Assembly: GCA_964347405.1 (NCBI GenBank)
Contig: CAYFYM010000069.1
Coordinates: forward strand, 1-36,294
Direction of reading: 5' to 3'
Length of the DNA stretch: 36,294 bases
From: an uncultured Candidatus Bathyarchaeia archaeon
GTDB lineage: Archaea > Thermoproteota > Bathyarchaeia > TCS64
The notes under the pieces were generated by a model. That model did no database searches and was not told the DNA's origin. It saw only the letters and a program-made list of their open reading frames with translations. The translations under genes were made by a program, and so were the position numbers. This document shows, one piece after another, positions 1-36,294 of this stretch. Every line of letters begins with the position of its first letter. Positions within the stretch are counted from its first letter, which is position 1.

Positions 1-234
1 TCTTTGAGAGAATCGAGAAACCTTTTATCTTCGCCATTTTCATAACCTCTATGCGCTCCGCCTCCGGAGCCCAGACTCGGTAACAGCGTTTATGTTAGCC
101 GAATCCCACATCATGTTAAATGAAGAATATTTATAACGTTTTTTAGCTTCCAAGTGTTTTTCGCATAAAATCTCAGAAGTAGAAGTGTTCTTTTTATGAA
201 CTTAGATGGCTACAAATGAAAAAATATTGGCGCC

Positions 235-981
235 TTATGTCTCCCAGTTTTTCTCATCCATCTCCGCTATGAAGTCGACGAGGAGGCTAACCAGAGCCTC
301 GTGCATGAGCTCCCCCTTCCTGCGCGTGGCCTTAGACGGGTCCCCGGTGGCGCCGTAGGGCGTGAGCTCGTCGAAGGTCCACTTCACCTCGACGTGAGGC
401 GGCAGGTCCGGGACGACTCCCTTGGCTTTACCCATGTCCACGAGGCCCGGGTCCACCCTGAGCATCATGCTGGTCTCGCCCTCGCCGGCGTGGCCTAGGC
501 CGCCCCAGACCTTGAAGGTGTCCTCCGGGACTAGCCTGCCGGCGGCCACCCACCACGCCTCAAGCACCGAGATCTTGAACCCGGGGTGAAGCGTCCTGTA
601 CTCGCGGGAGGAGGCGTCGATGGCCGGTATGTTGCCGTCGTGGCCGTTGACTATGAGGAGCCGCTTGACGCCGTGCTTGTTCAGCGACTCATAGACCTCC
701 GTGAGGACGTTCATCAGGGTCTCGGTGCTCAGGGATATGGCTATGGGGAAGCTGCTGTAGTGGGCGCTCATGCCTATGGGGATGGTTGGCAGCATCAGCA
801 GCCCCTCCACCCTCTCGGAGACCTCGCGGGCCAGGTGCTCCGCCACCAGCGTGTCCGTCCCGTATGGCAGGTGGTCCCCGTGGTACTCTGTGGAACCCAC
901 AGCGAGCACCGCCTTGTCGTAGCCGCGCTCCCTGTACTCGTGGCCCTTCAACCTGAGAAGACTGTGACTCAAACACATCAC
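235..981 (-). CDS. creatininase-family amidohydrolase (creatinine amidohydrolase/ArfB-like)
   Basis: 248-aa ORF. The motifs VLAVGSTEYHGDHLPYGTD and GHAGEGETS are typical of the creatininase metal-binding fold. High GC3 coding pattern. Confidence 0.8.
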   Translation of the reverse strand: MMCLSHSLLRLKGHEYRERGYDKAVLAVGSTEYHGDHLPYGTDTLVAEHLAREVSERVEGLLMLPTIPIGMSAHYSSFPIAISLSTETLMNVLTEVYESLNKHGVKRLLIVNGHDGNIPAIDASSREYRTLHPGFKISVLEAWWVAAGRLVPEDTFKVWGGLGHAGEGETSMMLRVDPGLVDMGKAKGVVPDLPPHVEVKWTFDELTPYGATGDPSKATRRKGELMHEALVSLLVDFIAEMDEKNWET

Positions 982-1020
982 AGGAAACGTATGGAGCCGC
1001 CACGTTAATATGCTTCAGGG

Positions 1021-1494
1021 TCACTCGTCGGGGGCCACGGGGTCGGGCTGATCCGGGCCCACGCGGCCGACCCTGATGTCCGCGTATATGAAGTTCTCCG
1101 AAGGCACAGGCGAGCCGGCCAGGCGCCTCAGCATCAGCAGCTGGCCCACGTGGGCCATGGCGTCCGAAAGCGGCCCCTGGAGGAGCTGCGTCTCCGATAC
1201 CGTCCTCGGCTTGCCCGCCGCCATGGACGCGTCGAGCCTCCTCAGCGTCTCGTAGAAGTGATCCACCTCGCCGCCCCAAGGCTTGAGGTCGGAGTATGTG
1301 GTCTCGTACCGCTCGTAGAAGCTGTGGGCGTAACACAGCACCCCGGTCACGTGGTGCAGTATCCGCCTAGGCGTCCTCACGCCCATACCGGCCTCCAGAT
1401 CGGGGTAGCCGGGCGGCGCGTCCCTGATGGCCTTGGAGGCGTGGTACGCTATGCTCGCAAGGAAGTGCCTGAGAACCCTGTCCAGGTCGTCCAT
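1021..1494 (-). CDS. DinB-like four-helix-bundle family protein
   Basis: 157-aa ORF with spaced His residues (ILHHVTG..., AMAHVGQLLMLRR) resembling the DinB/DinB_2 family. The assignment is by motif only. Confidence 0.55.
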   Translation of the reverse strand: MDDLDRVLRHFLASIAYHASKAIRDAPPGYPDLEAGMGVRTPRRILHHVTGVLCYAHSFYERYETTYSDLKPWGGEVDHFYETLRRLDASMAAGKPRTVSETQLLQGPLSDAMAHVGQLLMLRRLAGSPVPSENFIYADIRVGRVGPDQPDPVAPDE

Positions 1495-1544
1495 GCACTA
1501 GATGAACCGGGGGAGGCATTGAGGCTTTCGACCGGGACGACCCG

Positions 1545-2486
1545 TCACCCGGGGCTGTCCGCCTCGGCCTCGTCCAGACGCCTCACCTCGTCCAGCGCCT
1601 TGATCGCCACCTCGATCATGTCAGGCATCGGTTCCTTCGTGGTGAGCCTCTGGAACGCCAGCCCAGGCACCGTCATCAACCGAATAACCGGGGAGTCCCT
1701 GTGCCTGTCGCTGAGCCTCAGCGCCTCATAGGAGAGCCCCGCCAGCAACGGTATCAACAACACCCTGTACGCAATCCTCAGCATGAGGCTGTAGGACGGT
1801 ATGAGGCTGAAAACCACCACGCTGATGAGCACCACTATGAAAAGGAAGCTGGTGCCGCAGCGGGGATGAATCCTCGGGTACCCCTCCACCTCCTCCACCG
1901 TCAAGCCGGCCCCCGCCTCGAAGGCGTTGATGGCCTTGTGCTCGGCGCCGTGGTACTGGAGCACCCGCCGCATCTCCCCCCACCGGGAGATGGCGTACAG
2001 GTACCCCGTGAACATGGCGAGCCTGACCAGCGCCTCCACGAGGCTGAACGTGAAGCCCTCCAGGTGCAGGTAGTTGGTGAGCACGAACGGCACCACCATG
2101 AAAACGCTGCTTATCACCACCACCAGCGCCACCACAAGCAGGTAGTCGGTGAACCCGAACTCCTCCTGCTCCTCTTCCAGCGCCACGTCCGCGGACCGGA
2201 AGACGCCCTTCACGCCCCAGTACATGGCCTCCAGCATGGCCACCACGCCCCTCACCACCGGGAGGCCCAGCGCCCGGCTCCTCCGCGTCAGCGACGATAT
2301 CCCCTGGCTGATGGTGGCTATCTCGCCGTCGGGCCGCCTCACGCACATCACCAGGTGGCTTCGGCTCCGCATCATCACCCCCTCTATGAGGGCTTGGCCG
2401 CCGAAGGCGAGGCTCTGCTCCTCGCCTCCGCCCCCTGGCTCGGTCATGGGGTATACAGCGGCGCCCAGCATGATAAAAGCTGTCAT
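1545..2486 (-). CDS. DUF1385 domain membrane protein
   Basis: 313-aa ORF with the hallmark YHGAEHKAINAFE motif and several hydrophobic segments, as in the DUF1385 family. Confidence 0.8.
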   Translation of the reverse strand: MTAFIMLGAAVYPMTEPGGGGEEQSLAFGGQALIEGVMMRSRSHLVMCVRRPDGEIATISQGISSLTRRSRALGLPVVRGVVAMLEAMYWGVKGVFRSADVALEEEQEEFGFTDYLLVVALVVVISSVFMVVPFVLTNYLHLEGFTFSLVEALVRLAMFTGYLYAISRWGEMRRVLQYHGAEHKAINAFEAGAGLTVEEVEGYPRIHPRCGTSFLFIVVLISVVVFSLIPSYSLMLRIAYRVLLIPLLAGLSYEALRLSDRHRDSPVIRLMTVPGLAFQRLTTKEPMPDMIEVAIKALDEVRRLDEAEADSPG

Positions 2487-2532
2487 GTCTCCGGGTCCAC
2501 CTTCACCCTTAAACCATTAAAACGCGTCCAGC

Positions 2533-3006
2533 GTGAACTCAACCATGCTGCATGATGGACTGGACCGGCTGGTGGACGAGTCGCGGCTCTACCACTCCAT
2601 GCTGAAGCCCGGGGCGGGCGAGAGCCGGGTGGGCGTCAGGCTCACAGACACCGGCGAGGCGTCCACCCTGGTCCTCGGCGAGGAGATAGCCGTCACAGAT
2701 GGGCTGGACCGGGCTCACGTGGTCATAGCCATGGAGAGCGCCGTTTTCGCGGGGCTGCTGGCGGGCGAAGCGGACTTCGGCGCCCTCATCGGACGCTCCA
2801 GGGCCTCGGACGTCCGGCCCATAAACCTGGAGTTCCTGGACCCGTCGAAGGCCGCTGAGGCTTGGGAGGAGGCCAAGCCCCTCATGAGCTTCTTCTTCAG
2901 CCCGGGGCGCGTCAAGTCCAAGACCCTGAGCCCCGGGTACGCGGGGGAGGCCCACGGCGGCCACCCGATCCCCCTGGTGTACTGGGATGGGCTGCGTTCA
3001 AGCTGA
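2533..3006 (+). CDS. SCP2/sterol-carrier-like domain protein (possibly the N-terminal part of a fusion with the downstream cupin)
   Basis: 157-aa ORF. The pattern VGVRLTDTGEASTLVLGEE...AHVVIAMESAVFAGLLAGEADFGALIG resembles the SCP2 fold. It ends at TGA 3004-3006, overlapping the cupin frame. Confidence 0.45.
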   Translation: MNSTMLHDGLDRLVDESRLYHSMLKPGAGESRVGVRLTDTGEASTLVLGEEIAVTDGLDRAHVVIAMESAVFAGLLAGEADFGALIGRSRASDVRPINLEFLDPSKAAEAWEEAKPLMSFFFSPGRVKSKTLSPGYAGEAHGGHPIPLVYWDGLRSS

Positions 3007-3233
3007 TACCATGTGCCGCGGGGGGGGGGGCGACGCTGAACGAGGCTGGGGAGGCCGACCCGTACCCCCAGCTATTCGTGATCCTTGGGGGGCGCGGCAG
3101 GCTGGTCCTGGATGAGATGGTGGTCGAGGTGGAGGCGGGTAGGGCGTACTATGTCCCGCCGGACTCGGTTCACATGGTGGAGGCGGGGACGGACGTCACG
3201 CTCATCTGGATCGCGTGGGACACGCCGCCGTGA
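2862..3233 (+). CDS. small cupin-domain protein, start unresolved (apparent frame disruption)
   Basis: The last ~80 codons read as a cupin barrel (FKLIPCAAGGG...LFVILGGRGRLVLDE...AGRAYYVPPDSVHMVEAG...LIWIAW). The first ~45 codons overlap the SCP2-like ORF in another frame and look like GC-rich off-frame noise. Confidence 0.45.
   Translation: MGGGQAPHELLLQPGARQVQDPEPRVRGGGPRRPPDPPGVLGWAAFKLIPCAAGGGATLNEAGEADPYPQLFVILGGRGRLVLDEMVVEVEAGRAYYVPPDSVHMVEAGTDVTLIWIAWDTPP
3020..3030. repeat. G11 homopolymer tract inside the cupin reading frame
   Basis: Direct count of 11 consecutive G, lying 9 nt downstream of an out-of-frame ATG (3011). Confidence 0.95.
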
Positions 3234-3244
3234 CAAGCCACCTG

Positions 3245-4024
3245 TCACCGATCCGGTTTCTGAGCCACGACGATGATCTCGCCTGTCCCGTCATACGGGG
3301 TTTCATAATAATCACTGAACACTGACTGGACCACGAAGCCGGCTTTCTCCAGAAGCAGCTCCAGCTCATAGCGGAACGTGTACCTGGTGTCGAGTGGTAC
3401 AATCCGTTTGCGGACCAAGTTGCCGTCTGGGCCATACTCCTCGAAAAGTATCTCCTCGCTGTATATCTGGTTGAGCTGGTCTGTGCCGAGGAACCTCCTC
3501 TTATGGACCACCTTGTTACCGTTGGGCAGGGTGAACTCCCTTCGGAAGCTGAACTCCTCCTCAGGCGGCTGGGCAAGCTTGCTGAATCGGGGAGAGTAGA
3601 GGTCCATCAACAGCAGGCCGCCGGGGCGCAGGTGCCGTAGGACGCAGCTTAGGCACCCTAGCTGGCTCTCCTGGGTGAACAGGTGCATGAAGGACCGGAC
3701 TGCCGCGAAGGTCATGCCGAAGCCCTTCACCGGTAGGTCGAAGTCGGCCATGTCGCCGCGTGTCAGCATCACCCTGTCCCAAAGGTTTTTCTCGGTGATC
3801 TTCTGCCTAGCGACCTCCAGCATGTTCTCGCTTAGGTCCAGTCCGTGGACCTTGAACCCGGCCTCCGCGATGGGTATGAGGACCCTGCCTGTGCCGCAGG
3901 CAAGCTCCAGTATTGGCCCACCTGTCTCCTCCGCGTACCCTATGTAGAAGGGTATGTCCTCGGTCATGGGGCCGCCGACGTGGTCGTGGTCATAGTACTC
4001 AGCGTAATCGACATACCTTGGCAT
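3245..4024 (-). CDS. class I SAM-dependent methyltransferase
   Basis: I trimmed the ORF to the internal ATG at 4024 (MPRYVDYAEYYD...). It carries SAM-binding motif I, ILELACGTGRV, followed by HGLDLSENML. The upstream extension of the 361-aa ORF is Arg/Gly/Pro-rich noise. Confidence 0.85.
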   Translation of the reverse strand: MPRYVDYAEYYDHDHVGGPMTEDIPFYIGYAEETGGPILELACGTGRVLIPIAEAGFKVHGLDLSENMLEVARQKITEKNLWDRVMLTRGDMADFDLPVKGFGMTFAAVRSFMHLFTQESQLGCLSCVLRHLRPGGLLLMDLYSPRFSKLAQPPEEEFSFRREFTLPNGNKVVHKRRFLGTDQLNQIYSEEILFEEYGPDGNLVRKRIVPLDTRYTFRYELELLLEKAGFVVQSVFSDYYETPYDGTGEIIVVAQKPDR

Positions 4025-4110
4025 ACCGTTCAGCTTATTCTCAGTCTTCACTGTTAATTTATTAGTTGCTGCACATTGTCCATCGGTAACCAGAGAAAGC
4101 TTCACTCGCC

Positions 4111-4353
4111 CTATGGGCCCGTGTTTCTCTGAAGCATCGGCCGTACCTTGAGGTATATGTGCAGGAACAGCAGGACCGTGAAAGCTTGAAGCAGGTTTCC
4201 GTGCAGCCAGAGAGACCTCTCCTTGGTGAGCAGCCCCATGGACAGGCCCTCCATCAGCCTTTGATCCGAGATGCCCACGCCGGTGACCACGTACAGGAAG
4301 GTCACGGCGGTGAACGCTAGGTGGACCCACCGCCTCAGAGTCCCCTTCTCCAT
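4111..4353 (-). CDS. small two-TM His-containing membrane protein, putative partner of the upstream Moco-domain protein
   Basis: The ATG at 4353 lies 2 nt after the TAG stop of the upstream gene. The product is 80 aa (MEKGTLRRWVHLAFTAVTFLYVVTG...LWLHGNLLQAFTVLLFLHIYL) with two hydrophobic helices bearing conserved-looking His residues. Confidence 0.5.
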   Translation of the reverse strand: MEKGTLRRWVHLAFTAVTFLYVVTGVGISDQRLMEGLSMGLLTKERSLWLHGNLLQAFTVLLFLHIYLKVRPMLQRNTGP

Positions 4354-4355
4354 GG

Positions 4356-5030
4356 CTACCTCTCCCAGAACGAGTCGTCGAGGTCCCCGCTGTTGCTGTA
4401 GCCGCGTCTCTCCCAGTAGCCCTCGTAGCCCGCGTCGTCGCTGAACTCCAGCTCCACCACCCACTTGCACCACTTGTAGCCCCACTTGGACTCGGCGACC
4501 AGCTGGAACGGGAACCCGTTCTCCTTGGGCAGAGTCACTCCGTTTATCTTGTACGCCAGTATGAGGTCGTTCTCCTCGATGTACTCCAGGGGCAGGCTAG
4601 TGGTGTACCCGTCCTCGGCGTGGAATATCACGGTCACGGCGTCGCCTGTCGGCTTCGCGGGTTCCACCAGGTCCATTATCGGGACGCCCTCCCAGAGGAC
4701 CGTGGCGCTCCACCCCTCGACGCAGTTAAGGGTGACCACCTTCTCCTGGGCCGTGAAGTTCTCCAGCACCTGATTGTAGCTGTACTCCGTCGGGGTCTCC
4801 ACCAGCCCCGTTATTTTCAGCCTGTAGTCAGTGATGTTCACTGTCTGGGGTCCCTTGATGCTGTTCTCCCTGAACGCTGAGATGGAGGACAGACGCTGGC
4901 CCTGGTACTCCCTCACCTCCACGTAGTCCCTGCCAGCCGGCGACGAAAGCTGGTTGAACGTGTACGCCCCCACCACCAACAGCAGTAGAGCCGAGACCAG
5001 CAGCGACCCGTCCACCCTCTTCAACGCCAC
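4356..5030 (-). CDS. molybdopterin-binding oxidoreductase domain protein (sulfite-oxidase/MsrP-like), N-terminally membrane anchored
   Basis: 224-aa ORF. VVTLNCVEGWSATVLWEGVPIMDLV and GFPFQLVAESKWGYKWCKWV match the oxidoreductase molybdopterin-binding domain. GTG start preceded by GAGGAGA. Confidence 0.8.
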   Translation of the reverse strand: MALKRVDGSLLVSALLLLVVGAYTFNQLSSPAGRDYVEVREYQGQRLSSISAFRENSIKGPQTVNITDYRLKITGLVETPTEYSYNQVLENFTAQEKVVTLNCVEGWSATVLWEGVPIMDLVEPAKPTGDAVTVIFHAEDGYTTSLPLEYIEENDLILAYKINGVTLPKENGFPFQLVAESKWGYKWCKWVVELEFSDDAGYEGYWERRGYSNSGDLDDSFWER

Positions 5031-5427
5031 CGTCTCCTCAGCCCACGCAAAGCCTGACTTATGGTTGACCGCATCTGTCGCACCGTCTCCCCCAAGGAAG
5101 GGCGGCTGAAATAGTGATCACTCTATGACCGAAGCCGTTTATCCACCCGGCTTGGAAAACGGCGGTCAGCGGCCCCGCCTCGCCAGGGTGCTCGTGGAGA
5201 TTGAGTGCGTCGCCTACAAGCTGTGACGTGCGCGCCGTCAACTCCACCGTGCATGGGCCGCGAGTCTCGGGGGCATTTTCCATGTTTTAAATGAAAAAAA
5301 TTCCAGAAAACCCCGTAAAACCAATGAAAAGCGATATATTTGATAGCGAAAATTGTGGAAAAGCGTTTTTTCCTTAAAAAACTATGCAGGAAAACGGGAA
5401 AAACCTGGGGGAGGTGTGTTAACGAGC

Positions 5428-5437
5428 TATTTAAAAG
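5428..5437 (+). promoter_or_regulatory. TATA-box-like element upstream of aIF-1A
   Basis: TATTTAAAAG sits in an AT-rich spacer ~36-45 nt upstream of the GTG start at 5473. No experimental support. Confidence 0.3.
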
Positions 5438-5472
5438 GAGCCACCCGTTAATAGGGGTGGATTTGCGTCAAA

Positions 5473-5787
5473 GTGGGTAAAAGACTAGTAAAGAACGAAG
5501 GCGACATCCGGAGGAACATGAAGCTCCCCAACAAGTACGATATACTGGGGATAGTCACCAAGAACTACGGCCAGGCTCGCATGAACGTGAAGTGTCAGGA
5601 CGGCGAGACCCGTATATGCCGCGTCCGGGGAAAGATGAAGAAGCGGCGATGGGTGCGTGAAGGGGACGTGGTGTTGATCAGCCCCTGGGAGTTCCAGGCG
5701 GACCAGAAGGGGGACATCGTCTTCAGGTACACGCGGAACCAGGCGCACTGGCTCAGGCAGAACGACTTCCTGAGGATAGACGAGTAA
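5473..5787 (+). CDS. eif1a: translation initiation factor aIF-1A
   Basis: 104-aa ORF with an S1/OB-fold signature (ILGIVTKNYGQARMNVKCQDGETRICRVRGKMKKRRWVREGDVVLISPWEF) characteristic of archaeal/eukaryotic IF-1A. Confidence 0.95.
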   Translation: MGKRLVKNEGDIRRNMKLPNKYDILGIVTKNYGQARMNVKCQDGETRICRVRGKMKKRRWVREGDVVLISPWEFQADQKGDIVFRYTRNQAHWLRQNDFLRIDE

Positions 5788-5814
5788 TCCGGCATAATCT
5801 ACCGTTCTATTGAA

Positions 5815-6060
5815 GCTTTAGGTTAGCAGCCTATCTGTTTCTGTCGTCAAGCCGTAGGTCGTCCATCCCGTCTCTACGTGGCGTCAAGGCCGTGCTGGAC
5901 CCCGGTGTAAGATGCGACAAGGGGCGGCTGTTCACAGACTTGCACATCCTATAAGTAGGCAAAACTCTTGGGAGCCGCAACGAGGACACCCTTAATGGGA
6001 TGAGAACACCCCCGCGCCGGTCTAGGCGGTGGGGAAGGCCCCGAAGAGGCAACCTAAGGC
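5815..6060 (+). ncRNA. candidate structured ncRNA (~246 nt), class undetermined
   Basis: GC-rich non-coding gap. A 10-bp closing helix pairs 5815-5824 (GCUUUAGGUU) with 6051-6060 (AACCUAAGGC). A second helix pairs 5825-5831 with 5926-5932. Several GC hairpins are present (for example 6031-6042 GGGGAAGGCCCC). G-U wobbles favour the plus strand, and a U8 tract follows. Confidence 0.35.
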
Positions 6061-6065
6061 CTCCA

Positions 6066-6073
6066 TTTTTTTT
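6066..6073 (+). terminator. oligo-T (T8) archaeal-type terminator
   Basis: Eight consecutive T immediately after the structured region and before the next gene. Confidence 0.45.
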
Positions 6074-6150
6074 CAATGGTTTAACGCCTAGCCGAGGGCG
6101 TGGGTGGGCTGGCCAAGGTAAATATATGCCGCGGAGCGGGTAATACGGAG

Positions 6151-6702
6151 ATGACCCGCGAGAACCTGTGGAAGATTATGCTCATCGTGCCTTCGAGCGT
6201 GTTATTTTTCATAGTGGTCCCGCTGGCGTCTTCGATCATCGGCAGGCGGGTCGACTCGCTCTTAGGGCTGCCGGCGCTTGAGCCGGGCGCCGGTGGCATG
6301 GTCGCCGCGACTTTGCTGTCACTAGTCGGGGCCTACTACGTCCTCGGGTCCATACGGGTTCTCTTCGTCGAGGGAGGCGGGGTTCCCCTCGGGGACGTGC
6401 TGCCCGGCAACCAGTCCACGGAGCTGGTGACCGGCGGCGTCTACCGTTCAACACGGAACCCGATGCTCTTCGGGTACCTACTCTGCCTAGTCGCGCTGGG
6501 CGTGGCGCTGAGCTCGGTGACCATGTCGTTCATCATACCATCCATCTTCGTTGTTCTCTGGGGCGTGTGGCTCAAGAAGAGGGAGGAGCCAGGGCTGGAA
6601 GCCCGCTTTGGAGAGCCCTACAGGGAGTACAGGAGGAGGACTCCTTTCTTGGTGCCGAGGCCCTGGAGACGGCGAGTGACGTGCTGCAGAGCTTGTATAT
6701 AG
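6151..6702 (+). CDS. isoprenylcysteine carboxyl / phospholipid methyltransferase (ICMT/PEMT) family membrane protein
   Basis: I chose the ATG at 6151 because AAATATAT lies ~25 nt upstream, consistent with a leaderless start. Multi-TM protein with LVTGGVYRSTRNPMLFGY and a C-terminal EEPGLEARFGEPYREY motif typical of the family. Confidence 0.75.
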   Translation: MTRENLWKIMLIVPSSVLFFIVVPLASSIIGRRVDSLLGLPALEPGAGGMVAATLLSLVGAYYVLGSIRVLFVEGGGVPLGDVLPGNQSTELVTGGVYRSTRNPMLFGYLLCLVALGVALSSVTMSFIIPSIFVVLWGVWLKKREEPGLEARFGEPYREYRRRTPFLVPRPWRRRVTCCRACI

Positions 6703-6724
6703 CTTAACGGCTGTACGGCTTCGT

Positions 6725-7339
6725 TCATTCCATTTGTCTGAGGTACTCTTCGCTACGCATGACGTGTCCATACATCAGGGGCCAGCCGTGGCTCAGCAGG
6801 TGCCTCTTCTGATCCTGTTTAACGGGGTCGTCCATGGACTCGACAAGGTCTGAAAGGATGATGGTGAAGAATCCTCTGCCCCAGCCGTCCACGATGGTGG
6901 CGTTGACGCATCCATCCGCGTAGAACCCCGCGACCAGGTAGGCTTCGGAGCCTATGGCTTCTCTCAGCCGGGGGTTGGTGAAGGCATAGTAGCTGTTCTT
7001 CACGACTACCTGGTCTCTGGGCTTCACCTCTATCCCTGACTGGAACTCTGAGTACTCATCGACGTGTTCGGTGACGTAGAACGTCGCCCAGGGGTTCTCA
7101 CGGTAGAGCCTGTTGATGTTGCTGGGCAGGTTTTCCTCTGTCCAGGGGACCGGCTTGACCCAGATGACCCTGCCCCCGTTAGCCCGGTGCCGTTCAGCGA
7201 ACTCATTCAGCCGGGGGATCGTTTCCCTTACCTTGCTGAAGTGTATGTTCCACTCGGGGCGCTCGTACTCTCTGCCGCAGCACCCTTTAACCGGGTCGAC
7301 GACCACTAGGGGGTGAGGCTCCGCGTCTACCTTGATCAT
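6725..7339 (-). CDS. isochorismatase-family (cysteine hydrolase) protein
   Basis: PLVVVDPVKGCC and YLVAGFYADGCVNATIVD are motifs of the isochorismatase fold. The start at ATG 7339 is preferred; a longer option starts at 7432. Confidence 0.7.
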   Translation of the reverse strand: MIKVDAEPHPLVVVDPVKGCCGREYERPEWNIHFSKVRETIPRLNEFAERHRANGGRVIWVKPVPWTEENLPSNINRLYRENPWATFYVTEHVDEYSEFQSGIEVKPRDQVVVKNSYYAFTNPRLREAIGSEAYLVAGFYADGCVNATIVDGWGRGFFTIILSDLVESMDDPVKQDQKRHLLSHGWPLMYGHVMRSEEYLRQME

Positions 7340-7531
7340 GTCGGTTAGTCGGTTCAAGTGAGAGCTTAAATCCTTTAGGCATCCGCCTTGGAAAGGCTGT
7401 GACTTTACCAAAGCGGGATACTTGGAACACACGACGGCTGTTGTTTAACGTTTTAGAACACTCGTTCAAATACGTAGGATGATATACGCGTTTCCTTTAT
7501 TTTTACCTGAAGCAAGTAACGAGGAATATGC

Positions 7532-8569
7532 ATGAATGGAATTAGACGAATCTCAAGGCCTTCAAGGAGAAGCATGATCACCGCTGCGGCGCTCGTCGCG
7601 CTGCTCTTCTCGGCGTACATGGTGGGAAGCAAGTACGTGCCCGGCGGCAGCCCCATGACCCCGTCAGGGCTCAGCTACCAGCGTTCATCAGGCGGCGAGG
7701 CGGTGACGCTCACGTCGGGCGTGAGCGACACCGTCGCAGCCGCGGCTGCCGCAGAGGCGGCTTCCGTGGCGGCGGACTCCGCTAAGGCAGCGTCCGCGAG
7801 CCCGTTGACGGTCTTGTTCGGCGTTGGCTCCAACGGCGAGACCGAGTACGACGTGGAGGCCGTCGAGCTCTTCGCGGAGAGGATGGTGGTTTTTACGGCG
7901 CGGCTTGAGCTGTAGGTCGAGGACGTGGAGGCGACGGTCGACGCGGTGCGGTTGTTGGCGGAGAGCCACGGCGGCTTCGTGTCCACCGTGAACACGAGGA
8001 ACGAGAGAGGCTCAATCACCATCCGGGTCCCCCAGAGACGGTTCCACGACGCCGTCGAGGAGATCGAGGGACTTGGCGAGGTGGAGAGCCGCAACCTGCA
8101 GGGCGAGGACGTCACCGAGGAGTACGTGGACCTCCAGGCCGAGCTCACCAACATGGAGAGGCAGGAGCAGAGGCTCCTCGACATCATGGAGATGGGGGAC
8201 ACGGTGGAGTCAGTGCTCAAGGTGGAGAGGGAGCTGGAGCGGGTCAGGGGCCGCATCGAGAGCCTCCAGGGCAGGATCAACTACCTGGACAGCAGGGTGG
8301 AGCTCGCCACCATTACCGTGAACCTGAACCTGGAACCCGAGGAGGAGCCGGAGGTGCAGCTGGCGTGGTTTCCGGAGATGGACTGGGGCGAGCCGGTGAG
8401 GGCTGGGCTATCCGTCCTCTTCACCGTGACCCAGGGGATGATCACCATGGTGATCGTGCTGGGGCCATTCGCAGCCGTCGGCTACGGCGGGGTGAGGGGG
8501 TACAGGTACCTTAGGGCTCGGGACACCTCTCTCGCCGACGCCCACGCTGAGGAACAGAGCCCAAACTAA
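7532..8569 (+). CDS. DUF4349-domain membrane protein interrupted by an in-frame TAG (7913-7915)
   Basis: ORFs 7532-7915 and 7925-8569 are in the same frame. The joined sequence (signal/TM, Ala-rich linker, ...FTARLEL-TAG-VEDVEATVDAVRLLAESHGGFV..., coiled coil, C-terminal TMs) has the architecture of one DUF4349 protein. Confidence 0.6.
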
Positions 8570-8575
8570 TTTTTT
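8570..8575 (+). terminator. oligo-T (T6) tract directly after the stop codon
   Basis: TAA followed immediately by TTTTTT. Confidence 0.35.
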
Positions 8576-8596
8576 CCCATGCTGCTTGATGCATAA

Positions 8597-8616
8597 GATG
8601 GTAGCCCGGGAGGTGG
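8597..8616 (-). repeat. weak tRNA 3'-end-like fragment (GATGGTAGC...)
   Basis: GATGGTAGCCCGGGAGGTGG shares the TGGTAGC (reverse complement GCTACCA) head of the better-preserved copies. Very degenerate. Confidence 0.25.
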
Positions 8617-8676
8617 CTTGTCGTTTGTTCGTGCCACAAATTGTTTTGTAAGGATATTTGGTATTTTTTTTTGTGT

Positions 8677-10386
8677 TTATCCTATCCGTGTGATTCTTCC
8701 ATCCGCCGTTGGGCTTACGGGGCTGAACTCCTGGAGATAGTTGATGACGCTATCTGCTAGTGTTATTCCCAGGTCGCTGTAGTTTTCCCCCGTGGTCAAG
8801 ACCCAGTGCCCTGATCCCCCTTCCGCTATGAACTCACCCATGGCGACGGTGTAGACCTCGGCGTCTTCGAGGGGCTGGTCCCCCACGTACGCCTCTGTCA
8901 CCCGCTCGTCCACGGGAAGCGAAGGGTCGTAGGTGAACCTTATCCCCGCTACCTGAAGCCATCCCCCGTCTGCGTAGTACTCCAGCTCCCGCCTGATCTG
9001 CTCACCCGTGAACTCGGCGACGATGAGCGAGTTCTGGAAGGGCAACAGCTCGTGCACGTCCGCCCGCGTTATGTCTCCTGCGGGGAAGACCCTCTTCCAC
9101 CTGAAGCCGCCCGAGTTGTGCATGGCGATGTCCGCGGTCCGTGCCTGCCAGAGTATGGCGTCTGCGACCAGGTTCCCCGCGTTTGTGTCCTGTCCCCTGA
9201 GCGCCTCCGTCTCTGCGTCGAGGTCCACGAGGGTCGCCCCCACGACCTCGTTCATTATGGGGCCGTACTCGTCTATGTAGGGCTGCAGCGTCGTTGACAC
9301 GTCGGGGTCGTCGGGTACGTCAGCTGTGATGGGTATGAGCCGTCCGCTGTAACCTGTGACTATGTCGTTCTCTACGGTGACGTCTAGACGCCCCAGCACG
9401 AGGCCGTGGTTCCATGCCTGAACGATGATGGTTTCGTCCACGTACTCTGGCGAGTCTAGCCTGGTGTGGCTGTGCCCTCCAACGATGACGTCGATGCCGT
9501 CCGTGCTCTGCGCCAGAGCCACGTCGTTGCCGTAGCCTATGTGGGTGAGGGCGATGATGAGGTCCGAGTCGTCGTCGAGCCGCGGCAGCAACGCGGTGGC
9601 GGCCGTCGTTGAGTACTGGAACTCCAGCCCCTCGACGTTTTGTGGTCTCGCGGTGAACAAGCCCTGGTCGTCGAAGAGCCCAAGTATGGCCACGTCTACC
9701 CCGCCCACCTCCACGATGATGTACTGCTGGAGGTAGTCGGGGCATGAGCCTGAAGCGGTATCTATTATGTTTGCCCCGAGCCACGGGTACTCCGAGGCCG
9801 TGCACGCGTTTATCATGGGCTCCTGTCCGAAGTCGAACTCATGGTTTCCGACGCACATGGCGTCCAGGTCCGCGGCGTTGAGCGCCTCGACGGTGGGGAC
9901 GCCCATGTAGTAGTTGGTAAGTATGGTACCGTAGTTGCTGTCCCCTGCGTTGAGGAACAGCACGTTGGCCCCTGTCTCCCGCTCCTGGTTCACGAGGTAG
10001 GCTATCTTAGGTATTCCGCCTACCATGCCGTCTTGGGGTTCCTGGCTCTGGGCTCTCCCGTGCAGGTCGTTTATGTGGAATATGGTGATGTCCGTGGGTC
10101 CCTGGGGCTCTGTTTCTTCTTGTTGGGCGTCCAGTTGTTGTGTAAGTTGTTCTAGTTGTTCCATTAGTCGAGCTATCTCTTGTTGGAGTGCCTGTTGATC
10201 TCGTTCAAGTCGGGTGATCCGTGCCTCTTTCTCCTCTACAACGTCGCTTAGTTCCTGTATCTGCGCCTCGTATTGGGTGATGTCTGCCGTGTCTTGGCCT
10301 GTTAACGCGGCGTAGGTTCCTACACCGATGGCTGCACCCAGTAGAATGCCGATCGTGAAGAGGAGGAGTTTACGGGAATCAATCAT
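8677..10386 (-). CDS. membrane-anchored bifunctional metallophosphatase / 5'-nucleotidase (UshA-like) with N-terminal coiled coil
   Basis: 569-aa ORF with calcineurin-like motifs (HINDLHGR, NAGD, GNHEFD, GGHSH) and a C-terminal 5'-nucleotidase domain. N-terminal TM followed by a Q/E-rich heptad segment. Confidence 0.9.
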   Translation of the reverse strand: MIDSRKLLLFTIGILLGAAIGVGTYAALTGQDTADITQYEAQIQELSDVVEEKEARITRLERDQQALQQEIARLMEQLEQLTQQLDAQQEETEPQGPTDITIFHINDLHGRAQSQEPQDGMVGGIPKIAYLVNQERETGANVLFLNAGDSNYGTILTNYYMGVPTVEALNAADLDAMCVGNHEFDFGQEPMINACTASEYPWLGANIIDTASGSCPDYLQQYIIVEVGGVDVAILGLFDDQGLFTARPQNVEGLEFQYSTTAATALLPRLDDDSDLIIALTHIGYGNDVALAQSTDGIDVIVGGHSHTRLDSPEYVDETIIVQAWNHGLVLGRLDVTVENDIVTGYSGRLIPITADVPDDPDVSTTLQPYIDEYGPIMNEVVGATLVDLDAETEALRGQDTNAGNLVADAILWQARTADIAMHNSGGFRWKRVFPAGDITRADVHELLPFQNSLIVAEFTGEQIRRELEYYADGGWLQVAGIRFTYDPSLPVDERVTEAYVGDQPLEDAEVYTVAMGEFIAEGGSGHWVLTTGENYSDLGITLADSVINYLQEFSPVSPTADGRITRIG

Positions 10387-10518
10387 GGCTAATGAATCCC
10401 TCTTCTTCTATTTTGGGTTTCCCGGCGAAGAGTTCAAACACCGTTCTCAGTCCACTGGATCTATTTTACCGCAATATGAACCATCGACCCAAAAGAATCA
10501 GCTCAGACGTATCTCTGT

Positions 10519-11055
10519 CTAGAGGACTCGTATGATCGTTGAAGTCTCCTTGTCGATGTGGATGAGGTTGGTCTCCTTGTCAAGCGAGAAACTCATGAAC
10601 GAGATGCCCTCGGTCTTCATGCCGGGTATGACTTTGACGCCTTCACCGAAACACTTCTTCAAACCAGTTACGCCACCCGCACAGCATAGTGCAACTATCG
10701 CTTCAGCCCCTGAGCAGCGTTCCACCAGCTCGGGGGCCGTCCATTTAGGGCCTCCTCCGTATACCTCGCTGTCGCTTGTCATGTAGCATAACGAAGGCCA
10801 GATCTCGACTCTGACGCTCTTTCCCCCGCCTTCTAGGATTCCCTTGATCCTGTCCGCCTCGTTTAGGATGGCCAAAGGTGGCCTCGAGATGCCCCCCGTC
10901 TCCTCGTCGATCACAAGCCTCTGGACGGGCTCATCCTTCTCGTACGCTATGCTGTAGTTGGCACAGTACGGGCAACCCACTATTACCAATGATTCGAAAC
11001 CTTCTGCTTCTCTCTCTATGCTCGAGTCGGGGCGCAATACGGCGTGTGTTGGCAA
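10519..11055 (-). CDS. conserved Cys-rich protein of unknown function (paralog of 19807-20343)
   Basis: 178-aa ORF with the motifs IVGCPYCANYSIAYEKDEPVQ and ALCCAGGVTGLKK. Roughly three quarters identical by eye to the second copy. No family confidently recognised. Confidence 0.7.
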   Translation of the reverse strand: MPTHAVLRPDSSIEREAEGFESLVIVGCPYCANYSIAYEKDEPVQRLVIDEETGGISRPPLAILNEADRIKGILEGGGKSVRVEIWPSLCYMTSDSEVYGGGPKWTAPELVERCSGAEAIVALCCAGGVTGLKKCFGEGVKVIPGMKTEGISFMSFSLDKETNLIHIDKETSTIIRVL

Positions 11056-11139
11056 TTTTTCCTCGACCTTGTACGCTGGTGTTTATCGTCTCATTTTATC
11101 TTTAACACTTGTCATCATGGTCTAGAGTGAGACACGGTC

Positions 11140-11180
11140 GATGGTAGCGGGTAAGGCGGAGACTTGAGCCATAGACCCCC
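11140..11180 (-). repeat. degenerate tRNA 3'-end-like fragment
   Basis: GATGGTAGCGGGTAAGGCGGAGACTTGAGCCATAGACC has an acceptor/CCA-like head and a T-loop-like TTGAGCC. It does not fold as a tRNA. Confidence 0.35.
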
Positions 11181-11230
11181 GCCGCAGTCGGATTCGATAA
11201 CTACATTATCTCATCCCCGCCTCATGTAAC

Positions 11231-11767
11231 GTGGTGGAGAAGGTGAAAGGCACAGCACTGTTAATCATCGACATGCAGCTGGGGAACTTCCAGGAGCCCA
11301 ACCCGATACATCACGGAGACACGCTGCTGAAAAAGGTGAAACGCCTTATCGATAAGGCACACACGGCGCAGACACCGGTAATATACGTGCAAAACAACGG
11401 CGGCGAGGGAGACCCAGATGAACGCGGCACCCCTGGATGGGAGATACACCCCTCCATCGAGCCGAAGCCAGGCGACGTCGTCGTCCAGAAAGGAAGCCCA
11501 GACGCGTTCCACGAGACTGATCTTCAACAAGCGTTGACTGCTAAGAACATCAGGAAGCTGGTGGTCGCGGGCCTGCAGACGGAGTACTGCGTCGACACAA
11601 CTTGCCGTCGAGCCTATGCCCTCGGCTACGAGGTCGTCCTCGTCCGAGACGCACATAGCACATGGGACATGGGTGGGTTGTCGGCGAGCCAGATCATCGA
11701 TCACCACAACCAAGTGCTGGGGGGCTGGTTCGCCACCCTGAGAGACGAGAAAGACGTATCCCTCTGA
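11231..11767 (+). CDS. isochorismatase-family cysteine hydrolase
   Basis: 178-aa ORF with ALLIIDMQ and LVVAGLQTEYCVDTTCRRA (catalytic Cys motif). Confidence 0.85.
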   Translation: MVEKVKGTALLIIDMQLGNFQEPNPIHHGDTLLKKVKRLIDKAHTAQTPVIYVQNNGGEGDPDERGTPGWEIHPSIEPKPGDVVVQKGSPDAFHETDLQQALTAKNIRKLVVAGLQTEYCVDTTCRRAYALGYEVVLVRDAHSTWDMGGLSASQIIDHHNQVLGGWFATLRDEKDVSL

Positions 11768-11947
11768 CTCCATGGAAGGAGCCTGAACAGCGGCGGCCCA
11801 CGCATGGACCCAGAAGACGGCAACGAGCACTAGGGACGGATTTGGGCAACCTGGGTTCCTCAATAAACAGGAAGGGCACTGGTCAAGGGGACTGCACACA
11901 CGCATAATCGAGTGCGTCTCATAGAAGAGTGTTAAAGAAAAGATGAG

Positions 11948-12958
11948 TTAGGAATCGAGTATGTTTCCCTCGTGATCTACCCGGCCCTCCCAGCTGAAAC
12001 CTACGTCATGGTTGTATTCGATGAGGACGTCGTAGACCGGCTTGTGGACGACTTGATAGCTTACCTCGACCCTCCACCCGTTTCCCGTGAACTCTAGCCT
12101 GCTGAACCCAAGTAACCCTTCTGGGTTTAGGTTTGCTACCGCCCACTCGGTGGGGATCGCCGTTTCCCCCAGTTCATGATACTCTTGTTTCACGTGCTCG
12201 ACTGCGATGTCCTTCGCTGTGTCAGGCGAAATGACTGTTACCACCGTCACAGGCCTCTGGATCAACTCGTCCCACTGATCATCTATTATCGCGCTGCCGA
12301 TCCCCCGCACGCTTAACGCTATGCGGATCTCGTGGGGCGTGATCACCTGAGCAAGCGCTTCTCCTGTCCTGTCTCCGTAGCCCGCGTGCCTGCACTCAAA
12401 CGTCAGGGTGATTACGTACTGAACCGGGTAGCTCTCCATCGCTATTATGTCCACAACCTCGATCGATCCTGCGATTCCGTCGAACCTGAAGGTGGGCCCG
12501 TTCACGAGGAACTCTATGGCCAGGGCCTCCGCCTCACTGAAGGTGATGTCGCCTGGCTCGATCATTGTTTCAGCTATCTCATCCCAGATATCGTCGATTA
12601 CAGCGGAGGTGACAGCGTCTTCCATGACGGTAACCTCGATGACGTGGTCTGTCATCACCGTCGCGACAGCTTGGCCGCTTCTGTCACCATAGCCTGCATG
12701 AGACGATGTGAACCCGAGTGTGACCACCCACTCTGGTTCCATGTTGCTTGTTTTCACGACGTCAATGACGTGGATGGAGTCATCTACCCCGTCCCAGCCA
12801 TAGGTTGGGCCGTCTTCGAGGAACCCCATGGCTATCTTGGAGGCCGTGTCCTCTGTGTAGACCGTGGTTGTCTGCCACGCGTATATCGAGAGGGCTGGAA
12901 GCGCTATCGTTGCTATGATGGCTGCCAGCCATACTTGTCTTGATTTCATGTGTTTCAC
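11948..12958 (-). CDS. secreted/membrane-anchored protein with two tandem ~110-aa repeats, function unknown
   Basis: 336-aa ORF with an N-terminal hydrophobic signal/anchor. Internal repeat: GPTYGWDGV...SHAGYGDRSGQAVA...AVIDDIWDE versus GPTFRFDGI...RHAGYGDRTGEALA...AIIDDQWDE. Confidence 0.7.
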   Translation of the reverse strand: MKHMKSRQVWLAAIIATIALPALSIYAWQTTTVYTEDTASKIAMGFLEDGPTYGWDGVDDSIHVIDVVKTSNMEPEWVVTLGFTSSHAGYGDRSGQAVATVMTDHVIEVTVMEDAVTSAVIDDIWDEIAETMIEPGDITFSEAEALAIEFLVNGPTFRFDGIAGSIEVVDIIAMESYPVQYVITLTFECRHAGYGDRTGEALAQVITPHEIRIALSVRGIGSAIIDDQWDELIQRPVTVVTVISPDTAKDIAVEHVKQEYHELGETAIPTEWAVANLNPEGLLGFSRLEFTGNGWRVEVSYQVVHKPVYDVLIEYNHDVGFSWEGRVDHEGNILDS

Positions 12959-13128
12959 GTACAGTCAATGCGATTACTTAGGTATTATCCCAGTGTTTAG
13001 AACAGTTGTTCAACCGATTAGAACACCAGGAAACACTTGCTACGCGGCTTCGTGTGTTCTCACTAAGAGGTTCAACGCTCCACAGCGCCTTTAAGATCAG
13101 CTGATTGAACGCTGGGGACGGTATCTTT

Positions 13129-13170
13129 GTAGCGGAGGAATTGAGCCACCGACCTTGGAGTATTGAGACC
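13129..13170 (-). repeat. degenerate tRNA 3'-half-like fragment
   Basis: GTAGCGGAGGAATTGAGCCACCGACCTTGGAGTATTGAGACC is collinear with the better copies (acceptor, T-arm, variable region, anticodon-arm remnant). Confidence 0.4.
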
Positions 13171-13222
13171 TTTCACTATGAGTAAAATGCACCTTAAATA
13201 TCCCTTATCTTCAACTCATCAC

Positions 13223-13777
13223 ATGGCGACTGAACAGCCCTGGTTGAAGCCAAGGAAGATCACACTGAATGACGGAACGCTTGTTACCTTCCGCCCCGAG
13301 GAGAAACCGGACATCGAGCCCGTCTGGGAGATGTTCTCGACACTGTCAGACGAGAGCCTCCAGTATCTGCCCATCCCCATCACCAGGGAGCGAGTCGAGG
13401 GATGGTTCAGGAGCCTCGACTACGAGAAGGCGCTGCCGATACTGGGCTTGGTAGATGATAGGGTCGTCGCGGTCTCCAGCCTTGACTTCGGCCAGATGAA
13501 GCACAACATGCACGTCGCCACGTTCGGCATAACTGTTCACGACGACTACCAGAACCGCGGCCTAGGGACGAGGCTCACCGAGTACATGGTTGAGATCGCG
13601 AGGATGAAGGGGTTGAAGAAGGTGGCGCTCGAGGTGGTGACTCACAACAGCAAGGCGATAAGCGTATACAGGCGGTGCGGGTTCGTGGTCGAGGGAAGGC
13701 TCATGATGAACCACTGGAACCATGTCCTGGGAAAATACGGCGACGACTACGTGATGGGTCTGATGTTACAGAGTTGA
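13223..13777 (+). CDS. GNAT-family N-acetyltransferase
   Basis: The acetyl-CoA motif QNRGLGTRLTEYMV...VYRRCGFVVEG is present. The ATG at 13223 is preferred because CTTAAATAT lies ~25 nt upstream; the longer ORF begins at 13163. Confidence 0.85.
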   Translation: MATEQPWLKPRKITLNDGTLVTFRPEEKPDIEPVWEMFSTLSDESLQYLPIPITRERVEGWFRSLDYEKALPILGLVDDRVVAVSSLDFGQMKHNMHVATFGITVHDDYQNRGLGTRLTEYMVEIARMKGLKKVALEVVTHNSKAISVYRRCGFVVEGRLMMNHWNHVLGKYGDDYVMGLMLQS

Positions 13778-13932
13778 CCTGAGGAACCCGTAGTTTTTCC
13801 CGCCTTATCATCTGTTAGATTAAATCATAAAGTGTCTTGTTTAATCTTCTTTCATCCATAATTCTTATCCTCACACCCCGTTCATGGGATAGCGTGTGCC
13901 TGTGCACGTGTTGAGAGAAGACGTGAGGTAGA

Positions 13933-15198
13933 GTGAGGAAGAGAACAATCTGGGTTATACTCGTCATCGGGATGACGCTGCTGGCAGCATCATCGATTCT
14001 CAGGTTCAACGAAGACGATGGGGTGGAAGAGACAGAAAACCCGCCGGGGGAAACACCGGAGCCGCCGTCCGAGACGCATGAGCCGCCGGAGGAAACCCAT
14101 GGACCGCCGCCGGAGACGCCGAAGGGGCTCCTCGTCAGCGAGATCTCGGAGGAAGCAGAAATCCTCTTCGTATCGATGAGATACGTCCTAAACGACCTAG
14201 CCTGTCTTGATGAGCGATACGAAGTCAAAACTAATTTCCTCAACGACCCCGAGTGCATCGAGAAGATCTACGACGCCGAGTCAGACGTGCTGGCGTCCCC
14301 GAGGCAGCTATACGCGTACGACATCGAGACGGGCGGCGTCACCCAGTTGACGAACGTCGACTACGATTTCTCGAGCTCGAAGCCCGTGGACTCGACCAGG
14401 ATAATGGCGATAGGCGCAGGCTCCGACACGGACGGCGACGGGATCGTCAGCACCAAGGACGAGATCAACATCTACCTGATAGATCTCGCGGAGGAGGAGA
14501 TAGAGTGCCTGACAGAGGGCCTGAACCTGACCTCGATAAACAACCCCGACTACTCCAAGGCGAACGAGAAGATCCTTTTCTCGGCGCAGAGAAAGGGAGT
14601 GTTCCACAACTACCTGTTCACGCTGGGCCTCGACCAAACACTTACGCAGGTGACCGATGATGACGAGTACCACGACTTCGACTGCTCGTGGTCGGAGGAC
14701 GGCACGAAGATCGTGTTCAGCAGGCTGCCGGATCAGGAGTACCCCTGGGTGATCCCCTCGCAGGTGTGGCTCATGGACGCGGACGGGACGAACCAGGTGA
14801 AGATCACGGACGGCGGGCCCAACCCGGACGACGAGGGGCCTCACGGACCGTACCCCATAGGGATCGACGCCGACCCCGACCTCAGCCCCGACAACAGTAA
14901 GATAGTGTTCTCGAGGCTCAAGACGGGGAAGCAGAACGAGCCTTTCGGAGTCTACGAGCTGGTCGTCTACGACTTGGAGTCTGACGAGGAGACGGTTCTG
15001 GACTCAAGCTACGCCAACATGATACCGGAGTGGAAGTCCCGGGGGATCGTGTTCATCAGGCAGATAGGGTCGTCGACCAGCGTGATGGATAGGAGACAGA
15101 GCATGTACGTCTACATTGACGACGAGTTCAGGGATCTGGAGCAGTACCCGTTCAACGTCTTCCCCATCAGCTCAAACGGGGCCAGCTGGATCGAGTAA
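13933..15198 (+). CDS. PD40/TolB-like beta-propeller repeat protein, N-terminal TM plus Pro/Glu-rich linker
   Basis: 421-aa ORF with PD40-like repeats (DCSWSEDGTKIVFSR, DPDLSPDNSKIVFSR). Paralog of 16851-18104. Confidence 0.8.
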   Translation: MRKRTIWVILVIGMTLLAASSILRFNEDDGVEETENPPGETPEPPSETHEPPEETHGPPPETPKGLLVSEISEEAEILFVSMRYVLNDLACLDERYEVKTNFLNDPECIEKIYDAESDVLASPRQLYAYDIETGGVTQLTNVDYDFSSSKPVDSTRIMAIGAGSDTDGDGIVSTKDEINIYLIDLAEEEIECLTEGLNLTSINNPDYSKANEKILFSAQRKGVFHNYLFTLGLDQTLTQVTDDDEYHDFDCSWSEDGTKIVFSRLPDQEYPWVIPSQVWLMDADGTNQVKITDGGPNPDDEGPHGPYPIGIDADPDLSPDNSKIVFSRLKTGKQNEPFGVYELVVYDLESDEETVLDSSYANMIPEWKSRGIVFIRQIGSSTSVMDRRQSMYVYIDDEFRDLEQYPFNVFPISSNGASWIE

Positions 15199-15216
15199 GA
15201 CGACGAGATGTAAACC

Positions 15217-16419
15217 ATGAACATCATAGAAAGGATGAAGACCCGAAGCCTTACGACGCTGTTGCTGCTGTCCCTCGTAGGGTCCTCCGTGATCGCCGCG
15301 TCGAGCGATGACGCATCATGTAGGATAATTTTTCGCAGCGCGATGGACGCGCCCTCGGCTGACCCCGACTTCCAGGAGAACCCCCAGAGGTACTTCGAGC
15401 TGTACACCATGAACGGCGACGGCTCTGACATACGGAGGGTGACCCACAACACGTACTATGAGAACCAGCCGGACGTCTCCCCCGACGGAAAAACAATAGT
15501 GTGCAGCGTCCACCTGAACGCGAGCAGGGCCTCGGGGACGGACCCCGGCTGGGAGATCGCGTTGATCGACATGGAGACGGGGGAGATGACGCTGTTGACG
15601 GACAACGACTACCTAGACTACGGCGCCCACTGGAACCACGACGGCACGGAGATCGTCTACGTGTCCGACTCAGCCCATAGAAACAAGGTCGATGTCGAGA
15701 ACCAGGTACCACTGAGATATGACATCTACACCATGAAGGCCGACGGTTCAGGCAAGACCCAGCTGACGTTCGCAGAGCCGGGGGACGTCAACGCCGACCC
15801 GAGCTTCTCGTTCTACGCCCCGAGCAGGATCCTCTACATACACTCTGAGGGGTACTCCGGCGCCTTCGACCTCTACGCGATGGATCGCGACGGCGGGAAC
15901 ACGGCGCTGCTCCGCGGCCATAACGAGCAGCTGCTGGCGATAAACGACCCCATGTTCAGCCCAGACGGCACAAGGATCGTGTTCGGCGCCAAGGTCCGCG
16001 AGTCCGCCGAAGGGAACCCGATATACAACGTCTTCACCGTGGACCCCTCCGGCGGCGACCTGACGAGGATCACCGCAGACGACGGCGAGTCGGACGTGAT
16101 CCCCCAGTACTCGCCCGACGGCGGATGGATCGCGTACTACACCTACGTCTGGGAGGGCGGCGGGAACACCCACAGGATAAGGGTCGTGAGGAGCGACGGG
16201 ACAGGCGAGAAGACGCTGTCGACCTACCCCTGGGAGTCGGACCCCAGCTGGTACACCGCACAACAGGAAGCTCAACAGACAGAGGATGAGCCCCAAGGCG
16301 GCACAGACATACCCGGGTTCGGGGCATTGTCAACATTAACAGCAATCCTATGCTTCCTCGTCCTCAAACAGCGAACGAACCATTCAAACACCGCCGAGTC
16401 CAAACTAAAACAAGCCTAA
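15217..16419 (+). CDS. PD40/TolB-like beta-propeller protein with C-terminal PGF-CTERM sorting signal
   Basis: 400-aa ORF with repeated xPDVSPDGKTIV / NHDGTEIVY / FSPDGTRIVF / YSPDGGWIAY motifs. The C-terminus, PGFGALSTLTAILCFLVLKQR, is archaeosortase-type PGF-CTERM. Confidence 0.8.
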   Translation: MNIIERMKTRSLTTLLLLSLVGSSVIAASSDDASCRIIFRSAMDAPSADPDFQENPQRYFELYTMNGDGSDIRRVTHNTYYENQPDVSPDGKTIVCSVHLNASRASGTDPGWEIALIDMETGEMTLLTDNDYLDYGAHWNHDGTEIVYVSDSAHRNKVDVENQVPLRYDIYTMKADGSGKTQLTFAEPGDVNADPSFSFYAPSRILYIHSEGYSGAFDLYAMDRDGGNTALLRGHNEQLLAINDPMFSPDGTRIVFGAKVRESAEGNPIYNVFTVDPSGGDLTRITADDGESDVIPQYSPDGGWIAYYTYVWEGGGNTHRIRVVRSDGTGEKTLSTYPWESDPSWYTAQQEAQQTEDEPQGGTDIPGFGALSTLTAILCFLVLKQRTNHSNTAESKLKQA

Positions 16420-16507
16420 ACAACCCCAACCCCTAGAAGAGGACCCACCCCCAAAACTTATTCCCGGTTACCCGGAACAAACAGAAAACACAAAACCTCC
16501 AAGTGAA

Positions 16508-16559
16508 TGGTAGCGGGGAGGTAGATTTGGACTACCGACCTTGGGATTATGACCCCCAC
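16508..16559 (-). repeat. tRNA(CAU) 3'-half-like fragment (anticodon arm to CCA)
   Basis: The reverse complement reads GTGGGGGTCATAATCCCA (anticodon arm, CAU) AGGTC GGTAG-TCCAAAT-CTACC (T-arm) T-CCCCGCT-A-CCA. No D-arm or 5' acceptor strand lies upstream. Confidence 0.65.
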
Positions 16560-16850
16560 GGGCTTCATGTTTTATAATCATCATCGATAGTCACTGGACC
16601 AGGTAAGGTGCAGATTAAAGAGAACTAGGATTACAGATCAGGTCCGCGGGCATGTACTGTACTGCCCCGAATATGCCAAGACAGATACCCATCTAGGAAC
16701 GAGCCACAGTTCGTGGCGGAGGACCCGTTCGCCGAGATCTGATCTGTTGTGCATTTCTCCATCTTTATTCAATTCGGCTACTTTTTATTACACACAAAAA
16801 GTTATAGATGGATTATGAAGGTTTTGAGCGTATTTGGGTGAGGTGTAGGT

Positions 16851-18104
16851 ATGAGGCGTAGCGTTTGGCTCGCTGTTTTAGCTATTGTTGTTCTCGTTGG
16901 GGTTTCCGGTGTATTGAGGCAGCCGGACGAGGTCGGTTCCCCGGGGGACAACGTGGAGACCTTGGAGCCCCCGGAGGAGCCAGAGGAGCCCACTGAGAAC
17001 CCGGAGCCCCCCGGGGAGGTTCCGGAGGGGATTCTGGTGAACGAGATTCCTGTTGGGGCTGATTTAATCTTCGTGTCAATGAGGTACGTGCTGGATGATC
17101 TTGCGTGTCTGGACGAGGAGTACAGGCTCAAGGCTGACTGGCTGGGGGACGCGGAGTGTATAAAGCTTATCTACAGCGAGGATTTCAGCATCACATCTTC
17201 TCCCCGGCAGCTGTACACGCTTGACATTGAGACAGGTGAGGTGGTCCAGTTGACAAACGTGGGTCACGATTTCTCAAGCTCAAAACCCATCGACATGACC
17301 CGAATCATGGCTATTGGCGCTGAGGAGGACACGGATGGTGACGGGATAGTGGGCACGGGTGACGAGGTAAACGTCTACGTTGTCGATCTTGCGTCCAAGG
17401 AAATTGAGTGTCTCACAGATGGGCTGGGCTTGAGGGAGTTCAATAACCCTGACTACTCGCAGGCAAACGGGTTGATAGTGTTCTCCGCCCAGAGACAAGA
17501 GTTGTTCCACAACTACCTGTTCACGTTGAGTCTTGACGGGGAGCTCACACAGGTAACCGACGACGATGAGTACTTCGATTTTGATTGCTCGTGGTCAGAG
17601 GACGGGTCCATGATAGTATTCAACAGGCTACCCTCCCCGGAGTCTTCATCGTTGCTTCCATCGAAGGTATGGCTTATGGATGCGGATGGCTCGAACATGG
17701 TCCAGATCAGCGAGGGTGGTTCTAACCCTGACGACGAGGAGCCACTCTGGGGCATGCATCCTATCGGGCTCGACGCTGACCCCGATTTGAGCCCGGATAA
17801 CAGTCAGGTCGTGTTTTCCCGGCTCAGGACAGGGCTTGTGAACGAGCCCTTTGGCATCTACGATCTAGTGGTCCACGATATTGAGTCGGGTGAGGAGACG
17901 GTTCTTGACTCCAGTTACGCTAACATGGTCCCAGAGTGGAAGGGTCAGGGCATAGTGTTCGTCAGGCAGAAAAAAATAGGAGATAGGGCTGTTGACCTTA
18001 AGCAAAGCATCCACGTATACGTTGACGGTGAGTTCAGGGACCTTGAGCCTTATCCTTTCAACGTGTTCCCCATCGGGTCGAATGGGGCTAGTTGGATAGA
18101 GTAG
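16851..18104 (+). CDS. PD40/TolB-like beta-propeller repeat protein (paralog of 13933-15198)
   Basis: 417-aa ORF, collinear and roughly two-thirds identical by eye to the 421-aa protein, with the same TM plus PE-rich linker architecture. Confidence 0.8.
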   Translation: MRRSVWLAVLAIVVLVGVSGVLRQPDEVGSPGDNVETLEPPEEPEEPTENPEPPGEVPEGILVNEIPVGADLIFVSMRYVLDDLACLDEEYRLKADWLGDAECIKLIYSEDFSITSSPRQLYTLDIETGEVVQLTNVGHDFSSSKPIDMTRIMAIGAEEDTDGDGIVGTGDEVNVYVVDLASKEIECLTDGLGLREFNNPDYSQANGLIVFSAQRQELFHNYLFTLSLDGELTQVTDDDEYFDFDCSWSEDGSMIVFNRLPSPESSSLLPSKVWLMDADGSNMVQISEGGSNPDDEEPLWGMHPIGLDADPDLSPDNSQVVFSRLRTGLVNEPFGIYDLVVHDIESGEETVLDSSYANMVPEWKGQGIVFVRQKKIGDRAVDLKQSIHVYVDGEFRDLEPYPFNVFPIGSNGASWIE

Positions 18105-18111
18105 TTTTTTT
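18105..18111 (+). terminator. oligo-T (T7) tract directly after the stop codon
   Basis: TAG followed by TTTTTTT. Confidence 0.4.
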
Positions 18112-18263
18112 GCAGCGGTTACCACGTATAACGCGAAAAAATTACTCGATTTACGGGTCTATAGTACGTATTTGTACATTATTTAATCAGGTAAACCTGT
18201 TTTGGGGATAATATCGAATCAATAGCGAAAAGAAGCCTAACTGCTTATTTAGAGAGTTTAAGA

Positions 18264-18340
18264 TGGTAGCTGGGGTAGATTTGAACTATCGACCTTGGGG
18301 TCATGCGCCCCACGCGTTAACCAAGCGTCTCCTACGCGGC
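18264..18340 (-). repeat. tRNA-like pseudogene fragment (D-arm-like through CCA)
   Basis: The reverse complement has ACGC-TTGGTTAAC-GCGT (D-arm-like), GGGG-CGCATGA-CCCC (CAT loop but G at position 33), a T-arm with a mismatch, and CCAGCTACCA. No matching 5' acceptor strand. Confidence 0.55.
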
Positions 18341-18516
18341 GGTACGTTGAGTTCACGAAATAAATTTGATAAACATCCTTCACGAACCCAGGTCCAGGGG
18401 AAGCTTTCCCTGATCTTCTCCTTAGATTCTAAAAGATCGGGAAAAGACTCATGGCCTCTCAGTGTCGTGTCCAATTTTTTATTAGATATGGGTCAGGTAC
18501 TCTTTTTGTGTGAGTT

Positions 18517-19176
18517 TTGTCCGACGAGGTCGAGGAGTATTGGAGGAGGCGGGACGCCGAGGGGTATGATTCCAGGACGGAAAAGTCGGGCAGGATGAAG
18601 GCGTATCGATGGATGGCCGCCCAAGCGAAACCCCGCCTCACCAAAAAGGGGGTCGTCTCGATGGATCTGGGGTGCGGCACGGGCGTCTTCGCCAAGGTCG
18701 TTGGAATCAAGAACATCATCGGGGTGGATGTGTCCCCACCCATGCTGGAAATCGCACGCACAAGAATGGAGAGGGTCCTCGAGGGAGACATATTCGACCT
18801 GCGACTGGAGCATGACTCGATCGATAACGTGATCACGCTGTTTGTGCTCGCCGATTATCCCTATGAGAAAAAGCTGGGCTTCCTCAAGCAAGTGTATTCC
18901 TGTCTCAGACAGGGCGGGCGTTTCTTCTTCTCGACGTACTCCCCCAATGACGGGTACATGGGGAAGAGCGCGCGTGAACGCGCATCCATGAGGAAGGGTG
19001 GAGGCAGCTTCGAGCTCTACCTCGAGGACGCATCGACCTATAAAGACATGCTGGAGAACATTGGGTTCAGGATCGATAAAATCGAGACGTTAGAGTCTAC
19101 AGGGACTTTGAAAAGGGGCTCTGAAACAATCTCGTTCGATAGAGAATTCATCGTACTTGTGGCGTCGAAAGAGTAA
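18517..19176 (+). CDS. class I SAM-dependent methyltransferase
   Basis: 219-aa ORF with a TTG start. Motif I is VVSMDLGCGTGVFAKVV, with a later LRQGGRFFFS motif. Confidence 0.8.
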   Translation: MSDEVEEYWRRRDAEGYDSRTEKSGRMKAYRWMAAQAKPRLTKKGVVSMDLGCGTGVFAKVVGIKNIIGVDVSPPMLEIARTRMERVLEGDIFDLRLEHDSIDNVITLFVLADYPYEKKLGFLKQVYSCLRQGGRFFFSTYSPNDGYMGKSARERASMRKGGGSFELYLEDASTYKDMLENIGFRIDKIETLESTGTLKRGSETISFDREFIVLVASKE

Positions 19177-19264
19177 CAACGATGATGAAAGGCACCCCTC
19201 CCCCTGAAACCTACATGAAAACACCAAGATGGGCGGCGGGCTGCAACGGAGGAAGATGAGGGTC

Positions 19265-19597
19265 CTACTCTAAGGGCTCCAACCTCTCTAACCTGAATAT
19301 CACGGGGCGCATGCCATCGGTGCAACACTTGATCATCTCGTTCTCCCTCAGCCAAGGATAGAACGTCCCGCCCAAGTGGAGGACCGATACGCACTCGCGT
19401 ATGTCGTGCCACGCGCCTGCGCAGAACCCCTCCGGCTTACCGTAGTTGTGGTAGACGTAGAACTCCTGCCCCTCCTCGTGGATCGGGCACCTCACGTGAG
19501 GCTCTCCGCTCTCCGTGTTCAGCGGAACACCGTCTCCGAACAGGGTCCCCGGTTCAACCACCTTCATCACAGAGATCTTGATCTTGTGACGCGTCAT
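19265..19597 (-). CDS. TIGR04076-family protein
   Basis: 110-aa ORF with the characteristic Cys/His pattern (RCPIHEEG...PEGFCAGAWHDI...IKCCTDGMRPVIFRLER). Confidence 0.7.
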   Translation of the reverse strand: MTRHKIKISVMKVVEPGTLFGDGVPLNTESGEPHVRCPIHEEGQEFYVYHNYGKPEGFCAGAWHDIRECVSVLHLGGTFYPWLRENEMIKCCTDGMRPVIFRLERLEPLE

Positions 19598-19749
19598 GGT
19601 ACAATGTCCCTGTACCGGCAGATAATAGCTTCCTGTTTCACACGGGAATTGAGACCCTCATGACTAGCCACTGACACGCGAAAACCGTTATTACTACAGT
19701 AATAGCCACCGTAGACCGCTATAGGCTACCACCTTTACAACGACAAATT

Positions 19750-19795
19750 GTAGCGGAGGTAGATTTGAACTACCGACATTGGGAGTATTAGCCCA
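19750..19795 (-). repeat. tRNA 3'-half-like fragment
   Basis: GTAGCGGAGGTAGATTTGAACTACCGACATTGGGAGTATTAGCCC has an intact T-arm (GGTAG-TTCAAAT-CTACC), a shortened acceptor and a decayed anticodon arm. Confidence 0.55.
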
Positions 19796-19806
19796 TACAC
19801 GACTGT

Positions 19807-20343
19807 CTAGAGGTTTCGTATGATCGTTGACTTCTCCTTATCGATGCGGACGAGGTTGGTCTCGTCGTCGAGCGAGAAACTCAGAAGCGAGATGCCCTCG
19901 GTCCTCATGCCGGGTATGACCTTGACGCCTTCCCCGAAACGCTTCTTCAAACCGACCACGCCGCCTACACAGCATAATGCGATTATCGCTTCTGCCCCTG
20001 AGCAGCGGTTAACCAGCTCCGGGTCCGTCCATTGGGGTCCCCCCATCTGCACCTCGCTGTCACGGGTCATGGTGCATAGCGGGGGCCATATCTCGACACC
20101 GACGCTCACCCCCCTGCCCTCGAGGATCCCCTTGAGCCTGTTGGCCTCGTTTATCATGGCCAGGGGTGGCTTCGATGTGCTTCCGGTCTCCTCGTCAACT
20201 ATTATCTTCTGGACGGGCTCGTCTTTCTCGTACGCTATGCTGTAGTTGGCGCAGTATGTACAACCCACAATTGCGACGGACTCGAAACCTTCTGTTTCTC
20301 CGAGGATGCTTGAGTCGGGGCGCATCACGGTGTGTGTAGGCAA
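19807..20343 (-). CDS. conserved Cys-rich protein of unknown function (paralog of 10519-11055)
   Basis: 178-aa ORF of the same length and motifs as the first copy (IVGCTYCANYSIAYEKDEPVQ, ALCCVGGVVGLKK). Nucleotide similarity extends through the stop codon (TGTCTAGAGG). Confidence 0.7.
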   Translation of the reverse strand: MPTHTVMRPDSSILGETEGFESVAIVGCTYCANYSIAYEKDEPVQKIIVDEETGSTSKPPLAMINEANRLKGILEGRGVSVGVEIWPPLCTMTRDSEVQMGGPQWTDPELVNRCSGAEAIIALCCVGGVVGLKKRFGEGVKVIPGMRTEGISLLSFSLDDETNLVRIDKEKSTIIRNL

Positions 20344-20495
20344 TCTGTCCTCAACCCGGCGAACTGGTGTTCATCGTCCATTTTATGTTATAACCCTTTC
20401 CTCTGTGGCTCGTGTGAAAAACGGTAGATAGATGATAGGGAGGTTTGAACTGCTGGCGTGTAAACGGAAGCAATTCTATATATTAAAACAGGGGT

Positions 20496-21194
20496 ATGAC
20501 GATAAAGGCTTCCAGAGGCGCACTGATGAACATAGTCGATGACATCCCCGTCAGACTCAAGGCAGACCAAGTCAGGGGCAGTCTAAAAATCGGCAGAGGC
20601 ACGCCGTACGCCGAGAGAAAGATAGGGGAGCTCATAGACTGTATAGAGCCTGTGATGAGGCCCAAGGCTGTCTACACGGAGAGTATTGTTGTACAAACGG
20701 GCCTCGACACCGTGGCCGTCGACGGGCACGTTTTCACCAGCAGGGTGCTGGCGAAGAACCTCGCAGACCAGGAACGCTGCTATCCCTATGTTGTGACGGC
20801 GGGCAGAGAGCTTGACGGCGTGGAGCTGCCAGAGGGCCACAGCCCCATGCTTCTGAATCTCATAAAGAACGTCGTCGTGGAGAAGGCCTACCGGTACACG
20901 AGGGCGTTGATCGCCGAGAGGCACGGCGTGGAGCGTGTCTCGGGGATGAGCCCAGGCCACCTCGACTGGCCGCTGGAGCAGCAGAGGGTCCTCTTCGACC
21001 TGCTGGGCCGCGGCGTCGAAGGGATCGGCGTCAGTCTTACAGACGCGTATCTTATGGTGCCGGTGAAATCCGTTTCTGGCATCCTGTTCATGTCGGAGAC
21101 GGGGTTCGTTAGCTGCCGAGTATGCTCTCAGCCAAGGTGCATGGGCAGGAGGACGGGGTACGACCCCGTAGCGGCTAAGGCTTATGGGCTGTAG
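20496..21194 (+). CDS. MetH (B12-dependent methionine synthase) activation-domain-like protein
   Basis: 232-aa ORF. The motif GMSPGHLDWPLEQQRVLFDLLG...IGVSLTDAYLMVPVKSVSGILF resembles stand-alone Met_synt_B12 (PF02965-like) proteins found beside corrinoid methyltransferase systems. Confidence 0.65.
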   Translation: MTIKASRGALMNIVDDIPVRLKADQVRGSLKIGRGTPYAERKIGELIDCIEPVMRPKAVYTESIVVQTGLDTVAVDGHVFTSRVLAKNLADQERCYPYVVTAGRELDGVELPEGHSPMLLNLIKNVVVEKAYRYTRALIAERHGVERVSGMSPGHLDWPLEQQRVLFDLLGRGVEGIGVSLTDAYLMVPVKSVSGILFMSETGFVSCRVCSQPRCMGRRTGYDPVAAKAYGL

Positions 21195-21228
21195 CGCCGA
21201 GTCAGTGTTCTCAACCTAATACTTCAAA

Positions 21229-21247
21229 TATCCCCATGGGGGGGATA
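21229..21247. promoter_or_regulatory. candidate CsoR/RcnR-type operator (AT-flanked C/G-tract inverted repeat)
   Basis: TATCCCC-AT-GGGGGGGATA ends 6 nt before the regulator ATG. The known CsoR/RcnR family recognises G/C tracts flanked by AT-rich inverted repeats. Confidence 0.45.
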
Positions 21248-21252
21248 GGGAT

Positions 21253-21522
21253 ATGGGTTCAACGCATAAACACAGAAAAAAGGTAATCGACAGACTAAGC
21301 AGAATCGAAGGTCACATCAGAGGAATAAAAAAGATGGTTGAAGAAGATAGGGGCTGCCCTGATCTTCTCCATCAGCTAGCAGCAGTAAAAGCAGCGATAA
21401 ACAAGACAAGCGAGTTAATCCTCGAAGACCATATTCAGTCATGCCTTCTTGATGCAGTCAATGAAGGTTCAACAGATGAATATATCAAGAATCTCATGGA
21501 AGCCATATCAAAACTAGTATAG
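21253..21522 (+). CDS. CsoR/RcnR/FrmR-family metal-sensing transcriptional repressor
   Basis: 89-aa ORF. RLSRIEGHIRGIKKMVEEDRGCPDLLHQLAAVKAAI is the DUF156 signature, including the sensing Cys/His positions. Confidence 0.9.
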   Translation: MGSTHKHRKKVIDRLSRIEGHIRGIKKMVEEDRGCPDLLHQLAAVKAAINKTSELILEDHIQSCLLDAVNEGSTDEYIKNLMEAISKLV

Positions 21523-21531
21523 GTAATTTAA

Positions 21532-23427
21532 TTGTCAAACGTAGAGTGTGAATCATGCAGAACAAACCCACCGGGATTCTTCCACAAATACAAGGAATTC
21601 CTAACCAGCCCAGGGATAATCACCGCAGCGATAAACACAGTATTCCTAATCATAGGATTCGCGCTGGAATTCGGTGGAAACCATCAGTACGCAGACTACA
21701 GCTTCCTCATATCGGCTGTAGTCGGTGGGTACCCTGTCGTTAAGTTAGCAGTAACCAACATACTACGAGACTTCGACCTCACCGCGGGGGTAATGGCTAG
21801 CGTAGCCATAATAGCTGCGTTAATTGTCGGAGAGTATGCAGCCATGGCTCTAGTAGCCTTCATGTTCGTGATAGGAGAGGCACTAGAAGACTTTACACGA
21901 GAAAGAGCCGACCACGCGTTAAGGGAACTTAACGCACTAGTCCCTAACACTGTAACCATCAGAATGGACGGCGAAGACCGTAATGTACCACTTGGTCAGG
22001 TTAGGAAAGGAGATATAGCGCTCATCCGAGCTGGAGGAAGAATTCCCGTAGATGGCACCGTCCTTGAGGGAAATGCATCGGTCGATCAATCCTCCATCAC
22101 AGGAGAGTCAATGCCCATCGACAAAACAATAGGAGAAAAAGTCTACGCAGGAACCCTCGTGTCCAGCGGCGCGTTATCAATCAAGGTCGAAAACGTAGGC
22201 GAGACAACAACACTCGGGAAGATGATTCATCTCGTTGAGGAGGCACAGAGTTCACAGGCCCCTGTTCAACGGGTAGCGAACAGATACGCTAACTTCTTTG
22301 CACCCATAGCGATTGTCATCGCAGGCGTTACTTGGATGATCACAGGAGAAATCCTGCGAGGTGTAACCATGCTTGTAGCGATCTGCCCCTGTTCACTGGT
22401 GTTAGCTACCCCAACAGCAATTGTCGCAGCCATCGGCAACACTGCCCGAAACGGTGTCCTGGTCAAGAACGGCATAGCCATGGAACAGGTAGGCAAGGTC
22501 GATGTCGTGGCTTTCGATAAGACAGGTACAGTCACCTTCGGCGAACCAGAGGTAACAAACATCAAACCAGTAAATCAATACTCCGAGGATGAGCTATTAG
22601 TCTTGGCTGCCTCGGCCGAGAGAAGCAGTGAACACCCTCTCGCAAGAGCAATAGTAAGAGAAGCATCCAACAGAAAACTCACATTACACGTACCTGATGA
22701 CTTCGAGTCCGTGGTGGGACACGGTATCAACGCAGTGATAAACGGCAAGAAGGTGGCTGTAGGCGAGAAGATGCTTGAACTGGAAAATATCAACACTGAA
22801 AACACAGACCCAAACAATGAGGACACAATAATCCCGGTCGCAGTGGACGGCGAATACTCAGGATACATCTCAGTAGCGGACACAACAAGACCAGAATCCG
22901 CCCAAGCCATCGTGAACCTAAAAAAACTTGGAATAACCAAGACCCTCCTAATCACAGGGGACAGCAAATCAGTTGGAGAAAAAATAGGCAAAGAGCTTGG
23001 AGTCTCAGAAATACACTCGGAGGTACTACCTGAGAGAAAACTTGAGCTAATACGTGAGCTTCAATCCCAGGGACACCTTGTTGCCTTCATCGGCGATGGA
23101 GTAAACGATGCACCAGCATTAGCTGCAGCTGATGTCGGCATCGCCATGGGCAGCATCGGCACCGCCGTCGCGATGGAAACAGCAGACATTGTACTACTAT
23201 CCGATGAGATCGAGCAAGTCCCATACTTGATAGAGTTATCTCGAGCAACGATGGCCAATATTCGCACAAACATCATCGTATCGATGACCATCGTGTTAGC
23301 TAGTGTCGGAGCCAGTGCTTTAGGATTATTCGGGCCAGTCATTGGCGCAATAATGCATGAGGTAGCTGCTGTCCCAGTAATAGCCAACGCAGCAACTTTA
23401 ATCGGATGGAAATCAAAAAGGCTCTGA
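21532..23427 (+). CDS. heavy-metal translocating P1B-type ATPase (no N-terminal HMA domain)
   Basis: 631-aa ORF with a TTG start. It has a CPC transmembrane motif (VAICPCSLVLATP), DKTGT and GDGVNDAP. The last TM carries an HE motif (IMHEVAAVPVIANA) reminiscent of P1B-4-type pumps. Metal specificity is not assignable from sequence by eye. Confidence 0.9.
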   Translation: MSNVECESCRTNPPGFFHKYKEFLTSPGIITAAINTVFLIIGFALEFGGNHQYADYSFLISAVVGGYPVVKLAVTNILRDFDLTAGVMASVAIIAALIVGEYAAMALVAFMFVIGEALEDFTRERADHALRELNALVPNTVTIRMDGEDRNVPLGQVRKGDIALIRAGGRIPVDGTVLEGNASVDQSSITGESMPIDKTIGEKVYAGTLVSSGALSIKVENVGETTTLGKMIHLVEEAQSSQAPVQRVANRYANFFAPIAIVIAGVTWMITGEILRGVTMLVAICPCSLVLATPTAIVAAIGNTARNGVLVKNGIAMEQVGKVDVVAFDKTGTVTFGEPEVTNIKPVNQYSEDELLVLAASAERSSEHPLARAIVREASNRKLTLHVPDDFESVVGHGINAVINGKKVAVGEKMLELENINTENTDPNNEDTIIPVAVDGEYSGYISVADTTRPESAQAIVNLKKLGITKTLLITGDSKSVGEKIGKELGVSEIHSEVLPERKLELIRELQSQGHLVAFIGDGVNDAPALAAADVGIAMGSIGTAVAMETADIVLLSDEIEQVPYLIELSRATMANIRTNIIVSMTIVLASVGASALGLFGPVIGAIMHEVAAVPVIANAATLIGWKSKRL

Positions 23428-23483
23428 CACTTCCCATTTTATTTTAATTATATTCAATCTCTCATGTGGCAAAGACTTCGAAT

Positions 23484-24872
23484 TCAGTTATCCCATGTGA
23501 GCCCGCAGTCGCTGAACTTCTTCTTTACCTCCTCGATGAGGGCCCCGTACTCGGCGCTGGGCCTGTGGCGCTGCAGGTCGTAGCACTCCGTGATGAGCTT
23601 CCCGGGCTCAGGCGTTGGGTTCTCCATGAGCCTCGTGATGATGGGCTTGAACATCTCGTAGACCTCGCCCCTCTTCAGGCCCGATGCGATGGCGGCGTCC
23701 GACGCCTCTATCATCAGCTCCGCGTCAGCGGGGGTCTGGCCACCGTTCATCCGGCTCCTGCTCACCCTGGGCACGTACAGGTTGGCGCCGTTCACCGTGG
23801 CCTCTATGCTTCTGAGCACCAGCTCCTCCAGGTGGCTCGCCGTGCATAGCTCCGAGACGGGTATGGGCCAGTGCATGGGTATGCCGTCGCTGTTCCTGAT
23901 GGTGGCCTGGTAGACCACGGAGCGGGCGTAGCTGATGGGGAACATGGCTCTCCTGCCGCCGCTTATGTGGGTGAAGTGCTCGACGCCGTTGTAGTAGAGG
24001 TTGTCCCTGTAGACGATCCAAGCGACTATGGTCTTCACGAGGCTCTCGATGATGGCGCCCTCGGGGCCCCCTGCGAAGCCCCCCGCTATGCCGAAGCTGC
24101 CGCTTATGCCGAAGTAGCCGCGGCTTTGAAGCACCAGCGCCGCCGTTATGAGGTCGTACTGCACCTTGACGTCGGGCAGCACCGACAGCAGCACCCCGTC
24201 CGTGGGCCTGAGCCCTGCCACGGGGTCTATGGTGGCTAGGAACGAGGACGCCGCCGTCGTGATGGGGTAGTAGACTATGGCGGCGCCTGGCCTCCCAGCC
24301 TTCCTGATGCCCTCCCTGAGCCAAGCCACCTGGCGCTGGGAGGCGTAGGCCTCGATGGGGTGGCCGTATATGTCGTAGCCTTCGATCTTGAGGAAGTTGA
24401 ATCCCTCCAGGAAGTCGAGCCTCGGTATGGCGGCGAAGTTCTGGACCACCAGATCCGCCAGGTCCTCGGTGAAGGGGGCGTGGTGGCCCGGGGAGACGTT
24501 CATGGGCTCCGTGCCCTCGATGCTGTGCTGCCTCCACGTCCTGGCGTCTTTCCCCTCCCCCATGGCCACCTCGCTCTGCATAGCGCCTATGGCCTCCTTT
24601 ACCTCCTCCTCGCTGAACCTGACGACGCGCTCCCTGTCCAGGCAGAGGCAGCCGTGGTTCACCACGAAGTCCACTGCGGCCTCCCACGCGGCGTCGGCGA
24701 GGCCGTCGTCCGTGTTGATCCACTCGGTGTGGTCGCTGGGGCACCTTATTTCATAGGTCTTGACCAGCTCGGAGATGTTTCTGAACAGAGCCATGTCCCA
24801 GTCCCTGGCGGCCATCTTGGGGCCGCCACGCATCCTGTCCGCGATCTCCAGTAGGCTGATCATGGGCCTCAC
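23484..24872 (-). CDS. MtmB (monomethylamine methyltransferase)-like protein, pyrrolysine-free, divergent paralog
   Basis: 462-aa uninterrupted ORF of the same length class as MtmB. It has AGRPG followed by AAIVYYP where Methanosarcina MtmB has ...GV-Pyl-GPE. It also has GGFAGGPEG and a C-terminal ECYDL...PSAEY...FSDCGL tail. Confidence 0.8.
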   Translation of the reverse strand: MRPMISLLEIADRMRGGPKMAARDWDMALFRNISELVKTYEIRCPSDHTEWINTDDGLADAAWEAAVDFVVNHGCLCLDRERVVRFSEEEVKEAIGAMQSEVAMGEGKDARTWRQHSIEGTEPMNVSPGHHAPFTEDLADLVVQNFAAIPRLDFLEGFNFLKIEGYDIYGHPIEAYASQRQVAWLREGIRKAGRPGAAIVYYPITTAASSFLATIDPVAGLRPTDGVLLSVLPDVKVQYDLITAALVLQSRGYFGISGSFGIAGGFAGGPEGAIIESLVKTIVAWIVYRDNLYYNGVEHFTHISGGRRAMFPISYARSVVYQATIRNSDGIPMHWPIPVSELCTASHLEELVLRSIEATVNGANLYVPRVSRSRMNGGQTPADAELMIEASDAAIASGLKRGEVYEMFKPIITRLMENPTPEPGKLITECYDLQRHRPSAEYGALIEEVKKKFSDCGLTWDN

Positions 24873-24939
24873 CCTTGCTGTGGGTTACGAGTAAGTTTAC
24901 ATATTCAGTTCAAACCTATTTTAAGTCTAGTGCATCGAA

Positions 24940-25593
24940 TTGAGTGAAGAAGGTATTCTGCAGGGGCTCTCCGAGGCCGTACTCAGCTTCGACGCCGACG
25001 CGACCGCCGAGGCGGCGAAGGCTGCGGTAGACGCCGGCGTGAACCCGGTGACCGCCATCGAGAAGGGCCTCGCGGTGGGTCTGCGGGAGATCGGGGACAA
25101 GTTTGAGGCCGGCGAGCTTTGGCTGCCCCACCTGGTGCTGGGGGCCGAGGCCATGGAGGCCGCCATCAAGGTGCTCGAGGCGCACATGCCTAGGTCCGAG
25201 CTTGAGAGCACCAGGGCGGGTACCGTGGTCATCGGCACCGTAGAAGGGGACATACACGATCTCGGGCTACGGATCGTGGCCTCCATGCTGAGGGCCAACG
25301 GGTTCACGGTCCACGACTTGGGATGCGACACCCCGAGCCTAAATTTCATCTCTAAGGCCAGGGAGGTGGACGCGGACATCATCGCCCTGTCCTCCCTCAT
25401 GACCACCACCATGCCCTTCATGAGGGACGTCATCGACGCCCTGAACTCGGCGGGCCTCAGGGAAAAGTACAAGGTCCTGGTGGGCGGTGGCCCAGTCACT
25501 AGAGAGTGGGCTCAGGCCATCGGGGCCGACGGCTACGGCAAGGACGCGGCCGAGGCCGTTAGGGTAGCCAAAGAGCTTCTGGCCGGGGGTTAA
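24940..25593 (+). CDS. B12-binding corrinoid protein (MtmC/MtbC/MttC-like)
   Basis: 217-aa ORF with a TTG start, an N-terminal helical cap domain and the DxHxxG motif (EGDIHDLGL), then SSLMTTT and GGG motifs of the cobalamin-binding Rossmann domain. Confidence 0.9.
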   Translation: MSEEGILQGLSEAVLSFDADATAEAAKAAVDAGVNPVTAIEKGLAVGLREIGDKFEAGELWLPHLVLGAEAMEAAIKVLEAHMPRSELESTRAGTVVIGTVEGDIHDLGLRIVASMLRANGFTVHDLGCDTPSLNFISKAREVDADIIALSSLMTTTMPFMRDVIDALNSAGLREKYKVLVGGGPVTREWAQAIGADGYGKDAAEAVRVAKELLAGG

Positions 25594-25598
25594 CCGGT

Positions 25599-27011
25599 GT
25601 GACCGCCCCCAGCCTGTGGGAGGTCCTCGACAGGGCCTGCAACACCGGCCCCGCGGTGCCGGCCAAGGACTTCGACATGAAGGTCTTCAGGGAGGCCCAG
25701 CGGCTCGTCAGGGACCACGACATCAGGTACGACCCTCAGACGCCCGTGTCCACTGACGACGGCCTCGCGGACGAGGTGTGGGAGGCTGGGCTGGAGCTCT
25801 TCGCGGAGGTGGGGGCGTACTGCATGAACTCCAACAGGGTCATCATGTTCACGGAGGAGGAGATCAGGGAGGGGCTCAGGGGCCTGCGGGGCGAGGCCAG
25901 CATAGGCGAGGGCCCCGAGCGGAGGGAGATAGGGCTTAGGGGCGTCGAGGACGGAAGCCCGCCCACGGTGCTCTGCGGCGGAGTCATCGAGAGCAACGTC
26001 CCGGAGGGGGAGCTCTTCGTGAAGCTCTACCAGAGCATCGCCCAGGAGCCGGCTATAGACGGGTTCTACGTGGGGCCGCCCCTCCAGTCCTCCGAGGGGA
26101 GGCTCGTGCGCTCGGGGACGCCCTTCGAGACGCATCTCGGCAGCTCCATGGCGTCCTGGGTGCGTGAGGCGACGAGGCGGGCGGGGCGGCCTGGCCTGCA
26201 CTTCGCGTCGGCGTGCACGGCCGCCATCGCCAACGTTGCCGCCAGCGACTCGGTAGAGGGCCTGAGGAGGAGCGACGGGATCGTGGCCACCATAATGCCC
26301 GAGCTCAAGACGGACTACGAGAACCTCAACAAGATCGTCTACTGCCACGACTACGGGTGCGTGAAGCACTTCTACAACGGCGGCATGATCGGCGGCTGGG
26401 CGGGGGGCCCGGAGGGGGCCCTGGTAGTCGCCATCGCCAACGCGATAATGGTGGCCATGGTCTACTGTCTGGGGGAGGGGGAGTCCTACAACGCGCTGGG
26501 GTACCTGCGGGCCTCGACGCCCAACTACAGCGCCTTCGTCACACGTCCCTGCGTCTGGGGGTCCTCGATAGGCAGCCAGGCCATATCCAGGAACTCCAGG
26601 GTAGTCAACACCGCGATAGCCATGACCAACGCGGGCCCGGGCACCGAGATGCAGTTCCAGGAGATCGTGTCGGCGCTCTGCGCGTCCATGCCTTGTGGAA
26701 GGGAGGGGCTGTCCGAGGGGGTGAGGCGGTTCAAGGTGAAGCCCCTCCTCGGCAGCGGCCTGGAGAACAGGTTCTGGTGCGAGGTGGGGCAGGCCATGTC
26801 GAGGGCGAGCCGAGAACTGGCGGGCCACATAGCCGAAGAGATGCTTTCTAGGTACGAGCACAGGATCACGCGTGACTCCGACGGAGGCCCCGTGGGGCAC
26901 ACTTTCGACGAGATATACGACTTGGAGACGCTTCAGCCCCGGCGGCGGTTCCTGGAGGTCTACGACGGGGTGAAGAGGGATCTGGAGGACCTGGGATTAG
27001 AGTTTAGGTGA
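25599..27011 (+). CDS. MtmB-like methyltransferase, pyrrolysine-free
   Basis: 470-aa ORF whose GTG start lies 5 nt after the corrinoid gene stop. YCMNSNRVIMFTEEEI, AGRPGLHFASAC and the C-terminal TFDEIYDLETLQP...VYDGVKRDLEDLGLEF closely parallel MtmB as I recall it (TFQECYDVKTVTP...VYDGARKKLEDLGLVF). No in-frame TAG. Confidence 0.85.
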   Translation: MTAPSLWEVLDRACNTGPAVPAKDFDMKVFREAQRLVRDHDIRYDPQTPVSTDDGLADEVWEAGLELFAEVGAYCMNSNRVIMFTEEEIREGLRGLRGEASIGEGPERREIGLRGVEDGSPPTVLCGGVIESNVPEGELFVKLYQSIAQEPAIDGFYVGPPLQSSEGRLVRSGTPFETHLGSSMASWVREATRRAGRPGLHFASACTAAIANVAASDSVEGLRRSDGIVATIMPELKTDYENLNKIVYCHDYGCVKHFYNGGMIGGWAGGPEGALVVAIANAIMVAMVYCLGEGESYNALGYLRASTPNYSAFVTRPCVWGSSIGSQAISRNSRVVNTAIAMTNAGPGTEMQFQEIVSALCASMPCGREGLSEGVRRFKVKPLLGSGLENRFWCEVGQAMSRASRELAGHIAEEMLSRYEHRITRDSDGGPVGHTFDEIYDLETLQPRRRFLEVYDGVKRDLEDLGLEFR

Positions 27012-27015
27012 TGGC

Positions 27016-28431
27016 TTGACTGCGCCGAGTTTCTGGGAGATACTGGACAGGGCCTGCAACTCTGGGCCCGAGACCCCTGTGAGGGACTTCGACATGAAGA
27101 TATTCAGGGAGGCCCAGCGGCTGGTGGAGGAGCACGGCATAGAGTACGACCCCGAGGTCTACGTGCCCAGCGACGATAGCTTGGCTGATGATGTCTGGGA
27201 GGCGGGGTTCGAGCTGTTCATCGAGCTGGGGGTGTACTGCATGAACTCCAGGCGCGTCATCATGTTCGAGGAGGACGAGGTGCGGACGGCCCTCAGGGAG
27301 GTGCGGGGCGAGGTGGAGATCGGTGAGGGCGGGGAGAGGAGGCTCGTCAGGAGGCGGGGGATCGAGGGGGAGAATCCCCCGGTCATCGTGGGCGGCGTCA
27401 TCGAGAGCGACATCGCGGAAGGCGAGAACTTCGTGAAACTCTACCAGGCCATAGCGCAGGAACCCCTCATCGACGGGCTGTACGTGGGGCCGCCGGTCCA
27501 CACCTCGGAGGGGTACACGCTGAGGATGGGGTCGCCGCTGGAGGTGCACCTGGGGCGGTGCATGGCGGCGTGGGCCCGGGAGGCCGTTAGGAGGGCCGGG
27601 AGGCCGGGGCTGCACTACGTCTCGGCGTGCCCCTCGGCCATCGCCGACATCGCCGGGTGTAACCCCGAGAACGGCACGCGGCCCTCGGACGGAATCATGA
27701 TCTCGGTCACCTCGGAGCTAAAGACCGACTACGAGGCCCTGGCGAAGGTGGCGTACGCGCTGGACTACGGCTGCGTCAAGGCCACCCACGGGGGCTCCAT
27801 CATAGGCGGCTGGGCGGGGGGCCCAGAGGGGACGGCCGTGGTCTCCATAGCGGACTTCCTGTGCGCCGCCATGGTGTACCACCACAGGGTGGGCCCCACC
27901 TACGGCGACCACGGGTTGACGAGGTGCCCCGGCCCAGTCCCCGTATCCAGCGTGAACCCCGGGATGTGGGGAACGGAGCTGACCGGGCAGGCCATAGCCC
28001 GGAACTACAGGGGCGTAAATGGCCGCTTCTTCCTGACGGCTGCGGGGCCGGGCACCGAGATGCAGCTCTGGGAGGTGGCCGCCTTGGGCATCGCGGCCCT
28101 TGCTTCTGGCCGCGACATGTTCTGCGGTGGGGGGATTAGAAGGTACAAGGTGAAGCCCATGCTGGGCAGCGCCCTGGAGAACAGGTTCCACGCACAGCTG
28201 GGCCACGCGGCCCTCGGCATCAGCCGCGTGGACGCCGACGAGCTTGTCAGACGGATCGTAGATAAGTATGTCGATAACGTGACAAAGAATGGTGGTCCAT
28301 GGGGCTACACGTTCCAGGAGATTCATAACACGAGGACTCTCTCGGTTAGGCCCGAGTTTCAGGCCGTTTACGACAAGGTCAAGAGGGAGTTGACGGACAT
28401 GGGGCTAGACTTCCAGTATGGACTCAGTTAA
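27016..28431 (+). CDS. MtmB-like methyltransferase, pyrrolysine-free (tandem paralog)
   Basis: 471-aa ORF whose TTG start lies 4 nt after the preceding stop. The N-terminus MTAPSFWEILDRACNSGP is nearly identical to the preceding gene. It has AGRPGLHYVSAC and no in-frame TAG. Confidence 0.85.
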   Translation: MTAPSFWEILDRACNSGPETPVRDFDMKIFREAQRLVEEHGIEYDPEVYVPSDDSLADDVWEAGFELFIELGVYCMNSRRVIMFEEDEVRTALREVRGEVEIGEGGERRLVRRRGIEGENPPVIVGGVIESDIAEGENFVKLYQAIAQEPLIDGLYVGPPVHTSEGYTLRMGSPLEVHLGRCMAAWAREAVRRAGRPGLHYVSACPSAIADIAGCNPENGTRPSDGIMISVTSELKTDYEALAKVAYALDYGCVKATHGGSIIGGWAGGPEGTAVVSIADFLCAAMVYHHRVGPTYGDHGLTRCPGPVPVSSVNPGMWGTELTGQAIARNYRGVNGRFFLTAAGPGTEMQLWEVAALGIAALASGRDMFCGGGIRRYKVKPMLGSALENRFHAQLGHAALGISRVDADELVRRIVDKYVDNVTKNGGPWGYTFQEIHNTRTLSVRPEFQAVYDKVKRELTDMGLDFQYGLS

Positions 28432-28460
28432 GTTGAGGTTCGTAGAAGTGGATTAGTTGT

Positions 28461-28487
28461 TAGCGGGGGGTAGATTTGAACTACCGC
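28461..28487 (-). repeat. tRNA T-arm plus acceptor fragment at the GC-rich/AT-rich boundary
   Basis: The reverse complement is GGTAG-TTCAAAT-CTACC-CCCCGCT-A, a perfect T-arm and 7-nt acceptor 3' strand. There is no anticodon arm. Confidence 0.6.
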
Positions 28488-28514
28488 CCTTGCATCTCAT
28501 ACAAATTTAGTGCA

Positions 28515-29018
28515 TCATTCAATCTCTATCTGACCTGTGTTGTCTAATCTTGCTACCAGCCATTCATAGTTTTTATTCTTGATTACTTTTTTCACTTGAG
28601 CCCTAAGTAAATTGATATTCTGATTTTCAATTTTTTTAGATAGAAACATAATATCACTGATTACGCCCCTGCTGTTCATGTCTTTGAATACCAAGAAGTC
28701 CACTGGGTTCAATATAGGTTTGATATCATATGGGTCTAGTTTCAACTTTCTGAGATCCGCTTTAATGGCTTTGCTAAAGACCTTTTGAGCCTCTTTTCTC
28801 CCTTTTTCTACTGCGGCCTCCCTTAATGCACTCTCTATCTTGTCGAATTCCTCCTCTTTTTTATCCATTTCCAGTGATCTATTCTCATAATCGTCCAGCC
28901 AAGTTTTCTCAACTATACCCTTAGATTTCAGTCTTAGATCAGAAACTCTTACTATTTCTCCACATTCTGGGCATACGCATAAAATCTTTCTGAATTCTTG
29001 AAATTCCTCGAACTCCAT
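28515..29018 (-). CDS. Hjc-related endonuclease-fold protein (PF10107/COG4741-like), probably catalytically degenerate
   Basis: 167-aa ORF with an N-terminal CVCPECG, a charged coiled coil, and a C-terminal NPVDFLVF...DIMFLSKK...LLRAQVKKVI that is collinear with its neighbour. The E-x-K position reads S-K-K. Confidence 0.6.
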   Translation of the reverse strand: MEFEEFQEFRKILCVCPECGEIVRVSDLRLKSKGIVEKTWLDDYENRSLEMDKKEEEFDKIESALREAAVEKGRKEAQKVFSKAIKADLRKLKLDPYDIKPILNPVDFLVFKDMNSRGVISDIMFLSKKIENQNINLLRAQVKKVIKNKNYEWLVARLDNTGQIEIE

Positions 29019-29494
29019 CAGAACACCTCGTAAAGAACTTTCTTATCCTGTACCGCATCTCGTACCTGTCTTTGATTCTTATTGAGCCGGGCGTTTCCGC
29101 TTTTTACTTCAATGAAGCTGATTGACTCTATTTTATTCTGGCAACATCCATTGAATGTCAATAGGTCTATGGGATTGCCCAAAAACCTGCAATCGGGAAT
29201 ATTCCACCTGAAATCGTCCATAGTTGGTAAAACTTTTTCCAAGATTTTACCAATGTTAACGGCGGTTGTAGTAATCGTTGCTCTTTCAGTAGCTAATTTC
29301 TTGCTTTTTTCTAGACCCTTTTCTCTTTGTCTAAGTTCTTCTTCGTATCTTTCCTGTACTTCCTTTACTTCAGGGGGGAATGGTTTTGTTCCGTCAAAGA
29401 GAAATACTTCCGATAGTTTAAATTCACCACCACACGGACATTCAGCGTACAGGTCTGAATTTTTTAACTTGTCAATAATGTCGCTAGTTTTCAT
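29018..29494 (-). CDS. endonuclease related to archaeal Holliday junction resolvase (PF10107/COG4741-like)
   Basis: 158-aa ORF with an N-terminal CPCGG, a coiled coil, and RFLGNPIDLLTFNG...ISFIEVKSGNARLNKNQRQVRDAV (a PD-(D/E)xK-type D...E-x-K core). Its stop overlaps the next start (TGATG). Confidence 0.7.
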   Translation of the reverse strand: MKTSDIIDKLKNSDLYAECPCGGEFKLSEVFLFDGTKPFPPEVKEVQERYEEELRQREKGLEKSKKLATERATITTTAVNIGKILEKVLPTMDDFRWNIPDCRFLGNPIDLLTFNGCCQNKIESISFIEVKSGNARLNKNQRQVRDAVQDKKVLYEVF

Positions 29495-29659
29495 AAAAAA
29501 TCTTTAATGAAAATTATATTTAAATATTATAATGCTTAATTCTATTTTCCATTAAATAAGAGATATTCCATAGTCACTTTCCTAATCGAGACGGCTGCTC
29601 CGGCTATATGGTACTCTTCCATATCGTTTGCCATAAGCTCATCTAGGAAGGCCTCTAAC

Positions 29660-29818
29660 TCAGTCGATTGGACCTTGTTCTCCTAGTAGAGTAACTGGTA
29701 TGTTTCCGCTCGAAGAGACGATGTTTTCCTGGGCTATGGCTGGTGTGATAAGTGACAGCAGTGTCACTAGAGTGAAAACCATCGCCATGGATTTCTTGAT
29801 GATCGGCTGGTGGTTCAT
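29660..29818 (-). CDS. 52-aa secreted small protein (signal peptide), unannotated in the ORF track
   Basis: My manual translation is MNHQPIIKKSMAMVFTLVTLLSLITPAIAQENIVSSSGNIPVTLLGEQGPID. It has a basic n-region, a hydrophobic core and an AIA-Q cleavage-like site. Its ATG overlaps the upstream stop (ATGA). Confidence 0.4.
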   Translation of the reverse strand: MNHQPIIKKSMAMVFTLVTLLSLITPAIAQENIVSSSGNIPVTLLGEQGPID

Positions 29819-30051
29819 TTTCGTTCTTCTTTACTACCGTTGCTCGTGCGCGCGCCCATGTAGAAAAAGGAAATCCCGACAATAAATGATATTAGAGCAA
29901 ATACAAATGGGATGAATGCGTCAAGATTCAGAAAACCCGGTAGTATAAAAAATGCAAATCCTACTATTAACATGAATACTCCTACCGAGAAGTCATATGT
30001 TCGTTTATCCACATCTTGATGGTCTCTATGCTGGTTATTAAACCTATACAA
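29815..30051 (-). CDS. 78-aa two-TM membrane protein
   Basis: The ORF has two clear hydrophobic helices (FSVGVFMLIVGFAFFILPGF, FIPFVFALISFIVGISFFYMG). It is translationally coupled to the 52-aa ORF. Confidence 0.4.
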   Translation of the reverse strand: MYRFNNQHRDHQDVDKRTYDFSVGVFMLIVGFAFFILPGFLNLDAFIPFVFALISFIVGISFFYMGARTSNGSKEERK

Positions 30052-30210
30052 ATAATGCGTGTACCTAGCGCGCGCATGCTGTAGCAGCGCTGAAGCGTTT
30101 TTATGGGTGTTGCTGACATATTTGTTGTTACTCTGGGTCCCGGTTTATCCTCCATGCGGGCGCGTGTTATCTGTTATATAATTATATAAAGATACAATAT
30201 GAGTTGAACA

Positions 30211-31767
30211 ATGAAAAAGGTGAGTATTTTCAATGAGGTCATCGGCCCAATCATGAGAGGCCCTTCTAGTTCCCACACTGCTGCTTCCTATCATCTAGGA
30301 AAACTAATTCGTGATCTGTTGCACCAAGCCCCGAAACAGGTGATAATCGGTTTCGCAAAAAACGGGTCCTATGCCGAGGTCTATCATCAGCAAGGCAGTG
30401 ATCTAGGGTTTGCCACTGGGATAATTGGCAAGAAAATCACGTCAGACGGCTTCAATGACGCCCTCAAGAATGCGGAAGACCGTGACATAGATATCCAGTT
30501 TAGGGTCAAGGAGTTTAACCGGGAAGTCCATCCAAACGCTATCGCCGTTTCTGGTGTATCAAGATCTGGCACCGAGATCGAGGTTCTGGCAAAATCGATT
30601 GGCGGTGGCGCCGTCCAGATCGATGAACTAAATGAATGGCCTGTCAACATCACCGGAGACTCATATGAGCTAATAATTGAATCTGATGCTCAGGTTTCAG
30701 ACACCATTAAAGATGAACTCGAGGGGTGCAAGGGAATCATTTCTTACACCGAACAAAGTAGAGGCGGAAAGACGCTGACGACTCAAAAAATGAGTCACCC
30801 CGTTGAAAAAAACACTGTGAACAGACTCGAGGAAATTGAGGGCGTGAGCAGGGTTTGGCGTATAAACCCGTTTTTCTACGCGCCCATAGGTGAAGCCCTT
30901 TTCTCGAACGCGAACGACATGGTGTCCCTGGCATTGGACAGGAATCTTTCGTTGGGCGGAATAGCTCTGGCGTATGAATCTACGCTCTTAGGTATCTCTG
31001 AAAAAGAGGCATTAGACGAAATGTATCGGAGATACCTGCTGATGAAATCTGGAGTCGAGAATGGACTGAAACTACGGGAGGGAATGCAGCTTTTAACACC
31101 TACAGCGGGGAAGATCATGAAGGCTGAGAGAGAAGGCAAACTGTACATCGGCGGCATGCACACGAGGGCCGCTGTCAGAGCACTTGCCGTCATGCACGTT
31201 AACAGCAGCATGGGTGTGGTCTGTGCGGCCCCTACGGGTGGGGCCGCCGGCACACTGCCAGGGGTTTTCACAACGCTAGTTGAGGAAAAAAGGCTCGGTG
31301 AAGAAGAGATAGCCCTCGCCATGTTTGCCGCCTCGGCCGTGGGTTTGATTCTAGCTATAAGGGGGACGTTTGCGGCTGAGGTCGCTGGGTGTCAGGTCGA
31401 GATAGGCGCCGCCGGAGCAATGGGCGCAGCCGCCGTCGTGGAGGCGGCTGGGGGTTCAGCGAAAGAAGCCTGTGATGCAGCGGCAATCGCCTTCCAGAAC
31501 ACGATGGGCTCCGTCTGTGATCTGGTTCAGGGCATCGTGGAGATCCCGTGTCATACCCGAAACGCCGTCGCGGCTTCATCCGCTTTCGTCTGCGCGGATC
31601 TGGTCATGGGTGGATACGTGAACCCTATCCCCCTTGATGAGACCATTGACGCGGTTATGTCGGTGGGCTTCATGCTTCCCAGAGAACTCAGGTGCACCGC
31701 TCTCGGAGGAATCGCCTCAGCGCCATCGGCCCTACGCATGAAAAACCTGAAACACGCACAGGAATAA
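30211..31767 (+). CDS. sdaA: L-serine dehydratase (iron-sulfur dependent, fused beta+alpha domains)
   Basis: 518-aa ORF with an N-terminal MRGPSSSHTAA motif, a C-terminal alpha-domain with CAAPTGGAAGTLPG, and Cys ligand positions. Confidence 0.9.
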   Translation: MKKVSIFNEVIGPIMRGPSSSHTAASYHLGKLIRDLLHQAPKQVIIGFAKNGSYAEVYHQQGSDLGFATGIIGKKITSDGFNDALKNAEDRDIDIQFRVKEFNREVHPNAIAVSGVSRSGTEIEVLAKSIGGGAVQIDELNEWPVNITGDSYELIIESDAQVSDTIKDELEGCKGIISYTEQSRGGKTLTTQKMSHPVEKNTVNRLEEIEGVSRVWRINPFFYAPIGEALFSNANDMVSLALDRNLSLGGIALAYESTLLGISEKEALDEMYRRYLLMKSGVENGLKLREGMQLLTPTAGKIMKAEREGKLYIGGMHTRAAVRALAVMHVNSSMGVVCAAPTGGAAGTLPGVFTTLVEEKRLGEEEIALAMFAASAVGLILAIRGTFAAEVAGCQVEIGAAGAMGAAAVVEAAGGSAKEACDAAAIAFQNTMGSVCDLVQGIVEIPCHTRNAVAASSAFVCADLVMGGYVNPIPLDETIDAVMSVGFMLPRELRCTALGGIASAPSALRMKNLKHAQE

Positions 31768-31893
31768 AAAACATGGCCGGAGACAGTTGACGGGTTGATC
31801 ATTCCCCTCCTCAGCGGCAGTCTTCATTGAATTGGGTTTATGATTCCTCAGACTATAAGGTCTTGACAAGGTCCTCAGCTCGACGATAGATAG

Positions 31894-32118
31894 TGGTAGG
31901 GGGCGATTTGAACCACCGATTTTGGGTTTATTAACTCCCACAAACATCAAGACGCAGGTTCAAACCTAGAACAACTGACCCCGTAACCAGTAGAGTAACG
32001 AAACAAGGCTTAAAACTACAGATTTTATTCGCGTAATACCAAGTAACCCGACACAAGAAACAAAATTTTCCGAGATTACAACCTACTTGCAACAAACAAC
32101 GATGGTAGCGGGGGGTAG
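31894..32118. repeat. ~225-bp direct repeat, copy 1 (bounded by two tRNA-like fragments)
   Basis: Near-identical to 32945-33173. The left end, TGGTAGGGGGCGATTTGAACCACCGATTTTGGGTTTATTAACTCCCAC, is tRNA 3'-half-like. The right end, TGGTAGCGGGGGGTAG..., continues to 32134 as a perfect T-arm plus acceptor plus CCA. Confidence 0.85.
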
Positions 32119-32326
32119 ATTTGAACCACCGACCTAGCATTTCTAGTATGTATCAAGTTGTGCATTCGTCGTCAAAGGAAGCCGAAAGAAGGGAGCACGC
32201 TGGTATGACACTAACCGGAACATGAGAAGAAAGATTTTTTATAGAAAATTTATAAAACAAGATTAACACCCGAGTGTGATCGACACTGAAGAGGATCTAA
32301 ACTCTTCACACTTGCAAGGTGAGTCT

Positions 32327-32881
32327 ATGTCAAAGGTTCTCGTAATGAATGGAAGCCCCAGACCAAAGGGAAACACCGCCTATCTCATAGGAGAGCTCAG
32401 TAAAGTGCTCGTTGAAAAGGGGCACGACGTGGAGGTGCTGGACCTCAACGATCTGGATATCAAGCCGTGCCAAGGCTGTTTCTCGTGTTATCGCGGGTTT
32501 CCCCTTAGGTGTGTGCAGGACGACGCCATGAATTCACTGTACCCCATGGTTTTGGGGTCCGATGTGCTGGTTTTCGCTTCTCCCATCTACTGGTTTAACT
32601 ATTCTGCTCAGTTGAAACTTTTCGTCGATCGTCTGGTGGCGTTGCACGTGGAAGGTGGTCACGCGTTAGATGGGAGAAAGTTCGCCTCCATCTTCGTATA
32701 CGGTGATACGGACTCGGAGGCGTCCGGGGTCTTCACCGCCATGGAGTCCGTTGATCGGGTGGTTTCGTATTTTAAAGGCGTTTATCTGGGAATCGTTCAT
32801 GGTACAGGTGGAGACGATCTCACCGTCTCTGACAATGAGATGCTTCTTGATGAACTAGGAAAGCTGGCAGACAAGATATAG
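32327..32881 (+). CDS. iron-sulfur flavoprotein / NADPH-dependent FMN reductase family (flavodoxin fold)
   Basis: The ATG at 32327 is preceded by GGTGA. It has MSKVLVMNGSPRPKGNT and the compact Cys motif CQGCFSCYRGFPLRC (C-x2-C-x2-C-x7-C) typical of ISF proteins. Confidence 0.8.
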   Translation: MSKVLVMNGSPRPKGNTAYLIGELSKVLVEKGHDVEVLDLNDLDIKPCQGCFSCYRGFPLRCVQDDAMNSLYPMVLGSDVLVFASPIYWFNYSAQLKLFVDRLVALHVEGGHALDGRKFASIFVYGDTDSEASGVFTAMESVDRVVSYFKGVYLGIVHGTGGDDLTVSDNEMLLDELGKLADKI

Positions 32882-32944
32882 GCGTCTCGAAAACCACCTC
32901 TCCAGCTTTTGGTAAGTGTAAAACAGAAGGTAGACCCAGATAGC

Positions 32945-33173
32945 TGGTAGATGGAGTAGATTTGAACCACCGATTTTGGGTTTATTATCTCCCACAAACA
33001 TCAAGACACAGGTTCAAACCAAGAACAACTGACCCCGTAACCAGTAGAGTAACGAAACAAGGCATAAAACTACAGATTTTTTCGCCTAATACCAAGTAAC
33101 CCGACACAAGAAACAAAATTTTCCGAGATTACAACCTACTTGCAACAAAACCAGCGATGGTAGCGGGGGGTAG
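32945..33173. repeat. ~225-bp direct repeat, copy 2
   Basis: Collinear with 31894-32118, differing by about half a dozen substitutions and two small indels by eye. The terminal tRNA-like piece is truncated after TGGTAGCGGGGGGTAG. Confidence 0.85.
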
Positions 33174-33358
33174 GGGACATATATCGTTTAAATTTCCTTT
33201 TTTATTTTTTTTCAAAACCATTGTATGGATTGGGCATTGAAATTCTTTGTCTCTGGGTTGTCATTTATAATAGATCAATGTAAAAATGGTTTTCGCGTTT
33301 GTGTAACTTAGTAATTTTTAAAAATTATTGTTACGCCAATGCTTTGGGTTCATGTTTA

Positions 33359-36055
33359 ATGCTAGAGACTAGAGAAAAAAAATATTATAATCTGTCAATA
33401 GAAGAGACTTTAAAAAGTTTAAATACAAATGAAAGCGGTATTTCACAAACTGAAGCAGAATCACGTCTTAGGAAATATGGTTTAAATGAGATTGTCGAGA
33501 AGGAACATATATCTCCATTCGAGATATTTATCAATCAGTTCAAGAGCATATTAATTCTTATTCTCCTATTAGCGGCAGGAGTATCAGGTTTTATTCTTAA
33601 AGAATACACAGATATGATCGTAATACTGGTTATTGTTGTTCTTAACTCAATTATTGGCTTCGTGCAAGAATACAGAGCAGAAAAAGCTGTAGAAGCATTA
33701 AAGAAAATAGTATCACCCAACTCAAGGGTACAAAGAGGAGGAGAAGTAAGAGAAATATCTTCTAGCAATCTAGTTTTAGGTGACATTCTGATTATCCAAG
33801 AAGGTGATAGAATTCCAGCGGATGGAAGGCTAATTGAGGTAAACAGTCTGAAAATAGATGAATCACCCCTAACTGGAGAATCTACGTCAATAACCAAGAA
33901 AATAGATGTGATTGAGGGAGAAGTACCTCTAGATCAGAGAAATAACATGGTCTACAAAGGAACCCACGCATCTTATGGACGTGGATTAGCAGTAATCACG
34001 GCTACAGGCATGTCAACTGAGTTTGGAATTATAGCCGAGTTAATCCAATCAATAGGTGAAGAGGATTCACCTCTCAAAAAGAAGACTGAGAAACTGGGAA
34101 AACAACTAGGATTAATGGCATTATTAGGCTGTTTAATAGTTTTTACCGTAAATTATCTTAATGAAATCAGTTTTGTGGAGTCTTTTTTAACGGCAGTCAG
34201 CCTAGCTGTCTCAGCCATCCCGGAGGGGCTCCCATCTGTATTAGTAATTACATTATCCCTCGGAGCACAAAAAATGGCCAGAAAAAACGCAATTATTAGG
34301 AGGTTGAACTCCGTTGAGACCTTAGGCACAACAACCGTAATATGTAGCGACAAGACAGGGACAATAACAAAAAACGAGATGACTGTCAGACAGATACAGA
34401 CTCTTACTCATTGTTTTAATGTTACAGGGGAAGGGTTCACACCAGTAGGTAAATTCATATCGAATAGAGTAGAAATAAAGCCATTAAAAGAACCTCAACT
34501 GGATTTAATTCTGAAAGCTGGTTTATTGTGTAATGACTCATCAATTGTGAGCGATGAAGAAGTTGGACCATATATTATAGGAGATCCTACAGAAGGGGCG
34601 ATGCTTATTGCTGCCATTAAGGCTGGTCTTGTTCCAGAAGATGTGGAAAGTATGCATCGTAGAATATGGGAAGCACCATTTGACTCAATTCGTAAAATGA
34701 TGAGCACGGTAAATAAGACTGGGTCAGGCGCTCGAGTATTCGCAAAAGGAGCCCCCGAGGTAATTATTGCTAAATCGAGTGAATATTATCTTAATGGTTC
34801 GATTCTCGAGTTGAAAGAAGACCGAAAGGAAAAAATTCAATCACAGGTTAGCTCAATGGCTGATAATGCTTTAAGGGTTTTAGCTTTTGCATATAAAGAC
34901 ATTGACTTAGGAGAAGAATATCTTCAAGAAAGTGTTGAATCAAATCTGATTTTCATAGGCTTAATGGGGTTAATGGATCCTCCAAGGGAAGAAGTAACAC
35001 ATGCCATCCTGCAGTGTAAGAGAGCTGGGATACGCCCTGTAATGATTACAGGTGATCATAAGTCAACAGCTGTAGCTGTCGCAAGGGAGGTTGGAATTAT
35101 CTCTGGAGATGACAGCGAAGTTATCACTGGTTCAGACCTTTTTTCTATTTCAGATGAAGAACTGCTAAATAGAGTCGAAAATGTTTCGGTTTACGCCAGA
35201 GTTAGCCCTGAACACAAGGTACGTATAGCCCAAGCTTTACGAGCTAAAGGAAACATTGTCGCCATGACGGGAGATGGAGTAAATGATGCACCCACTATAA
35301 AAGCAGCAGATATTGGCGTAGCGATGGGGATCAAAGGTACCGACGTTACAAAAGAAGCTGCTGACATGATTCTTGCTGATGATAACTTTGCGACAATATT
35401 AAACGCGGTGGAGCAGGGAAGAATAATCTACGATAATATAAGGAAATTCATGCGATTCATGATATCCAGCAACTTTGATGAGATGTTGGTTATAACTATC
35501 TTTGCTTTAGCTGGTCTACCAGTTCCATTTATACCCGTTATGATTCTATGGCTTAACCTCGTCACAGATGGAGGACCTGCGATTGCTCTAAGCATGGATG
35601 TGCCCAAGGATGATCTAATGTCCAAGCCTCCACGTGATCCTAAAGAGGGGGTTCTTCATGGAATGCGTCTATTCATATTGGCCTATGTTGTTCTCCAGTC
35701 AACCACAATGGCTGGTACGTTCTATTGGAAATACGTTGTGCAGGGTGCAACCCTAGAAGTTGCTAGAACCGTTACTTTTATGCAGATATGTATGTTTGAG
35801 ATATTGGTTGTTTGGAATTGTCGTTCTGAGACACAGAGTGTATTTAGGACTGGGTTGGACAATCAGTACCTTTTAGCCTCTACCCTATTGGGAGGATTAC
35901 TAACCATCTCACTTTGTTATGTACCAATATTCCAAAACATCTTCCATACTGTACCTATTTCTATTAGAGATTGGATCTGGGTCTTCAGCACCTCATTATT
36001 AGGATTACTAGTCTTACCTGAGATATTTTTCAGAAAAAAACATAATAAAAAATAA
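33359..36055 (+). CDS. P2-type cation-transporting ATPase (Ca2+/SERCA-PMCA-like)
   Basis: I trimmed the start to ATG 33359 (MLETREKKYYNLSIEETL...). It has an N-terminal cation-ATPase domain, DKTGTITKNEMTV, TGDHKSTA, TGDGVNDAP and 10-TM-type topology. AT-rich codon usage. Confidence 0.88.
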   Translation: MLETREKKYYNLSIEETLKSLNTNESGISQTEAESRLRKYGLNEIVEKEHISPFEIFINQFKSILILILLLAAGVSGFILKEYTDMIVILVIVVLNSIIGFVQEYRAEKAVEALKKIVSPNSRVQRGGEVREISSSNLVLGDILIIQEGDRIPADGRLIEVNSLKIDESPLTGESTSITKKIDVIEGEVPLDQRNNMVYKGTHASYGRGLAVITATGMSTEFGIIAELIQSIGEEDSPLKKKTEKLGKQLGLMALLGCLIVFTVNYLNEISFVESFLTAVSLAVSAIPEGLPSVLVITLSLGAQKMARKNAIIRRLNSVETLGTTTVICSDKTGTITKNEMTVRQIQTLTHCFNVTGEGFTPVGKFISNRVEIKPLKEPQLDLILKAGLLCNDSSIVSDEEVGPYIIGDPTEGAMLIAAIKAGLVPEDVESMHRRIWEAPFDSIRKMMSTVNKTGSGARVFAKGAPEVIIAKSSEYYLNGSILELKEDRKEKIQSQVSSMADNALRVLAFAYKDIDLGEEYLQESVESNLIFIGLMGLMDPPREEVTHAILQCKRAGIRPVMITGDHKSTAVAVAREVGIISGDDSEVITGSDLFSISDEELLNRVENVSVYARVSPEHKVRIAQALRAKGNIVAMTGDGVNDAPTIKAADIGVAMGIKGTDVTKEAADMILADDNFATILNAVEQGRIIYDNIRKFMRFMISSNFDEMLVITIFALAGLPVPFIPVMILWLNLVTDGGPAIALSMDVPKDDLMSKPPRDPKEGVLHGMRLFILAYVVLQSTTMAGTFYWKYVVQGATLEVARTVTFMQICMFEILVVWNCRSETQSVFRTGLDNQYLLASTLLGGLLTISLCYVPIFQNIFHTVPISIRDWIWVFSTSLLGLLVLPEIFFRKKHNKK

Positions 36056-36132
36056 CATTGCGCGCGTACAAAACAAGTTCAATTAATGGAAAAATTTACT
36101 ATAAAAACCAGAAACCCAATTTTTACTATATG

Positions 36133-36146
36133 TGCGCATATGCGCA
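36133..36146. promoter_or_regulatory. perfect 14-bp palindrome TGCGCATATGCGCA in AT-rich intergenic DNA
   Basis: The sequence is its own reverse complement. It lies ~90 nt upstream of a possible GTG-initiated ORF that runs off the window end. Confidence 0.3.
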
Positions 36147-36294
36147 AACATTTTGATCTATATGCTAATAATAGTGCGCGCTAGGCTGTTTAGAAATTAA
36201 TGTGAGCTAACTATATTCAAGATTGGAAAACCAGTGAAGATAAAAAAGGTGCTGAACTCCGTCAATAACAAGCACATCCGCAGACTCCTCAAAG

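Follow-up and report, generated by a model that had tools for sequence, protein, structure and literature searches.

The window, which is the entire 36,294-nt contig of a Bathyarchaeia MAG, carries along its minus strand nine pieces that correspond to 3' parts of an archaeal initiator tRNA-Met (tRNA-iMet), with their 3' ends at 13127, 16508, 18264, 19748, 28458, 31894, 32103, 32945 and 33158, and three more (8599, 11142 and 20418) that are too short or decayed to be assigned alone. A T-arm motif, GGTAGTTCAAATCTACC, occurs seven times with three mismatches or fewer, in every instance on the minus strand, against 0.03 occurrences expected, and a profile search recovers eight strong copies on the same strand. 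When aligned to the archaeal initiator tRNA-Met sequence found in related contigs, the clear copies score 32–92, as against a null mean of 13.9 (sd 5.3) for random 101-nt windows. A preliminary description of this DNA had reported eleven same-orientation fragments, regarded as 3' remnants of a single tRNA(CAU) to which they should align better than random sequence does. The alignment bears out this identity and makes it more exact; the count holds for the nine clear copies but not for the pieces placed at 8597 (13/16 matches) and 11140, which alone lie within chance, and it lacked a twelfth, decayed copy. As had been described, no copy has the 5' half of the tRNA when aligned to tRNA-iMet, and neither ARAGORN nor Rfam finds a tRNA in the window. 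The CAT-bearing anticodon arm attributed to the fragments is present in those at 16508 and 18264 but in no other copy.

From left to right, the series opens with a weak acceptor-end-like piece on the minus strand (8599..8614; 13/16 to tRNA positions 65–78; score 16, inside the null), which lies 30 nt past the DUF4349 stop codon, with homology to relatives stopping at 8515; it is possibly the oldest scar, and is not significant alone. The same holds for the weak minus-strand piece at 11142..11176 (E=0.72), made up of an exact 10-nt match, CCCGCTACCA, and a degenerate T-arm-like stretch. The first clear fragment (13127..13170, minus strand; positions 31–76, 74% identity) is followed directly on its 3' side, and in frame, by an integrase N-terminal remnant of ~30 codons (..QLILKALWSVEPLSENT..) at 13030..13126 on the minus strand. 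Further along, the minus-strand fragment at 16508..16564 (positions 23–78, 93%), with an ATG at its 5' edge, terminates the PD40-propeller block (16565..18263; gene 16851-18104, plus strand), beyond which lie the minus-strand fragments at 18264..18322 (positions 19–78, 88%) and 19748..19794 (positions 31–76, 87%). The decayed minus-strand fragment at 20418..20455 retains T-loop and acceptor traces, and its syntenic counterpart in the closest relative, the contig L010 (7690-7722), is a clear fragment. The decayed copy adjoins a conserved 8-kb MtmB/corrinoid block (20456..28457) with a Met_synt_B12-like gene, three MtmB-like genes and a corrinoid protein, which is interrupted by a 2.28-kb CsoR/Cu-ATPase insertion.

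To the right of this block, the minus-strand fragment at 28458..28492 (positions 44–78, 94%) is followed by a minus-strand block with two Endonuc_Holl (PF10107) genes, Holliday-junction-nuclease-like (28493..29540). The FMN-reductase block (32136..32944; gene 32276-32881, plus strand) is bracketed by two ~265-bp units of core, trailer and 'A-type' fragment that are 92–97% identical to each other. One comprises a diverged 'A type' fragment (31894..31941; positions 28–78, 78%), the 'trailer' (31942..32102, duplicated at 32996-33157) and the tRNA-iMet fragment that this trailer follows (32103..32135; positions 46–78, 97%); the other comprises the second A-type fragment (32945..32995; positions 28–78, 80%), the second trailer copy (32996..33157) and an acceptor-end core only (33158..33176; 16/16 identical to positions 63–78), all of these on the minus strand. 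This last core forms the junction between the trailer and an AT-rich block (GC 0.38) that encodes a P-type cation ATPase and reaches the contig end (33177..36294). The 5' limits of the fragments group at tRNA positions 19–31, 44–46 and 63. Their percent identities, read from right to left (100, 80, 97, 78, 94, decayed, 87, 88, 93, 74, weak, weak), are not monotonic, and the progressive leftward decay once suggested for them falls away; the AT-rich right end is confirmed, with GC of 0.38–0.49 at 28458-36294 versus 0.51–0.59 in the blocks further left.

The location of the copies in intergenic gaps and the intact T-arm hairpin of the best among them (5/5 pairs in 5/8 copies) might point to functional RNA elements, i.e., tRNA-like minihelices serving the processing, termination or stability of neighbouring transcripts, of which RNA processing had been raised at the outset. 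Such a role is highly improbable: the fragments keep to the minus strand whatever the orientation of the flanking genes, the older copies merely lose pairs (3/5 and 2/5) with compensatory change absent, the 5' acceptor strand is found in none, Rfam gives no match, and the fragment edges fall at indel boundaries between genomes. It is likewise very hard to credit that they constitute a dispersed repeat derived from a tRNA (MITE/SINE-like), or that assembly wrongly joined strains at a repeat they have in common. The fragments are indeed short repeats, and sequence depth reaches its maximum at the 32103 fragment in every metagenome; however, that maximum is due to genuine tRNA genes contributed by many members of the community, with loose ends that continue into the anticodon arm. 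Depth is even across the window, a second assembly of the same population (L078, 99.9% identical) has the identical order across 11.9 kb, and the shared repeats, at 33 nt or less, are below the assembly k-mer and read lengths. Against a dispersed repeat, and against the membership in a repeat or MITE family that had been considered earlier, no terminal inverted repeats bound the blocks, the copies are always at block boundaries, and the motif and profile searches find none in the 8.6 kb of left-hand backbone or on the plus strand.

The comparison with relatives, which are metagenome contigs throughout and mostly short, places these fragments in a wider architecture. In the related contigs the array begins at an intact tRNA-iMet with core genes on its 5' flank, while its 3' flank is a hypervariable run of 0.2–3.5 kb cargo blocks, each closed by a same-strand fragment. 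A metagenome scan yielded 120 loci. An intact tRNA of archaeal type is present in 49, and in 11 of those additional fragments on the same strand lie downstream of its 3' end; the 27 loci of the bacterial tRNA-fMet type have arrays in none (Fisher p=0.006), and mixed fragment orientation inside one of the metagenome loci was never seen. In 'lineage A', with a conserved 5' flank of Rpr2, a TP_methylase/DUF357 protein, a cytidylyltransferase and a CTP-dependent riboflavin kinase, homology between loci breaks off at the tRNA 3' end. HSP ends fall within 20 nt of a site in 449/945 cases, versus 11 expected. The cargo between fragments in L136, L114, L154, L103 and L083 includes GNAT, flavodoxin, PD40, PIN, MFS, a DUF2204 nucleotidyltransferase, AbiV and a catalase with rubrerythrin. 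Four contigs (L136, L165, L083 and L103) carry the intact tRNA at the array end predicted by fragment orientation, which upholds the earlier placement of the intact gene towards the right; for the window itself we infer this rightward position, since its contig lacks the intact tRNA. Taken together, there is good reason to regard the repeated tRNA pieces as genuine att-site scars of repeated integration at the initiator tRNA-Met gene, and the window is probably a portion of a hypervariable cargo-gene island extending from the tRNA-iMet 3' end in a Bathyarchaeia lineage.

The proposal that fragments mark the boundaries of variable DNA is supported by individual blocks. The PD40 block recurs in L136 (91% nucleotide identity, 1635 nt), where it directly adjoins the intact tRNA with 71 nt between the tRNA and the start of the homology, which stops at the fragment's last base in both. 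The Endonuc_Holl block with its fragment likewise adjoins the intact tRNA in L165 (81% over 1092 nt), its homology stopping within 3 nt of the fragment 3' end. Between the window and its closest relatives, the differences fall exactly at fragments 20418 and 28458: blastn homology with L010 begins at 20466, ~10 nt right of the decayed fragment, and L001 carries a fragment at the position equivalent to 28458, after the MtmB cluster. The 8-kb MtmB block, bounded by fragments on both sides, is common to L010 (86–91%) and L001 (67–78%), the DNA to its left being entirely different among the three. The ATPase block occurs in other sediment metagenomes at ~98% identity from 33177 onward only, without neighbouring window DNA. 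Finally, TIGR04076 precedes PD40 in the window, in contrast to PD40 ... TIGR04076 in L136. The block in mid-array, which other Bathyarchaeia have at 75–91% identity, the differing DNA to its left and the altered order in L136 suggest that insertion, loss or exchange occurs at internal fragments too; together with the non-monotonic identities they speak against the view that scars are simply older towards the left. More generally, as block order varies between genomes, either internal sites must serve repeatedly or blocks must be mobile with no integrase of their own. Two points count against an island built by integration: fragment-less indels in the region (the CsoR/Cu-ATPase insertion at 21199-23480 and an isochorismatase gene at 6725-7432), and the conservation of the 8-kb MtmB block in Bathyarchaeia without fragments nearby; that block may represent long-standing chromosomal DNA and not a cassette.

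These patterns lend some support to the cassette-like capture mobilised in trans that the preliminary description had entertained. On such a reading, the locus would be an integron-like platform of true cassettes that never carried an integrase, with circles cut between two tRNA-derived sites and re-inserted in trans at the tRNA or a fragment, the tRNA 3' part serving as both attI and attC. This is possible but doubtful. In its favour are the blocks without integrase trace directly beside the intact tRNA in L136 and L165, the differing order of the TIGR04076 and PD40 blocks, and the unequal divergence of blocks within one genome pair (L114 versus L154: MFS 92% identical, nucleotidyltransferase 71%). 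Circle re-insertion would also be expected to leave the FMN-reductase block between two copies of core, trailer and A-type fragment, and the first 92 nt of the trailer beside it (31942..32102) are ~90% identical to the DNA following the intact tRNA in L084. On the other side, the genes are distributed over both strands, attC-like hairpins are absent, no IntI-type gene adjoins the tRNA, the assembled contigs of the runs show no circle junction, and homologous recombination between the 30–50 nt repeats could equally shuffle blocks.

The integrases bear on the same question. A Bathyarchaeia tyrosine-integrase family (matching PF00589) appears to target tRNA-iMet, its ORF reading through the tRNA 3' part; it has >163 homologues, the named ones being 'Bathyarchaeota tyrosine recombinase'. 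A full-length integrase directly follows the intact tRNA, in frame with it, in L202 and L203; in L153 it follows a fragment, and in L201 its 3' part spans the contig start to a downstream fragment. In L153 and L202, the stretch from the site to the conserved N-terminal motif lacks a canonical start codon. The smallest element seen consists of an integrase and 3 small ORFs (~2.3 kb). Truncated remnants follow sites in L113, L103, L091, L085, L131 and at the window's 13127; the last scores E=3.5e-5 against a profile built from other loci only, and among 161 random control segments the one strong match (E=1.9e-6) overlaps the true integrase in L153, all others having E of at least 0.7. The claim that no block retains an integrase is thus correct for intact ORFs in the window but overlooked this remnant. 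Likewise, serial integration at one tRNA gains a candidate targeting integrase, but does not account for the changes at internal fragments. As remnants lie directly after some sites, at least some blocks derive from integrase-bearing elements, which goes against cassettes that never had one; conversely, the profile and motif search of ~106 kb of archaeal 3' flanks and arrays finds integrase only as short remnants, which favours them.

The preferred reading, repeated integration at tRNA-iMet, would proceed as follows. Small elements, whose tyrosine-integrase gene overlaps its own attachment site, a copied 3' part of the tRNA through which the ORF runs, would integrate into the tRNA 3' part by site-specific recombination; each integration would restore the tRNA from the element's copy, and the former 3' end, moved outward, would persist as a fragment on the same strand. 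The retained site core of this fragment might still serve when DNA is later inserted, excised or exchanged. Rapid loss of the integrase portion, perhaps since integration parts it from its start, would leave 0.2–3.5 kb cargo blocks with a fragment at the end of each. Such disabling is uncertain because the tRNA provides an in-frame GTG in one reading frame. Moreover, no window block keeps an integrase and only one of the 12 sites has a remnant, so that either a ~0.9 kb integrase was lost some ten times or blocks never had one; the integrase-less blocks beside intact tRNAs may correspondingly have arrived in trans or decayed in place.

Decay in place can be taken further, to the point where all blocks are remains of formerly complete elements integrated at the tRNA, with integrases deleted where they stood and genome differences arising by deletion or homologous exchange, with no site-specific activity at the fragments. 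We regard this, too, as a rather unlikely account of the whole array. The integrase remnants of varying length just after sites, the degradation of fragments (74–97% identity, three barely recognisable) and the GC of the left blocks, nearer that of the backbone, all speak for it, as does the same route known from bacterial CIMEs (PMC5704250) and Prochlorococcus islands. However, the PD40 blocks of L136 and the window would need to have undergone an identical integrase deletion and then acquired different neighbours on either side; repeats of 30–50 nt at 75–97% identity are poor substrates for homologous recombination; and block order is shuffled across several genomes.

Repeated integration at tRNA-iMet has clear parallels in known systems. 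In Islander-type tDNA islands, tyrosine integrases integrate in tandem at tRNA genes, re-use of one site giving arrays (PMC4383910; PMC6563490; PMC9897764); common to these and the Bathyarchaeia arrays are the tRNA 3' part as target, the regenerated gene, the displaced 3' fragment at the far end and growth through repeated use of one site. In contrast to the ~9–23 kb reported for archaeal integrations into tRNA genes (PMC9897764), the window packs 12 or more sites into 28 kb, with blocks measuring 0.2–3.5 kb, none with an integrase; the target is an initiator tRNA, and the same blocks are reordered in related genomes. The tycheposon islands of Prochlorococcus lie beside particular tRNA genes, with newcomers pushing older elements inward, scattered partial tRNAs, fragmented integrases and most genes outside functional elements (Hackl et al., bioRxiv 10.1101/2020.12.28.424599). 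The Bathyarchaeia arrays share the tRNA adjacency, partial tRNAs, integrase fragments, predominance of genes outside functional elements and niche-adaptive cargo (transporters, redox enzymes), and in the proposed mechanism the displacement of older elements by newcomers, but the likeness is one of island architecture: the host is archaeal, the Bathyarchaeia integrase overlaps the att site and is codirectional with the tRNA, whereas that of tycheposons faces inward at one end, and no replication module is seen in the Bathyarchaeia mini-elements.

The integrase itself recalls the SSV-type ('suicidal') archaeal integrases, which have the att site inside the integrase gene (PMC7253208; review PMC8371274). 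In both, the ORF reads through the att site and the part downstream of it directly follows the tRNA after integration, and the missing canonical start in L153 and L202 adds to the likeness, which is again architectural: by sequence the Bathyarchaeia integrase is matched only to PF00589, and a split of the gene into two pseudogenes at both ends of one element is putative here. Firmicutes CIMEs, which decay to an integrase-less element with flanking att sites and then undergo accretion (PMC5704250), are similar in having att-flanked blocks without integration genes, in tandem at a tRNA 3' end, with composite excision possible; the Bathyarchaeia blocks differ in being archaeal, far smaller and far more numerous, without a conjugative partner, and with putative mobilisation. 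Integrons offer a further parallel in the one-sided array of short cargo units, each closed by one-orientation copies of a recombination site, growing from a fixed site and common to genomes in different order; unlike integrons, no IntI-type gene adjoins the primary site, recombination sites consist of tRNA 3' fragments rather than attC hairpins, genes lie on both strands, and some units descend from integrase-carrying elements. Thus, while the general kind, tDNA islands of a tycheposon-like form, is already known, the lineage and the unusually cassette-like form are new, and for these Bathyarchaeia the island would be a fast-changing store of cargo genes.

The minus-strand fragments of the window, named here by the coordinate of their 3' end, are attachment-site (att-site) scars derived from one tRNA, the archaeal initiator tRNA-Met (tRNA-iMet), in keeping with the earlier suggestion that all of them are 3' parts of a single tRNA(CAU). 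Nine align to tRNA-iMet with 74–100% identity, all on the same strand, and the direct repeat of the 3' part at distal block ends that is a feature of tDNA islands is present. Fragments 16508 and 18264 cover positions 23–78 (93%) and 19–78 (88%) of the tRNA, ~19750 and ~13129 both cover positions 31–76 (87% and 74%, respectively), and the diverged A-type fragments 31894 and 32945 cover 28–78 (78–80%); the shorter ~28461, 32103 and 33158 cover 44–78 (94%), 46–78 (97%) and 63–78 (16/16). The pieces at 8597 and 11140, taken alone, do not rise above the null in this alignment, while a decayed copy at 20418–20455 is recognizable through a clear fragment at the same place in the closest relative, contig L010. 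The T-arm string GGTAGTTCAAATCTACC, allowing up to 3 mismatches, has seven matches in the window, all on the minus strand, versus 0.03 expected, and a profile built from the copies gives eight strong minus-strand matches, while the plus strand and the leftmost 8.6 kb yield no match of similar strength. Every copy is intergenic. A T-arm-like match on the plus strand at 29799–29817, inside a small signal-peptide ORF, was dismissed as chance. Neither ARAGORN, which reports no tRNA gene in the window, nor Rfam, which returns nothing there at gathering or permissive thresholds, contradicts the earlier statement that no intact tRNA is present; the orientation of the fragments would place the intact tRNA-iMet to the right, beyond the contig end.

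The identity of the parent tRNA emerges from metagenome contigs scanned with the best-kept 26 nt of the fragment. Most of the more than 120 loci so recovered match at the 3' end of an intact tRNA-Met(CAT), and viral contigs scanned for the fragment gave 0 matches. Two kinds of tRNA-Met(CAT) can be distinguished among these loci, namely a bacterial initiator (CGCGGGG...) and an archaeal form, AGCGGGGTAGGGCAGCCAGGTTAGCCCGTGGGGCTCATAACCCCAAGGTCGGTAGTTCAAATCTACCCCCCGCTACCA. The latter combines an A1:U72 pair with an anticodon stem containing three G:C pairs, the marks of an archaeal initiator, and it is with this form that the window copies agree. Moreover, loose contig ends in 4 metagenomes run from the 32103 fragment into CGGGCTCATAACCCGG, indicating that intact tRNAs with a 32103-type 3' end occur in the same communities. 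Bacterial initiator tRNA-fMet genes from the same metagenomes (L087, L095, L102, L104, L107, L119, L120, L147 and others) are identical to the archaeal tRNA-iMet over their last 33 nt.

The preliminary description had left room for the fragments being functional RNA elements, such as processing signals. This is unlikely: they keep to a single strand regardless of the direction of the genes, their T-stem pairs have simply been lost in older copies, and the 5' strand is missing. An origin from a MITE or another known repeat, which would have overturned the att-site reading, is likewise not borne out, as neither terminal inverted repeats nor target-site duplications are found; these absent inverted repeats and the lack of dispersed or plus-strand copies exclude both a MITE and a tRNA-derived SINE. 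Misassembly can be excluded, since depth is even, contigs run across the fragments and a second assembly agrees. As att-site scars, the fragments fall into three classes by their 5' limits, i.e., tRNA positions 19–31, 44–46 and 63, which fits elements having attachment sites of different length; these classes would be the anticodon-loop, T-loop and 3'-end sublocations that Williams is said to have reported in 2002 as used by different integrase groups.

The window contig stops inside the array, and a regenerated intact tRNA at the proximal array end is seen in related loci (L136, L165, L083, L103, L082, L137 and L183). In the archaeal loci of what we term lineage A, the 5' flank of the tRNA is conserved, with genes for Rpr2, a TP_methylase/DUF357 protein, a cytidylyltransferase and a CTP-dependent riboflavin kinase; the 3' flank varies at nearly every locus, and blastn homology between loci ends at the last tRNA base. 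One to three additional same-strand fragments lie downstream of the tRNA 3' end at 11 of the 49 archaeal-type loci versus 0 of the 27 bacterial tRNA-fMet loci (Fisher p=0.006), and six fragment-only loci have 2–5 copies each; no locus mixes fragment orientations. Across all locus pairs, 945 homology-block ends were counted, of which 449 are no more than 20 nt away from the 3' end of a tRNA or fragment, versus ~11 expected from position alone, so that the synteny comparison proposed earlier came out in favor of differences between related genomes breaking at the fragments. Such presence/absence breaks at att sites are seen between the window and each of L136, L165, L010 and L001, and for the ATPase block (33177–36294) in other runs. 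In L114, taken from a 464-kb contig, the array ends 650 nt from the DUF4349 gene, which is the left-flank gene of the window. Homologues of the window's own DUF4349 protein, which place this whole contig of 36,294 nt in Bathyarchaeia, are undivided, at ~338 aa, and their alignment continues across the gap between the two ORFs (7532–7915 and 7925–8569) in which the gene of the window (7532–8569) appears; the split stems from a sequencing error or else from a frameshift or stop codon in this genome.

The same blocks turn up in other genomes and at other positions. The PD40 gene with its fragment (16508–18140) shares 91% identity over 1635 nt with a block that in L136 directly adjoins the intact tRNA. 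The homology of this PD40 block (16565–18263 in the window) stops at the last base of the fragment in both loci, and both fragments have the same junction to non-tRNA sequence, ACATGAAGCCCGTGGGG. The Endonuc_Holl pair with its fragment (28455–29540) has an 81%-identical counterpart in L165, again next to the intact tRNA. The TIGR04076 gene of the window recurs in the third block of L136, and thus block order differs between the two. Beyond the window, a fragment-bounded MFS block is common to L114, L154 and L084 (88–92%), and a nucleotidyltransferase block ending at a fragment to L001, L083, L114 and L154 (67–82%); the divergence of blocks within one genome pair varies widely. The AT-rich ATPase block recurs at ~98% identity in other sediment metagenomes, only from 33177 on, directly after the 16–19-nt core at 33158. 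The public runs mapped to the window are short assembler contigs, which are suited to showing shared parts rather than excision circles or deletions. Within them, a "skip" from 28492 to 32104 and one joint that "goes back" were rejected as rearrangements, being cross-matches from fragment to fragment or from trailer to trailer, i.e., between stretches of DNA directly following a site. Directly after several fragments, a stretch of ~90 nt is similar to the DNA that follows an intact tRNA elsewhere (16419–16507 versus L094; 18140–18263 versus L140 and L082). Some trailers contain TACCAAGTAAC or its reverse complement GTTACTTGGTA, a motif that may serve as an arm site for protein binding or as a promoter element.

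With L010, its closest relative, and L001, the window has in common the left flank to ~8515, 20466–21198 and the MtmB/corrinoid cluster at 23481–28418, with all else different. To the left of the shared Met_synt_B12-like gene, L010 has three minus-strand fragments, which enclose a quite different set of genes, and L001 has one fragment at the place of window fragment 28461, directly after the MtmB cluster. L078, another assembly of the same stretch from the same population, has the order of the window and the same end point. These comparisons speak against the proposal of the preliminary description that the older scars lie to the left: there is no strict right-to-left age order, because fragment identity does not change monotonically, the middle of the array is occupied by a conserved 8-kb block, the DNA on the left side of this block has turned over since the divergence of the window, L010 and L001, and block order differs between genomes. 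Therefore, either the fragments are still active as sites, or blocks without an integrase are mobile, or the array is reordered by homologous exchange between its fragments, three possibilities that the data do not separate.

The FMN-reductase gene (block 32136–32944) is bracketed by two units of ~265 bp that are 92–97% identical. Each combines an acceptor-end core with a trailer of 160 nt and an A-type fragment. Over its first 92 nt, the trailer shows ~90% identity to the DNA after the intact tRNA in L084. In the simplest history, a circle comprising core, trailer, A-fragment, FMN reductase and T-arm part would have been excised from an array and re-inserted at a tRNA having the same trailer, and the ATPase element would have integrated later by a crossover in the last 16 nt.

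A candidate enzyme for these integrations came from an iterated profile search of six-frame ORFs at every locus, which uncovered a family of tyrosine recombinases (PF00589) and so answered the call for integrases in flanking DNA: members lying next to an att site are found in L202, L203, L153 and L201. The integrase ORF runs through the tRNA 3' part (peptide VGSSNLPPAT) and then into a conserved motif, LWSIRNLSKNTQKTY, placing the att site inside the ORF; this read-through into the LWSIRNLSKN motif is seen in L153, L202, L203 and L113. In L202 and L203, a full-length integrase immediately follows the intact tRNA-iMet, in frame with it; in L153, the full-length copy comes after a fragment. L201 starts within the integrase gene, followed by three small ORFs and a fragment, and hence the element measures at least ~2.3 kb. 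Truncated remnants follow a tRNA or fragment in L113, L103, L091, L085 and L131. The earlier statement that no block retains an integrase holds for the ORFs of the window, none of which encodes one, but a single trace survives after fragment 13127, a remnant of ~30 codons running from 13126 down to ~13030 (E=3.5e-5 with a profile built without it); in random control segments, the sole significant match overlapped a true integrase. Homologues of the family number more than 163; where named, they are annotated [quoted passage not shown]. A 52%-identical member in L200 (9874–10861) adjoins tRNA-Pro(CGG) on the opposite strand, so that the family evidently changes targets, although this has no bearing on the present locus; it lies terminally in an element that also carries genes for a protein-primed family-B polymerase and Hjc-like and PD-(D/E)XK proteins, which suggests that these integrases serve also larger plasmid- or virus-like elements at other tRNAs. 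Classical integrases after the tRNA in L102, L107 and L147 were considered and rejected as the array enzyme, since they belong to the bacterial tRNA-fMet genes sharing the last 33 nt; they are phage-type and inward-facing, and no array accompanies them.

Among the loci, it is the C-terminal part of the integrase that follows the tRNA; the two halves were not seen together in any one element, nor was a free form recovered. In L153 and L202, the stretch from the att site to the conserved motif lacks ATG, GTG and TTG codons, which suggests that the gene would start upstream of the att site and lose its start on integration, as described for SSV-type integrases (PMC7253208). In both families the att site lies inside the ORF, the present one matching the general Pfam model PF00589. 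Several fragments start with ATG or GTG exactly where the tRNA similarity begins, e.g., ACATGAAGCCCGTGGGG (16556–16566, 13160–13172, 31939–31947 and 32993–33001, as well as the L136 fragment at 3938). These codons are in frame with one of the two frames of the integrase read-through and may represent 5' ends left behind when integrase genes were split; the intact tRNA itself has an in-frame GTG in one of the two frames.

The cargo is ordinary. In the window it includes a 5'-nucleotidase, an isochorismatase-like hydrolase, a GNAT protein, three PD40 propeller proteins, a methyltransferase, the TIGR04076 protein, CsoR with a copper ATPase, three MtmB-like methyltransferases with a corrinoid protein, two Endonuc_Holl proteins, a serine dehydratase, an FMN reductase and a P-type cation ATPase. 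Between the fragments of L136, L114, L154, L103 and L083 lie genes for GNAT, flavodoxin, AAA kinase, PD40, PIN, MFS, DUF2204 nucleotidyltransferase, AbiV and catalase with rubrerythrin and HxlR, and no integrase; the Pfam count over 99 array ORFs covers the 25 commonest families, and the statement on integrases stems from the iterated profile and motif search. The MtmB cluster (23484–28431), with three MtmB-family genes (all uninterrupted ORFs), a corrinoid protein and a Met_synt_B12-like gene, is conserved across many Bathyarchaeia (L010–L030). A tandem pair of zinc-ribbon and Endonuc_Holl (PF10107) genes occupies 28515–29494 of the window, within the block 28493–29540, and 4197–5176 of L165, where it forms a 1.5-kb block alone beside the intact tRNA; such a nuclease pair, moving by itself, could be a selfish or defense module. 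Two Cys-rich paralogues of 178 aa (10519–11055 and 19807–20343), 82% identical in nucleotides, each lie beside a fragment in separate blocks and have no match in Pfam, NCBIfam, PHROGs, PADLOC or PDB. For these paralogues, a 336-aa secreted repeat protein and the Endonuc_Holl pair, searches of PDB, PHROGs, NCBIfam and PADLOC were uninformative, and none of these proteins is recombinase-like; exact-protein look-ups for three window proteins gave no match.

Not all variation in the region is fragment-bounded, because in the conserved left flank (6725–7432) the window has the isochorismatase gene where its relatives L003 and L004 have a 154-aa ORF without a Pfam match, DUF3786 and CBS, and this replacement has no fragments. 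A 2.28-kb insertion at 21199–23480, encoding a CsoR-like repressor and a copper P-type ATPase (GC ~0.49), lies between two convergent conserved genes and has no counterpart in L010 or L001. Both junctions lack tRNA fragments and direct repeats, and a CsoR-operator-like palindrome, ATCCCCATGGGGGGGAT, lies at the left one; this gain took another route than the remaining island.

The general mechanism, in which tRNA genes serve as integration sites and the displaced 3' end is left as a repeat, is well known (PMC4383910, PMC9897764), as are arrays from the re-use of a site in archaea and bacteria (PMC6563490) and, in Firmicutes, CIMEs, integrase-less blocks flanked by att sites (PMC5704250). The nearest described phenomenon is that of the tycheposon islands of Prochlorococcus, where elements integrate at seven tRNA genes, older ones are pushed inward, and partial tRNAs and fragmented integrases lie among the cargo genes (bioRxiv 10.1101/2020.12.28.424599). 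A replication module, a tycheposon hallmark, is not seen in L201 or L202. Parallels might also be struck with integrons, but there the IntI gene and a cassette promoter stand beside the primary site, whereas here the tRNA 5' flank has the Rpr2, methylase, cytidylyltransferase and riboflavin kinase genes; attC sites are imperfect inverted repeats folding as hairpins, whereas these sites are tRNA 3' fragments, with no other conserved inverted repeat at block ends; and integron cassettes are mostly promoter-less and in a single orientation, whereas here genes lie on both strands within and between blocks. An integron-like capture platform on the initiator tRNA of Bathyarchaeia is a possible, though less likely than not, reading, in which any DNA between two tRNA-derived sites would be a cassette, cut out as a circle and re-inserted at the tRNA or any older fragment by an att-overlapping integrase acting in trans from a passing mini-element, with one- to three-gene units forming a shared shuffling pool throughout the lineage.

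The array is unusual in having at least 12 sites in 28 kb, in its small blocks, in the initiator tRNA as target, in an att-overlapping integrase co-directional with the tRNA, and in the clear evidence of the same blocks at different positions in different genomes. A limited search of the literature on Bathyarchaeia with integrase, tRNA or genomic islands, which does not prove absence, turned up no description of such an array. Bathyarchaeia are among the most abundant sediment archaea, barely cultured and with large flexible gene contents, and to our knowledge the routes by which they gain and lose genes are largely unknown. The present locus points to one concrete route: a single hot spot at the initiator tRNA, fed by very small elements with att-overlapping integrases, the residue of whose integrations is strings of cargo such as transporters, redox enzymes, propeller proteins and toxin-like and defense-like genes. 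Since the same blocks recur in other genomes and positions, the island may be seen as an exchange pool, and the fragments and the integrase family provide precise markers for delimiting flexible DNA in Bathyarchaeia MAGs. If blocks without an integrase do move, the island would be an archaeal, tRNA-based counterpart of integrons, and would offer a lineage without genetic tools a testable system of short attB, small integrase and small cargo.

Follow-up and report, generated by a model that had tools for sequence, protein, structure and literature searches.

A cluster of three pyrrolysine (Pyl)-free relatives of the monomethylamine methyltransferase MtmB and one corrinoid protein occupies positions 23484–28431 of a 36,294-nucleotide stretch of DNA (the window) from a sediment archaeon of the Bathyarchaeia. 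We propose that it represents a conserved Bathyarchaeia module for corrinoid-dependent methyl transfer, in which the three methyltransferases, here called A, B and C, probably act as substrate-specific MT1 enzymes on donors other than monomethylamine (MMA). The reading frames of the cluster, the short gaps between them and the divergent orientation of A agree exactly with a preliminary description of the window. The features of the locus are:

20496–21194, plus strand: candidate accessory gene for a protein of 232 aa that weakly resembles the MetH reactivation domain and carries a C-terminal CxxCx4C motif
23484–24872, minus strand: paralog A, non-Pyl MtmB-family methyltransferase (A clade), open reading frame of 462 aa
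24873–24939, no strand assigned: divergent intergenic promoter region containing two AT-rich boxes, TTTACATAT and CTATTTTAAGTCTAGTG
24940–25593, plus strand: cognate corrinoid protein, B12-binding, with the DxHxxG His-on ligand motif GDIHDLG, 217 aa
25599–27011, plus strand: paralog B, non-Pyl MtmB-family methyltransferase (B clade, Bathyarchaeia only), 470 aa
27016–28431, plus strand: paralog C, non-Pyl MtmB-family methyltransferase (C clade, Bathyarchaeia only), 471 aa

The corrinoid protein gene is separated from B by 5 nt (25594–25598) and B from C by 4 nt (27012–27015). The real start of A is likely to be the ATG at 24863, which yields a protein of 459 aa, the length of the database gene call. 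Both intergenic boxes are kept in the window and in loci L001, L002, L005, L011, L016 and L024, and they are putative TATA boxes.

All three methyltransferases matched the PF05369 MtmB profile (cutoff 25) over profile positions 3–450 of 450, with scores of 156.3 bits for A, 218.1 for B and 232.9 for C. Compared with 1L2Q/1NTH, C aligned across residues 9–466 (E = 1.6e-45). An AF2 model of A (pLDDT 92.9) superposed on the Methanosarcina barkeri MtmB crystal structure 1NTH with TM-scores of 0.90/0.91 and an RMSD of 2.5 Å over 473 columns, and reached a TM-score of about 0.48 with MttB/MtgB. The MtmB TIM-barrel fold is thus assigned to A from a predicted structure and to B and C from sequence. 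The residues that are invariant throughout the family (G195, R196, G198, D226, G265, G266, G269 and E348) are retained in A, B and C. Of the motifs that the preliminary description had quoted for all three, YCMNS.RVIMF, GGWAGGPEG and the C-terminal TF.EI... are common to B and C, while A carries only loose versions (LCLDRERVVRF, GGFAGGPEG). The dN/dS ratios were 0.04–0.16 for A, 0.11–0.16 for B and 0.05–0.09 for C; the genes are full-length and maintained by purifying selection, and are therefore not relics.

Since the open reading frames of A, B and C are uninterrupted, none contains an in-frame TAG. The residues after AGRPG are LHFASAC in B, LHYVSAC in C and AAIVYYP in A, in agreement with the preliminary description. 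Pyl202 of M. barkeri MtmB aligns with Val in A, Ala in B and Val in C, in a mapping made by sequence alignment in which B and C show a two-residue deletion right after the Pyl position. In our comparison set, a TAG at codon ~202 (202–215) was present in 26 of 26 true Pyl-MtmBs and in 0 of more than 100 other family members. Pyl users are described as holding TAG under about 5% of stop codons (PMC12180501). Here 9 of the 30 genes in the window end in TAG, which speaks against Pyl decoding; many orthologs of B and C end in it too. Neither a tRNA nor any pyl gene was found within the window.

The loss of Pyl extends to the pocket around it. At 37 positions (E205, H228, E229, Q232, E259, Q260, N332–Y335 and others), the Pyl clade has an invariant residue that fewer than 10% of other members share, and in every non-Pyl clade these residues are swapped for clade-specific invariants. 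In A, B and C, the Pyl-specific E205, H228, E229, Q232, E259, Q260, M261, E273, N332, Q333, Y334 and Y335 are all replaced. The A clade (31 members from five phyla) has an aromatic cluster in its place, with V200, Y201, Y202, P203, F260, F266, M333 and W335 invariant. The invariants of the B clade are H201, F202, S204, A205, C206, C254, H257, Y259 and W267 (21 orthologs), and those of the C clade are H200, V202, S203, A204, C205, C253, H258, W266, F338 and F339 (16 orthologs). B and C carry an invariant His/Cys set (H200/201, C205/206, C253/254 and H257/258). This systematic replacement makes a donor other than MMA the likelier reading. The aromatic pocket of A (Tyr, Tyr, Phe, Phe, Trp) suggests, by analogy with the Pyl-free enzyme MtqB described below, a donor of the quaternary-amine type, and the His/Cys set of B and C suggests metal-assisted chemistry.

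The corrinoid protein contains the PF02607 and PF02310 domains and passed TIGR02370 (231.8 against a cutoff of 215.3); its best equivalog-type matches, MtbC and MtgC, were both under cutoff. A homolog lies at most 1.6 kb from 28/28 A-clade genes and from 28/31 B/C-clade genes. This conserved linkage supports the earlier description of the corrinoid protein as cognate to the methyltransferases.

The module, with A divergent from the corrinoid protein–B(–C) operon, was found in about 23 species-level Bathyarchaeia genomes, and about two thirds of the modules include C. B and C are 55% identical to each other, and A is 27% identical to both. Judged from these sequences, what had been described as three paralogs is a conserved pairing of two ancient subfamilies, A and B/C, and not a set of recent paralogs. 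A-type orthologs also occur outside the Bathyarchaeia, in Neomoorella, Desulfobacterota, Chloroflexota and Methanomassiliicoccales. Besides the corrinoid protein, 30 of 31 A-clade genes have one further partner beside them, a second MtmB-family gene in some and an MtaA-type URO-D MT2 in others, never both. In loci of the Methanomassiliicoccales type, A-type orthologs form corrinoid protein–MT1–MT2 operons, in which the MT2 scores above the cutoffs for MtaA/CmuA and methylcobalamin:CoM. Clades cl7 and cl4, which are related to B/C, have a corrinoid protein as their sole partner, the classic layout of an MT1 and its corrinoid protein.

The activase RACo is encoded no more than 400 bp from the module in 7 of 23 distinct related loci. 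Neither RACo nor an MT2 (MtaA/MtbA URO-D or pterin-binding/MtrH) was found in the window, or up to 10 kb from the module in the annotated Bathyarchaeia loci L001, L002 and L081. In this lineage, the MetH-like gene holds the position that RACo has in other genomes. It lies 33–43 bp from A in L024 and 5 bp from A in L001, and in the window only an inserted 2.28-kb cassette separates the two, so its proposed place in the neighbourhood holds. Its PF02965 score is 23.8 bits, under the cutoff of 25, and a profile of three orthologs matched the stand-alone Thermotoga maritima protein 1J6R with E = 0.008. The Cys-rich protein of 178 aa that had been suggested to belong to the same system has no counterpart in any related locus, and a paralog of it is encoded at another place in the window; we therefore exclude it. 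Neighbours other than activases are inconsistent (Peptidase_M19 in three loci, MFS in three), so that genomic context yields no clue to the substrate.

We infer the following reaction sequence. A, B and C would each bind a methylated compound other than MMA and transfer its methyl group to Co(I) of the single common corrinoid protein, from which an MT2 encoded elsewhere in the genome would move it to a C1 carrier. Oxidised Co(II) corrinoid would be re-reduced by an activase of the RACo/RamA type, such as is encoded beside the module in many relatives; in the lineage studied here, the protein resembling the MetH reactivation domain may take over this step. It is plausible that A, B and C have distinct specificities and serve several substrates. 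One compound might instead be demethylated in successive steps, or one subfamily might act in the manner of an MT2.

MtmB homologs that lack Pyl form an established group (PMC9768040, 2022), and the literature notes that they "have been known for many years". The preliminary description was right to see genuine full-length non-Pyl MtmB proteins, but a branch using different donors is not a new idea (PMC9768040, PMC13044021), and A, B and C are further members of an already known, partly characterised enzyme group. MtqB, a non-Pyl MtmB homolog of Methanococcoides methylutens Q3c characterised in 2026, demethylates tetramethylammonium and choline and keeps a slight MMA activity (PMC13044021). 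As in our module, a Pyl-free MtmB-family protein (about 459 aa) adjoins a TIGR02370-type corrinoid protein (about 216 aa), MtqC, and by analogy with MtqB, an MT1 for a non-MMA donor, A, B and C are predicted MT1s. The module differs in having three enzymes of two subfamilies with one common corrinoid protein, a non-methanogenic host and no MT2 nearby. Another Pyl-free homolog, Ga0180325_111810 of 'Ca. Formimonas warabiya' DCMF, is bacterial and about 30% identical to other family members; its strong induction on dichloromethane shows that proteins of this kind are made by the cell and have roles other than in MMA use (PMC9768040). With Pyl-MtmB of M. barkeri, the module shares the Pfam family, the full-length TIM-barrel fold (as modelled for A) and an adjacent corrinoid protein, but not UAG/Pyl202, the Pyl-clade invariants or the length of the segment after the Pyl position in B and C. 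The non-Pyl MttB superfamily (MtgB, MtcB, MtpB and MtyB) offers a parallel, since its members too are Pyl-free relatives of a Pyl enzyme with other methyl donors, in systems with a corrinoid protein, an MT2 and a RamA-type activase. However, it is unrelated in sequence, and the structural match is at the generic TIM-barrel level.

Databases and MAG studies assume that genes such as A, B and C encode Pyl-independent MMA:corrinoid methyltransferases and hence MMA-based methylotrophy. Orthologs 80–95% identical to them are named 'monomethylamine:corrinoid methyltransferase' by NCBI and JGI, and mtmB has been taken as a marker and as evidence of MMA use in Bathyarchaeia (Hou et al. 2023, PMC10321748; PMC11264602). 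The small MMA activity of MtqB (PMC13044021) makes Pyl-free use of MMA chemically conceivable. However, A, B and C keep none of the residues that are both invariant among the 26 TAG-containing MtmBs and specific to them, Pyl202 included, identity to M. barkeri MtmB is only 24–27%, and the database names are automatic family-level transfers; we consider this assignment very unlikely. The lack of Pyl and of acidic residues in the pocket would also be expected if the genes were decaying or non-catalytic remnants of Pyl-MtmB genes left after UAG loss. The dN/dS values effectively refute such decay, and the full lengths, the dozens of persisting clade-specific invariants, the operon structure kept across about 23 species-level genomes and the confident model of A speak against it as well.

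A narrower reading makes A, B and C functional orthologs of MtqB, that is, methyltransferases for quaternary amines of the choline/tetramethylammonium type. The architecture is common to both, down to the annotation of the corrinoid protein as 'dimethylamine corrinoid protein' (PMC13044021), and the invariant aromatic cluster of the A clade could form a cation-pi cage. We regard this orthology as doubtful: identity of A, B and C to the Pyl-free homologs from Methanococcoides and Methanolobus, which stood in for MtqB in this comparison, is 23–32%, and all pocket positions differ. These homologs have M202, C261 or C268, and Y333, Y334 and W335, resembling the published Met/Cys/aromatic signature. 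No Methanococcoides protein occurs among the best 120 relatives of A or C or among the best 80 genome loci. The alternation of partners of the A clade would fit a division of labour in which A alone is the MT1 and B/C, with the His/Cys set as a Zn site, unload the methyl-corrinoid as MT2. MtaA, MtbA and MetE use a Zn site, and no conventional MT2 lies near the Bathyarchaeia modules examined. We judge this arrangement unlikely, because the B/C-related clades cl7 and cl4 have only a corrinoid protein beside them, the presence of two MT2s (B and C) would call for an explanation, and we know of no MT2 with an MtmB fold. A bolder reading, which we hold to be unlikely, is that the MtmB fold was re-tooled twice within one module: in A as an aromatic cage for a cationic, quaternary-amine-like donor, and in B/C as a His/Cys metal site that replaces Pyl, either for O- or S-methyl donors or as an MtmB-fold MT2 unloading the common corrinoid protein.

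That the three enzymes are MT1s for non-MMA donors is the reading we favour. As Pyl-free MtmB homologs with other donors have already been published, the surprise is limited. With three MT1 candidates and a single corrinoid protein, the module is compact, and it is both conserved and strongly constrained by purifying selection, which makes it tractable for heterologous substrate screening, the approach that solved MtqB, MtgB, MtcB, MtpB and MtyB. Because the A subfamily occurs in complete corrinoid protein–MT1–MtaA operons in Methanomassiliicoccales, finding its substrate could uncover a methanogenic substrate that has so far gone unrecognised. Bathyarchaeia rank with the most abundant archaea of anoxic sediments, and what they use as carbon sources is a matter of debate. 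On the pocket analysis, the MMA reading of Bathyarchaeia mtmB is probably wrong. If the fold has indeed been re-tooled twice, one of the most abundant groups of sediment archaea would have previously unrecognised methyl substrates or acceptors, and metagenomic 'mtmB' counts would not report MMA use.

Four genes make up the module, three of them encoding the MtmB-family proteins A, B and C and one their cognate corrinoid protein, CP:

23484-24872, minus strand: A, 462 aa (459 aa in the database gene call, which starts at the ATG at 24863)
24940-25593, plus strand: CP, 217 aa, with GDIHDLG as its DxHxxG motif
25599-27011, plus strand: B, 470 aa
27016-28431, plus strand: C, 471 aa

Re-reading of the sequence reproduced the positions, the gaps of 5 nt (CP-B) and 4 nt (B-C) and the divergent orientation of A recorded in the preliminary description; a 67-bp intergenic region separates A from CP. 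All four ORFs are uninterrupted and thus carry no in-frame TAG, as had been reported for A, B and C. The profile searches that had been proposed were run: PF05369 (MtmB, Pfam) was matched over the whole profile by A (156 bits), B (218 bits) and C (233 bits; cutoff 25 for all three), and CP contains PF02607 and PF02310. CP also passed TIGR02370, and its top equivalog-type matches, MtbC and MtgC, both fell under cutoff.

C matched the crystal structure of Methanosarcina barkeri MtmB (1L2Q/1NTH) over residues 9-466 (E = 1.6e-45), with the Val of C (GRPGLHY-V-SACP) aligned to the pyrrolysine Pyl202 (GRPGMGV-X-GPET). An AlphaFold model of A, which diverges most among the three, was confident (pLDDT 92.9) and superposed on 1NTH with a TM score of 0.90 and an RMSD of 2.5 Å at 23% identity, whereas MttB and MtgB gave a TM score of only ~0.48 with the same model. 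The three proteins had been described as paralogs. B and C are 55% identical, but A shares only 27% with B/C and 24% with the pyrrolysine-dependent monomethylamine (MMA) methyltransferase, Pyl-MtmB; judged by these identities, A and B/C are two ancient subfamilies and not recent paralogs. Likewise, the motifs quoted for all three hold for B and C, while A matches them only loosely. In pairwise comparisons of A, B and C with their orthologs, dN/dS ranges from 0.04 to 0.16, which rules out the decaying relics that had been raised as a concern.

Among the matches listed, the closest relatives (75-95% identity) all come from Candidatus Bathyarchaeia/Bathyarchaeota MAGs, and those with names are called 'monomethylamine:corrinoid methyltransferase'. 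By a scan of species-representative genomes and targeted look-ups we collected 88 loci, and 138 MtmB-family genes were extracted from the first 80 and clustered. Twenty-six are Pyl-MtmBs, each of which contains an in-frame TAG between codons 202 and 215 and is 50-94% identical to M. barkeri MtmB; their hosts are Methanosarcinaceae, Desulfosporosinus, Desulfobacteraceae and Dehalococcoidales. At the Pyl position, in-frame TAG is absent from every other family member among the 138 genes, and internal TAGs elsewhere are limited to two isolated cases (codon 270 of B in L007 and codon 497 of C in L012, both related loci). In the same set, the B/C clade is confined to Bathyarchaeia (21 B and 16 C sequences). 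The A clade (n = 31), of which the window's A is a member, is separate and extends beyond Bathyarchaeia, with 50-58% identical orthologs in Neomoorella stamsii, a Deltaproteobacterium, Chloroflexota and Methanomassiliicoccales. An exhaustive profile search returned 1,535 clusters at 50% identity, 414 of them at E <= 1e-30; since at least 150 are uninterrupted and full-length, the Pyl-free part of the MtmB family is large. Of the 30 window genes, 9 end in TAG, as do many orthologs of B and C; the share of TAG among stops is below ~5% in Pyl-using methanogens and ~17-18% in non-users (PMC12180501).

Because a literature check for MtmB pocket residues gave only the placement of Pyl202 on a barrel strand, the pocket was read from clade-specific invariants. 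In a 130-sequence alignment, 37 positions are invariant in 26/26 Pyl-MtmBs and shared by less than 10% of the sequences elsewhere, among them E205, H228, E229, Q232, M257, E259, Q260, M261, E273, N332, Q333, Y334 and Y335. In the A, B and C clades, all of these are replaced by invariants of the clade's own. Those of A, kept across all five phyla, include V200, Y201, Y202, P203, Leu at position 229, F260, F266, M333 and W335. B has H201, F202, S204, A205, C206, C254, H257, Y259 and W267, and C has H200, V202, S203, A204, C205, C253, H258, W266, F338 and F339; both show a two-residue deletion immediately past the Pyl position. As far as the alignment tells, the three clades each keep a conserved pocket of their own, without the acidic and amide residues found alongside Pyl, which argues for methyl donors other than monomethylamine and for specificities that differ among A, B and C. 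The aromatic cluster of A could accommodate a quaternary amine through cation-pi interactions. The invariant His and Cys residues of B and C resemble those that bind zinc in MtaB and in MT2 enzymes, which unload the methylated corrinoid, and may hold a metal.

Published work already contains the idea of Pyl-free MtmB homologs with other methyl donors. In Holland et al. (2022), the protein with the strongest induction on dichloromethane was a non-Pyl member of the MtmB superfamily, for which the authors suggested a function outside MMA use (PMC9768040). Kashyap et al. (2026) characterised MtqB of Methanococcoides methylutens Q3c, a non-Pyl MtmB homolog whose gene adjoins that of the corrinoid protein MtqC; the enzyme takes methyl groups from choline and tetramethylammonium and has a trace of activity on MMA, and Bathyarchaeia are not mentioned (PMC13044021). 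The bathyarchaeial lignin O-demethylase 'MtgB' (~300 aa) is unrelated. MtqB was compared by proxy, through non-Pyl homologs of Methanococcoides and Methanolobus. No entry named Methanococcoides was present among the representatives closest to Pyl-MtmB, and a search seeded with a Methanolobus non-Pyl homolog yielded the Methanococcoides proteins P0267 and P0270. Neither was accepted as MtqB: they have no adjacent corrinoid protein, and their mutual identity is 90%, against published values of 78% and 87%. In these proxies, Met occupies the Pyl position, and a conserved Cys is present together with Y333, Y334 and W335, a set resembling the published Met/Cys/aromatic signature of MtqB, whereas A, B and C are only 23-32% identical to them and differ at every pocket site. 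In Methanosarcinaceae we observed an orphan Pyl-free MtmB homolog of 456-457 aa with Met at the Pyl position and no adjacent corrinoid protein. It lies directly beside a Pyl-containing mtmB in Methanolobus (L052-L056, L066-L068, L075) and has a Cdc6-like gene and a hydantoinase as neighbours in Methanococcoides (L086, L087).

The arrangement of A divergent from CP-B-C recurs in the related loci L001-L003, L005, L007-L013, L016, L017 and L019, and the same arrangement without C in L014, L018, L020-L022 and L025. For 28/28 A-clade and 28/31 B/C-clade genes, a CP homolog is encoded no more than 1.6 kb away. In a census of neighbouring families at 23 distinct loci, the sole recurrent companion was a RACo/RamA-type reductive activase, present in seven and each time less than 400 bp from the module; the L002 copy contains RACo domains and matches AcsV at 505 bits. 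Peptidase_M19, MFS, SSF/DUF485, creatininase and DHDPS neighbours were all sporadic and were discarded as clues to substrate. The window contains no MT2 or RACo gene, and in L001, L002 and L081 the module has no MT2 gene within 10 kb. On Methanomassiliicoccales-type contigs, A-type orthologs stand in complete operons of CP, MT1 (the substrate:corrinoid methyltransferase) and MT2, the last passing the MtaA/CmuA and methylcobalamin:CoM methyltransferase cutoffs. In Neomoorella stamsii and a Deltaproteobacterium, the partners of the A-type gene are a CP and a further MtmB-family gene.

An MtaA-type URO-D MT2 adjoins the A-clade gene in L051, L058, L059 and L083-L085 (Methanomassiliicoccales-type), and a second MtmB-family gene does so in L001-L025, L034, L042, L057, L071 and L074; no A-clade gene has both, and the one locus outside this either-or pattern is L070. 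On this complementary distribution, the partner MtmB-family protein may stand in for an MT2. No Rfam match indicative of riboswitch or ncRNA control was found in the window. A TIGR04076-family gene lies 1.5-7 kb from the module in three related genomes (window 19265-19597, minus strand; L001 18211-18537; L006 3069-3257), reflecting either a functional link or mere shared synteny.

A MetH-activation-like gene upstream had been suspected of belonging to the system. Its 232-aa product takes the position of the activase in the window's own sub-lineage, and the gene adjoins A at 5 bp in L001 and 33-43 bp in L024, so that synteny backs the suspicion. The biochemical identity is weak: the protein scores 23.8 bits to the MetH activation domain PF02965 (cutoff 25), a three-sequence profile reached stand-alone T. 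maritima 1J6R at E = 0.008 over ~120 residues, and a single-sequence AF2 model (pLDDT 41) was unusable. The other suspected component, a Cys-rich 178-aa ORF (19807-20343, minus strand), was dropped, being missing from every related locus. It has a 76% identical paralog at 10519-11055 (minus strand), and neither ORF has a Pfam match or a homolog in the related loci fetched.

With a GC content of ~65% against 37-52%, the module appears as a GC island. Its GC3 (0.84-0.91) is like that of most window genes (0.63-0.91), and the island is therefore not foreign DNA. The outliers are low-GC3 genes around the module that are missing from the closest relatives: two Endonuc_Holl ORFs (GC3 0.38-0.39), a P-type ATPase (0.32) and two genes of a 2.28-kb low-GC cassette (21199-23480) inserted exactly between the 232-aa gene and A:

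21253-21522: CsoR-type metal-sensing repressor, GC3 0.38
21532-23427: heavy-metal P-type ATPase, GC3 0.50

The genes flanking the cassette lie 33 bp apart in L024, the closest relative (91.5% nucleotide identity on both sides), and the cassette looks like a recently acquired metal-resistance unit. The Endonuc_Holl (PF10107) nuclease-domain ORFs (158 and 167 aa, in tandem at 28515-29494, minus strand; GC 0.37-0.39) have an N-terminal zinc-ribbon-like CxxC pair, begin where homology to the closest relative L004 stops (28492) and gave no PADLOC match; an insertion of mobile or defence-related nature is possible. A direct repeat of ~212 nt (31885-32096 and 32939-33149, 92-97% identical) surrounds an FMN-reductase gene (32276-32881), with a further copy at 78-80% identity in a related Bathyarchaeia contig (L004 6471-6709). 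It has no Rfam match and a fold z-score of ~0 on both strands, and is possibly a repeated promoter/leader or a small mobile element. Three consecutive genes at 13933-18104 encode PD40/beta-propeller-repeat proteins of ~400-420 aa, and an N-terminal hydrophobic, signal-like segment is present in at least the third; they may form a secreted or surface family.

We conclude that the module is a real, conserved, Pyl-independent set of predicted MtmB-family methyltransferases whose substrates are probably other than monomethylamine. The proposal of an uncharacterised non-Pyl MtmB branch is supported in part, although the enzyme group is already recognised, its first member having been characterised in 2026. 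In papers on Bathyarchaeia, mtmB has served as a monomethylamine marker with Pyl not addressed (PMC10321748, PMC11264602); the annotation 'mtmB' should not be read as monomethylamine use. For the discovery of substrates, the module offers a well-defined target in Bathyarchaeia, as does the A subfamily in Methanomassiliicoccales.
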